DNA of 64,000 nucleotides from Chiloscyllium plagiosum (GCF_004010195.1 NC_057758.1:7870935-7934934), one strand, 5' to 3'. Positions 1 to 64,000 are shown, counted from the stretch's first letter. Translations and numbers: made by a program. The notes: generated from the sequence alone by a model not told the origin.

Positions 1-489
1 ATTGAAACCAGAGGCGCAGAGCTGTTCGTGGTGCTGTAATATTTTTGTAAGGCTTTAGTTTAAAAAAAAGCTGGAACAACAGAAGTAGACTGGATGGGTA
101 TTTCCTTTTATCACAGGTTAGGATTTATAGATTGTATTTAGGTCTTAAATTCAGCAGGAGTAGAAGAGATCTTTCACCCGTTCACGTACACAGCCAGAAG
201 CTGGTGTTACTCTTTCTGCTGCAGACATTGGATGTGAGGAAATCAGACTTCTAAATATGCGTTTTTGCAAAAGGATGTGTTTATGGCATGTTATTAGATC
301 GGAACAGTTCATCAGTAAGTATTACTGTACCCAACATCCTGTTAATTGTGTTTTGCTTAATGTTGAGTTATTTGACCATTAAAGTCGCATCTGGAACACG
401 GAACCTTACATTTGCCTTAAAAGAAGCAAACCTTCCTGTTTATACATCAATCTTAAACTACTTTGAGATTGTCTGGTATGATCCAGACA
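1..489 (+). mobile_element. Partial solo-LTR-like repeat (related to 56670-57084)
   Basis: Colinear blocks shared with 56830-57084 (tgtgttttgcttaa..gacca..ccttacatttgccttaaaagaagcaaac vs tgtgctttgcttaa..gacca..cctcacatctgccgttaaaataagaaaaac); ends in -ACA. The LTR label is inferred. Confidence 0.45.
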
Positions 490-796
490 ATAGCAATTCC
501 TTTGGGAGAAGACCAGAAGTTACGCTACATGAGCCCGATTCTAGGCCAGGGAAAAATACATTATTTCAAATCCATTGCCCACCATAATTCCTCCAACTAC
601 TGGATAGACCCGGAAACAATATAACGTGACGAAATCCCTCTCCTATCTTCAAAGAAAAATCAGAATCCGTGGAAGTCTTGCCGCTATCACAAACTGGGGG
701 AATTGCAGAAACCCTGCATTGAGAATTATGGAAACTGCAACCAGAAGACAGCATTTATCTCAACATTACAATCCCTCGCATGTTGACAAAATTAAC

Positions 797-872
797 AATC
801 AAACACCTGATTATTGTTCAACAGGTTTATTTGAAATAAACGATTTGCACTATAAGCTGGTGTTTTTTGATT
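797..872. repeat. Short imperfect palindrome, internally deleted Penelope-derived fold-back element
   Basis: aatcaaacacc..caacaggtttattt-g-aaataaac..tataagctggtgttttttgatt; arms resemble those of the palindrome at 58533-58678. Confidence 0.5.
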
Positions 873-1944
873 CGTAACGTGGTCCATCTCCACATCATGT
901 TTTCTTTGTTGGTTGTTGTTCAAGCAAAGGTTCCAAATACCCTTTGTACACCAGGGGACGTATCGTTTGGTTCAATCGCAAAGGCTTCCTTTAAAAAAGA
1001 CATGCCAGAGATGGAAGACGTGCCGAGCAGAGAGATTGGGCACAGTTCAATTAATTTCAAGATGACATTCTAGACCAATGATTCAAGGAAACATGAAATT
1101 TGGAGGAATTGGGAATCTTTCAGAGACACGGAATTGGTGACTTCGTAGAGTCAGTGGGAGATAGGTGGTTTTGATACAAAACTTAAGCATATACACCGAA
1201 ACTGCCGATGCTAACTGTAGTGTCAAGAATAAAACTTTCGTGGAGCTCTTGTGTCATCTCACGGTTTTGAAATTAAGTATTTCAGAGACCGAATTAGACT
1301 TATCCAATCTAATTCTCTCGAAAATGCATGGATTGAAGATTTCACCTCCAGATCGTAGCAAAGTGTGTTATTTTATCTCCGGTCTCTGAAAGTCAATTAA
1401 CAGTTATTGGCGTGATAAAACGTAACCTCCTGGCTCCATGAAATAAAGCACAGTTTCATATGAACACAAGAAAGGAAGAGTTTGGTGAACTCTTCAAGCC
1501 CATTCCACCATTCACCAACGTCGGGGTTGCCTGTATTGCCGAACTCCGAATTCTTGCTTTTTGCCGATAATCCTTAGTCTCTTTGGACAACAAAAATGTA
1601 ACAACTCATCCAGAATTCACTCTTGTTTGTGTAACATCATTTCAAACGTCCATGTGTAGAAACGCTTCCTGACATCTCTGGTTGTAAATGTCATACAAAG
1701 CCCACTACTTCCAGAATATCCAATCCGCAAAATAATTTGAAGTTCATCCACCCGTCCCCTTCCCCCAGCCCGACCCAATTGTCAGCATGAAGATTTCCAT
1801 CACCCTTTTATCTTTCTAAATTCTGGAGTCAAAATGCTTCATTTGTGTAATCCTCTTATCGTAAACCTGAAGAACATATATAATTTCTGTCACCCTGTAT
1901 TGTTGCCGCTCTTTCGCCAACATACCCTTCCTATGCTTGAAAAC

Positions 1945-2575
1945 AAAGGCCTATGGTGTGCTTGCCTTCATTAGACGGGGAAAAGAGTACAAGGATAGAC
2001 AAGTTATGCTGCAATTTTATAGAACTTTGGCTTGGTCACTCTTGTAATATTGCGCACAATTCTTTTCACCGCACTACCAGGTGAGGGTTCAGTTTTTGGG
2101 ACATTTTGCACATTATGGGCAGTTTTAGCTGTGAAAAAGGTTTGCATATACTGGCGTTGTTTTCAATAGAATGCAGGATGTTGAGGGGCTACTTGATAGA
2201 TGTTTATAAAATTATGAATGCAGGAATCATCATGACACTTTTATTGTCAGGTTGGAGAGTTCATTTACTAGGCGACTCAGGTTCTAAGCATTGGACAAGG
2301 TGGGGGGAGATGCTGGGGTAGTTAGTTTGGGGTTGATGGTGGTTTCAAAAGCGATTTTCAAGGCGTGTCTTTGATCCAAATGGTGTTGAGTGCCTGGAAC
2401 ACTCGGCCAGAGCTGATGGTGGGAGCAGACACAACAGCAACATTCAAGAAGCATTAGAAAAGACATGATTAGGAAGGGAAAGGGGGAATACAGAACCTGC
2501 AAGTGAAAAAAATGTAAAACGTGTCGCCAGAGGCTTGTGGGCGAATGGGTTGTTCCTGTTTTGCATTGTTCTTTG
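1945..2575 (+). mobile_element. CR1-type LINE 3' fragment (degenerate)
   Basis: ORF2 C-terminal remnants (AYGVLAFIRRG..EYK..VMLQFYRTL..L*YCAQFFSPHY; LRGYLIDVYKIM) followed by the CR1-type 3' UTR. Confidence 0.8.
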
Positions 2576-3091
2576 GTGTTGGATAAAAATGGTAGTAGAG
2601 ACAGAAGAGGGCGAGAGGAATGGAGAGATAGCGATGGAGATATGGAGAGATAGGGAGTTGATGAACAATAATGGAGAGGAAGGCAGGAAAGAAGAAGAGG
2701 TAGAGATGTCCAGAGGAATAGACGAATGTAGAGAGTCAAGCAAATTGGACAGCAGACGAATTTTAGTGATTGAGAGTGTGCATGATGGCAGCCCGATCGA
2801 ATGGTGCCTCCTTTTGTTTTGAGTCCAGAGCCGGCAGACTGTTCGGAAATTCCATAGAACCTGTGGTGGAAGATTGAAACAAGTCAGTCGTACCTTGAGA
2901 GATTTAATACAATGTCAAGCGGCGGCAATGATGAGAATTTGGTTTTAAATTACATTTTCTGGTTTTAACTATTAAATTAGTGATTTTTGACTGAACGATT
3001 GATTTGCAGATACTCAGCACGAAATTCAGCTGCTGTGTGAACCTAGTCTGGTTCAAAGCACACATCGTAGGCTCTGTTCAGCAGCTGAGGA

Positions 3092-5220
3092 TCTGAGGAG
3101 AATCCCTATTCCAGCACAAAGTAATGACATTGACAGACATTCCGAGCGATACAACTGGGACCACAAAATATCACTGTCAATGTTAACCGTGATAGGTCAA
3201 AATGATCCACAATCACAAACATAGAGTTATAGAGTCAAATAGATGTACAGCATGGAAACAGGCCCTTCGGTCTAACCTGTCCATGCCGACCAAATATCCC
3301 AACTCAATCTAGTCCTATTTGCCAGCACCCAGTCCATATCACTGCAAACTCTTCCGATTGATATATGCTAATGCCTCTTAAATGTTGCAATTGTACCAGC
3401 CTCCACCACATCCTATGGCAGCTCCTTCCATACATGTACCATCCTCTGCGTGAAAACGTTGTTCCTTAGGTCTCTTTTATATCTTTCCCTCTCGCCCTCA
3501 ACCTATGACCTCTAGTTCTGGACTCCCCGAACCCAGGGAAAAGATTTTGTCTATTTATCCTATCCATGCCCCTCATAATTTTGTAAAAATCTATAAGATC
3601 GCCCCTCAGCCTCTGGCACTCCAGGGAAAACAGCCTCAGCCTGTTTCACCTCTCCCTGTAGCTCAAATCCTCTAACCCCTGGCAAAATCCTTGTAAATAG
3701 GAAGAACAGAATTGCACGGAGTATTCCAACAGTGGTCTAACCAATGCCCTGCAAAGCCGCAACATGACCTCCCATCTCCTGTACTCAATACACTTGAGTT
3801 TCTCTTTGACTCTCTTCGTTGCAGTAAGACCATACACTCCTCCTTGTATTTTTTTTTGGTAATTAAACTGTTTCTCATGTTTGAAAGATGTGAAGCATAA
3901 ACGGTAGAGATGTAGCTTTGGAGTTAGAATGTGGTGGAGATACTCAACTGTGAAGCAGACTCGAGAATACTTAACACGAGCTGTTCCGTCGCGAAACCAG
4001 AGTGTTTGTGAAATTCAGTGAATGCACTTCCAAAATACAGTGCTTTGAAATCTTCAATCTAACACTATCCCACATGGCACTCCATCAGATTATTTCGGGT
4101 TATTTACCCAGTCATGATTAAAGCACCTGTCAGCAAAACTGATTGAACAGCGCTTGGAACAGTTTCTTCCTGCAGCATACTGCACATGTTCCTCAATGTC
4201 AGCAAACACAGCGAATGAAACGGAACCCAAAGGAAACAGTATCAAGGTTACTACGTCAGCCCCGAGAGAGCTGCAAAGACAGAATTGCAATTAAGACTAC
4301 ACAGATCAAACACTGATATTGTCTCTATGTATACATGGGGAAAGAGGAGTATTTCGACACTAAACTTCTGTTTGCAATTGCTAGAGTATTATCGGTGTCC
4401 TTTCGTCTGAATTACTTACATTCATGTTCGTACTGCCGATGAAACTATGCAAACTGAAACAAGTCGAGTAAATGGCATTTTTGAGAAATTGCTTCCTCAG
4501 GAAGTTACTTGCCTGTCTATCTTCATTGACTCTCTTTGTTAATCCATTTGAAATGTTTTTGAACTGTGTGGGTGAGAACCGCTTTTTTGACCTGAATAGA
4601 AGAGGCATATAATTGATGCCTCTTCTATTCAGGTCAAAAACGAGGTGTAAGACCAGCAGAAAGATGAATGATCTCACTGAAACACAGTGAGATCATTTTC
4701 TGTGTTAGTGAATGCGGCAGAACGTCGACAGAATTCGCAGCCTCTGTGGTGAGATATGAATATTTTATGTCCTGTTATCCATCTTCAGAACAATTCTCAT
4801 TGGGGAATTTGAACTCAGTTAAGCAGAGGCGAGAAGGTGGGATCAGAGTCAGGGGTGAGGAGAGTAAATATCTTGAATTAAGGACTATTGATAAAAAAAA
4901 TATACCGTTGATCTCTCATATCCTTTGTGGAATCTGTCTGCTTAATTTGTCTCTTCTGCCTGTGACTCCAGACAAATGGCAGCGTGGTTAACTCTTAACG
5001 TCTTTCCGACAATTTGGTCAACAAAGTCTAGTCCAGACAGTGAAACTAATTAACGTAAAAGCATGCTTCTGAAAATTGTGTCGTCATTGGATTGTCTGTA
5101 TTGCTCCATGGAACAGATGTACAGACTTCAACTGCTTGCTTATAGTTGTAATAGAGTCAGTGGTTTTATATGTCTGTTCGAACCTATATTCGTTACCCTT
5201 CGCTTCAAATCATGCGAGAG
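3092..5220 (+). repeat. ~2.1 kb direct duplication, copy A
   Basis: Nearly identical to 5532-7586; ORF-track peptides 4090..4290 and 6536..6736 are identical. Confidence 0.95.
3222..3800 (-). mobile_element. CR1-type LINE 3' end (in duplication copy A)
   Basis: IEYRRWEVMLRLCRALVRPLLEYSVQF, GLEDLSYRER; tagagt-repeat tail. Confidence 0.85.
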
Positions 5221-5531
5221 NNNNNNNNNNNNNNNNNNNNNNNNNNNNNNNNNNNNNNNNNNNNNNNNNNNNNNNNNNNNNNNNNNNNNNNNNNNNNNNN
5301 NNNNNNNNNNNNNNNNNNNNNNNNNNNNNNNNNNNNNNNNNNNNNNNNNNNNNNNNNNNNNNNNNNNNNNNNNNNNNNNNNNNNNNNNNNNNNNNNNNNN
5401 NNNNNNNNNNNNNNNNNNNNNNNNNNNNNNNNNNNNNNNNNNNNNNNNNNNNNNNNNNNNNNNNNNNNNNNNNNNNNNNNNNNNNNNNNNNNNNNNNNNN
5501 NNNNNNNNNNNNNNNNNNNNNNNNNNNNNNN

Positions 5532-7586
5532 TCTGAGGAGAATCCCTATTCCAGCACAAAGTAATGACATTGACAGACATTCCGAACAATACAACTGGTA
5601 CCACAAAATATCACTGTCAATGCTAACCTTGATAAGGTCAAAATGATCCACAATCACAAACATAGAGTTATAGAGTCAAATGGATGCACAGCATGGAAAC
5701 AGGCCCTTCGGTCTAACCTGTCCATGCCGACCAAATATCCCAACTCAATCTAGTCCCATTTGCCAGCACCCAGGCCATATCACTGCAAACTCTTCCGATT
5801 GATATATGCTAATGCCTCTTAAATGTTGCAGTTGTACCAGCCTCCACCACATCCTATGGCAGCTCCTTCCATACATGTACCATCCTCTGCGTGAAAACGT
5901 TGTTCCTTAGGTCTCTTTTATATCTTTCCCTCTCGCCCTAAACCTATGACCTCTAGTTCTGGACTCCCCGAACCCAGGGAAAAGATTTTGTCTATTTATC
6001 CTTCCATGCCCCTCATAATTTTGTAAAAATCTATAAGATCGTCCCTCAGCCTCTGGCGCTCCAGAGAAAACAGCCTCAGCCTGTTCCACCTCTCCCTGTA
6101 GCTCAAATCCTCTAACCCCTGGAAAAAATCATTGTAAATAGGAAGAACAGAATTGCACGGAGTATTCCAACAGTGGTCTAACCAATGCCCTGTAAAGCCG
6201 CAACATGACCTCCCGTCTCCTGTACTCAATACACTTGAGTTTCTCTTTGACTCTCTTCGTTGCAGTTGACACTCGTTGACACTCCTCCTTGTATTTTTTT
6301 TTTGGTAATTAAACTGTTTCTCATGTTTAAAAGATGTGAAGCATAAACGGTAGAGATGTAGCTTTGGAGTTAGAATGTGGTGGAGATACTCAACTGTGAA
6401 CCAGACTCAAGAATTCTTAACACCAGCTGTTCCATCGCGAAACCAGAGTGTTTGTGAAATTCAGTGAATGCACTTCCAAAATACAGTGCTTTGAAATCTT
6501 CAAGCTAACACTCTCCCACATGGCACTCCATCAGATTATTTCGGGTTATTTACCCAGTCATGATTAAAGCACCTGTCAGCAAAACTGATTGAACAGCGCT
6601 TGGAGCAGTTTCTTCCTGCAGCATACTGCACATGTTCCTCAATGTCAGCAAACACAGCGAATGAAACGGAACCCAAAGGAAACAGTATCAAGGTTACTAC
6701 GTCAGCCCCGAGAGAGCTGCAAAGACAGAATTGCAATTAAGACTACACAGATCAAACACTGATAATGTCTTTATGTGTACATGGGGAAAGAGGAGTATTT
6801 CGACACTAAACTTCTGTTTGCAATTGCTAGAGTATTATTGGTGTCCTTTCGTCTGAATTACTTACATTCATGTTCGTACTGCCGATGAAAGTAATATGGA
6901 AACTATGCAAACTGAAACAAGTCGAGTAAATGGCATTTTTGAGAAATTGCTGCCTCAGGAAGTTACTTGCCTGTCTATCTTCATTGACTCTCTTTGTTAA
7001 TCCATTTGAAATGTTTTTGAACTGTGTGGGTGAGAACCGTTTTTTTGACCTGAATAGAAGAGGCATATAATTTATGCCTCTTCTATTCAGGTCAAAAACG
7101 AGGTGTAAGACCAGCAGAAAGATGAATGATCTCACTGAAACACAGTGAGATCATTTTCTGTGTTAGTGAATGCGGCAGAACGTCGACAGAATTCGCAGCC
7201 TCTGTGGTGAGATATGAATATTTTATGTCCTGTTATCCATCCTCAGAACAATTCTCATTGGGGAATTTGAACTCAGTTAAGCAGAGGCGAGAAGGTGGGA
7301 TCAGGGTCAGGGGTGAGGAGAGTAAATATCTTGAATTAAGGACTATTGATAAAAAATATACCGTTGGTCTCTCATATCCTTTGTGGAATCTGTCTGCTTA
7401 ATTTGTCTCTTCTGCCTGTGACTCCAGACAAACGGCAGCGTGGTTAACTCTTAACGTCTTTCCGACAATTTGGTCAACAAAGTCTAGTCCAGACAGTGAA
7501 ACTAATTAACGTAAAAGCATGCTTCTGAAAATTGTGTCGTCATTGGATTCTATATTCGTTACCCTTCGCTTCAAATCATGCGAGAG
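5532..7586 (+). repeat. ~2.1 kb direct duplication, copy B
   Basis: Matches 3092-5220 with scattered substitutions, a 12-nt insertion near 6890 and a ~90-nt deletion near 7549. Confidence 0.95.
5663..6240 (-). mobile_element. CR1-type LINE 3' end (in duplication copy B)
   Basis: GLEDLSYRERWNRLRLFSLERQRLRDDLIDFYKIMRG. Confidence 0.85.
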
Positions 7587-9206
7587 GTTTTATTTGGTAC
7601 TTAGCTGTCGATAAATCTTTGTGTACGCACGTTTGGCTAAGCTTGCTGCTTCTCTGTATTTCTTTGAGAATTTTCTTCAGTTATTTTGTACACCCGTTAT
7701 CATCCAGTCAGGAAGGAGAGAGGAGAATTGATCACTTTTCACTGACTCAACACTTTCCTCAATTTTCAGGAAGCATGCTCATATTCAACCCAGTTTTAAC
7801 TCTGTCCTTATAGGTAGACTCTACACAGAGTCTATAAAAACCTCTGTGTCGATCTATGACTGCTCAGTGCAGTATGGATACAATTTGGTTTTCCCATTGA
7901 GAACTGGTTTTCTCGTGGCTCCTCGTCAACTCTTCATACTTATATTTTAGGCAAGTGTTTTTTTTTAAGTAGACACTGACTTAATTTCTGCTTTTATTGC
8001 TGAATGCAGTTTATGGTCATAGGTTGACTGGATTTCAGGAATTTGCTGGTCATACAGCATCCAGGACATTTCCATTGTTACCCATTCTCTTTTTCCGATA
8101 TTCATGACAGATAAAGGCAACATGACCAAGGAAGGCATTGTGAAACTTTTAAAGCTGCATGTCATTTTTAAGTTGTAACTTCAGCGCCTCAGAGGCAGAA
8201 AACAACATTTTTTCCCTCAGAATGGAAGTTAACACCGCTGAAGAAAAGTAATTCTAATCAAAACACTACTTATATATCTCTCTCCATATCCAGCAGGAAC
8301 TGTTTAGTTACTCTTACACTTTCTTTTTTAAAGACGAAATAATTAAAATGAGTTCTATTTTTTATCTGAATTGCTTGTGATGTCCGTTTGAGTTGCAGTT
8401 ATTTTACATCAAAACTACATTGTAATATCACTATGCTAAAAGACTCATAATGCATTTTGCTATCAACTATTTCACAACGTACGCAGAGTAAACGCAAATA
8501 GATACTCAACCATTCTGAAGAAGGGTCACTTTTCTTTAAAACGTTCGAACTGTTTTATCTCCTCGATAAAGTTCCAGACGTGTTGATTTTGTCCATTGTT
8601 TGAAATTTTTATGATGTCATTCAAGATGTCGCTGTACCAATCACAATTCCCGAGAGACTGCAGTTTGAGTGAATGCGATACTCCAAATGTAAGAAATATC
8701 CAAGACCAAACAAGTTAGGTGGAATTGTTTCCTACAGAGGTCTTTAGGAGTTTGCAAAGTGTCCGATGAATTCTTTTCATTGATACGTTCTCTCCTATAT
8801 TGTGCCCACACCCTACAATATTCTTACGCAGTGCCCGAGTGAATTGTCTTATTCTTACTGAGGTTTATGATTCAATGAGACGGAATTGATGGTTTCATGT
8901 CGACGTTCTCGATTTCAATGTCTGCAATGGAATCCTTTGTTTTTCATTGGATGTTCAATTTCATTAACATCGGGTTATCTGAGGTCTCTCACTTCACGAT
9001 GGGCTGCATTTACTGTACGAGGTTGTCTTTCATCAATAAATAATTGGGAAAACGCAAAGGTGCTCTGGTAAGTCCAATAAAGGTGAATGGAGAAATGAAC
9101 CACGTTTCAGTTTACCAGAAACAGGGATGTATTCTTATAGAGAAAGACGTTAAGTTAAAACATTGTTAGCTAAACCATTTCTCGGCAGAATTCATTTTGT
9201 AGGCAA

Positions 9207-9368
9207 GGCAAAAGTAAGGACGGCAGATGCTGGAAACCAGAGTTTAGATCAGAGTGGTGCTGGAAAAGCACAGCAGGTCAGGCAGCATCCGAGGTGCAGG
9301 AAAATCGATGTTTCTGGCAAACGCCCTTCATCAAGAATAGAGGCAGAAAGCCTCCAGAGTGGAGAGAT
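9207..9368 (-). mobile_element. Penelope-like element terminal repeat with degenerate hammerhead motif
   Basis: Minus strand reads ttgatga-a-gggc-gttt-gcca-gaaacatc; the gtggtgctggaaaagcacagcaggtcaggcagcatcc block also occurs at 28636, 40474 and 45919. Confidence 0.7.
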
Positions 9369-9392
9369 ATATTTTTTCGACCTCAATCAAAC

Positions 9393-10044
9393 TTATCTCC
9401 GAATCAATACCCACGGCGATTTTGCAATATTTTTCAACTCTGCTTTGAATTTGCTCCGTGCTGATGAATAAATACAAGGGTTTGGGAAGCAACTAAAATA
9501 CATCAAGATACCTCCCACTTCACGTGCAATAAATTTAGTGTTTGTGAACTTGCCTCTGTAATGAACATTGCTTCTTATATTGGTAAGACACAACCTCACG
9601 GTAATTGTCAACCAGAGCAAGAGAAAGCTTACTGATATTAACGATAATAAAATGATGGATTTTCAGAGGTTCTCCATTTTTGAGTCGATTTGCTTTCCAG
9701 TCTTGGAGCTCTGGAGTTCAGTGCGGAATCGATTCGCCAACACAATACTTTGGACGGTTAATGAATTACACAAGGCAATCAGAGTAATGGGAATCGGAAT
9801 GACGCAGGCGCTGTAAAACCAGACATAACGTACACCTGCGGATGAGGAACAAAATGCTGCCCGTGACCGGCAGCTCCACCACACATTGTTAATAGTTTTC
9901 TCAGGTTCATATTAAATCGCAACTGATACTTTCTTCAACACGACCACAACCGTGATAGTTATGACAAGAATGACTGCAGGTCTCTTTGTGCAGCATTTTA
10001 TTTAAAATTTCTGGCCGCAGATCACGACACATCTGTCACGTCTG
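9393..10044 (-). pseudogene. GPR139-like class A GPCR pseudogene, exon 2 (end of TM3 to C-terminus)
   Basis: One frame reads DRCVVICGQKF*IKCCTKRPA..*YEPEKTINNVWWSC..NSLTVQSIVLANRFR..DSKMENL*KSIILL..SCFPNPCIYSSARSKFKAELKNIAKSPW. It aligns with the 43998-44923 receptor and has 3 in-frame stops. The 5' part presumably lies in the gap. Confidence 0.9.
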
Positions 10045-10578
10045 ANNNNNNNNNNNNNNNNNNNNNNNNNNNNNNNNNNNNNNNNNNNNNNNNNNNNNNN
10101 NNNNNNNNNNNNNNNNNNNNNNNNNNNNNNNNNNNNNNNNNNNNNNNNNNNNNNNNNNNNNNNNNNNNNNNNNNNNNNNNNNNNNNNNNNNNNNNNNNNN
10201 NNNNNNNNNNNNNNNNNNNNNNNNNNNNNNNNNNNNNNNNNNNNNNNNNNNNNNNNNNNNNNNNNNNNNNNNNNNNNNNNNNNNNNNNNNNNNNNNNNNN
10301 NNNNNNNNNNNNNNNNNNNNNNNNNNNNNNNNNNNNNNNNNNNNNNNNNNNNNNNNNNNNNNNNNNNNNNNNNNNNNNNNNNNNNNNNNNNNNNNNNNNN
10401 NNNNNNNNNNNNNNNNNNNNNNNNNNNNNNNNNNNNNNNNNNNNNNNNNNNNNNNNNNNNNNNNNNNNNNNNNNNNNNNNNNNNNNNNNNNNNNNNNNNN
10501 NNNNNNNNNNNNNNNNNNNNNNNNNNNNNNNNNNNNNNNNNNNNNNNNNNNNNNNNNNNNNNNNNNNNNNNNNNNNNN

Positions 10579-13500
10579 GTAAATCTCCTCTGCACCCTCT
10601 CCAAAGCCTCTTAAAGTGTAGCGACCAGAACTCCATACAGTACTCCAAATGTGTCCTTACCAAGGTCCTGTACAGCTGCAACATCACCTCACGACTCTTG
10701 AATTCAATCCCTCTGCGAATTAACGCTAATGCGCCATAGGCCTTCTCACAAGCTCTATCCACCTGAGTGGCAACTTTCAAAGAGCTATGAACATAGACCC
10801 CAAGATCCCTCTGCTCCTCCACCTTACTAAGAACCCTAACGTTTACCCTGTATTCTGCATCCTTATTTGTCCTTCCAAAATGGACAACCTCACACTTGAC
10901 AGGGTTGAACTCCGTCTGCCACTCCTCAGCCCAGCTCTACATCATATCTAAGTCCCTTTGCAGCCGACAACAGTCCTCCTCACTATCCACAACTGCACCA
11001 ATCTTCTTATCGTCTGCAAATTTACTGACCCACCCTTCGACTTCCTTTTCCAAGTCATTAATAAAGATTACAAACAGCAGAGGAACCAGACCTGATCCCT
11101 GCGGAACTCCACTTGTAACTCGGCTCCAGACTGAAAATTTACCATTTACCACCACTCTCTAACTTCGACCGGTTTGCCAGTTCTATATCCAACTGGCCAA
11201 ATTTCCCACTGTCCCATGCCTCCTGACTTTCCGCATAAGCCTACCATGGGGAACCTTATCAAATGCCTTACTAAAATCCATGTACACTACATCCACTGCT
11301 CTACCCTCATCCACATGCTTGGTCACCTCCTCAAAGAATTCAATAAGACTTGTAAGGCAAGACCTACATCTGACAAATCCGAGCTGGCTGTCCCTAACCT
11401 AGCAGGGTCTTTCCTGATACTCATAAATCCTATCTCACAGTACCCTTTCCATTACTTTGCCTACCACCGAAGTAAGACTAACTGGCCTGAAATTCCCGGG
11501 GTTATCCCTATTCCCTTTTTTGAACAGGGGCACAACATTCGCCACTCTCCAGTCCCCTGGTACCATCCCCGTTGACAGTGAAGACGAAAAGATCATTGCC
11601 AACGGCTCTGCAATTTCCTCTCTTGCTTCCCACATAATCCTAGGATATATCCCGTCAGGTCCGGGGTCTTGTCTATCCTCAAGTTTTTCAAAATGTCCAA
11701 CACACCTTCCTTCCTAGCAAGTATATCCTCTAGCTTACCAGTCAATTTCGTACTCTCCTCTTCAATAATACGGTCCCTCTCATTTGTAAATACTGAAGAA
11801 AAGTACTCATTCATGACCTCTCCTATCTGTACCGACTCAATACACAGTCTCCCACTCCTGTCCTTGATCGGAAATACCCTAGTTCTAGTCATTCTCATGT
11901 TTCTCACATACACATAAAAAGGCCTTGGGGTTATCCTTGATCCTACCCGCCAAAGATTTAACATGCCCTCTCTTAGCTCTCCTAATCCCTTTCTTCAGCT
12001 TCCACCTGGCTATCCTGTATCCCTCCAACGCTCTGTCTGAACCTTGTTTCGTCAACCTTATGTAAGCCTCCTTCTTCCTCTTTACAAGACATTGAACCTC
12101 CATCGTGAACCAAGGTTCCCTCACACGACCATCTCTTTCCTGCCTGACAGGTACATACATATCAAGGACACGTCATATCTGTTCCTTGAAAAAGTTCCAC
12201 ATTTCAACGACATCCTTCCTTGACAGCCTATGCTCCCAACTTATGCTCCTCAGATCCTGTCTTGCAGCATCGTATTTACCTTCCCTCAGTTATAAACCCT
12301 ACACTGTTGCACGCACCTATCTCTCTCCATAACCAAGGTGAAAGTCACAGAATTGTGGTCACCATCACCAAAATGCTCACCCACTAACAAGTACCAAATC
12401 CAATATGGCCTCACCTCTGGTCGGACAATCTCCATACTGAGTTAGAAAAGCTTCCTGGACACACTGTACAAACACCGCCCCGTCCAATCTACTTGATCTA
12501 AAGAGCTTCCAATCAATATTTGGGAAGTTGAAATCACCCATGACGACTACCCTGTGGTTTCTGCACCTTCCCAAAATCTGTTTCCCAATCTGTTTCTTCA
12601 CATCTCTGCTGCTATTGGGGGGCCTATGGTAAACACCCAACAAGGTAACTGCTCCTTTCCTATTTCTGACTTCAGCCCGTACTATCTCCAAAGACAGAAC
12701 CTCGTCGAACTGCCTTTCTGCAGCCATTATACAATTTCTAATTAGCAACGCCACCCCCTCCCTTTTAACTACACTCCCTAATCTTACTGAAACATCTGTA
12801 ACCAGGAACCTCCAACAACCATTTCTGTCCCACTTCTATCCACGTTTCCGTGATGGCCACAACATCGTAATCCCATGTACCGATCCACGCCTTAAGTTCA
12901 CCCACCTTATTTCTGATACTCCTTGCTTTGAAATATACACACTTGAACCCATCTCTGTGTCCGCAAGTATTCCCTGTCAGTGCTACCTTCTCCACAACCT
13001 CCCTACATTCTTGGACATGCTGAAAAACAGCTAACCTACTTGCTGGACTACAAGTCCGGCGGATCCCATCCCCCTGCCAAATTAGTTTAAACCACGCCCG
13101 AAGAGTGCGAGCAAACCTACCTCCCAGGATATTGGTGCCCTTCTGGTTCAGGTGCAAACCGTCCTGCTTGCACAGGTCCCACCTTCCCCTGAATGCAGTC
13201 CAATTGTCTAAATACCTGAAGCACTCCCTCCGAGACTTTCCTTGCAGCCACGTGTTCAACTGCACTCTCTTCCTATTCCTTGCTATACTGTCACGTGGCA
13301 CGGGCAACAACCCAGAGATGACCACTCTGTCCGTCCTAGCTTTTAGATTCCAGTCTAACTCCCTGAGCTCCTGAATGACCTCCCCACCCCTCTTCCTACC
13401 TATATCGTTGGTGCCAATGTGCACCACGACTTTTGGCTGCACACCTTCCCCCTTAAGGATTCTGTAGACACGGTCTGAGACGTCTCGGACCCTGGCACCC

Positions 13501-13945
13501 GGGAGGCAACAAACCAACCGAGAGTCTCGCCCATGTCCACAGAACTGCCTGTCTGTCCCTCTTACTATAGAGTCTCCTATAACTAGCGCTCTTCTCCTCT
13601 CCCCCTTTCTCTTCTGAGCCTCAGAGCCGGACCTCGTGCCACAGACCCGATCACTGCAGCTTACCCCTGCTAGGCCCTCCCCCCCAACAGTATCCAAAGC
13701 AGTATACTTTTTGTTGAGGGGAACGACCACAGGGCATCCCTGCACTGCCTGCTTCCTCTACTTCCCACCTCTAACTGTTACCCAGCTACCTCTGTTCTCT
13801 GTCGTAACTATGTCCCTGTAGCTTCTATCTATCATCCTCTCAGCCTCTCGAATAATTCTCAGTTCATCCAACTCCAGCTCCAGTTCCCTAACGCGGTCTT
13901 TGATGAGTTGGAGCTGGCTGCACTTCCTGCAGATGAAGATGGTGG
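10579..13945 (-). mobile_element. Near full-length CR1 LINE (ORF1 Zn/leucine zipper + SGNH esterase; ORF2 APE endonuclease + RT), frameshifted
   Basis: ICRKCSQL..RVRELELEL; VIGDSIVR, CLPGARV, HIGTNDI, DGLHLN; VAITETW, MGDFNFP; NFRPVSLTSVVGK, GVPQGSGL, KFADD. Lies between exon 1 and exon 2 of the minus-strand GPCR pseudogene. Confidence 0.95.
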
Positions 13946-14063
13946 CTCTGACCGTTCCCCCTGGTGTGAGAAGCACCCGGTCATTTCCCGCCTGCATCGG
14001 ACATTTCTAAAAATATCTTTTAACAAGTTGATTCGGAAAAACACGTTAAACATATCAACTCAA

Positions 14064-14133
14064 CAGCGATAGCGACTGCTGCAAATAACGGGTAATAAAT
14101 GTCTTTCAACAGCAGAATTGCAGGCTTCCCCAT
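14064..14133 (-). pseudogene. GPR139-like GPCR pseudogene, exon 1 (splice donor mutated)
   Basis: ATG at 14133 gives MGKPAILLLKDIYYPLFAAVAIA+G, with the same IYYP TM1 motif and phase-1 break as 39660-39804; the donor reads G|TTGAGT instead of G|GTGAGT. Confidence 0.8.
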
Positions 14134-14206
14134 TTTGTGTGAACGTGAACGAACGATTTGGAGACTCTGAAGTTATCTGGGTAGCCAAAGCCGTGGCAAT
14201 GGATGG

Positions 14207-14208
<2 letters not shown>

Positions 14209-14245
<37 letters not shown>
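14209..14245. repeat. (TA)n microsatellite
   Basis: Perfect AT dinucleotide run, ~75 nt upstream of the minus-strand GPCR ATG. Confidence 0.95.
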
Positions 14246-14246
<1 letters not shown>

Positions 14247-15134
14247 CGCATCATTTCTACATGGAAGCAGTCAATTGAATTAATCACAGGTATTTAACAA
14301 ATAAAGTCGGGAAGATTTGTTTTTGGATGGAACTGGAGATCGAAAGAAACAACATTTTCAAACGGGTAAAATAAAATCTGGTTGCTTCCTACCAAAGGAG
14401 CAATGGGAATTTTTCTCAATTACATTGTCAATATCTGCGGTGAACGTCTGGTGCCCTAAATCCATGTGATGTTCATTAATCTATTTCAGGCGTAAACGCT
14501 CTGAGTTGTCGAAACATTTCGTTTCCTGCATCATATAATCTCACACTTTGGTAGTAGTTCTTATTCGGACGGCTAAACTTCCCATGTCCCTACATTCACT
14601 CAGCCAAGTCGTTCTCAATACTACCAGCAAGCTGATGGTATTTCTGATCTCTGGGCGGTATTGCCTTCTCCTGTGCATCAGAAACACTATGTATCGTCAT
14701 CAAAATTTTTGCGTTTGATTTTTGACAATTAATTAGCAACATAGTATTTGAGATACAGGGTGACTCATCGCCGCTGATCGTTGCTCAGGGCCTTAAAGTT
14801 TGCAATCAGTTTTAATGGCTGAATGAATGAATTCTGATGTTTTGATTTGTTTTTTTTTTGTTGAAATCGCTGTCTCCCCATCTCAGTTACCACTTTGCCA
14901 ATTCATTGCAGCTTCCCAAGCAAAATGCGTAGAGTGAGCAGTTTGTACAGCTGGCTTTACAATTCTGTAACAAACTTCGATTTTTTTCCATTACAGTTAT
15001 GCTTTCTGAATCTGAACCACACTTCGTGTCGGGCCGACTGTTCCAAAGAAAAGTTCATGAATGCACGAAGTGAATTCATGGCAAGGTCTCCTCACACTAA
15101 ATTTGATGTGAGCTCACAGCCTGTCTGGTCGCTG

Positions 15135-15480
15135 CCGTGGAAGTTAAATCGACTCAATTCAAATTTTATCAAGAGCAAAGTAAAAGTTAATTTCACCACT
15201 GCAGGGGGATCCAACACGTTTGGCAAAACGCCTCATATAAGGGGTCCTGAACAGCTTTCACATAATGTCTTTATACTGTACTTCGCTTAACCTTGTAACT
15301 CGCTCAAGGACAAGAGCTGTGAACATTCGAACTCCGGTCCACATATGGAGATGCTTTCACATTCCTTTACTGTTGATGTAATCGCTTACTGCCGTTTTGT
15401 TTTCCCTGACACTGCTGAATCGACTTTTTGCAAGACGTTGAGGACGAGGCCTTTCCTCAGACACCACCTACCTATAATAC
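15135..15480 (-). mobile_element. Putative ERV 3' LTR
   Basis: Directly follows env; minus strand has TATA-like gtataaaga (~15270) and a polyA-like ataaaa (~15166). No clear polypurine tract; ends uncertain. Confidence 0.3.
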
Positions 15481-15534
15481 AGCTTTGTGGTGGGATCGTA
15501 ACTTACTCTTGTGTGCCCTGAACATAGCCCATTA

Positions 15535-17328
15535 TCATACATCACACTCTTCAACGTCACGGTAGGGTGGATCCACGCAATCTGAGATTCCTGCTGTGGG
15601 GGCACTTATCGTTTTTCCGTTTGGTATCCCGCTGCACTCATAAGCAAACGCCGAAGGCAGGTACGCAAGTTGGGTCTGAGACAAAGCACCATTAGTAAGA
15701 CCAGTCCTACAACTAGTACAATGTGCCAGATCCAATAAGCCCATCCTCCCCAAAAGAAGGTGAGCCTTCAGAATCAGGAGTCATCTACTGGGGGAGGCTG
15801 TTGTATCGCCGCCTTCATGTGATTTATTACAATACTGATATGTTGGGACTCATCTGTATGAGGTACCTAACATTTTGCAGGCGCCCCTCTCTCGGCCCTC
15901 AGTATGTCGAGTACGAACCGATTTTATATCACTGCTTCCCTTACTGCCCTTAACTCAGTACTAATGAGTGCTAGACCTTCCTCTATCTCATTTGCTTACA
16001 ATAATACACTATATGCGAGTCCATTAATCTTGTTTATTGCCACCGTTGTCCCTGCTCTCAAGAGAATAGACCACCTTATATTCGGTCCTGGTGTAGTCCA
16101 AGGGTCTGTGAGTGTGTAGCCATTCCAATGCCGTGGGATACCCCTTCAGGTTCGCCCGCTACTGGCATTTGGGCCGAACACTGTTGTGCCAGTGGACAGT
16201 ATCGCAGGGGAGACGCACCCCTTTAAACATAGGGGAAAGTGGTGGTACCATTTCGCTCCACAGGCTCATATTATACCCGTCATCACAGTCTGATTATTGA
16301 TAAAGGAACAAGTATTATTGATGATCGTACCATTTGCGTAGGTTGCTGAGCAAGGGTCATTGTTCAAATGCAGTGTCAAATACACTTGGAGATCCCCAAG
16401 TGGAGTCTCCTCAGATTTGTGCAAATTTGTTTCTCCCCTGCCTTCGTGTGGTGGCGCGAGATTTGCCCTAATTGCCTCCCCATATCAGTGTCAGGGCAGT
16501 TGCTTCTCACGTAAGTAGGCAGCTAACATTTCTTGTCCGGCTCTTTGTAATTGGTTCGGCAGTCTGCCGTTGAGCTGTGTCAAAATATATCCAACAAGAG
16601 TAGCCAACCTCTATTCTCTTGCGCTGTATTCGGGCCAACACACAAGCTTTGTTTCCTTCACATTGAGCGATGGTTCTTCTCGCATCCGACTGGCGTCGCC
16701 TTTACGCCATTTATCTCCTGCAGAGCCAATTCCACTACAGCGTTAGATTCGCTCCCGAGCCCTGGCCGACTACATCCGGGTTCGGGCGTGACATTAATGC
16801 GCTCAGCCCCGCTTGAGGTAAGGTCCATAATGAGGTTTGGTTGGTTGCCATGTTACTATCTTCTGTACGTCCTTCTGCATCGGTGGGGGGTGGGGTGTGG
16901 GTGGGAGGAGCGTGGGGGTGTGTGGAGCACTGTACCACTATATTCACCTGCCTATAGATGACGGAGAAGGGTCTATCAATTCCACATCACTAGACTCCCT
17001 CATCGCTCTTCTGAGTCTTGGATTTTATCACCAATGCCCTGGCACCGGCTTCCTTGATAATAGAATACACATCTCCCGTGTCAGGTGTCCCTGTAGCCGT
17101 GTTGGCTACTACTAAGTGCCAGTCACTGGGACCACAAGGATCCCTGCATAAGCATTTGTTGTCCCATTTATAGTCGTCCTGGTTACTAAACGTCCCTGGG
17201 TTGCATATAAAGTTCCATTTAGCATCCTCGAATAAGGTAACTGTCTGCGGCCGCATTCTAGATGTCCCTGCCTTTACGAATAGTCCTGCCGGGGAGCACG
17301 CTAACAGTGTGAGCTGGGGCAGAACCAT
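15535..17328 (-). pseudogene. env: Endogenous retrovirus env (decayed), copy 1
   Basis: Signal-like MVLPQLTLLACSPAGLFVKAG, Pro-rich HPHAPPTHTPPP, CWIY, TM heptad/ISD LISTELRAVREAVI*NRFVLDILRAERG; many stops and frameshifts. Confidence 0.85.
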
Positions 17329-17360
17329 ATTTGTACGAGACTTCTAATCGCTACTTGCAT

Positions 17361-18425
17361 TTATTTGTTTTCTGTGTTGTCCGATGTCTCTTCAACTCCA
17401 GCTGTACGTTTACAATGGCGAGCGTGTACCCACGTGGCTCTTTCGGCGATCTTAACAGCTGTCTGTGCTATAAGAAGCACTCGAAACGGTCCCAGCCACC
17501 TCTTCGTCATCCAGCTTTTCCTAATCATGTCTTTCACCATTATCCACTCTCCAGGTTCTACATCGTGCTGCTTCCCTTCTGCTGGTTTGGGTAGTGAGCT
17601 TTCACTTGATTCTGAATTTGAGGCAAGAATGTCAGTAGTTTTATACAGTAACACAACATCTCATCCTCACAGTGGTCTGTTAGCTGTCTTACATTACATC
17701 TTGGGGAAATTCCTGCATTGGGCGGCCGACCTAAAAAATCTCAAACGGACAAAGATTGGCTTTCCTCTCCTCCAAGATCTCATGTAAATTAGCACAATCG
17801 GAAGCGCCTTTGTCCATGTCAGCTCTCGTTCCATTTTGTTAATTTATGTTAAAGGGTGGCATTCTCTCTTTCCACTGCTGCACTGTTCGCTGGGTGGTAG
17901 ACTCAGTATTGTCTCATGTTCAGTTCCAAATAATTACCGATCTGCTGTAGGGCGTTATTGACAAATGGTGTCCCATTGCCGCTACTAAGACTTCCAGGGA
18001 TGCCCCATCTCGGAGTTATCTCAGTTAGCAAAGTCTTGGCTACTGCACTGGCATTCTGTTTCGACATGGGGAAGGTTTCCACTCATTTGGTAAACATATC
18101 AACTATGACCAGACAATACCCTTTCCCTTCTGTGGGTGTTACTTCAATAAAATCCATCTGTAAATGCCCAAATGGTCTATGGGTTTGGGGTTGTGTTGCC
18201 TGACGCATCAGTATTCCACTCCTCACATTGTTAGTGGCACAGCCAGCACATCGTTCACAATATTTCTGGGAGTAATGCGTCAATTCTTGAGTGTATCAGT
18301 GTGCCGAAATACTGTTGTACGCACCCCTCCCCCCTTTGACGCATTGTCCTTACCATGTGTCAGTTTGCCATAGAATGGGAATAACGATCACAGTAGACAG
18401 GGTTTACCATTAGGGCCACACCATA
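17361..18425 (-). pseudogene. pol: Endogenous retrovirus pol integrase (epsilon/gamma-like, decayed), copy 1
   Basis: CERCAGC, PFGHLQMDFIEV..YCLVIVDMFTK*VE, ITPRWGIP, C-terminal WLGPFRVLL..AVKIAERATWVHARHCK; cut off by the gap. Confidence 0.92.
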
Positions 18426-18925
18426 NNNNNNNNNNNNNNNNNNNNNNNNNNNNNNNNNNNNNNNNNNNNNNNNNNNNNNNNNNNNNNNNNNNNNNNNNNN
18501 NNNNNNNNNNNNNNNNNNNNNNNNNNNNNNNNNNNNNNNNNNNNNNNNNNNNNNNNNNNNNNNNNNNNNNNNNNNNNNNNNNNNNNNNNNNNNNNNNNNN
18601 NNNNNNNNNNNNNNNNNNNNNNNNNNNNNNNNNNNNNNNNNNNNNNNNNNNNNNNNNNNNNNNNNNNNNNNNNNNNNNNNNNNNNNNNNNNNNNNNNNNN
18701 NNNNNNNNNNNNNNNNNNNNNNNNNNNNNNNNNNNNNNNNNNNNNNNNNNNNNNNNNNNNNNNNNNNNNNNNNNNNNNNNNNNNNNNNNNNNNNNNNNNN
18801 NNNNNNNNNNNNNNNNNNNNNNNNNNNNNNNNNNNNNNNNNNNNNNNNNNNNNNNNNNNNNNNNNNNNNNNNNNNNNNNNNNNNNNNNNNNNNNNNNNNN
18901 NNNNNNNNNNNNNNNNNNNNNNNNN

Positions 18926-19944
18926 CCAGAAGGATGCCTTATGCACCAACATGTATTCATCAGCTAATTCTGCTGCCCCGATCACTTCTTGAACTTTTGG
19001 TTCCTCCACATGATTTCTTACCATCTTGCATGCGAGTTTTTTTTATACTCCTGCAGCAGAACAGTCTTTCTTAGAGCCTCAAAGTCTTCTATATTTTTAA
19101 TGCACCCATCCATTTATCAAAATTACAATTCTTAAATCTTTCGAACTCAAAAAAGGTCTAACATTGCTACTTTTTGTGCTTCTGAATGGCTATCTATATG
19201 CTTCTGGTACCAATTCACAAACGCTTAAAATAGCCTGTTTTACCTCTTCAAAATCTCTTGACGCTCATTTGACAGCAGGGCAAATACCTTACGAGTTCTG
19301 CCTACTATTCTGATCTTACTTCCCCATTAATCCTCGGACCAATCTATCTGCCCAATCAATTTTTCAAATGAAATAATGAACGCTTCAACATTTTTCTGAT
19401 CAAAATGTGCCAACGTTTTGACGTATTTGTATATATCACTACATTAACTTTTAATCTCCATCCTGTCAACTTGGCTTTGCTGACTAAGTCACAATTTCTC
19501 CCGTTCAAGTTCTCTATCTTTTTGTTTCGCCCTTTCTTCTGTCCCTTAGTCTCTCATTTTCTTTTCTGCCCCTTTCTCTCTCTCTCATTTTTCTGTCTTT
19601 ACTCAGCAAAGTCCCTTCTCTCTTTTCCTCTTTCTCTCTTTTTTCTGCTATCTCTTTCTCGCTCTCACTTTCCACTCTCTCTTTTTATTCATCTTCGACC
19701 TCGATATTCCTGAATTGTAAATGATGTTTCTCTATCTCCACTTTACCTGTCTGTTTCGCTGACACACTAAAGTATTTGAGTAATTCTCTTACATTTCAAC
19801 TTTATTTTTGTCCTTGGTTAAACCCAAATCTAATTTCTTTGCTAATTCTAAAAGCATGGCCATTCACTTTCCTTCTAGACCTTCTTGCCAAATTTGAGAA
19901 TCATCTTCAAATCCAAGAAGCTCTTTAGCAATTTTAAGAGACAT
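18926..19944 (-). mobile_element. gag: Gypsy (Gmr1-like) gag with coiled-coil and SCAN-like region, decayed
   Basis: MSLKIAKELL..LLELAKKLDL, E/R/K-rich tract, HFDQKNVEAFIISFEK, VPEAYR, VRNHVEEPKVQEVIGAAELADEY. Confidence 0.8.
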
Positions 19945-20588
19945 TTCTCTCACGTTTAAGTTGATCAACCATAAGTCGCCAAAATTTAAAAAAATTGTCC
20001 CACCTACGTTTTATTGAAAGATTGCAATGGAAAATTAACAAATTTAACATTTACTGTGAAATGTGAAAAAGAATGCCTTTCTAAATTTGACGCTGTGCTG
20101 AGCTTTACAATCAATACATTACTGACTTCTGCAGCCAGGAGATAGCTTGTCTTTGTTTGAACTTTGTAAACATTCACCTTGACATTACGACAGTTGAATT
20201 CAGCAGAATCTGAAGAAAGCATAAGAACAGTTCTGTCCACGACCAGGGAATGAGAAAATAAACAACTTATGTTTTCCCAGTCTTTGCCCTTGAGAGCGTG
20301 ATAAGAATGGTATAAGAAGAGTATCTGAATTATGCTCAACTACCCCTTACATGAGATATCAGGCCAAATGTATTGGGTCAATTCTGCAGAATCTGAATAA
20401 AGCTGTTTTCTTTGCTCTTGCAGACATTTCAGTCGACAAATATCTAAAACATTAACTTGCAAATGTTTAAATCTGCTGAGAGTTTTCGTAACACCAAATC
20501 AATTAAAATCTGTTTAAAACAGTTAAAGTCCCAAATCAGAGTCGGAAACTGTTTAAATCTGGAACAAAATCCCACAAAACTTTCAATT

Positions 20589-20606
20589 CCCCACGACGAA
20601 CCGCCA
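20589..20606 (-). other. Primer-binding site (degenerate, tRNA-Pro-like)
   Basis: tggcggttcgtcgtgggg, 3 nt after the LTR end ..cgtaaca; resembles TGGGGGCTCGTCC. Confidence 0.55.
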
Positions 20607-20609
20607 GAC

Positions 20610-21293
20610 TGTTACGACACGGGATAAACCATATTGCTTATTTTAAACGTTCAGCAGAGAAAAGATTTATTCCGTGCAGCAATGTGCAACGCTTTGCGAC
20701 TCCAAGAAGTATTTAAGTTAAACATAACAACTTTATTTTTTATGGTATAACAGATAATAATTAACTAACAACTATCTACAACTCCTTCCTGTCACCTATA
20801 TTTCCCTTCTACAATAGCACTCCAATAAAACCAACCGATTATTTTTTTAAAATCATGTTTTCAAAACTCGGCAGATGTCGAATCTACTCTTACTCGGATT
20901 TCTTTTCATCTTCCAAAGGATTCCTGTTCCACAGCTTACTGATAAATAAAGACATCTGTTCTCCGGGAACTCTGCAGATACTGGTGGCTTGTCAGTTCTC
21001 ATCTCAAGTGTTCAATTTTCCCCAGTTTTATACCCCCAAAGCATTGGATTGTGGCATTGGATTTTGACATTGTCAATATGCTAAATTCAAATAAGATGGG
21101 CGTTTGGTATATTTGGGGATATAATTTGAACTGATTGGACTAAGTCGAATCTGTTTTGATGTTTTCCATGGCTACCCTAACTACAGGACGAAAAGTTTAA
21201 ATTTTAGCTTGTTCAGAACACTTGATACTGTATCAAGTAGTTCTGCTAGCTTTTAACTCTGTAAAGGTACATTACACCCAAATCTTCATGACA
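20610..21293 (-). mobile_element. 5' LTR of the Gypsy element
   Basis: Termini TGTCATGA..TCGTAACA (minus strand) form an imperfect inverted repeat; followed by PBS, leader and gag. Confidence 0.75.
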
Positions 21294-21863
21294 CAAGCAG
21301 TTTAAATTGTTCGCCAAAATACCAAACCATAATCCAGATTGAAGGTAGTATTTAGTTAATATTAACACCAAAGAAACGATCCGATGCTTTGGTGTATAAA
21401 TCTGAAAACAAATTGAACGGTTGGAAGAGAACTGTCAATCCGCTGGCATGTGCCGACTGACCAGAAAATACCTCTCTTTAAGGTACCTTTACCTATCAAT
21501 GACCTGAGAAACAGAAATCCTTATGGAGAAGAAAAGAAGACAGAGCAAGATCCAAAGTGGAAATTCCACATCTCTCTGGTTTTGAAATGTGACTTTTATT
21601 TTTGCAAGATCTTAATGGGAGTATTCATCAGACTGGTATTGTGGTGGGGAAGGTAAAAGATAGATGAGAGAAAGGAGTTGAATTTAGGAGTTAGTTTATA
21701 TTCTATGTTAGACTGAACGAATAATGTTCTTTTTTTTCGTTAAACTGTGACTTAGGTGTTGGTTCTTCGGCTCTCAAACTTTAACAGATTACTGCATGGG
21801 GTAACTCTTTTCTGCGTTGATGGATTAAATTTTCAGGGGGCGTTGTTACCCCGTACCGTAACA
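21294..21863 (+). mobile_element. Related LTR fragment in opposite orientation
   Basis: 3' end attactgcatggggtaactcttttct..ccccgtaccgtaaca resembles the 3' end of the 20610-21293 LTR (attgctgcacggaataaatcttttct..tcccgtgtcgtaaca). Confidence 0.55.
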
Positions 21864-22842
21864 ATCGCCTACGTAACTGCTCCGGGCAATGACATCTTTT
21901 CTAGAATGCGATGAACAGAACAGTGTCCTGGTCTCCAACTATAGCTGAAGCAATATTCTGCACAGCTCCAAAATGATATTTCTACTCTAATAATGTTTAG
22001 CACCGCTGAAATTTGCAAGTGCCACGTGTGTCTTCTTAACTGCACCTTTAACCTGTCATGACACATTCATAAATCTATGGAGGCAAGAACCCTAAAATTC
22101 CTCCGTTCATCAGAGCAAAAGTGCATTTTCCTTCATTTAGTACCCCAATTCTTATTCCTACTTCCAAAGTGTATGACAGCATTGTTATTAAAATGGCAGG
22201 AACTCCTCACGATATTTTAAAATGTTAGCCTGGACCCTATCTTTGTCTTAATTTAAAGAGTGATGACAAGTTGGTGTTCCAGGTGTGAAACAGCTGATAA
22301 AACAATTCGGCTTCAAGCCAAATAGAATATAGTTAAACAGTACAGTTGAAACACGAGCACAACACAAGGAAGTTAGAGTAACTTCACGATTGGAAAGCTT
22401 AACCGCCTCGGCACAGTAACTAATAGTACATAACTGTTCCAATACATTAGCATTACATACAAAGAGGACAATTTAGAACGCAGAGTCTAACAGGCAGGAT
22501 GACGCATTATTAAGAAAGAGACGAATGCAGACGAATTCCTTACGGATGCTCGCCACTTCCCTGGACAGACATATCTTATTTCTGTTACACCAAAAACAAA
22601 CTTGGCAAAACCTGAACTGGGAGAATTGACCACTCCAATTCCATTCCATTGTTAACCTCGACAAATATACACCTCTGACGTTACTAAAACTCGCTTTAAA
22701 AAGGACAAAATAAAACTTTTTAAAGTGTCAGTTTATTTATAGATGTATATTCGACGTGTAGCTGATCTGCCCAATTGAAAAAAAAACGTTTATATCTTCC
22801 TCACTGTCAAAAGAAAATGCATTGTTTAGAGGTGAAAAGTTG

Positions 22843-23578
22843 ATGGATGATGCAATGGAAGGAAATGAGAATTTTATATACCACGAAATAATGTTTCAAT
22901 AATTTCAGAATTTCCCTTCATTTAAAAAAAATATATTAAATGCATCCTATTTTTTCAGCCAGGTACGTAACTGAGAATAAACCCTTATGTTCAAACATTT
23001 GCATCATCTCAAGAGGTGCTCAGTCAAAGTCGATGCAACGCTGATGAACAATTACTCTGATAATTCACTCCTTCATAGTTACCAAACTGAAGATTGTGAC
23101 ACTGAATCATAAAAAAGTGTGGTCTCTCCAATGTGTCACACGATACACGTTTGCCATGGCTGTGACAGACTACCTTGTCATTCTCTTCGACTTGGAGCTA
23201 AGGCACATTCTATTTGTCTATAGAGAACAATTTCCTTTCATGGAGACAATTCCCCTGTGCAGAATACATACTGTACTGTTAATGCAGCCACAGATCCATT
23301 TATCTGGATTACTGCTGCTTTCACATTTGACCGATATGTGACCATCTGCTGTAGTAAGTGGTAAAGTACATATTGCATGGTGGAGATAGCACGTGCGTTC
23401 TTTGAACAATTGCAGTGTTATGCTGGTTAAGGAAGGCCAGTTGTTATTTCATGTTCACAGGTTTCCTTAAAATGTCAAAATACTTGCGTTCATGCTGTTC
23501 TTCAACGTTTAGAGGAGAGTTCAAGAATATCCTTAAATATCCCTTCATTTTAGTTTTTCTATTTTACGATGCAAGTAA
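22843..23578 (+). pseudogene. GPR139-like GPCR pseudogene (frameshifts, stop, TM5-TM7 deleted)
   Basis: Acceptor cttcatag|tt at 23079, then KKCGLS/CVTRYTFAMAVTDYLVILFDLELRHILFVY..LCRIHTVL/AFTFDRYVTICC..SCYFMFTG, jumping to FRGEFKNILKYPF. A putative decayed exon 1 at 22843-22962 ends cca g|gtacgt (lower confidence). Confidence 0.85.
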
Positions 23579-23772
23579 CGAAATTATTTACAAGCAAGAA
23601 TGCCCTTTCATTACCTTTCATGTCCTGGCCTGTGATATTGAATGGGAAGTTGCTGTCATACTCTTCACATGATCAAGCGTTCTCGCGAGGACCATCTTCA
23701 CCGGGACGTGGGTTTCATGTTACGTTATCATTGCAATGGCGATCATGTCATAATTTGAGGTCTGCCTTCACT

Positions 23773-24070
23773 GGGTGGCACATTGGCTCAGTGGTTAACC
23801 AGGGACCCGGGTTCAATTCCAGCCTCGGGCGACTGTCTGCGTGATGTTTGCACAATCTTCCTGGTTCTGCGAGGGTTTCCTCCGTGTTATTCGGTTTTCA
23901 CCCACAGTCCAAAGATGTGCGGGCCAAGTAAATTGGTCATGCTAAATTGACAATAGTGATAGGTGCATTAGTAGGGAGTATGTGAATGGATCTGGGTGGG
24001 TTACTCTTCGGAGGGTTGGTATGGACTTGTTGGACCGAAGAGCCTGTTTCTGCACTGAAAGAATCTAATC
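23773..24070 (+). mobile_element. HE1/V-SINE-like tRNA-derived SINE
   Basis: A-box tggctcagtgg, B-box ggttcaattcc, cccacagtccaaagatgtgc core, CR1-like 3' tail gcctgtttctgcactg. Confidence 0.85.
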
Positions 24071-25723
24071 ATGATGATGGTAATGTTGCCTGGGGTTTGT
24101 CTTCTGTAGTGTTGTTGGTTACTGCCGGCAGAGTGAGTAACGAGATGTGCTGATTCTCTTTCTGCAAACATCACTAAGGTATAGGGGGCAAAATATTTAG
24201 AATAAGCTCAAGGGGTTAGCATTCAAACAATCTGCTTCCGAGTGGTACAACCACAATCTTAACAGAAGAATGGGATGGAGGAGGTACTTTCTTTCTTCGA
24301 TTCTTCTTTTCCCATTTTTCAATCTGAATCTGCACATTTAATGTGGTGATTTAATTTACTTTCACAGTCTTAATTCAACCTACAGTGCTGATAATCTCCA
24401 GCAATGCACATGCCGTCTTACTCACTCCCTTCATATTGTGTGATCATGTAAACATTCTTTTTTTTAACTCATTTAAATGCGTATCCGAGGCTTCATCATC
24501 CATGAGTAAATGAAAGTTGCTCCACTATTTACCATTCAAGTTTTCCTTTCCCGGAAAGATTATTATGAGTCCTTTTTTTCATAATTTGGTATTCTTCCCA
24601 AGACGCTGAAACAAGAACTGAACTTAATCTTTCATTGAGGTTGAACTCTCGATTATGCTGGTCTACCGAGGCCTCAGATAAATATTCCCAATTCCTGTTC
24701 TATTACAATTTCACTGCATCATCTGTCCTCGTCTTACCGTTTTATTTTCTGAGAGCACACAGAGAGAAACGCTTTCTTTTCCCACGGAGAAACCAGGAAC
24801 TTATTTTTCATTGAATCAATCGCTCATTAATTTCTTATTGCTGTCATTCCGAAATCACCTCATTATTCCTTACTCTGTATCGCTCATTTTATGTTTCCAT
24901 ACCTGCAGATTGTACTTGTATTTTCCGGTATATTGGTTTTTAGTCGTTTTTAATCTCCTTCATCAAACATTTATTTTTGACGGATCGAACAATGCGTGAT
25001 GACATTGTCAGATTCAAGGTTTCCTGCTTTTCTCAACAGCGGTCATCAAATAAAAAAATACCATGGACAATTTTGCAGTTGTGAGTCAAAAACAAAGGGC
25101 TGCGCAGAACTTTCACTTTATTTACTGTCGTCATGCTCGTTTACAGCTCCTGTCTCAGCACGATGTAAAACGATGGGACACTATTTTAGCTCCAGGCTAC
25201 TGACAAACCTTGCCTAAGTACCGACATTCCTCTCAGTCATTCATTCCTTCTCTCAGACAATCACACCAACCGGCCAAATCCCTTTCCACATTTTCATGCT
25301 TTTTTTTTATTGTTTCAGATTTCCTCCGATTCCAGATTCCTGGCTCCTTTCTCTTTCTTCAGTGTATCAATATCAGTGTCTTTTTAATAGATTCAAACTT
25401 CCTTGCAAATTGATATTCTCTCCTGCCTCTCTGTCTATCGCACACTTAGTTGTTCGCTCGTGAAGTGTGAATTCACTGGTTGGCTAGAATTTGTAGCAAA
25501 CTCAAGTTACACTTGAGATAATGGTGTTGAACATCTTTTTGAAATGCTGCAGTCTGCGTGCTGTAAGTTGACCCCATGTAGCTACTGCCCTTGAGTTTGT
25601 GGGTGGAATTGGTTTAAAATATTTAAGGTGCTGTTGAAGGATATCTGGTAAAATTCGACAATAAACCAACGTCCTGCTGAATTTAGGAATAAGTGAGAAC
25701 TACAGATGATAGAGATCAGATTC

Positions 25724-25880
25724 GAGAGGGTGGTACCAAAAAAGCACAGCAGGTCAGACATCCAAGGAGCAGGAGACTCAAAGATGTGGGCACATAATGA
25801 AGGGCTTATCCCCGAAACGTCGATTCTCCTCCTTCTTGGATGCTACCTGACCTGCTGTGTTTTTACACCATCACATTCTC
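25724..25880. mobile_element. Penelope-derived fold-back mini-element with degenerate hammerhead in the loop
   Basis: Arms aaaagcacagcaggtcag..catccaagga..aggaga / tctcct..tcttggatg..ctgacctgctgtgttttt; loop ataatga-a-gggc-ttat-cccc-gaaacgtc. Confidence 0.7.
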
Positions 25881-26779
25881 AGCACTGCTAACTTGAGCCT
25901 TGTGAATGGTGAACAGTCTTTGAGAAGTCAGGAGGTGACTTCCTCACCACAGAATCACGATCATAATATCTATTTTGGAGGGACTTTGTTAATATGGAGA
26001 GTCCAGCTGAGTTTCAGCCCTATTTATAACACACAGCATGTTTCCTGCGAAAATCCAGTGACTGAAGCTCGATAGAACATTGGCGCAATTTTTAGATATT
26101 TGCCTTATTTCAAATCTATCCTAAAGTATGTGTCTGACCATCTTTAATCCTACTTGTCAATGCTTCGAATACTATTTTACTTTGTCCCTCCTTTTCACGC
26201 TGACGACATTGATGTGACTCTGAAACTTAACTTATTTCATCCTGCTGTAAAACTTATTTTGAACATAATTAAATGCATCCTAAATCTAGCAAGCAAATAT
26301 ATGTTCTTTCTTTAAAATTAAATCGATGAGATGGTCACATTGTTGATGCAAATCTCCAGTACATGTACTTATTCACTGTGATAGAAATGAATGCTCTACA
26401 TTTTGCTCCAGACTTTGATCCAAATTTCCTCTCAGTCAAATATCAACGTATTGTAGATTTAACACGACTTTCTGAATTAGAAGCTGGAGTTCAGGTTATT
26501 CTGTGGAAATGCTGTCTTTGTTAGTTTGGACTGAATGTGTAAAATACATTGTCTTGTAGCTGCCTAACTTTGGTTGAAAGAAGAACTCACGAACTCAAAG
26601 TTGAAATCAACACCGCAAGTGATGAGAACAGAAAGGGAGAAATACTTCAACAGTCTGTTTAACTGGTACCTCCTCGCTTGTGTGTATATTATTAATTTCA
26701 ATATATAATTGGAACAATTAAATGGTGGTAAAATATTTCAAATTGAGTTAATTCGAAATGTTGATAACAGGATCAGAAA

Positions 26780-27130
26780 TAGAATGGAATAGAATTCCGA
26801 CAGTGTGGCAACAGGCTATTCTGCACAATAGGTCCAAACCAACCTTCTAAGGAGTAACCTCGCCCCCCTATGCTGTTACTCTACTTTTCTGCCTGAAGAA
26901 TGTTCACCTAACCTACACATCCCAGAATATTATGTGTAATTTAGCAACGTCAATACATCTAACCTGCGCATCACTATATTGTGAAAGGAAACTCGAACAC
27001 CAGGAGTTCAGCAATGCAACCACAGAGAGAATCTGCAAACTCCACACAGAATGTCACCGAGCTTGCAGTCGAACACAGGCCCCCGGTGCCGGGAGGCAGC
27101 AGTTGGAAACGCTGCAACAACATGCCGCAC
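26780..27130 (-). mobile_element. HE1-like SINE, degenerate
   Basis: Reverse-complement SINE blocks (cacctaacctacacatccc, tgcaaactccacacaga) with tagaat tail. Confidence 0.7.
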
Positions 27131-28157
27131 CAAATAGTTGATATTTTCAGAGAAAGGCGTGTTTATTTCAAAATGTCGTTGTTTAATTGTCTGGATTAAA
27201 GGGACAGTCGCAATGGAGGAAATGCATGTTTGTTTCTTTTTGTAGGGATGTCCAAATATATTTCCATCCGTTAAAAGTCTAGTTGGAGTATTTTGGCATT
27301 TACGATAAAACAACATCTTTATATGGAAGAATAAAACAGAATATCTCGATGCAATTAGTACACACAACATGATTGCAAATTAGTTCAGTCGTTAACGAGG
27401 CAGCAGAGGGTGGATGTCAGCCACCGAGTTAGTGGTGTGAATGGATGCAGTTGATGACTGGACACGTATTTATATTGCTTGCCTGCGTGCATTTTGATTT
27501 AGATTTTATTATCACGTGTACTTTACAGCAAGAATACAATGTATAGAGTGAAATTTCATTGTTGCCATAAAATGGCGACGTCTTGACTGATGTTAAAAGC
27601 AGGAAAAAGGATATAGCTTGATGATACTCAATCAGTTCTGAGTCAGTTCATTTCCGTTAACGACGCCTGCAATGGCAAATTATTGAAGGGGATGTTTTTC
27701 GAAATGATTCAAAATTGGCTCCGACGGATCCAAAGAATCACATGGAATGCGACTGTGGTGCCAAGGATGTAGAATAATAAGATCAGTTCTGAGCTTATGT
27801 AGTTCTTTAGCAAACTTGAGATATCAAGAACAGACTGATGTTGCGAAATTCTATCCTTTTGTCTTCAGAAACAAACATGACTCCAATGCATATGCGTGGA
27901 CTTGGGGTGTGGGGGTAGGAAGGGTGTGATTGCTCTGTGAATTTAAATTATCCAAGATCCTTTTGTCAAATTGTTGTTTTCCAGATCAACATTAATGAAT
28001 TCCCGAGAGAGGACGAGGATCACATTCTGAAGGACAATGTTCAGAATGGTCTGTGGACGTGGGCATGCAAGGTCAGATAAGTTTAAAGATCCAACCTTCT
28101 CCCCAGTCCCTGCCCCATCCTCTTATTTATCTCGAAACGCCCTTCCTATTCCCTCTA

Positions 28158-28193
28158 TATTCCTGATGAAGGGCTTATGCCCGAAACGTCAAC
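28158..28193 (+). ncRNA. Minimal type I hammerhead ribozyme motif (Penelope terminal repeat, ~28090-28290)
   Basis: tattc-CTGATGA-a-GGGC-ttat-GCCC-GAAAC-GTC-aac: intact core, 4-bp stem II, palindromic ACGT stem III; stem I is mismatched (aac vs gat in other copies). Confidence 0.7.
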
Positions 28194-28689
28194 TCTCCGG
28201 CACCTCGGAAACTGCCTGACCTCCTGCCTTTTTAGTGCTACTCTTTTCGACACTGACTCATCAGCGTTTCCCGGATCCACTTTCTCTCACCCTAAGTCCT
28301 GCCGCTGTTCCAATTTAGCTGTGATATGTCTTTGGTGCTGTTTATATGGAGGAACACTCATTTAATTCGAGAAGAATTAAAGTATCTGCAATTTCATATT
28401 CGTGCCTTGGAGGGTGACCAACGAGTGGAAAGTATTTGCATGTATTGTTCGAGTCCTTTACGGTGTTTTCAACTTAAGTCTGCAGTCAAAGTATGTTTTC
28501 TTTGAACCCAATCACAAGCCATGAAAATTGGAGGACAAGCTAATTTTTATTGAACATCCCTAATTGCCACAGTGCTGAGAAGAATCAAAGGCATTGCTGT
28601 GGGTCTGGAGTGTTATGACGATTCTCCAGGGTTCGAGAGTGTGGTTTTGGAAAAGCACAGCAGGTCATGCAGCATCCGAGGAATAGGAG

Positions 28690-28725
28690 TATCGACGTTT
28701 CCGACATAAGCCCTTCATCAGGACT
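28690..28725 (-). ncRNA. Minimal hammerhead ribozyme motif (Penelope terminal repeat, ~28632-28725)
   Basis: agtc-CTGATGA-a-gggc-ttat-gtcg-GAAAC-GTC-gat: core intact, stem I pairs, stem II closing pair broken. Confidence 0.65.
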
Positions 28726-28959
28726 ATTACATTTTGATATCTTGCCCTCTTTTATCTTCCCCACATCCAGCACTTTGCTTTTATCTGACTTAATCTCAAT
28801 AAAATCAATTTTGTAAATTAATCCGCTATTCCTTTCCACTTCCCCATTTGGTCCATGTCCCGTTTGGATTCTGAGCTCACCTTGTTAACTGTTCACTTTA
28901 TCACAATTTTACTGGCATTTGCAAACATACTGAACAACCATTCCATATTATATTGTTTC

Positions 28960-30300
28960 AGTCATTCACAAGATGTGGGCATCGCTGGATAAGCCAGCAT
29001 TTATTGCGCACGTCGAGGACACAAAATGCACGTAAAAGTCAAGACTATTCCTATGAACCGGGCGTCACATGTACATCTTTCCAAGTAAGGACGGCAGTTC
29101 CCTTCCACAAAAAGTAAGTTGTGAACCAAATGTTCGTTATTCAGGAAGCGATAATGGATGGTTCGTTATCATCAACTCTTTTTTTCCGATTTAAAAAAAA
29201 ATCAACTTCTATTGTCAGAGAGCAGTATTTGAACTCGGGTCTCCAGAACGTCAGTTATGTTTCTGGACGAAGACGCCAGCGTTCGTACACCTATGGCACC
29301 GCCTCCCCGAGTGGATGGTCGGAATGATGAAGCAAGTTTCCCATATCTCATCTCCATTACCCGATGAATCTGATCTCCCACCTTCAGTAATGTTATGGTC
29401 CCAAAGTGCAAGGACAGTTGGAGCTGCCTAGCGTCTAACGTCACTGAGTACTCCCTTATCTCGCTCAGTCTTGAAAATCTCAAGTTCAACAGAATCAATT
29501 TCCATGTGCAGCTGGTCTGCCCAATCCACTAACGTCCTTCTAAAGCATTAGACCGCTGGCATACTGTCAACCACTTGACAGATTTGGCGCCATCTGGAAT
29601 ACTTACTTGTCATCACTCAGGTTTTCGTCGACATTCTTCACATGTCATCGCAAACAAGGAAGGAGACCAGTGTGTATTCCTGTGGTACGCCACTGCATTC
29701 CACTCATACACCAATTCCACCACTACCTTCATGATGCTGAGAATCTTTTGTCTCTAACTTGACGAGATTTCCCCCGATCTGACGCGTCTTCTTTCCATTA
29801 TTTATCAAGCACAGCGGATCAGGATAATGCATTTGCATAGTTCCTTCAAGAAGGCAGGGCAGACAGACGAGGTGGCTAAGAAGTCAGAAGTGACAGCTGC
29901 CTTTACCAGGCGATCTTGCCTCAGTATGGTGTGACTTACAACTGGAGAGACCTACCAGGAAGTTGTCCTCTCTGAAGACATCTGCAAAGATGCTGTCCTT
30001 CGTGATTGTCGTGGTCTTGGGATTGGATGATGCTGTCTTAGGAGCCTTTTCAATTTCTGTAGTGTGTCTGGTAGATGGTACACACAAGTGTAATACTGCA
30101 TCGTGGCGGATGGACTGAACGAGGGGGGTAGTGGTAAGTATTACGTGTCAGGGACTGGCGTGTTGCTGAACTGTCAAATTTCTTAATTGATGTTAGATGA
30201 GCACACAATTAGGCTTATGGGGACTATTCCTTCACAGTCCTGAATAATGTCTCATCGTTGGTGGCACAGGTTTTGGGAAGGGGTTTGTAGGCAAGAGTTG
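28960..30300 (-). mobile_element. Old L2/CR1-type LINE and SINE fragments
   Basis: gatgtgggcatcgctgg..ccagcatttattgc terminal block and degenerate RT-like sequence; family not resolved. Confidence 0.4.
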
Positions 30301-31899
30301 TAGTGCTCTACGCAGGATTTGCAGCTTCTTACATTTATAAGAATAGTCACTTTCAATTTCCGCTTCGTTTGGGGATTTGCAGAACATTATCTGGGGCAGT
30401 GCTAGAGACTGTGCATATTTCCCGTCTCCAAAGTGTAGGTTAGATTTGATTCCACTGGAGAGGTGGTGAAACGAAGATTCAGCAGGATGTTACCCGGGAT
30501 GGAGCAGGTTAGCTATGAAGAGAGGATGGATAGTTTCGTTGAATAATTTGGAGCAGTGAAGGTTTAAATTGGATCAGACAGATGTGTGCACGATTTTGAC
30601 AGGCGTGAATAAGCTGAATAAAAGAATCCTCTTCCACTCAGCTGCAATGTGAAAGCACGGGGCCATCATATTATGGTGAAAGGCATGAGAGGTTTCGAGA
30701 AGGTATGAGGATATCTCTTTAAACTGCCCGTGAGGGTAGTTGAGGCTGGATAACTCAATCTTTAAAGGTGTTCTAAGTTCCACTTGAAATGTCATAGCAT
30801 TAGAAGCCATGAACCTCGTGAGGCAAAGTGTGACGAGAATAGATTGATAGTCGGTGTTTCTTTTAGTTGATGTCGACTCAGTGAGACAAGGACCTTTTTT
30901 GTACAGTCTGATTCTGTGATTCTATGAGGCAAGCCGGTGGAAGCAGAAACCCTCAGGACAGTTCAAAATGTTTTAGGCAGGTAATTGTTATGCCAAGTCA
31001 TAGAAGGTTTAATTTAAACGCGATCAGCGAATGGTGAGGTATGGGACGCGGACATTTAGATGCTTTGTTTCCTGACAGCGCAGACATAATGGGCTGGAAG
31101 ATTTGTTTATTTGCCACATATCTCTATGCCGCAGAGACATGAATAAAAGTCGGTCTTGCACATGGAGTTAAACAAAAGACTGTAGAGACTCCAGTCGCCC
31201 CAGTCCACAAGGTTTATGGAGATGGTTGTTTTGTTAGTCAGGGCGTACGGTTGTGCAATCTCTCTTATACAATTTGAACACATTTCCTTGTGGGAGGCAC
31301 AGGGTAACTGTTATTTAAATTCCATTTTTTTCCAAATTACGCTTTAAAAGGTGAAGCAAAAGCCGCTCTTGAGGGAAAATCAATCGAGCTTTCCTCACGG
31401 CTTTTGGCAAATCATTGGAGACAACAACACACCTTGCAGAACTCCATTGTGAAATACCAATACGCCCCCATCTACCACGATAGCTTTTCAGCCGGACGTC
31501 ACATAGTCGCCTATGACCTGTTAAAACTCATTTTCTAGAGTGCGTCTGGTGGTGAATCTACAAACAGCCTTCGACTTGAAGTTCCCTACAGTCTGCAGGA
31601 TTCAACATTGAGTTCCCTTATTGCACAGTACGAACGCCTGCTTACTTTTTGATTAGCAAAAATGTATCTCTCTTAGATTTAAAATCAACAACTAATTCAA
31701 TATCGAATGCCTTTTGTGGAAGAGATTTTGAAATATCTACCACCCACCGATTGTGTGTAGATTTATTTTTTAATATCAATTCTGAACACTGCGGCCATAA
31801 TTTTCAGTCTGAGCCTGCTAATTCTTGAATAAAATAATTTATCTTCAACTCATCATCAAAACTCGACCTACTCTTGTGAAATTGGGCAAAACAGGTGAC

Positions 31900-33040
31900 G
31901 GAGATGATAGCAGCAGAGCAGTATTAAACCAGTGGCCAGAGTTCTATTAACTTTAATACGGTACTGAATTGGAGCAAGGCGAATTTTGATGGAAGTATAT
32001 CAAGAATTGTAGAGGTTATTTGGAACAGCTTGTTTGCAAGTAAAGGCCTTTGATAAGTTTCCACATGGGAGGCTGCTCTGGAAAGTAAGATTGCATAGAT
32101 CCAGGGTGATCTAGCAAACTCAGCGCATTTTAGCTTCATGGTCGGAAGAAGCGTTTAAGAGTGGAAGGATGCTTGTTGGACGGGAGACCTGTGACTAGGC
32201 TCATTCCTATTTGTTACTTATGTCAATGATTTGCATGATAATATACAAGGCATGATTAGTAATTTTGTAGATGATGCTAAAATATAAGGATTCCTTCACA
32301 TTGACAAGGTTATCAAAATTTGCAGCAGAAGCATGCCTGCTTGGGAAGTGGGCCGAGGAAAGACAAATTGGAGTGTAGAATAGATAAGTGTAAGGTCTTG
32401 CATTTTGCAAACTCAAATCAAGGTCGGACTTTCGTGGTAAATTGTAGGGCCGTATAGAGTGTAGTGGAAGAGAGGGACCTTGTAGATCAGGTGCACAGTT
32501 CTCTGCAAGTGGAGTCACAGGTAGACAGGACAGTGAAGACAGTTTTTGGCAACTTCATCGTTTAAGCCTTTGAGTACAGACGTTGCGAAGTTAGATTGCA
32601 GTTGTACACGACTTTGGTGAGGCCGCACTTGGTGTATAGTGTTCAGTTTCGGCCAAATTGTTAAAGGAAAGACTGGAAAGAGTGCAAATGAAATATACAA
32701 GGATGTTTCCAGGACTCAGCGGTCTAAGTTATAGGTAAAGTTTAGAAAAGCATGGACTCTTGTGCTTAGAGTTTCGGAGAATAGGAGAGGAACTCAAAGA
32801 AGTGTATAAGATAATGAGTATGGATGCACTCAGTCTTTTTCCGAGGATTGTGGAATCAAGGAATATAGGGCATCAGTTTTAGGTTCGAGTAAAATAATAA
32901 AAGGGAACATAAGGGGCAGCGATTTTGCTCAGAGTGTGGTACACATATGGAATGATCTGCCAGAGGAAGTATTTGATGTGAGTACATTAAGAACATTTAA
33001 AAGATATTCGTGCCTCTATATGGAGAGAAAAGATTTAGAA
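31900..33040 (+). mobile_element. CR1 LINE RT/3' fragment
   Basis: FVDDAK, CKVLHF, LYTTLVRPHLVYSVQF, ELKEVYKIM remnants. Confidence 0.85.
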
Positions 33041-33235
33041 GGAGAGCCTGTCGACACAAGTAATCAGTCATGAACCGTCAACAAATAATTCTTACAATGA
33101 AAACACTAAGTCACTGATAAATTGCCCGCACCACACACATACAGGCACGGTTAAAACTATTGATTTTACAGGCGGAGGGCAGGATCGAAAAGTAATCAAA
33201 TGACCCCGCTCCGCAAGCATTACTGGCAAGATCAT

Positions 33236-33727
33236 CTTGAGTATTGATGTCTGGATGTCTTTGGTCTGCTTATCCTGGTTTGTTTTTGATGAATCTGTGC
33301 ACTGTATTTTTTGAGTATCTGTTCTTCTTGAATACGTTGTATCGGTGGTTCTCCTCTGTATAGGCGATCCTACGTAGGACAAACAGGAAGAAATTTAGCC
33401 ACCAGGATGCACGAACACCAGCTCGCGACAAAAGGACACGACACGCTCTCCCTCGTAGCCCTACACACGGATGAAAAAAGCCACCATTTCGACTGGGACA
33501 ACACATTAATCCTGGGACAGGCTAAGCAAAGACATGCCAGAGAATTCCTTGAAGCCTGGCACTCCAACCACAACGCCAAGAAACAAACACATAGATCTGG
33601 ATGCCAACTATCAACCCCTCAGAAAACGAACAGGAAATGACATCACCACAAACCCCAGGAACCCCATCCAGGAGAAAAATAGAAATAGAAAGCAGGAGAC
33701 ACCAGCTTCGCTTCACTTGGAGGTCGC
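33236..33727 (+). mobile_element. Penelope-like element fragment (GIY-YIG endonuclease) with 5' inversion
   Basis: Plus strand: YVGQTGR/LATRMHEHQLA..HHFDWDNTLILGQAKQRHAREFLEAWHS. Segment 33236-33360 is inverted RT C-terminus (EENHRYNVFKKNRYSKNTVHRFI). Confidence 0.85.
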
Positions 33728-34009
33728 CAACAGCCCTATACCCAAGCTATCTATCGACGTAAGAGCCAAACACATCGTTGTTGGCAGGCAATCAAATACC
33801 GTGATCAATAATTTCACAGATAAATAAAATTTTGTGGCGACAAACAGTGAGGAGCATAATCGTAGCTTGCAAGAAGGCGCAGATTGGAATTCAACCTGGA
33901 GATATGTCAGATGATGTGCTTTTTCAGGACAAACTAGAATATAGAATGCATGGTGAACAATCAATATCTGACTAGCCAGATTAGCAGAGGAACATTAAAT
34001 TGTTTGTCC

Positions 34010-34326
34010 ACCATGGAACTCGACAGTCTGGAAACAGATTAATTAGCCCAACAAACCCACACCAGACCAACTGCTTACTCCGGTAATCCTTCATTTCCCT
34101 GAAGACCGCACATAAACTACACATCCTTTAAACTATGAGCAATTCATCATAATGCTCACATCTTTTGACTGTGGATGGACTCAGAGCCACCAGACAGAAA
34201 CCCACGTATAAACAGGGATTACGTGCATACTCCTCACAGACTGTAGCCTGAGATTTTAAATCAAGCGCAGGTCCCTGATGATACATGCAGCAGTGCTAAC
34301 CCCCCTGATGAGCCACCGTGCCACCT
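34010..34326 (-). mobile_element. HE1-like SINE, degenerate
   Basis: Minus-strand head ggtggcacggtggctca..gttagcactgctgc. Confidence 0.65.
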
Positions 34327-34329
34327 GTT

Positions 34330-34990
34330 CTATAGTATGTCAGGATTCGTGGATAAAATGTTTAATAAGGCATATGGTGTACATGCATTTGTGAATCAAA
34401 ACAGAGGGTTTGCGTCCTGGAATTGCAAACATCGTTAGTTCTGCTACAACTGGAGCACAGCGAATGTTCCGGAATCCACATCACAGACTCCCGTCATTCC
34501 ACTACGAAGGGTGAAATGATGATTTGGAGGGCGAAGTGGGAATTTAGCAGAAAAGGTTCAGTTATGAAGAGAGATTACACAAACTGGGGTTACTTGCATG
34601 ACATGAGAACAGACAGAGAGGTGATGTGATTGAGATATGCAAAGTTAGCAGTGGCCCTGACAGGGTGGGCAAGAAGAAATATAATTCCTTCAGGGAAGGA
34701 ACTATGAACAGGTGGCATAGATTTAAGGTCAGGATCAGGCGTATTCGAGGAGAATTGAGGCATTTTTTTCAGACAGAGAGTGGCGTCAATATGGAAATCA
34801 CTAGCTGGAATGTTGCTCAAGGTGAAACCCTTCGTAAAATGAAAGAAGTATTTATATTAGCACGTGGAATGCCAAGCCATACACGGTTGAGGGCCGAGTT
34901 CGGTAAAATGAGAAGCAAAATGTTCATTTGATAGATTAACGGTGCAGAGCGTAGGGGTGCATTAGCCTGTTCCTGTCCTATAGATCTTCA
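34330..34990 (+). mobile_element. CR1 LINE 3' fragment
   Basis: KAYGVHAF, HRFKVR..ELRHFFQ remnants and CR1 3' UTR. Confidence 0.7.
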
Positions 34991-35124
34991 TGTCTGCTCA
35001 CTTGACAAAGGTTTGCTTATTTCACATTACCATTAGCTGAGGCTCCACTGTCACTCACCCCGCCCCCCCCCACGCCTCCCGCTTGTTGAGACACTGTATA
35101 CACAGTGATTGCAATGAACACAGC

Positions 35125-38100
35125 ACATTGAATGTCGAAATTTACAGCACAATACAAGCCCTTACGCACTCGATGTTGGGCCGACCCGTGAAATTATTTT
35201 GATGCCCATTTAACCTATTGAATTCCAGTATTAACCAAATGTCTGTCCAAAGTCCATTTGAATACAATTAATGTCGGCGAGTCTACCATTGTTGCAGGCA
35301 GGCCGCTCCACGCTCCTACTACTCTCTGAGTTAAGAAAATACCCGAAATAACGGTCCTACATCTATCAACTCTCAATCGAAAAAAATGTCTCCTCATGTT
35401 AGCCTTCACCATGAGAGTAAAATGGCACTCACTATCCATTCTATCTAACAATCAGATTATCGCGATTAAGTCTTGAATCAGTCACGTCAAAATCTTCTTC
35501 CATCCAAGGAAACAGCGTCAGTTTCTCCAGTCTTTCCTCGAAAGAAATTTCTTCCATAGCAGGCAGCTTCCTACTAAATCTCCTCTGAACCCTATTCCAA
35601 AGCTTCCACATTTTTCCTTTAATGCAGTGACGAGAACTGAACACAATATTCCAAGAGCGGCTTTCCCATTGTCTTATACAGCTGAAGCATAACCACGTGG
35701 CTCCTAAACTCAATCCGTCTACCAATAAACGCCAACACACCATTTGGATTCTCCAAAACCCTATCAACCATGGAGGTAACTTCCAGGGATTTATGTTCCA
35801 GGACACCGAGATCTCTCTGTTGATCGTCCTGCATTCCTCGCATTCCTTCTGAAGGGAACTACCTCACACTTTTCTGCATTAAAGTCCATTTGCCATTTCT
35901 CAGCCCAGCACTGCAACTTATGTATGACCGTCTGTTAACCACAACATCCTTCAGCATTATTGGCAACTCTGCCTAACTTTGTATCATCCGCAAATTTATT
36001 AACCCTAACTTTCAAACCCACATCCAAATCATTTTCAAGAAATGACAAACAGCAGTGGGCTTAAAACAAATCCTGGTGGCACACCACTGGTAACTGAAGT
36101 CCAAGATGAAAATTTCTCATCAATCAATTAGTCTTCTTTCAAATAACCAATTTCTGATTCAAACCGCTCAAAAACCTTCCATCCCGAACCGCCGTATTTT
36201 TTCAAACATACTATCGTGTGGAACCTTATTAAACGCCTTACTAAAGTCCATTTACGCCATAGCAACGCTGTACCTTCATCCACCTGTTTTGTCACCTTTT
36301 CAAAGCACTTAGTAATATTAATAAAGCACGACCCACTCTTCACAGAACAGTGTTGACGAGACCTAAGCAAACTATTCATTTCCAGATGGTTATAAATTCT
36401 ATCGCTAATAACCTTTTCCAACATCTTACCCTTAACGGAAGTAATGCTCACGGGCATATATTACCATGGTTGTCCCGAGTCCCCTTCTTAAACAAGGGAA
36501 TGACATTTACCGAAATCCAGCCTTCTGGCACTAATTCTGTCTACAATCATGACATAAGTATAGAAGCCAACGTCTCTGCAGTCTCCTCCCTGGTTTGCAA
36601 GAGAATCTGTGGATAAATCACATTCAACACAGGGTCTTACTTATTTTCAAATTGCGAAAAAAAATATCTTTGTCAACCTCAGTCCCATACAATATTGTAG
36701 CCTGTAACTCCATATTCTCAATAACATTGCCCTTTTCCAATGTGAATACTGAGAAAAGTATTCATTACATGCTTCCCTTATTCCTCAGATTCCCCAGTCA
36801 AATTTCCACTATTGTCTTCGATTGGCCTGAACCTTACCCTAGTCATTCTTTTATTCCTGATATACTCGTGGAATGCCTTGTGGCTTTCCTTGATCCTATC
36901 TGCCAACAACCTATTTTGTCCACTTCTGGTTCTTCTTAGTCTTCTCTCTTTAGATCTGTTCTGGCTAACTTGCAACTCTCTCGCCCACTATCCACCGTGA
37001 CAACATATTACTCTCGCTCCTGTTGAGAATGGTCTTTGATATCCTTTCTATATCGCTGCAACAATTCGGAGGCCGATAGAACCCTGCAAACAGATGACCT
37101 CTCCTTTCTTGTTTCTAATGTCATTCGAAATTAATTCAGTAGTTGAGTCCTCAACCGATCTCTCAGCTGCTGCCGTGCTTTCCTTGATTAAAAATGCCAC
37201 ACATCTCTTTTCTTGCTAACACATCTAAATCCCGGAATCTACAACAATTATTCCTGCCCCTCCTCGAATCATGTTTCTGAAATGATCACCAGATTGAAAT
37301 TTCAGGGACCAACCCATGCTGTAAGATCACCCACCTTATTCCGGAGCAAGAGCGAGGTCTTGCACATCGGTTAAAAAAAAAAGAATTCAGGGACGGATTA
37401 TTTTCAAATCTGTAAGAAAATTCCGAAAGCCAAAGTACAAATCTAACTGTGAGTGCTACTCTAGGTTTCTCTAAATGTTGACTTGCAGGTTGAGTCCGTG
37501 GTTAAGAAAGCAAATGTAATGTTGTCATTTATCTCAAGAGAGTTGGACTGTATAAGGAGGGATTTTCTACTAAGAATTTATAAAGCTCTGGTTAGGACAC
37601 ATTTAGAATTGTGTATCTTAGTTTTGGGCCCACACCTCAGGAAGGAGCGACTGGCACTGGAGCATGTCCAGCAGAGTTTCACACGGATGATCCGTGAATG
37701 GTAGGTCTAACATATGATGATGGCTGAGGATCCTGGGAATGTATTCATTTGAGTTTTGAAGGTTGAGGCGAGATCTAATAGAAACTTACAAAATAATGCA
37801 TGGTTTAAAAAGGGTGGAAGCTGGTAATTTGTTTGTCAGGCGGGAATAGTAGGCACGGTGGGCACAGCCTGAGGATTAAAGAGGTTCAATTTAAAACGGA
37901 GATGAAGAGACATTTCGTCAGCCAGAGAGTGGCGGACCTGTGAAATTCATTTCCACGGAGCACAGTGGAGACCGGGACATTAAATGTCTTCAGGGCAGAA
38001 TTTGATAAATTCTTAATCTTGCAAGTAATTAAGGGATTGGGGAGAGTGCGGTAACTGGCGTTGAAATGCCTATCAGCCATGGCTGAATGGTGTAGTGTAC

Positions 38101-39170
38101 TTAATGGGTCGAATAACCTTACTTCCATTCCTGTCTTATGGACTTATGAATGCTCCTGGCATTGAATTACACACATTTAAAACCAACTTGCGGTGTGCCT
38201 GTAACCTCTCACAACCTTGTAAATCTCCCCCAGACCTCACTACCCTCAACCTCCTGTCTGCTGCAACAACAATTGAAGTTCCCATCCGACTGTTGCATTG
38301 GATTATCTTCCCCCCGCCAGCCCCCAGGGAGCAGAAGTAATTTTCTCACCCAGCATATTGATACCACTCTGGTTCAGATGAGACCATTCTGTTTGTCGAT
38401 AACCCACCATTCCCAGAAAGAGCTCCAATTATCCAAGAATCCAAAACTCTTCCAGCTGAACCATTCCTGCAGCCACGTGTTCAAATCCATTCTCTCCCTG
38501 TTCCTTGCTTTTCTAGCATGTGTCACGGGCAACAAACTAGAGATAATAACTCTGTTTGTTCCATCTCTCAGCTTACAACCTAGCTCCCTGACTTTTTGCC
38601 TTAGGTCCTTACCTATCTTCCTACCTCTGTCGTTGGTGACAACTTAGACAACGACTTGGCTCTGCTTCCATTACCCGTTAAGGATAACGATAACATGATC
38701 AGAGACATCACAAACCTTGGCACCTGGGAGAAAACAAACCAATCGTGAGTCACTCTAGTTCTCACAAAAGCTGCTTTCTGTCCTCCTGACTATGGACTCT
38801 CCAATGACTAAATCTCTGCTCCTCTTCCCCTTCCCCTCTGAGCAGCAGGGACAGGCTCTCCACCAGCGATCTGTTCCCCATTACCTACCCCTGTTGTGTC
38901 TTTCCCCCAACATTACCCAAAACGGGACACTTGTTGCTGAGGCGTACCACCACAAAAAATCCCTGCACTGCCGAATGGTCCCTTTCCCTACCCCTGACGG
39001 TAGTCTATTCACCTTCCTCATGTGGCTGTAGAATAACTACCTCCCTGTAACTCCTCAAATGAACTGTCTCTGCCTTCTGAAAGACCCGACGTTCATCCAG
39101 CTCCAGCTGCAGCTCCCGAACTTGGTTCTCGAGGCAGTGGATTTGAGTGTATTTCTCACCGATGAAGTCA
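35125..39170 (-). mobile_element. Long decayed CR1 LINE (ORF1 + ORF2)
   Basis: IEFRSHVVMLQLYKTMGKPLLEYCVQF, PVSITSVKGKMLE, LADRIKESHKAF; ORF1 region 38390-39170 is homologous to 13130-13930. Confidence 0.9.
37346..38149 (+). mobile_element. CR1 3' fragment nested in the opposite-strand CR1
   Basis: VVKKANVMLSFISR..YKALVRTHLE..LEHVQQSFTRMI; the host sequence caccttattccgg|atgctcc rejoins across it. Confidence 0.85.
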
Positions 39171-39403
39171 GCATTGAGCGTGAAATGACTTAATTAACAA
39201 ACGTGCAGAAATCCGTTGAACCATTCTTGTTGTTTAAGAATGATCATTTTCTCCCCATTTCAATACACAGCGTAAAACGAAAAAATATTTATTTTAAATT
39301 ACGTTGTATTCCAACAGAACAACTGTCTTGCTCTCGGTTCAGCCGGCTAAAAGAGCGACACATATATTCTGTAATTTTCTGAGCTTAGTTTAACAAGCGC
39401 ATT

Positions 39404-39605
39404 TGGGTTTCACAAAAAAGACATCTGGATTTTTAAGTGTGACTGAAATCAACTGAGTTTCACATAAAAAGACATCTGGATTTTTAGCTTTGACTGTAAG
39501 TGGAATAAACAATCCAATTAACAAACTCATGTGTTGACGTGTTGATAGCAGTCCCACATCGATGAGTAATGTCTCTCAGGGACTTCTCTCTCTGCTCCAT
39601 ATAAG
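39404..39605 (+). promoter_or_regulatory. Putative proximal promoter of the intact GPCR
   Basis: TATAAG at 39600, 60 nt before the ATG; tctcaggga 39574-39582; caatta 39515-39520; duplicated ~45-nt unit, each copy with CATCTG (39422, 39473). Confidence 0.45.
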
Positions 39606-39659
39606 GATTCGTGGCTTAACTGCACAGAATAATTCTGCACCCACTGACGGGAAAGCGCC

Positions 39660-39804
39660 ATGAATTTCAATGATTTCTCTCCATATTTTCTCGAAGGATA
39701 CGGCATCCATTTATCATGGGTAGATGGAGCCTTCTACATCCAAGGTATATTCCAGGATTTTGAGAGGATATACTACCCATTACTTGCTGTCATCAGTGTC
39801 CCCC
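39660..39804 (+). CDS. GPR139-like class A GPCR, coding exon 1
   Basis: gcgccATG context; MNFNDFSPYFLEGYGIHLSWVDGAFYIQGIFQDFERIYYPLLAVISVP+C, then canonical donor GTAAGT; phase 1 matches the acceptor at 43998. Confidence 0.88.
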
Positions 39805-40189
39805 GTAAGTGCTAAGCGTCCTTATCAATTTTCTAAACCGTGTTGTACTCCTCACTCAATGTCCTGAAACGATTCCTGATCGACGTTTGCTCATAGATCG
39901 ATTGTTGATTCCTCCTTACTCCCCTTGGTATATATGGTGAACTGTAAAGCTATATTAGTCCAGTCTACCTTACGTTGTCGACAGAGTGACTCATGGAGAC
40001 GAGTTGGATTAATTCGCTGCTTCATATTCTCGTGCATATGGATCTATTTATCTATGAACAAATGAGAAAGGTCACCTGCAGTCCTCTGCAGTAGGTTGGC
40101 GATATTTGTTTGATAGACCATGAATAATGTGTCCAAAATTCTGCGTCTGTAGATCCATTGTATTTAATATAAGATGAGAGCATAGCAGG

Positions 40190-40460
40190 ATACACACACA
40201 CACACACACAATCTCTCACAGAATCTCACTTTTACCAAAATGCATACACCCACTATCACTCACATACAATCTTTCAGATTCTTTCCCAAATGCACATAAA
40301 CATTCACTGTCTCACTTTCTTGCTGTATCTATTACAGACGTGCACGCACACACACACACAACACAGACACACACAGACATACAGATACACACACATATTC
40401 ACGCCACAATCTATGACAAACACGCAGATATTCAGACAGTCTCACCTGCACACACTGACA
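40190..40460. repeat. (CA)n-rich low-complexity tract in the GPCR intron
   Basis: acacacac runs at ~40192-40210 and ~40345-40400. Confidence 0.85.
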
Positions 40461-40473
40461 AAATACGCCCCAT

Positions 40474-42440
40474 GTCGAAAAGGGTGGTGCTGGAAAAGCA
40501 CAGTGGAGTGGCAGCATCGCAGGAGGAGGAGAGATGACGTTTAGAGCATCAGACCAACATCAGCAATGAGGGGGTGGGACAAGGGGCTTGAGGGATAAAT
40601 GGGATTTGCAGGGAAAGATAACTGAGAATACGATTTTTAGATTGAGGTTGGCAATGATGGGGATAGTTTGGAAAGGAGGGCGGAGCGGAGAGGTATAGAA
40701 AAATGGAGAGTTAGGACAGTTCATGAGGGCGGAGCTGATTTTGAAGGTTGGCTGTGGAATAGGGTGGGGAGTGGGGTGGGAGGGAGCTAAAGAACTTGGT
40801 GAAATGTACATTGATCCGGTGCAATGGAGGATCCCATGGGCGGAAGATAATGTCTTCTTCCTCCAGGCGTCGCGAGACGAGAGTCTGGAAGTGGAGGAGA
40901 TCCAGGACTCGCATGTTCTTGACTGTTAAGAGGGGGAGGTAAAGTGTTCTGCCACAGGGCAGTGGGATTATTTACTCCATGTTTCCGATAGATGATCTCA
41001 GAAACGTTCCACAAGTAGCCTTCCAGTCACCCCAATTTCGAGGAGATCACACGAAAAGAAATGACAACAGTAGATGTCGTGTGCAGAAGCAAAGCTAAAT
41101 CTCTGTGCAAATGCGAAAGGATCGTTTTGGAACATGGACGGAGGTGAGTTTGAGGTGTGTGTGCAAATTCTGCTCATTCAGTGATGTTAACGAAAGGTGC
41201 CAGGAGTGGATAATGTGGTGGTGGAGGCCGTGGCCCTAACGAGGGAGTCACAGTGGTTGCTGCGAAATGCAGATAGCAGTGGAAAGAGAAATATATCCCA
41301 GGTGGCGGACATGACTGAGGGTGTTAAGTTGTACCTAGAGATTGGTGTGGTGCAAGTTGAGGAGCGGGGAATTCTGACCTTGTTGCAATTGAAGGGGTAG
41401 GGTTTAAGGGAAGAGCTGAGCGAAATGGAGAAGATGCACTGGAGAGTGTTTTCGACTCGGGGGAGAGGAATTTGCAGACCTTGAAGAAGGAGGCCATCTG
41501 GGAATTTCTTTGGTTGATTAGATGCGGCAGATAAATTGTACGGAACGGATCGAGCTTTCACAGATGCCAAGGTGGGAGGAGGTGCTGTGCAGGTAGCTGT
41601 GGGAGCCAGTGGGATTCAATTCGATATCAGTGTTGGGTCTGTCACCGGAATAGAAGACGGAGAGGAAGTGGAGGGAGGTGCCCGAGATGGTCTCAGTGTA
41701 TTTGAGGTCAGGGTAGAAGGTATTGGTGAGGCTAATAAATTGTTCATGCTGCTCGCGGGAGCGGGAGATGTCGCCGATACATTCTTGATGAAGCGGTGAA
41801 AATGGTGGAGATTGGGACCCATGCAGGTGGCCAGGATTGACCCTTTTCACTGCAGGAAGTGGGATGATAGGAAGAAGGTTTTGTTGAGGGTGAGGTCCAG
41901 TTCAGCAAATCGGATGAACATGTCAGTGGAACTGTACCATTTGGGTCATCGGATGAGGACGAATTTGAGGCCATGCAGGCCTTAGTCATGGCAGAAGAAT
42001 ATGAAGGGGGTCTACATATGGTGAAGATGAGGCTTGGGAGCCAGATAAATGAAAGTCATGGGCGAAGTGGATGGATTGGGTGACAGCCCGAACATATGCG
42101 CGGAGAACCTAGACCAAGCTGGACAGGAGAGGGCCGAGGTATGGATTAGCACGTTCTTTGTGGAAGGAGATGTGTGAGACATTGGGTCAACCAGGGCAGT
42201 CAGGTTTGTGAATTTTAGGTCTTGGATCGAACCCGGCAATGCGATGTTGCCGGCTGAGGTTTGAGGCTGTGGATGGGAGATCCCCGAGGTGATGAGTTTG
42301 TGGGCGGTCTGGATGTTGATAGTTTGGTGTTGGAGAGTGAGCTCGTGGTTAAGTGGGCAGCAGGAAAATGCGTCCCTGAGTTGATGCCAGTCTTCAGAGT
42401 TGTGGAGATTAGTGCACCAACCTACCACTGTGCCCGCTTT
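40474..42440 (-). mobile_element. Penelope-like element (RT + GIY-YIG remnants)
   Basis: TNTFYPDLKYTETIS, PTGSHSYLHSTSSH; terminal repeat with decayed hammerhead at 40530-40565. Confidence 0.8.
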
Positions 42441-42474
42441 GTCAACTGGTATGGTGGGTAGCGATAGACATCAT

Positions 42475-43794
42475 CATAGTTCCCAGCAGTGCCTGCCTCT
42501 TCCTCGAGTATGGGGAACAGTGCATCTTCGCAGCTGCACCGGCACCATTACCAAACATTTCCCCCGCTATATTGATGATTGTATCAGCGCCATCTCGTGC
42601 TCCAACGAGGTGTTTGAACAGTACATACATTTTAATAAGACTTTACACCCTGACCACAAATTCACCTGGACCATTTCGCTCACCTCCCTCTCTTTCCTGT
42701 ACCTCTCTATTTCCGTTTCTAGCGCCAGACTCAACACAGAAAGTAATTTCCCGGCTCACTTAGTCGACGACAGCCTTCAGCACATCACTTTTTCTGCACA
42801 TATGCCCTTGAAGTGCACCCACCCAATCACAGGAAGCACAGACCCCCTCCCCACCCCGCCACCCCCAGCTCCTCACCTGCTTCCCCACCAACCAGCAGAT
42901 ACAACGCATCATCCTCGGCTATTTATACCATCTAGAAACAGACCATGCCAGCAGAGGTATATTTCCCGTCCACCCCTCCCTGCGTTCCGCAGAGACCATT
43001 CGCTCCGGACTCCCTTGTTAGGTCCACAGCTCACAGCAACCCACAATCCACTCCCAGCATCATCCCTTGCCAACGTACGACATAAAAAACCTCCGCCGAC
43101 ACCTCTATACTCACCACTGTCCAAGTCCACAAAGGATCCTTCCACAACCGAAAGCAATTTAACTTCACTTCCACACACGCCTTCTACTGTTTTTGTTGCT
43201 CTCACTGTGCACTCCTCCAATTAAAGGAGCCAGGACATTTACTTGCAGAACGTTTCGGAGATCATCTCCGAGACACATGCACAAAGTCCCCATCGCCCTG
43301 TGGCCAAATACTTTAACTCGCCTTCCCAATCCGCCAAATGCATGCACATCCTGAGCCGTTTCCACATCCAACATCTAGCCACCCAACAACTGGATGAATA
43401 ATGCCGCATCTTCCGCCTTTGGTCTTTGCAAACACATGGGATCAATGCAGGTTTCTCCAGTTTCTTCATTCGACAGCACCCCTCTTGTTCCAACTTATTC
43501 CAGAGCCAACATTCCCACTCGACACCACCCTCTCTCTGGAACTGTCCAAACTGTCCACTTTCCTTCCTACAAATCCCTTCCACCCTCCTTTTCGACAAAT
43601 CAAATTAATACCTCATCTCCATCTACCTATCGCATTCTCGGCTATCTCCCCCACAGTCCAACACCTCCCATTGATCTCTCACCCAATTGGCCTATCCCCT
43701 GATTGCTGTTGAAAGCTTATGCTCGAAATGTCGAGTCGACGGCTCATTGGATGCTCCCTGACAGGCTGTGCATTTCCAACACGACATTTTCGTC
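42475..43794 (+). mobile_element. Penelope-like element (RT + GIY-YIG remnants), inverted relative to 40474-42440
   Basis: FPRYIDDCI, HPDHKFTWTIS, PPLPAFRRDHSLR, LAERFGDHL; terminal repeat mirrors 40474-40503. Confidence 0.85.
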
Positions 43795-43997
43795 ACTTTC
43801 TCCAATAACGTTATTTTTACTAATTACCTAAATCAGAGTGCAGAATGCGAATTTGGAAGGTATTCGTTGATTTTTCTGTAATGTGCTTTCTTAATGGGAA
43901 ACACAATGCAACAATGATGGATGGAATGAAGGTTGATGATTGCAGTTTCTTCCCTCATCAAACCTTAAGTCTTATATCAAAGTTTCCATTTCCACAG

Positions 43998-44923
43998 TTA
44001 ATATAGTGACGATTGTAATCCTGTTCCGTGGGAAGTGTGGACTCTCCAGTTGTGTCACTCTCTATCTGATGGCCATGGCAATGGCAGATTTACTGGTGGT
44101 CATCCTTGACCTGATATTAAGACATATTCCGATTGTTTATTCAGACGTCTTTGTTTTCTTGGAGGATATAGATGTATGCAACATTCATGCTGTCCTGCTT
44201 TATGCAGCATCCGATTGCTCAGTCTGGTTCACCGTCACATTCACCTTCGACCGCTTGGTGGCCATTCGTTGCCAGAAGTTGAAAACTAAATATTGTAGCG
44301 AGAAAACAGCGGCGGTTGTGCTCGGAACAGTGACTGTACTCAGCTTCTTAAATAATATCAGCTGGTATTTTATGTATAACGGTAATTATCGTTTATCTAA
44401 TCATCCTATGTTTTGTGTTATGGAATTGAGTGATGATAATTTGGAGTTATGGGCCATAATTGAAAATGTTCACTACATTCTCACACCCTGTCTCCCATTC
44501 TTCTTGATTCTGCTACTCAACATTTTCACTGTCAGACATATTGTAGTGAGCAGCAGAGCCCGCAGGAGACTCCGGGGGTACAGCAATGGGGAGGGTCCTA
44601 GAGACGTGGAGATGGAGAACCGAAGAAAGTCAATTGTTCTTATGTTTCTGATTTCTGGCAACTTCATCCTGCTGTGGGCAGTGTTTGCCGTGAATGCAAT
44701 GCTTGAACGAATGGATAATCTGGGCTATTTGATTTATGTGGCCGAATATGTCCTAGAATTAGGATTTATTCTCCAGCTCCTGAGTTGCTGCACAAACACT
44801 GGAATCTACATCGTGACTCAGAATAGGTTCAGAGGACAATTCAAGAATTTGGTGATATATCCCTTCAGTCTGATTACTCATTTAATCAAACGGCAAGTTA
44901 ACTCCTGCTCTTGGTTCCAATGA
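43998..44923 (+). CDS. GPR139/GPR142-like class A GPCR, coding exon 2 (spliced protein 356 aa, 7TM)
   Basis: Acceptor tttccacag|tt; open frame NIVTIVILFRGKCGLS, AMAMADLLV, CNIH, SVWFTVTFTFDRLVAI, PMFC, LTPCLPF, ENRRKSIVL, FILLW, LSCCTNTGIY, RFRGQF to TGA; 145+926=1071 nt. Confidence 0.93.
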
Positions 44924-45918
44924 CACACCCTGCTTCACAACGACGATTTAGACTAATTGACATACGGTATTCCAAATGAAATCCGACTAGAGCCTTGCAC
45001 AGCATTAGCATTTATCCATGGATTTTCATTCTAGCACTGTCAAAATGAATGTCTTCCTTGCCTCCAAGTGAACCTGCAAACCAAACTATAGAAACCCCGA
45101 AACAGGACTCACAACTCTCTCATGGGTTCAAAATTCCGAATTCCTCCCTAATTAAGAAAACAATCTATGCCCCTTCTCCTTGCAATCATATTTCATCTCG
45201 TTCTATTTTATTTCCACATTGTATTACATTTTAACATTATAGTTGGCTGTCTTGTTGGGAAAGCTTGGAGAATAATATGGCTATTCGATGTTGATTGACA
45301 CAACTATTAAAATAGATATGGATAAAAATCTGTTGTGGTTTTTAGACAATCATTTGACATAAATATTAAAATATTGTCTTCAGCCACTTCCTTTCCGACC
45401 AACTTGCCCTCCTAGCGAACCCTTCCCAATTTAAAGTATAGTTTACACATCTAAACATCTTCTGAACATTCGTAACCTCACATTTATGTCCTTGTTTTCG
45501 ACCAGTTATTTCATTCTCCACTCTCTTCGTCTGCCCGAGTCCTTCAGTATCCTCCCCATCTTGTTACCAGTCCCACCAGACCGCAAACTATATGATTGAA
45601 CTCTTAGAACTTTTCCAAAATTTTGTTCCCCTCAGTCTACACTCTCGTCGTCTCTTGGCAAAAATGCACAGTTCAAAGGCAATTTCCTTTACTTCATATC
45701 CCTTAAATCTTGGCGTGAAGCAAAAATCATTCATGCAGACTTAAAATTAATAATTGACGCAGCAACCTCTGCCATTTGTGCAAATGTTCCAAATAGTTCG
45801 CACCCTTTGCGTGAAACAGCTCTTTCGAAATCTCACTTGAACAGTCACGTCCTAAATCGCAGAACATGCCCCCAGTTCTGGAGCCCCCAATGTGTGGATC
45901 GACCATCTCTTTAAATAA

Positions 45919-46591
45919 ATTAGAGTGTGCTGGAGAAGCACAGCAGGTCAGGCAGCATCCGAGGAGCAGGAAAATCGAAGTTTCCGGCAAAATCCCTTAA
46001 ACAGGAATAGATGCAGGCTGTCTGCAGAGTGGAGAGGTCAATGTGAGGAGGTGGGGGTAGGTAGAATGTAGCATAGAGTACAATCGGTGAATTCGGTCAG
46101 AGAGGAGGGTGATAGGTCAGAGAGGAGGTTGGGGGAAGGTAGCAAAGAGTACAATGGGGGAATGGAGTGGGGATGAAGGTGATAGGTCACAGAGGAGGGT
46201 GGGGTGGATAGGTGGAAAGGAAGATTCTTCATGTCACCCCAGTTCCAAACCTCCAGCTCAGCACTGCCCCATGATCTGTCCTACCTGCCGATCTTCCTTT
46301 CCACCTATCCACTCTACCACCTCTCCGACGTATCACCTTCATCCCCACCCCAGTCATGCATTCTTTGCGAAAGTCCCCAACCATCTTCTCTGAACTATCA
46401 CCTCCATCCCCACCCCCATTCACCTATTGTACTGTATGCGACTTCCTCCACGCCCCACCCCCTCACATTTGTCTTTTCATTCTGCAGGCACCCTTCTTCT
46501 ATTCCTCATGAAGGGCTTTTGCTCGATACGTCGATTTTCCTGCTCCTCGAATGCTGCCTGACCTGCTCTGCTTTTGCAGCACCACTCTAAT
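45919..46591. mobile_element. Large fold-back element built from two inverted Penelope terminal repeats
   Basis: ATTAGAGTG..CACTCTAAT termini with ~300-nt imperfect arms; each arm has a decayed hammerhead (ctgttta..ggaaac on minus; ctcatga-a-gggc-tttt-gctc-gatacgtc on plus). Confidence 0.8.
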
Positions 46592-46599
46592 CAATATAA

Positions 46600-49505
46600 G
46601 AATTAAAAAGGGACGTTAACAGAGGAGATATTTTGAGATGTGTTGGAAATCACATGACTACTACCATTAGAGCACTTTACCTGAATTCGTAATCAGGTCA
46701 ATGAATTAACAGCACAACTCATTTCGAATGAATACATTTTACTAGACATTACGGAGACATGGTTCCAGGATGGACATGACTGAGAGTTAATTCTCCAGCG
46801 TTTCAGAGTATTTGGAAGGACCGACAGGAAGGTAAAGGAAGTGGTGTAGCTCTGATATTCAGGGAAAACATCAGAATACGTTTGAATTCATTTGGGTGGC
46901 AATGAGAAATTCGAAGACAAAAAAACTCACTGATATGCATAGTCAAAAGGACACAAAATAATGACATCACACGGGAGTGGGCAAAAAAAGAGAAAAAAAT
47001 ACTAATGCCTGCAAAATGACACGGCAACTATCACGGGGGATTTTAATCTCATTTGATTGTTTGAACCAGCTCAGTCTGGGCCGCTTTGTGGACGGGTTAT
47101 GTTGAGTGCATCCGATATAGTACCTTTGAGAAGAATGCAATGAAACCGAAGAAGGAGCAAACAATCCTTGTGCATGCCCTGTGTAATGAGACAGGAATAG
47201 CTAATGACCCCATTCCTCTTGGAAAGAGCAAACACAGTATCGTTGAATTCAGAACACAGATGGACATATGAAGGTAAAAGCCAAAAGCAGAGTTCTGTGC
47301 TTAAAGAACAGAGATTACAATAGACTGAGGGGGAACTGGGCTAAAGTAGATTGGAAACAAATATGTTATGGTGGGACAGTTGACTTGCAGTGGAAGACTT
47401 TTAATGCAATTCTCCAATGATTTTAGGAAAAGTATATTCAGTGAAAATGAAGGACTGAAAGAAAATGGATAATCTTTCACGGGTGTTTTTCGAAAAAAAA
47501 GTAATCTACCCAATTGGAATAGAAGGCATACAAATTAGTCAAGAATAGCAGGAAAATAAAATATTTGGAAAAATAAATTAAAGGTCACCAGAAACTCACA
47601 AGCATCGTTATAAAGAAAAGGATCACAGAACACGAGAGAAAAATGACGAGCACAAGCAAGAAAGGTGGAAAGCAAAAATGTCTGTAAAATATAAAACAAA
47701 AAAAGTTACTAAAATAAACGTTGATCCTTGGGAGGAGGATGAGAAGGGGCATTTCGTTAGAAGATAGGATGACTTGACTCAGGCATGGAATATGTATTTT
47801 TCATCGATCATCACAGTGTCTAACATTAATAACATGCCAGTAATTCACAAAGTGATGAAGGTAGATGATTACATGGAAACAATCATTATTCGTGTACAGT
47901 TTGACCTGCCAAAGGAGCTCAGGTAGAGAGGTCTCGTGGCCCTGGTGGAATGCATCCCTGAGCAGTAAAAGGGATGGCCGGGAGAAACAGAAGGTGCACT
48001 TGTACAATTTTCCAAAATTCGCTGGACACTGGGGCAGATTCAGTAGATTGGAAAAGTGCATGTGTGACACCACTGTTTAAAAAGGAAATTAGAAAAAAGA
48101 TGTATTAGGCAATCGAACGGTTAGCTTCGTCTTTGTCATGGGAAGATGATTCAGTCTATTATACAGGAAGAAATAGCAGGCATTTTGATCGAAATTCTCC
48201 ACTTGAGCGGACGCAGCATGTATACATGAAACATAGGTCATAGTTAACAAGTCTTTGGAATTCTATGAAGACATGCTGAGCAAGGTGGATAGCCGTGATC
48301 CTGTGGATCTGGTGTAGCTAGATTTCCAAAAGACTAGGACAACGTGCCACACAACGGCTGCTGCATAACATAAAGATGCATGGTGTTACGGGTTAATTAT
48401 TAGAAAGGTTGGAGAACTGGTTGACTAACAGGAAACAAAGAGCGGTGATAAATGATTGACAAACTAGTTGGCAATATGTAACTTGTGGTGTGCCTCAGCC
48501 AGTAATGTTGGGACTGAAATTATTTACAACTTATATGGATGATTTGGAGTTGGGGACTACTTTGAGTGTGTCAAGTTTGTAGGTGGAACTGAAATGAGTG
48601 ACAGATCAAAGTGCACAGAGAACTTTGAAACCTTGCAGAGGAACATAGATGCTTTAAGTGAATGACCAAAGCCGTGGCAGGTGGCATACAATGTCAATAA
48701 ACGGGAAGTCCTTCACTTTGTTAAGAGTAACAGTCATAAAAGATGATTGTTTAAATTGAAAAATGTTGCAGCACGATGTGTGCAGAGGGGCCCGGATGTA
48801 CTTTTACATGAATCACAGAGCCGTTGGTCTGCAGGCAGAAGAGGGAATTAGGAAGGTAAATGAAATTTTGCCTTTCATTGCTGAAGCGATTGTGTTTTAA
48901 AGCAGGGACTTCTTGTTGCATCTGTAAAAGGCGTCGATAAGGGCACAACTGGAATACTGCTTGCAGTTTCGGTTTCCATACATGAGAAAGGATGTACAAT
49001 CACTAGAGGGGCTGCAGTGGAGGTACACTAGGTTATTTGTGGAGGTGAGGGTGGCCGGCTTATGTGACACACTGAGTAGACTGGCATTGTATTCATTCGA
49101 ATCTTGAAGAATGAGTCGTGAACTTACTCAAATAAATACAACTATGAAGGGAGCAGATCAGATCGAAGCAGAGAGGATGTTTCCAGAGGCAGTTGAAACG
49201 AGGACAGGAGGGAATAGAATTAAAATCTTGGGGAGCATAATTAGGACTTATTTGGAAAGGAACTTCATCATCCAGAGAGTTCTATATCTGTGAAAATCCT
49301 GGCGCAGTGAAGTATTGATGCCAGTTTTGTAAACTTTTTAAAAGATAAGACAGGTTTTTAAACAAAGAAGGAACTAAGGATGATGATGACAGTGCGGCTA
49401 AGTAGAGCTGAATCCACGAAAAGATCAGCAACAGTTTTATTGAATGGCAGAGCATGCTCCAAGCGCCAGATGGCCTACTTCTGCTCCTAGTTTTCATGTT
49501 ATTAG
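46600..49505 (+). mobile_element. Decayed CR1 ORF2 (endonuclease + RT) and 3' UTR
   Basis: DITETWFQ, GDFNL, LDFQK, CGVPQP, QLEYCLQF remnants. Confidence 0.85.
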
Positions 49506-49849
49506 ATTAGTTTCCCAACAGAGTGGAAACAGGCCCTTCGTCCCAAAAAGTCCACATCAACCCTCCAAAGAGTAACCCACACACACCCATTTCCCTCTGA
49601 CTAGTGCACCTAACACTGGGCAATGTNNNNNNNNNNNNNNNNNNNNNNNNNNNNNNNNNNNNNNNNNNCGTGTTTACATGTGCACAATATTCTGAAAGCA
49701 AAGTCAAGGAGGTGGAGTTCCTTTCATGATCAAGCATGAAATGACAGCTGCACTAAGAAAAGAAACTGGCATTAAGGATCAGAATATTGAATTATTTCAA
49801 GTGGAAATTAAAATCAAGGGAGGAACTTTAAACATGGACAGATTGAATA

Positions 49850-50545
49850 TTGAACTGGAAGGATGCCATTCAGCCTTTCCAGCCTGCTCAGTCATCCATC
49901 ACTATTATGACTGATGGTACAACTCAATATCCTCACCGTGATTTCTCCCCATAACGTTTGACAACAAGACGGCCTCAAGTGCTATACCCAGCCTCTTCTT
50001 GACCACATTTCATGCTTCCTGTGGTAATGATTTACACAGATTTACCCTGTATTTACGTCCTAAATTGTCCACCCGAATCCTCATACAGTGACCCCTGATT
50101 CTGGACGTCCCAACCATCAGGAACATCGTCTCTACATCTACACTGTCTATTCTTCTTAGACTGTTCTTAGTCTATATGAGATCCTCGCTCATTCATCCGA
50201 ACTCAACGAAAAAGAAACATAACTGATTAAATGTCTGCTCATACGTTAGTCCCACCATCCCCGGAATCACTCTGGTAAAACTTCACTTCACTCCCACGAG
50301 GGCAAGAACATCCATCCTCAAAAAAGCAGACAACCTTTCGATGTGACCACACCAAGGCCTTATATAACAGCCACAAAACATCCCTGTTCCTGCACTCGCA
50401 GTGAAGGCCAACATAATATTTGCCTTGTTTACCTTCTGTTGCACGGATGCACAAGAAGTCCAAAGTCCCACTGCACACTTGCTTCCTCCCAATTCGCAGC
50501 CATTCAGTTCTTAATCTGCCGTCTTGTTTTTGCATTCGAAGTGAA
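49850..50545 (-). mobile_element. CR1 3' fragment (an HE1-like SINE tail lies at ~49505-49626)
   Basis: KANIMLAF, LLYKALVWSH remnants. Confidence 0.75.
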
Positions 50546-51489
50546 NNNNNNNNNNNNNNNNNNNNNNNNNNNNNNNNNNNNNNNNNNNNNNNNNNNNNNN
50601 NNNNNNNNNNNNNNNNNNNNNNNNNNNNNNNNNNNNNNNNNNNNNNNNNNNNNNNNNNNNNNNNNNNNNNNNNNNNNNNNNNNNNNNNNNNNNNNNNNNN
50701 NNNNNNNNNNNNNNNNNNNNNNNNNNNNNNNNNNNNNNNNNNNNNNNNNNNNNNNNNNNNNNNNNNNNNNNNNNNNNNNNNNNNNNNNNNNNNNNNNNNN
50801 NNNNNNNNNNNNNNNNNNNNNNNNNNNNNNNNNNNNNNNNNNNNNNNNNNNNNNNNNNNNNNNNNNNNNNNNNNNNNNNNNNNNNNNNNNNNNNNNNNNN
50901 NNNNNNNNNNNNNNNNNNNNNNNNNNNNNNNNNNNNNNNNNNNNNNNNNNNNNNNNNNNNNNNNNNNNNNNNNNNNNNNNNNNNNNNNNNNNNNNNNNNN
51001 NNNNNNNNNNNNNNNNNNNNNNNNNNNNNNNNNNNNNNNNNNNNNGAGATTATCGCACTGTTGGAGTGAGGAAGGATAAATTAAGAGAGAAGGAGAGCTC
51101 TGCCTTAAACGAATAAACGAATCTGCCTTAGAATTATGAGATAGATTTGATCACCATGTGTTCAACATATTATTCCCAAAAGATAACCAGATGGTGGTGT
51201 TGAAAAAGTATGGTTTGGAGCTGAATGTCAAAATCTTTGCGAGCTCATGGGTGACTAACCTGTCCTGATGAAATTCAAAACCCCTGTTCACACAGTGTTT
51301 GGACGGATATTATCTAACCAGTGTGAATGCATGCATGGTCAACGATGTGAATCTTTCCAAAACCATTTCCTTGATATACACAAATGAATTAACATTTAAA
51401 CTGTCAAAGAGCATTTTTAATTCCTTGGTATGAACAACAGGAACAATGCTTCAGCTGTCGTTATTTGTGAATATGTTGGTCTATCTGTT

Positions 51490-52132
51490 GGGGTGGCACG
51501 TTCACTCAGGGCTTAGCACTGCTGTGGGCGGCACGGTGAAAACAGTGGGTAGCACTGCTGCCTCACAGCGCCAGAGACCCGGGTCCAATTCCCACCTAAG
51601 GCAGCTGTCTGTGTGTGGTTTTCACATTCTCCCCGTGTCTGCGTGGGTTTTCTCCGGGTGCTCCGGTTTCCTCCCACAGATCAAAAAATGTGCAGGTTAG
51701 GTGGATCATGCTAAATTGCTCGTAGTGTTAGGTGAAGGGGTGAATGTAGGGGAATGTGTCTGGGTGTGTTGCTCTTCATAGAACATAGAACATAGAAAAA
51801 TACAGCGCAGTACAGGCATTTTGGCCTTCGATGTTGCGCCGATCCAAGCCCACTTAACCTACACTAGCCCACTATCCTCCATATGCCTATCCAATGCCCG
51901 TTTAAATGCCCATAAAGGGGGAGAGTCCACCACTGCTACTGGCTAGACTGGCAGACTGTTAAACACAAGTTAGGTGTGTTACTGCTCAGTGTGAATGCTG
52001 TGTTTCCTATCAAAAATCATTTGATAATAGGGATCAAACAAACCCTCTTCGGAGGGTTGGTGTGGACGTGTTGGGCTGAAAGGCCTGTTTTGACACTGTA
52101 AGTAATCTCATCTAATCTAATTTAATCTAATC
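51490..52132 (+). mobile_element. HE1-like SINE (duplicated head) interrupted by a 267-nt insertion
   Basis: gggcggcacggtg..agcactgctgcctcacagcgccagagacccggg; gtgtctgcgtgggttt..ctccggtttcctcccacag; (aatct)n tail; insertion 51778-52044 flanked by ctcttc. Confidence 0.9.
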
Positions 52133-52700
52133 TGCAGCCTGGACGGCTGACTGAATGCCTTCACATGCTCGGTGCAGCTGAATGGTCTCGCCTCAGTGTG
52201 ACTCTTCCCAGTGGCGTCTCAGCAGGCAGGATGATTGAGTTAATCCCTTCCCATAAACAGGAGAGGTGAAGGGTTTCTCTCTAGTTGGAAATCGCTGATG
52301 TTTTAGCCGGTTCAATTACTGTGTAAATCCTTTCTTACACAGTGGTGTCTCCAAGAAAATTCTTTGGTATCTCAGCAGGTATGAAGACACAGTGAAACCC
52401 TTTCCACATTCAGAGAAAGTGAATAGTTTTCCCCAGTGTGAGCTCGAATGTGTCTCATCAGGAAAGTTGACTGTGTGAAGCCCTTCCTACATTCACATCA
52501 GCTGAATAGTTTCTCGCCACTACCAAGCGATGTAAGTGCTTGCAGGTGTGTTGACTGAGCTAAACCGTTTTCACACCAACGGCAGGTGACCAACTACTCC
52601 CAGTGGGATTTCCCGCTGGGCTGGGTAAGAATTTCCTTCCAGCAATCCACATTTTTGCCAGGGTCCCGTCCTAGTGTGACTGTGCTGGTGTTTTGACATT
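52133..52700 (-). pseudogene. C2H2 (Kruppel-type) zinc-finger array pseudogene
   Basis: [67 protein letters not shown]; 84-nt periodicity with stops and frameshifts. Confidence 0.8.
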
Positions 52701-53144
52701 TCAGACTGTTAAACACAAGTTAGGTGTGTTACTGCTCAGTGTGAATGCTGCTGTTTCCTATCAACACTGAAGGAAGCACGTTGTAGATCTACAAATTAAC
52801 CAGACTTTTCCCGATTTCTCACCAACCCATTTGATCGCTCATTAATAAAACTAGCACAGAAATAAAATTCAAGAAAACTGAACTGAAGACAGAAATTGCT
52901 GAAACTCTTACTCGGTCGAGTAGCATTTGAATCGTTCTTTTTGATATTTACTGACCTTGACATTTGCTTTGAGCAGACATCATTTACACGAGTTTTGTGC
53001 ACTGGTTTTCTGATGATTGGTGATGAAATTGCGCTTATAACAAGGTTAGTTTGTCTTAGTTTTTTTTTTCAAGAGAGATCAAGGTGGAAGTGCTGAAATA
53101 TCTGGGCCAGAGCGTTGAGAAAAGTGGCAGGGGAATGGTTAGTT

Positions 53145-56100
53145 ATAGAATCAAAGAGTTAAAGTGTTGTACAGAACGGAATCAGACTCTTCTGTCCAAC
53201 TCGTCCATGCCGACTCGATAACCCAACCCAATCTAGATCCACATGCCAGCACGCGGCCCATTTCCCTCCAAACTCTTTCTATTCATGTACACATCCAGAT
53301 GCCCAATAAATGTTGCAATTGGATTAGCCTTCACTACTTCATCTGGCAGCTCATTCCATACACGTACCAACTACTGCGTGAAAACGTTCCCCCTGAGTCC
53401 TCTTTTCTCGGGATGGGACCATTCGCAGCCGCTGAATCGCCAGCGCCCTTTCACCACCGAGGAAGCTTCGCCACTGCCCATTGGTCACTGAAGACAATTC
53501 TCCAGTTTGCGACAATGCCAATTTGTGGAACATGAATTTTTAGTATGGAAACATATATCATTAGTAAACGTGGTTTTTGTAACAGGAATCTTTGGTATGG
53601 AAACAGATATTATTTTATCAACTTGGAAATAAAATGTTGATAAAAGTTACCACGATGGTTTGACATATATTTTTGATAAACTATCCAAGAGTGGTTCATT
53701 TATTCAGTTTTGGCGATGTGAACAAAGGGGCAGATGTAATGGACGGATCCACACCAAGAGTGGCACTGTGATAAAAAACAATTAATGGACAGAAACATTC
53801 TCCTTCCGCAGCAAGTGGCAAAGTTGGGAAAGTGAAAATAAGTTTAAAACTTCGTGCAGAAGAATCTCAGGAATTACCTAGTGTTCTTATTAATGAATAT
53901 TTAGCTGATGTCCCTCAGTCAGTTCTAGCACCTTTACCGACGACAAGCAACATGCAGAAAATAATTTGACGAAAAAGGAATGGTATTCGTTTAGCGCCAC
54001 AAAATCCTACTGATCTTCAGCATTCGGTGATTCCAATCAGATACAAAGTATTTAAGTTGGATAACGGAGGAGAAGAAAAACTTCTTTTGGCGGATAGTGG
54101 TCAAGAACATAATCGAATAATCATATTTGGTAGGGAAACTTGGATACATCATTTAGCAGAATCCACCTGGTTTGTGGATGGTACATTCAACATAGCCCCG
54201 ATGTTATTCTCTCAGGTATATTTTCTTTTAGAAAAGAGAATTGATCGGGTTCATCCAATATTGTATATACTTCTACCAAATAAGCAGCGTTCACCGTATG
54301 TTTGCATGTTTGAAATGGTGAAGTCCTTGGTACCTAATCCCAGACCACAGTATATCCATTGTGACTTTGAGCAGGCAGCTGTCAGTGCGATGAGAGAATG
54401 TTTTCCAGAAGTTAGAATTAGGGGTCTTTTCTTTCATTGGCGCAAAGTATGTATAAACATATTGCTGCAGTTGGAGCAACTCGTTAATACAACACTAATC
54501 CTGACGATGCTTTAAAAGCAATAATGATAATTGATTTATATTTGGAACAGTTGATAGCGGGTTACATTCCACAAATAAAGCTTAAAAAGTATCGAATCGC
54601 AGATGGTAGAATTAAAACAATGGTTGTTGAATATGGCAAAAGAAATTGCTTGGGGAGGAAAAACAATCACTACATATATATCTTTCCGATGGAGAATAGT
54701 TTCCAGAGGTGAAACGACCCCAGTGGAGAAACGCTGGTGGCCAACCGACGGTGGCTAATCGGCGGGAGCGCATGTCCTTCGGCGAATCGTCACCAACCCT
54801 TTTTTTCTATCTTACCCCACTCACCCTAAACGTATTCCCTCTGCTTCTGGACTCCCACAAGCATGGTAAGAGACTTTGTTTATTTATCCTATCCGTGACC
54901 CTTAAGAGTTTATAAACGTCAATCCAAAGCCTCCGACGTTCCAGGGAATATAGCCCCAACCTATTCAAGCGCTTCCTGTCGCCCGAATCCTCCAACTCTA
55001 TCAACGTTCTTATAAATGTTTTCTGAACCCTTCAAGTTTCACAAAATTCGTCTGATAGGAAGGAAACCAGAATTGCACGCAATTTTCCAAAAGTGGCCTC
55101 ACCAATTTCCTGCACAGCCACAACATGACATCCAAACCACTGCACCCAATATTCTGAACAATGATGAAAAGCATATCAAACGCCTTCTTCACTATCCTAT
55201 CCAACTATGACTCCACTTTCATAGAGCTATGGACCTGCACTCCAAGGTCTGTTTGTTTACCAACACTCCCTGGGACCTTATCTAAAAGTGTATGAGTCAT
55301 GCTAAGATTTGCTTTCCGAAATAGTAGCACCAAGCATTTATCTCAATTAAACGCTATCTGCCACTTCTCAGCCCATTGGCCCATCTGATCTACATCCCGT
55401 TGTAATCTGACGTAACCTTCTTCACTGACCATGATATCTCCAATTTGGTTGTCATCTGCAGACTTGATAAATATACTTCTTCTGCTCACATCTAAATCAT
55501 TTATATATAAGAGGAAACGTAGTGGACCTAGCATCGATCCTTGTGGTACTCCACAGGCCTCTAGTTGGAAAATCAACCCTCCATCACCACCATATGTCTT
55601 CTACCGTTCAGCCAGTGCTGAGTCCAAATGGCTATTTCTCCCTGTATTCCATGAGATATGACATTGCTAACCAGTCTCCCATTGGGAACATTGTCAAACG
55701 TCTTACTGAAGTCCATATAGATCACGTCCCCCGCTCTGCCCTCATCAGTCCTCTTCGTTGCTTCTTGAAAAAACTCAATCAAGTTTGTGAGACATGGTTT
55801 ATCACGCACAAAGCCGTGTTGACTATCCCTAATCAGCCCTTGTCTTTCCAAATTCATGGACATCCTACCCGCTGGGATTCCCTCCAACAACTTGCCGACC
55901 ACCGATATCAGGCTCCCTGGTCTATAATTCCTCGGCTTGTCCTTACTACTTTTCTTAAACAGTGGCACGTCGATAGCCAACTTCCAGTCTTCTGGCACCT
56001 CAAATGTGACTTTCCAACATACAAATATCTCAGCAAGGGGCCCATCAATCACTTACCCAGCTTCGCACAGAGTTGACGGGTACACCTGATCAGATCCTGG

Positions 56101-56670
56101 GGATTTATCCATTTGTATGTGTTTCAAGACATCCTACACTTCCTCCTAGGTATTATGGACATATTTGAAGATGGCACCATCAATTTCCCTACATTCTATG
56201 TCTTGCAATTTCTTTTTACATAATTAACACTGATTCAAAATGCTCGTTTACTAGCTCCCTCATCCGCCACACAAAGGTCGCCTTGCTGAACTTTGAGGTG
56301 CTCTGATCTCTCACCAATTGCCCTTTTTTCTTAAATGTATTTGTAAACTCCCTTTGGATTCTCCTTAAATCTATTTGCCAAAGCAATCTCATGCCCCCTA
56401 ATTCCCCTCGTGGTTTCCCTCTTAAGTGCACTCCTCCTGCCTTGAGACTCTTCGAAGGATTTTCTCGATCTATCTAGCCTATACTTGACAAATGCTTCAT
56501 TCTTTTTCTGCACAAAACCCTCAATTTTATTCGTCATCCAACATTCCAAACACCTATCAGGCTTTCCTTTCAACATCACACGAATATACTGTATCTGGAC
56601 TTCGTTACGTCATTTCTGTAGGCTTCCCATTTTCCAGCTGCCTCTTCACCTGCAAACATCTGCCCCCAGT
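53145..56670 (-). mobile_element. CR1 LINE (RT half + 3' UTR), split by a Mutator-like insertion
   Basis: NYRPGSLISVVGKLLE, SQHGF..CLTNLIEFF, DVIYMDFSKTFD, GVPQGSMLGP, KSADD, LVRPLLENCVQFW. Confidence 0.92.
53410..54799 (+). mobile_element. Mutator-like (MULE) DNA transposon with FLYWCH-type Zn finger, decayed
   Basis: YIFDK..FWRCEQRGRCNGRIHT; WFVDGTF..FSQVY, HPILYILLPNK, IHCDFEQA..FPEVRIRGLFFHW; TIRs gggatgg-gaccattcgc / gggttggtgacgattcgc; T-rich imperfect ~9-bp flanks. Confidence 0.88.
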
Positions 56671-57084
56671 TCTCTCAGTCGAGGTTTATTTCTCGTTTGT
56701 TTTAGTTTTAACAATGGGTGTTCCAGTGGAGAAAGGTTCCAAGTTTAAGCCGCTGGTTCCTGAGTGGCATTCTATCTGGAAATCTCTCCTGCCTGTTAGA
56801 ACCTGTGTTTATATTTATAGATTGCTGGGGTGTGGGTTTATGCGATGTTGCGGGAAGTGGAGCAGTTATTTGGCTAAGTTTTTATTTACAGTCTGTTTAG
56901 TGTTCAGTTGAATCAATTATTCCAAACTATTTTTTGTTTGTGCTTTGCTTAAAGATGATTGGTAGACCAGCTGCATCACACCAGGAATATCCACCTCACA
57001 TCTGCCGTTAAAATAAGAAAAACATGTTAAGGTCTGGGCTACCTTCTTAAAATATTTTAAGGAGGCCTGGCCTTGTCCCTAACA
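56670..57084 (+). mobile_element. Solo-LTR-like fragment
   Basis: Homologous to 1-489; ends ..tccctaaca. Confidence 0.45.
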
Positions 57085-58532
57085 CAACTCTTGTGATATA
57101 ATATGTCGGTGCAGTGTTAGGGAGCATTTCATTGCAGTCACGGTGATATATTGAAAGCTATAGCTATTGTCTATCTTTCAATATATCTCAGTTCTTTCAT
57201 TACTGCAGTTGAACAACCCTCAGAATGAAAGCATCGTAGGTGAACCATCAGCACAGGTAGGGCAGTGGTTCATATGATACGCTGTCACCCGGTTTACAGA
57301 CTCGTGAGAATTGACAGTTCATGCCGTCTTGCTCTACACAAGCTTGTCAATATCGAAGATTCGAGCTTTATTAAAAAAAAATAGTGTGAAATGGATGTAA
57401 ATGCTTTATAGAAACAAGTGGAACCAAATAAACAACATAATAGGGGTTTAGATAGGGTTGACCATGAGAACCTTTTTCCACGTATGGAGTCAGCTATTNN
57501 NNNNNNNNNNNNNNNNNNNNNNNNNNNNNNNNNNNNNNNNNNNNNNNNNNNNNNNNNNNNNNNNNNNNNNNNNNNNNNNNNNNNNNNNNNNNNNNNNNNN
57601 NNNNNNNNNNNNNNNNNNNNNNNNNNNNNNNNNNNNNNNNNNNNNNNNNNNNNNNNNNNNNNNNNNNNNNNNNNNNNNNNNNNNNNNNNNNNGACAATGC
57701 TGCGATAAAATTCCAGCGCCCAGTAGCATCTCCCTCCCCTGAAAATCGCATACTGGTAATTGCTGGATCTGCATGGTGTCAAAGTTAAATCGAGTAGTTT
57801 CATTTCCATCTCTACGCCAGAAAATGTTCTGTAATGAAACAAATTATCAGGCAGCCCTCACTCCAATCATTGTCCCCGGAGCCTGCAGCCTGGCACTGGG
57901 AGAAATAGGAAGAATGCGGAAAAGTGACATTATCTCACACTCACAGTTACCCACCAGGCACATGCTTTGGAGGGGTTGAAAGATCTTAGAAACGCTGACA
58001 CAACGCAATATGAAACAGCCACAATCGACAGGAGGAGCTCTTCCTCCCCAACCCGTGTCCAGCTCACGGACGTTACTTCCAGCTAACAGCTTCTTGAAAA
58101 TTGACCGTGACCTGTGCAGAAGTGGCACAGTCTCTATGGAGCCACGGACTTGGAGATGAGTGCTCTCCTACCCATTAGACTTTAAATACTGAAACGACTT
58201 GGCTGATGGACCTCAGTGTGCATCACTGCTCTCGACAGATATAGTGGAAAATGCCATTCCTCTGTCCAATGTGCATTTTCTGAATCTTTCCCTTTTGCTC
58301 CCTTACCAGTGAATCGCATATTGTGTTTTTGTCACTGGCTCTCTGTTTGTCGCCGCCATTCCACCCTTTTACCTGTTTATCAGAGAACCTTGCAAAACAT
58401 AACCATGTATTGCCATGTGGCCCCAACCCATTCATTCCCATTGGCTGGAGGACCAGCCTGGTGCCCCGTTCCCTCACATTGGAATGATAATCGTAATGTT
58501 GAGGAGCCAGAGCTGGGCTGGTGCAGACAAAG

Positions 58533-58678
58533 TTAAAATTCGCACAACATTAAGTGATAGTCCAATAGGTTTATTTGGCTGTTATAGCTTCAAGAGTGCT
58601 GCTCCTTCTGCAGGAAGATACCCGAAGCTTGTACTTTTAAATAAACCTGTTGAACACTAACCTGTCCCTGTGTAATTG
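58533..58678. mobile_element. Palindromic Penelope-derived mini-element (second family) with decayed hammerhead
   Basis: Arms tagtccaataggtttattt / aaataaacctgttgaacacta; minus strand ctgcaga-a-ggag-cagca-ctct-tgaagcta. Confidence 0.55.
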
Positions 58679-60614
58679 ATTGATGGCCTTGTCAGCTGCT
58701 CCAACAGAAATGAACCCAGGGTCACTTTGAGCATGCGATGATCAATCTGACATCCTGGGAACGCAGATAGAATGGTTTCCCACTCTCTCGGAACTGTGTG
58801 TACGTCAACCGCCATGTCAGAAAGCCTCAGAATGAGGAATGGGATCGGGAGGCAGAAAGCAGAATTCCTCAATTGAAGATCTATCTCTAAGCGATATAAC
58901 TATGGATTGAGGAAACAGCTGGTTCATTTGCATTAACAGAGCAAACAATTTTCTGTAATAGAAAAATAAATTGCCAGAGAAACATAAGAGGAGTGGCAGT
59001 ATTTGGATAGAGAGAACGGTTACAATTTTAAATTCATTGACTGCTTGTCAGAACAAAATTTAATTCTGTTGATAATAACCAGTGTTTTGCTCCAGTTCTT
59101 ATTTTGATCAGACGTTGGCGAGAATTGCCGAGTTTTCAACCCAGAATTCCACACTAGGCGGAAAGCAGTCTCTCTCCATTACCAGGATGGGAACCTGCCC
59201 TGACAGTTTCCTATTTTGAATGATATTTTCCATCTCGCTGTGCTGTCTGCCATTCTGATTGCATTTCTCTCTCTTTCTTTGTTCTTTTTTCATTGCCAAT
59301 TTGTCACGTCATTATCTCACGTTTCGGACAGTGAAATCTATAGCACAAACAAGTACAGGACTGAAACAATTAATGTTTGGGCCTTCGGTATTGTTGCCAA
59401 TAAGAAGCACCTGGGGATGCCGATAAATAATTCTTTGAAGTTTTGCATCACGCACAGGCAAGNNNNNNNNNNNNNNNNNNNNNNNNNNNNNNNNNNNNNN
59501 NNNNNNNNNNNNNNNNNNNNNNNNNNNNNNNNNNNNNNNNNNNNNNNNNNNNNNNNNNNNNNNNNNNNNNNNNNNNNNNNNNNNNNNNNNNNNNNNNNNN
59601 NNNNNNNNNNNNNNNNNNNNNNNNNNNNNNNNNNNNNNNNNNNNNNNNNNNNNNNNNNNNNNNNNNNNNNNNNNNNNNNNNNNNNNNNNNNNNNNNNNNN
59701 NNNNNNNNNNNNNNNNNNNNNNNNNNNNNNNNNNNNNNNNNNNNNNNNNNNNNNNNNNNNNNNNNNNNNNNNNNNNNNNNNNNNNNNNNNNNNNNNNNNN
59801 NNNNNNNNNNNNNNNNNNNNNNNNNNNNNNNNNNNNNNNNNNNNNNNNNNNNNNNNNNNNNNNNNNNNNNNNNNNNNNNNNNNNNNNNNNNNNNNNNNNN
59901 NNNNNNNNNNNNNNNNNNNNNNNNNNNNNNNNNNNNNNNNNNNNNNNNNNNNNNNNNNNNNNNNNNNNNNNNNNNNNNNNNNNNNNNNNNNNNNNNNNNN
60001 NNNNNNNNNNNNNNNNNNNNNNNNNNNNNNNNNNNNNNNNNNNNNNNNNNNNNNNNNNNNNNNNNNNNNNNNNNNNNNNNNNNNNNNNNNNNNNNNNNNN
60101 NNNNNNNNNNNNNNNNNNNNNNNNNNNNNNNNNNNNNNNNNNNNNNNNNNNNNNNNNNNNNNNNNNNNNNNNNNNNNNNNNNNNNNNNNNNNNNNNNNNN
60201 NNNNNNNNNNNNNNNNNNNNNNNNNNNNNNNNNNNNNNNNNNNNNNNNNNNNNNNNNNNNNNNNNNNNNNNNNNNNNNNNNNNNNNNNNNNNNNNNNNNN
60301 NNNNNNNNNNNNNGCTCTATGGACTGGGCGGGACTGGAGATGTGAGTGACACATCTGTGTGGATATCAGAACCGGAACAGCATTCTGCTCAACTTTTCGT
60401 CGTGTATGTTTCACTTGAGTTGAGTTGGTGCCCGTTTCCAAACTCCCTCTGCGTAGCCCAGTAACTTGGTTGAATTGAAGGACGTGGTAAGTTTAGATTT
60501 CATCGTTCCACTGCTCACTATTCCTTTTTTCCTGTCCCAGTTACAGTGTTACGGTTCTGAGGGCTCTTCCAGATGCTGGGCTGTGGTCAAACTCGGTGCT
60601 GGTTTGGGTATATA

Positions 60615-62338
60615 GAAAGTGGATGAGAAGCGTAGCTGTATTGTATGCCATCTGTGCTTGGTGCAGGACCATGGGGTGAAAATGGAGGATTTTCGGCTAA
60701 AATCGATCCTATAGAGGCGGGATTGCCTACTTGCCTGCAGCTGAAAAGGCTGTTGTAGTATCCAGGGGCATAATCGACTCTGGTGATAACTAACCGTATT
60801 GTTTCCAGTATCCTTACTACTTTCCGATCAGAAGACAGCACACATGTCGGCAGCACGTTGTCTCAGATAAAATACTGTGCTATTGGAGATGCCTAAGGTT
60901 ACAAGAAAGCGACATAACGTCCTTAACCCTGCCAGCTTTATCCCCAAAGAAGGAGACGGAGATCCACATGACTGTGTTGCTTGAACTAATTAAATTTGTA
61001 GCCCCAGACCAGATTTGCAGGATTAACCACTTCAGAATCCAAACATGGAGATTTTATTGTGGATTGTTCAACATCCACACGAAAAATAACGAATCAATTT
61101 CTCAACGCAATGCAAAGGCGGACACAGCGGCAATGACGGCAGCCCAGCAGCCACCAAGTGATCAGTTTGACATGGCGATAACAAAAATTTGTACTGCAAA
61201 AGCAGACGTATGGTGATTACGGTGGAAGAGAAGTGTGAGTAGACAAAGACAGGGTGCTGCGGGAGGGAAGGGGTATAGTGTGGCCCGAATGGTAAACCCT
61301 GTCTACCGCGATCGTTATTCCCATTCTATTGCAAACTGACACATGGTAAGGACAATGCGTCAAAGTGGGGAGGGGTGCGTATAACAGTATTTCGGCACAC
61401 TGATACACTCAAGAATTGACACATTATTCCCAGAAATATTGTGAACGATGTGCTGGCTGTGCCACTAACAATGTGGGGAGTGGAATACTGATGCGTCAGG
61501 CAACACAACCCCAAACCCACAGATCATTTGGCCATTTACAGATGGATTTTATTGAAGTAGCACCCACAGAAGGGAAAGGGTATTGTCTGGTCATAGTTGA
61601 TATGTTTACCAAATGAGTAGAAGCCTTCCCCATGTCGAAGCAGAATGCCAGTGTAGTAGCCAAGGCTTTGCTAACTGAGATAACTCCGAGATGGGGCATC
61701 CCTGAAAGTCTTAGTAGAGGCAATGGGACACGATTTGTTAAAAACGCCCTACAGCAGATCGGTAATTATTTGGAACTAAACATGAGACAATACTGTGTCT
61801 ACCACCCAGCGAACGGTGGAGCAGTGAAAAGAGAGAATGCCACCCTCAAACATAAATTAACAAAATGGAACGAGAGATGATATGGACAAAGGCACTTCCG
61901 ATTGTGACAATGTAGATGAGATCTAGGAGGAGAGCAAAGCCAATCTTAGTCCGTTTGAGATTTTGTTAGGTCGGCCGCCCAATGCAGGAATTGGCCCAAG
62001 ACGGAATGTAAGACAGCTAACAGACCACTGTGAGGATGAGATGTTGTATTACTGTATAAAACTACTGACATTCTTGCCTCAAATTCAGAATCAAGTGAAA
62101 GCTCACTTCCCAAACCAGCAGAAGGGAAGCGGCACGATCTAGAACCTGGAGACTGGATAATGGTGAAAGACGTGATGAGGAAAACTGGATGACGAAGAGG
62201 TGGCTGGGGCCGTTTCGACTGCTTCTTATAGCAAAGACAGCTGTTAAGATCGCAGAAAGAGACACGTGGGTACACGCCAGCCATTGCAAACGTACAGCTG
62301 GAGTTGAAGAGACATCGGACAACACAGGAAACAAATAA
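60615..62338 (+). pseudogene. pol: Endogenous retrovirus pol (connection, internally deleted RNase H, integrase), copy 2
   Basis: SAKIDPIEAGLPTCL, LNPASFIP..DPHDC..PRPDLQD*PLQNP, FIVDCS jumping to HTKN..RNAKADTAA; LQMDFIEV..IVDMFTK*VEAFP..ITPRWGIPESL. Confidence 0.92.
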
Positions 62339-62370
62339 GTGCAAGTAGCGATAAGAAGTCTCGTACAAAT

Positions 62371-64000
62371 ATGGTTCTGCCCCAGCTCACAGTGTTAGCG
62401 AGCTCCCCGGCAGGACTATTCGTAAAGGCAGGGACACCTAGAATGCGGCCGCAGACAGTTATCTTATCCGAGGATGCTAAATTGACTTTATATGCAACCC
62501 ATGGACGTTTAGTAACCACGACGAGTATAAACGGGAGAACAAATGCTTATGCAGGGATCCTTGTGGTCCCAGTGACTGGCACTTAGTAGGAGCCAACACG
62601 GCTACAGGGACACCTGACACGGGAAATATGTATTCTATTATCAAGGAAGCCAGTACCAGGGCATAGGTGATATAATCCAAGACTCAGAAGAGCGATGAGG
62701 GAGTCTAGTGATGTGGAATTGATAGACCCTTCTCTGTCAGCTATAGGCAGGTGAATACAGTGGAACAGTGCTCCACACACCCCCAAGTTCCTCCCACCCA
62801 CACCCCACCCTCCCCCACCGATTCAGAAGGACTTACAGAAGATAATAACATGGCAACCAACCAAACCTCATTATGGACCTTACCTCAAGCGGGGCTGAGC
62901 GCATTAATGTCACGCCCGAACCCGGAAGGAGTCGGCCAGGGCTCGGGAGCGAGTCTAACGCTGTAGTGGAATTGGATCTGCAGGAGATAAGTGGCGTAAA
63001 GGCGACGCCAGTAGGTTGCGAGGTGCGAAGAACCATCGCTCAATGTGAAGGAAACAAAGCTTGTGTGTTGGCCCGAATACAACACAAATGAATAGAGGTT
63101 GGCGACTCTTGTTGGATATATTTTCACACAGATCAACGGCATACTGCCGAACCAATTACAGAGCCGGACAAAAAATGTTAGCTGCCTGCTTACGTGAGAA
63201 GCAACTGCCCTGACACTGATAGGGGAAGCAATTAGGGCAAATCTCGCGCCAACACACGAAGGCAGGGGAGAAAGAAATTTGCAGAAATCTGAGGAGACTC
63301 CACTTGGGGATCTCCAAGTGTATTTGACACTGTATTTGAACAATGACTCTTGCTCAGCAACCGATGCAAATGGTACGATCATCAATAATACTTGTTCCTT
63401 TATCAATAATCAGGCTATGATGACGGGTATAATATGAGCATGTGAAGCGAAATGGTACCACCACTTTCCCCTATGTTTGAAGGGGTGCGTCTACCCTGCG
63501 ATACTGTCCACTGGCACAACAGTGTTCGTCCCAAAGGCCAGTAGCGGGCGATCCTGAAGGGGTATCCCACGGCATTGGAATGGCTACACACTCACAGACA
63601 CTTGCACTACACCGGGAGCGAATATTAGGTGGTCTATTCTCTTGAGAGCAGGGACAACGGTCTCGCACATAGCGTATTATTGTTAGCATATGAGATAGAG
63701 AAAGGTCTAGCACTCATTAGTACTGGGTTAATGGCAGTAAGGGAAGCAGTGATATAAAATCGGTTAGTACTCGACATACTGAGGGCCGAGAGAGGGGGCG
63801 CCTGCAGAATGATAGGTACCTCATGCAGATGAGTCCCAACATATCAGTAGTGTAATAAATCACATGAAGGCGGCGATACGACAGCCTCCCCCAGTAGATG
63901 ACTCCTGATTCTGAAGGCTCACCTTCTTTTGGGGAGGATGGGCTTATTGGATCTGGCACATTGTACTAGTTGTAGGACTGGTCTTACTAATAGTGCTTTG
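62371..64000 (+). pseudogene. env: Endogenous retrovirus env (decayed), copy 2, runs off the window
   Basis: MVLPQLTVLASSPAGL; CWIY; furin-like Q*R|AI; VREAVI*NRLVLDILRAERGGACRMIGTSC (ISD + CX6C). Confidence 0.88.

What the first reader, a model, noticed from the sequence alone, without database searches (positions are those of the whole stretch)
9393..44923. Birth-and-death cluster of GPR139-like receptors: candidate unrecognised shark chemoreceptor family
Seen: three paralogous 7TM genes within 36 kb on both strands, one intact and two dead. The intact gene and the minus-strand pseudogene clearly share a short IYYP exon 1 and a phase-1 intron in TM1; the plus-strand pseudogene has the same acceptor, with a weaker exon 1 candidate. 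The two pseudogenes belong to different subtypes: 23079 resembles the intact gene, while 9393/14133 is far more diverged. Known: mammalian GPR139 and GPR142 are single-copy and respond to aromatic amino acids (Trp/Phe); amino acids are major fish odorants; cartilaginous fishes have few classical ORs. Inference: clustering, divergence and frequent pseudogenisation are the hallmarks of a sensory receptor repertoire.
Basis: partly seen in the sequence, partly recalled or inferred. Interest (0 to 1): 0.8.

Follow-up and report, generated by a model that had tools for sequence, protein, structure and literature searches.

The report
Huge shark chemoreceptor-like orphan receptor family
One intact and at least three broken receptor genes here belong to a large, fast-changing family of shark, ray and chimaera receptors whose predicted binding pockets differ widely, so they likely form an undescribed set of chemical sensors, although the tissue that uses them is untested.

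Summary
The cluster is real: an intact two-exon, 356-aa class A GPCR (39660-44923), two pseudogenes of two subtypes, and a missed fourth relic present twice (2982-6466). Details were overstated: the minus-strand copy lacks a GT donor and a visible acceptor, and no exon 1 was found for 23079.

These are not GPR139 orthologues. Catshark has true GPR139 and GPR142; this protein matches human GPR139 at only E 1.8e-5. They belong to a large chondrichthyan family, auto-named 'probable GPR139', with at least 81, 55 and 52 distinct 90% clusters in three sharks. Paralogues pair by species (61 of 78). Across 51 subfamily representatives, predicted pocket positions vary in chemistry while G-protein-side positions are fixed. 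Few-copy relatives in coelacanth, a teleost and salamanders exist, so the lineage is not shark-only.

Best reading: a ligand-diverse sensing repertoire, likely chemosensory (0.5); immune or barrier sensing is the main rival. Expression site, ligands and dN/dS are untested. Ten literature searches found no description. This scan noted the family before on other DNA (e1-7813824, e1-9870320).

The parts
39660..39804 (+). Gene A exon 1: N-terminus and first half of TM1, phase-1 donor GTAAGT at 39805
   Evidence: exon-1 profile score 46.3, best in window
39805..43997 (+). Gene A intron (4.2 kb) with repeat fragments
   Evidence: GT...AG ends; many repeat-like contigs lie on it; splicing not seen in RNA
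43998..44923 (+). Gene A exon 2: rest of TM1 to stop; intact subtype I receptor, 356 aa with exon 1
   Evidence: 68% and 64% identical to whale-shark P0003 and zebra-shark P0005; AlphaFold model with 7TM bundle, pLDDT 75.9
23079..23585 (+). Pseudogene B, subtype I exon 2 remnant: acceptor kept, frameshifts, stops, TM4-TM7 deleted; exon 1 not found
14064..14133 (-). Pseudogene C exon 1 (23 codons plus one base, subtype II type N-terminus); donor reads TT instead of GT
10579..13960 (-). Decayed LINE (GDSL-esterase ORF1, endonuclease, RT remnants; CR1/L2-like by recall) inside pseudogene C; start approximate
   Evidence: PF13472 E 9e-12; PF03372 and PF14529
10046..10578 (.). Assembly gap (533 N) where the TM1-TM3 part of C's exon 2 may lie
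9393..10037 (-). Pseudogene C exon 2 remnant, end of TM3 to stop, three in-frame stops, subtype II
2982..4020 (-). Relic D1: ECL2/TM5 piece (4020-3913) and TM7/helix 8 piece (3095-2982) of a very decayed family member, split by a repeat fragment
   Evidence: tblastn E 2.9e-6; HMM 10.4 and 9.6 bits
6359..6466 (-). Relic D2: second copy of the TM5 piece, inside the 96.8% duplication 3092-5093 / 5532-7549 (real tandem copy or assembly duplication)
   Evidence: tblastn E 2e-8; HMM 16.6 bits

Best explanation
This is one intact and several dead members of a large, clustered, fast-turning-over family of class A GPCRs of cartilaginous fishes that likely works as a chemosensory repertoire, each receptor predicted to bind different water-soluble ligands while all would signal through one shared G-protein pathway. 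Shown: gene structure, lesions, family size lower bounds, species-specific paralogue groups, and the pattern of variation. Inferred: that the variable positions face the ligand (standard class A pocket positions, recalled), that the ligands are polar or charged small molecules or peptides (subtype I keeps D2.57, R2.61, D3.37, E5.39, H5.42, R6.59, E7.36 and Q7.42 and varies at the rim), that coupling is shared (fixed inner halves of TM3, TM6, TM7 and conserved ICL1-3), and that the cells are external sensory cells (olfactory microvillous neurons, or solitary chemosensory cells of skin, gill or mouth). The family likely arose by amplification of an ancient non-mammalian orphan related to GPR139 that stayed at few copies in bony vertebrates.
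For: Size: 1857 proteins at E<=0.001 among 3106 candidates at 90% clustering, 120 of the 120 listed from sharks; a subtype II query gave 925 of 1722, 119 of 120 listed from elasmobranchs and 1 unnamed. From those two top-120 lists alone: 81 clusters in Heptranchias, 55 in Heterodontus, 52 in Pristiophorus. 146 clusters at 50% identity reach E<=1e-10; 20 of 21 full-length ones looked up are sharks, rays, skates or Callorhinchus, 1 unnamed. Birth and death: 61 of 78 two-leaf tips are same-species against 16.6 (max 27) in 1000 label shuffles, with single-species clades of 26, 17 and 11; 1 intact of at least 4 loci here. Pocket: in 51 subfamily representatives, chemical-class entropy is 1.39 at 31 pocket positions, 0.92 at 39 other outer TM positions (p 0.004) and 0.45 at 70 inner positions (p 2e-8). 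In four few-copy relatives only 50-58% identical to each other, 18 of the 31 pocket positions are invariant. Among 117 close relatives, extracellular loops have 1.94 bits against 0.66 for intracellular loops (p 7e-7). Look-alike clusters include FMRFamide-receptor-like and Srw-bearing invertebrate sets (leads only), and a snail has about 450 FMRFamide-R-like receptors (PMC11589774 passages). Sharks have large olfactory organs but few known receptors, all neurons being Go/TRPC2 microvillous (PMC10116579).
Against: No expression site. RNA runs of a near relative gave only low, partial, paralogue-like matches on exon 2, no exon 1 cover and no 39804-43998 joint; intron repeats were covered as deeply. 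The top 50 brain-plus-olfactory transcripts of catshark held no GPCR (PMC11979771 passage), and V2Rs already give a sparse olfactory pattern. Within subtype I the deep pocket is nearly fixed in 117 relatives, so many copies may share one ligand class. Plain amino-acid entropy separates pocket from other outer positions only at p 0.052, and pocket conservation in the four few-copy relatives is not significantly above other positions (p 0.17 and 0.31). Clustering, turnover and pocket variation also describe immune and nociceptor GPCR families such as FPRs and MRGPRs (recalled). Cluster counts include isoforms, haplotype copies and faulty models, the 1857 hits are named for only 120, and both lists are biased to best hits.
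Confidence: 0.5

Rival explanations
1. An immune or barrier-surveillance repertoire: receptors on leukocytes, mast-like cells or sensory nerve endings that detect microbial, parasite or damage-derived peptides, working like FPRs or MRGPRs.
For: Same genomic and sequence signature. A charged fixed core with a variable rim in subtype I suits peptide ligands with a shared terminus (inference). The whale-shark paper notes that MAS1 and related receptors are missing in cartilaginous fishes (PMC8455134 passage), which leaves such a role open. After GPR139, the profile's next structure hits are PAF, AT2 and cysteinyl-leukotriene receptors.
Against: No immune-tissue expression was seen or testable. 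The nearest characterised relative by sequence is GPR139, a neuronal amino-acid receptor, not a chemoattractant receptor.
Confidence: 0.25
2. Internal nutrient or peptide sensing (gut endocrine cells, pancreas, brain, gonad), an amplified version of the GPR139/GPR142 role.
For: GPR139 is the best solved-structure hit for gene A, the family profile and both bony-vertebrate relatives. Gene A keeps H5.42 and W6.48 and has Tyr for F3.33.
Against: True GPR139 and GPR142 are present in catshark. Internal ligands seldom need dozens to hundreds of receptors with different pockets and constant gene loss (general knowledge).
Confidence: 0.12
3. Mostly neutral amplification: repeat-rich clusters copy a few functional genes by unequal crossing-over, and most copies drift and die.
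For: At least three of four loci here are dead and sit among LINE, MULE and other repeats; a 2-kb duplication copied relic D; no RNA support for gene A.
Against: Dozens of full-length open frames per species in lineages from chimaera to rays, invariant structural positions (C3.25 and its ECL2 partner, D2.50, R3.50, P5.50, N5.58, N7.49, Y7.53) and variation concentrated outside and in the pocket indicate selection on the proteins.
Confidence: 0.13

Closest known systems
GPR139 and GPR142 (class A orphans activated by L-Trp and L-Phe; human GPR139 structures 7vug, 9m42)
   Same: Best solved-structure hit by sequence for gene A (E 1.8e-5) and for the family profile (E 3.6e-17, 65.6 bits against 59.7 for the next). 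Gene A keeps H5.42, W6.48 and N5.58. A two-exon plan with a phase-1 intron in TM1 is recalled for GPR139 and was not checked.
   Different: Single-copy and conserved (catshark GPR139 81.3%, GPR142 58.7% identical to mouse; PMC13200729 supplement rows). GPR139 has Asp where the family has the invariant C3.25 (alignment). N7.38/7.39 is Phe in gene A, P6.50 is mostly lost, and the pocket varies across the family.
RefSeq/UniRef models 'probable G-protein coupled receptor 139' of sharks, rays and Callorhinchus (e.g. XP_038654761.1, XP_007902368.1, XP_055521957.1)
   Same: The same family; 62-70% identity for the best 120 hits (one at 51%).
   Different: Automatic names only. Some members carry unrelated names (opsin-like, allatostatin-A receptor-like, CCR6-like, vasopressin V2-like, capa receptor-like), which hides the family. 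No paper describing it was found.
Few-copy non-mammalian relatives: salamander XP_069092602.1 cluster; coelacanth XP_005988539.1, teleost KAM4562537.1 and two UniRef entries; possibly the 'Orphan 139-like' or 'NMOGPR' rows of PMC5207463 Table 1
   Same: 31-32% identical to a subtype II shark protein over about 318 aa (137-139 bits). Salamander proteins share the ICL2 motif (3 of 3) and the ICL3/TM6 motif (2 of 3) with the family and are its sister in the tree (SH-aLRT 82.5).
   Different: Only one 50% cluster each was found. The coelacanth-type group has a conserved pocket. Identity with the two table rows is a guess: the table gives no members and the source paper was not held.
Vertebrate chemoreceptor repertoires (OR, TAAR, V1R/ORA, V2R/OlfC, T2R) and FPR/MRGPR families
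   Same: Clusters, mixed orientation, pseudogenes, lineage-specific expansion, variable pocket with conserved signalling face.
   Different: No match to their Pfam models at E<=1 for six family proteins; only 7tm_1. Different branch of class A, two-exon genes, and expression unknown.
Invertebrate FMRFamide-receptor-like / Srw expansions (nematode srw; about 450 FMRFamide-R-like genes in Lymnaea)
   Same: Listed among look-alike clusters; the Lymnaea count is from PMC11589774 passages. Repeated amplification of this GPCR branch.
   Different: Separate events; distant unnamed hits are 26-29% identical. The Lymnaea authors favour neuropeptide receptors; srw as chemoreceptors is recalled.

Membership tests
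Class A (rhodopsin-like) GPCR | 7tm_1 match above cut-off and 7TM fold | tested here: met
   66.6 bits against cut-off 30.5; model pLDDT 75.9; all 50 listed Foldseek hits are class A receptors, TMq 0.45-0.63
Class A (rhodopsin-like) GPCR | Activation and structural motifs (D2.50, C3.25-ECL2 Cys, D-R3.50, P5.50, W6.48, N7.49-Y7.53) | tested here: met
   All present in gene A and nearly invariant in 117 relatives; P6.50 and P7.50 are replaced family-wide
GPR139/GPR142 orthologue | High identity to mammalian GPR139 or GPR142, single copy | tested here: not met
   E 1.8e-5 to human GPR139, while catshark has GPR139 at 81.3% and GPR142 at 58.7% to mouse
GPR139/GPR142 orthologue | Trp/Phe site F3x33, H5x43, W6x48, N7x38 (PMC5430874 abstract) | tested here: not met
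   Gene A has Y, H, W, F; in 51 subfamily representatives only W6.48 is fixed (entropy 0.28 against 3.15, 2.82, 3.10 bits)
GPR139/GPR142 orthologue | No Cys at 3.25 | tested here: not met
   GPR139 shows Asp there in the alignment; 117 of 117 close relatives have Cys
GPR139-related branch of class A (broad) | GPR139 is the nearest characterised receptor | tested here: met
   Top hit; not among the 50 listed fold hits
GPR139-related branch of class A (broad) | Monophyly with GPR139/GPR142 in a tree | not tested
OR, V1R, T2R and other known chemoreceptor families | Match to the family's own Pfam model | tested here: not met
   Six proteins scanned at E<=1 gave 7tm_1 and no 7tm_4, V1R or TAS2R match
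Chemosensory receptor repertoire (functional class) | Large clustered family with lineage-specific birth and death | tested here: met
   and this window
Chemosensory receptor repertoire (functional class) | Variable ligand pocket, conserved signalling face | tested here: met
   Between subfamilies; within subtype I only loops and rim vary
Chemosensory receptor repertoire (functional class) | Positive selection at pocket or loop codons | not testable with these tools
   No coding DNA of relatives and no genome held
Chemosensory receptor repertoire (functional class) | Sparse expression in sensory cells | tested here: inconclusive
   RNA runs of unknown tissue, low paralogue-like cover, no splice joint
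Chemosensory receptor repertoire (functional class) | Activation by environmental ligands | not testable with these tools
   Needs heterologous assays

The most novel reading that the evidence does not exclude
This is the main, unrecognised odorant-receptor repertoire of cartilaginous fishes: a family of dozens to hundreds of class A receptors per genome, recruited independently from the GPR139/FMRFamide-receptor-like branch and expressed one or few per neuron in Go/TRPC2 microvillous olfactory neurons. It would outnumber shark V2Rs, add a new vertebrate chemoreceptor family, and overturn the view that sharks trade discrimination for sensitivity.
Probability: 0.3. Interest if true: 0.93.

Novelty: new variant of a known kind. 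Interest (0 to 1): 0.7.

Why it matters
Papers state that cartilaginous fishes have few GPCRs (PMC8455134 passage) and a small olfactory repertoire in a large nose (PMC10116579). A family with at least 50-80 distinct proteins per species in several sharks, hidden under automatic names, contradicts the first statement whatever its function. If it is expressed in olfactory or skin sensory cells it is a new vertebrate chemoreceptor family and makes the puzzle of shark smell directly testable with existing catshark tissue RNA-seq. If it is immune, it is an unrecognised surveillance system. The few-copy coelacanth, teleost and salamander relatives give a route to the ancestral ligand.

Tried and rejected
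No genome was held, so copy number, intact/dead ratio and flanking synteny in this species were not measured. Sequencing-run search: no RNA holder listed. Reads laid on 39500-45850: X22 gave nothing; X21 gave 107 reads, 96% running on unlike the stretch; X23 gave 101 contigs; none showed the exon 1-exon 2 joint. DNA run X1 laid 3130 contigs, with summed depth up to 57146 on exon 2 against 336-994 behind the stop, but the tool says this is no copy number, so it is not used as a count. Exon 1 of B: not found with two profiles. Shared promoter between A and C: alignment score 104 against shuffled maximum 138, rejected. DNA alignment of relic D to A is only slightly above shuffles (190 against 153; 204 against 178), so D rests on the protein matches. 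Fold search was not discriminating. The first tree run did not finish and was replaced by FastTree; 5 fused or tandem models were left out of 239 proteins. The tree has SH-aLRT only and modest support at the base (76.2 for the chondrichthyan clade). Four distant hits I labelled invertebrate are unnamed, and two UniRef relatives showed no taxon. Literature searches found no description; the library lacks most subscription papers. The catshark genome supplement was too large to read, a 2015 receptor-phylogeny paper was not held, and supplements of PMC13188829 and PMC8455134 held no family entry (the GPR142 orthogroup has 70 proteins in 35 taxa). These unread sources may bear on novelty and expression.
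Full report
OBSERVATION. Six-frame translation showed one long GPCR frame at 43940-44920. The gene model is exon 1 39660-39804 with donor GTAAGT in phase 1 and exon 2 43998-44923 after a CAG acceptor, 356 aa, no internal stop. It matches Pfam 7tm_1 only and folds as a 7TM bundle (pLDDT 75.9 from a 40-sequence alignment; class A hits). Pseudogene B begins at 23079 behind an AG in the same phase, aligns to exon 2 of A without long gaps for about 385 nt, and carries frameshifts, stops and a deletion from TM4 to TM7. No exon 1 was found for it. Pseudogene C has an exon 1 at 14133-14064 and an exon 2 remnant at 10037-9393 with three stops. Both parts belong to the same subtype: the exon 1 is the window's top match to a profile of 72 subtype II N-termini, and the remnant is 64% identical to whale-shark P0122 but 30% to A. 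Its donor reads TT, and its acceptor and TM1-TM3 are hidden or lost under a LINE and a 533-N gap. No other host gene was recognised in the window; the other frames scanned were transposon-derived or had no Pfam match.

THE FAMILY. Exon 2 of A found 1857 proteins at E<=0.001 among 3106 candidates; 120 of the 120 listed are from ten shark species and 119 are named GPR139. The 1857 is not a family count, since only 120 are named. A subtype II query (P0123) found 925 of 1722; 119 of 120 listed are elasmobranch. Pooling the two lists gives lower bounds of 81 clusters for Heptranchias, 55 for Heterodontus and 52 for Pristiophorus (labels entered by hand); these may include isoforms, haplotype copies and poor models. 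Among 50%-identity representatives, 565 reach E<=0.001, 146 E<=1e-10 and 107 E<=1e-30, many of them fragments. Of 21 full-length clusters at 35% identity or more that I looked up, 20 are sharks, rays, skates or Callorhinchus and 1 is unnamed. In a FastTree of 234 of 239 proteins plus the three window genes, A and B fall in subtype I and C in subtype II (support 1.0); A and C each sit next to whale-shark and zebra-shark proteins; 61 of 78 two-leaf tips are same-species against a shuffled mean of 16.6. The sample is biased to best hits.

RELATION TO GPR139. Human GPR139 is the best solved-structure hit, but weakly (E 1.8e-5 for A; E 3.6e-17 for the profile). Catshark has its own GPR139 (81.3% to mouse) and GPR142 (58.7%) (PMC13200729, two supplement rows). 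Of the residues needed for GPR139 activation (F3x33, H5x43, W6x48, N7x38; PMC5430874 abstract), A has Y, H, W, F, and across subfamilies only W6.48 is fixed. The family has the C3.25-ECL2 cysteine pair; GPR139 has Asp at 3.25. So 'GPR139-like' is right as a branch name and wrong as orthology, and Trp/Phe cannot be carried over as ligands. Closer relatives are few-copy orphans of bony vertebrates: a salamander cluster (Pleurodeles, Ambystoma, Lissotriton) and a group with coelacanth, a teleost and two UniRef entries, 31-32% identical to a shark subtype II protein. The salamander genes share family motifs and are sister to the chondrichthyan clade with modest support (82.5 and 76.2; 77 rows, no GPR139 in the tree). 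A review table lists 'Orphan 139-like' and 'NMOGPR' beside GPR139/142 without members (PMC5207463, passages and section 12); these may be the same orphans, unverified.

HOW IT LIKELY WORKS. Generic numbers were set from motif anchors, and the 31 pocket positions are the usual class A set (recalled). In 51 subfamily representatives (median pairwise identity 45%) chemical-class entropy is 1.39 at pocket positions, 0.92 at other outer TM positions (p 0.004) and 0.45 at inner positions (p 2e-8); by plain residue entropy the first contrast is borderline (2.39 against 2.02, p 0.052). In the four coelacanth-type relatives, 50-58% identical, 18 of 31 pocket positions are invariant, though this is not significantly above other positions. 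Among 117 close relatives of A (120 minus 3 tandem models), extracellular loops are far more variable than intracellular ones (1.94 against 0.66 bits, p 7e-7), while a polar core (D2.57, R2.61, H3.28, D3.37, E5.39, H5.42, R6.59, E7.36, Q7.42) is almost fixed. I read this as subfamilies tuned to different ligand classes, subtype I recognising a shared charged moiety such as an amino-acid or peptide terminus with the rim tuning side chains, and all members using one transducer. These steps are inferred. The pattern argues for many ligands (about 0.8) but does not name the tissue. I put external chemosensation at 0.5, immune or barrier sensing at 0.25, internal sensing at 0.12 and mostly neutral amplification at 0.13.

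EXPRESSION. No run held half of the words and no holder was on record as RNA. In RNA runs of a near relative, exon 2 drew only sparse partial matches, exon 1 none, and no splice joint appeared; intron repeats were covered as well. This neither supports nor refutes. In catshark, all olfactory neurons are Go/TRPC2 positive and V2Rs dominate the four families tested, with v2r1 at 'moderate frequency' (PMC10116579: abstract, passages, part 4 of section 3); this family was not among those tested in what I read. The 50 most specific brain-plus-olfactory transcripts held no GPCR (PMC11979771 passages), which says little for a family split over many genes.

NOVELTY. Ten full-text searches (listings seen) found no paper on this expansion. 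Term searches within a GPR139 review (PMC12208981), a vertebrate GPCR survey (PMC6504862) and a shark genome paper (PMC9826928) showed no mention of it; the whale-shark paper speaks of a paucity of GPCRs (PMC8455134 passages and supplements). Subscription papers, the catshark supplement and the 2015 phylogeny were not seen. The genes are in RefSeq under automatic names, so the sequences are known and the family is not described in what I could search. Two earlier unchecked notes of this scan report the same family, in a ray and elsewhere in this genome; they are not independent support, and their figure of about a thousand genes was not tested here. This report adds the bony-vertebrate relatives, the pocket analysis, the subtype link for C and relic D.

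VERDICT. Observation partly confirmed, interpretation partly supported. A new variant of a known kind (a birth-and-death GPCR repertoire from an unexpected branch); interest 0.7; 0.93 if it proves to be the main shark odorant-receptor family (probability 0.3).

Noticed in passing
window 3092-5093 and 5532-7549: Direct duplication, 96.8% over 2021 bp, on both sides of the N gap 5221-5531; holds relic D twice. Recent tandem copy or two haplotypes assembled in a row.
   Followed up: partly
window 15682-18425 and 61274-64000: A 2.75-kb element in two inverted copies, 93.5% identical; six frames from it or beside it gave no Pfam match and no terminal inverted repeat was found in the first copy. Unclassified young repeat.
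   Followed up: partly
window 45919-46591: A 670-bp imperfect palindrome (76%) about 1 kb behind gene A, with a 70-bp two-copy tandem at 46064-46204.
   Followed up: no
window 53970-54512: MULE transposase fragment (PF10551, E 1e-9).
   Followed up: no
P0364 cluster (Pleurodeles, Ambystoma, Lissotriton): A strongly conserved salamander receptor (three genera in one 90% cluster) that is the closest non-chondrichthyan relative of the family; a candidate for finding the ancestral ligand.
   Followed up: partly
P0363, P0365, P0380, P0383: A non-mammalian orphan of coelacanth, a teleost and two further entries, mis-named GPR139, with a conserved charged pocket and no W6.48.
   Followed up: partly
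P0020, P0101, P0096, P0018, P0122, P0151, P0238 N-termini: Several public gene models of the family start with LINE-derived or other foreign stretches in place of the short true exon 1, so public models are often wrong at the 5' end.
   Followed up: no
window 14209-14245: (AT)18 microsatellite about 75 bp upstream of pseudogene C's start codon.
   Followed up: no
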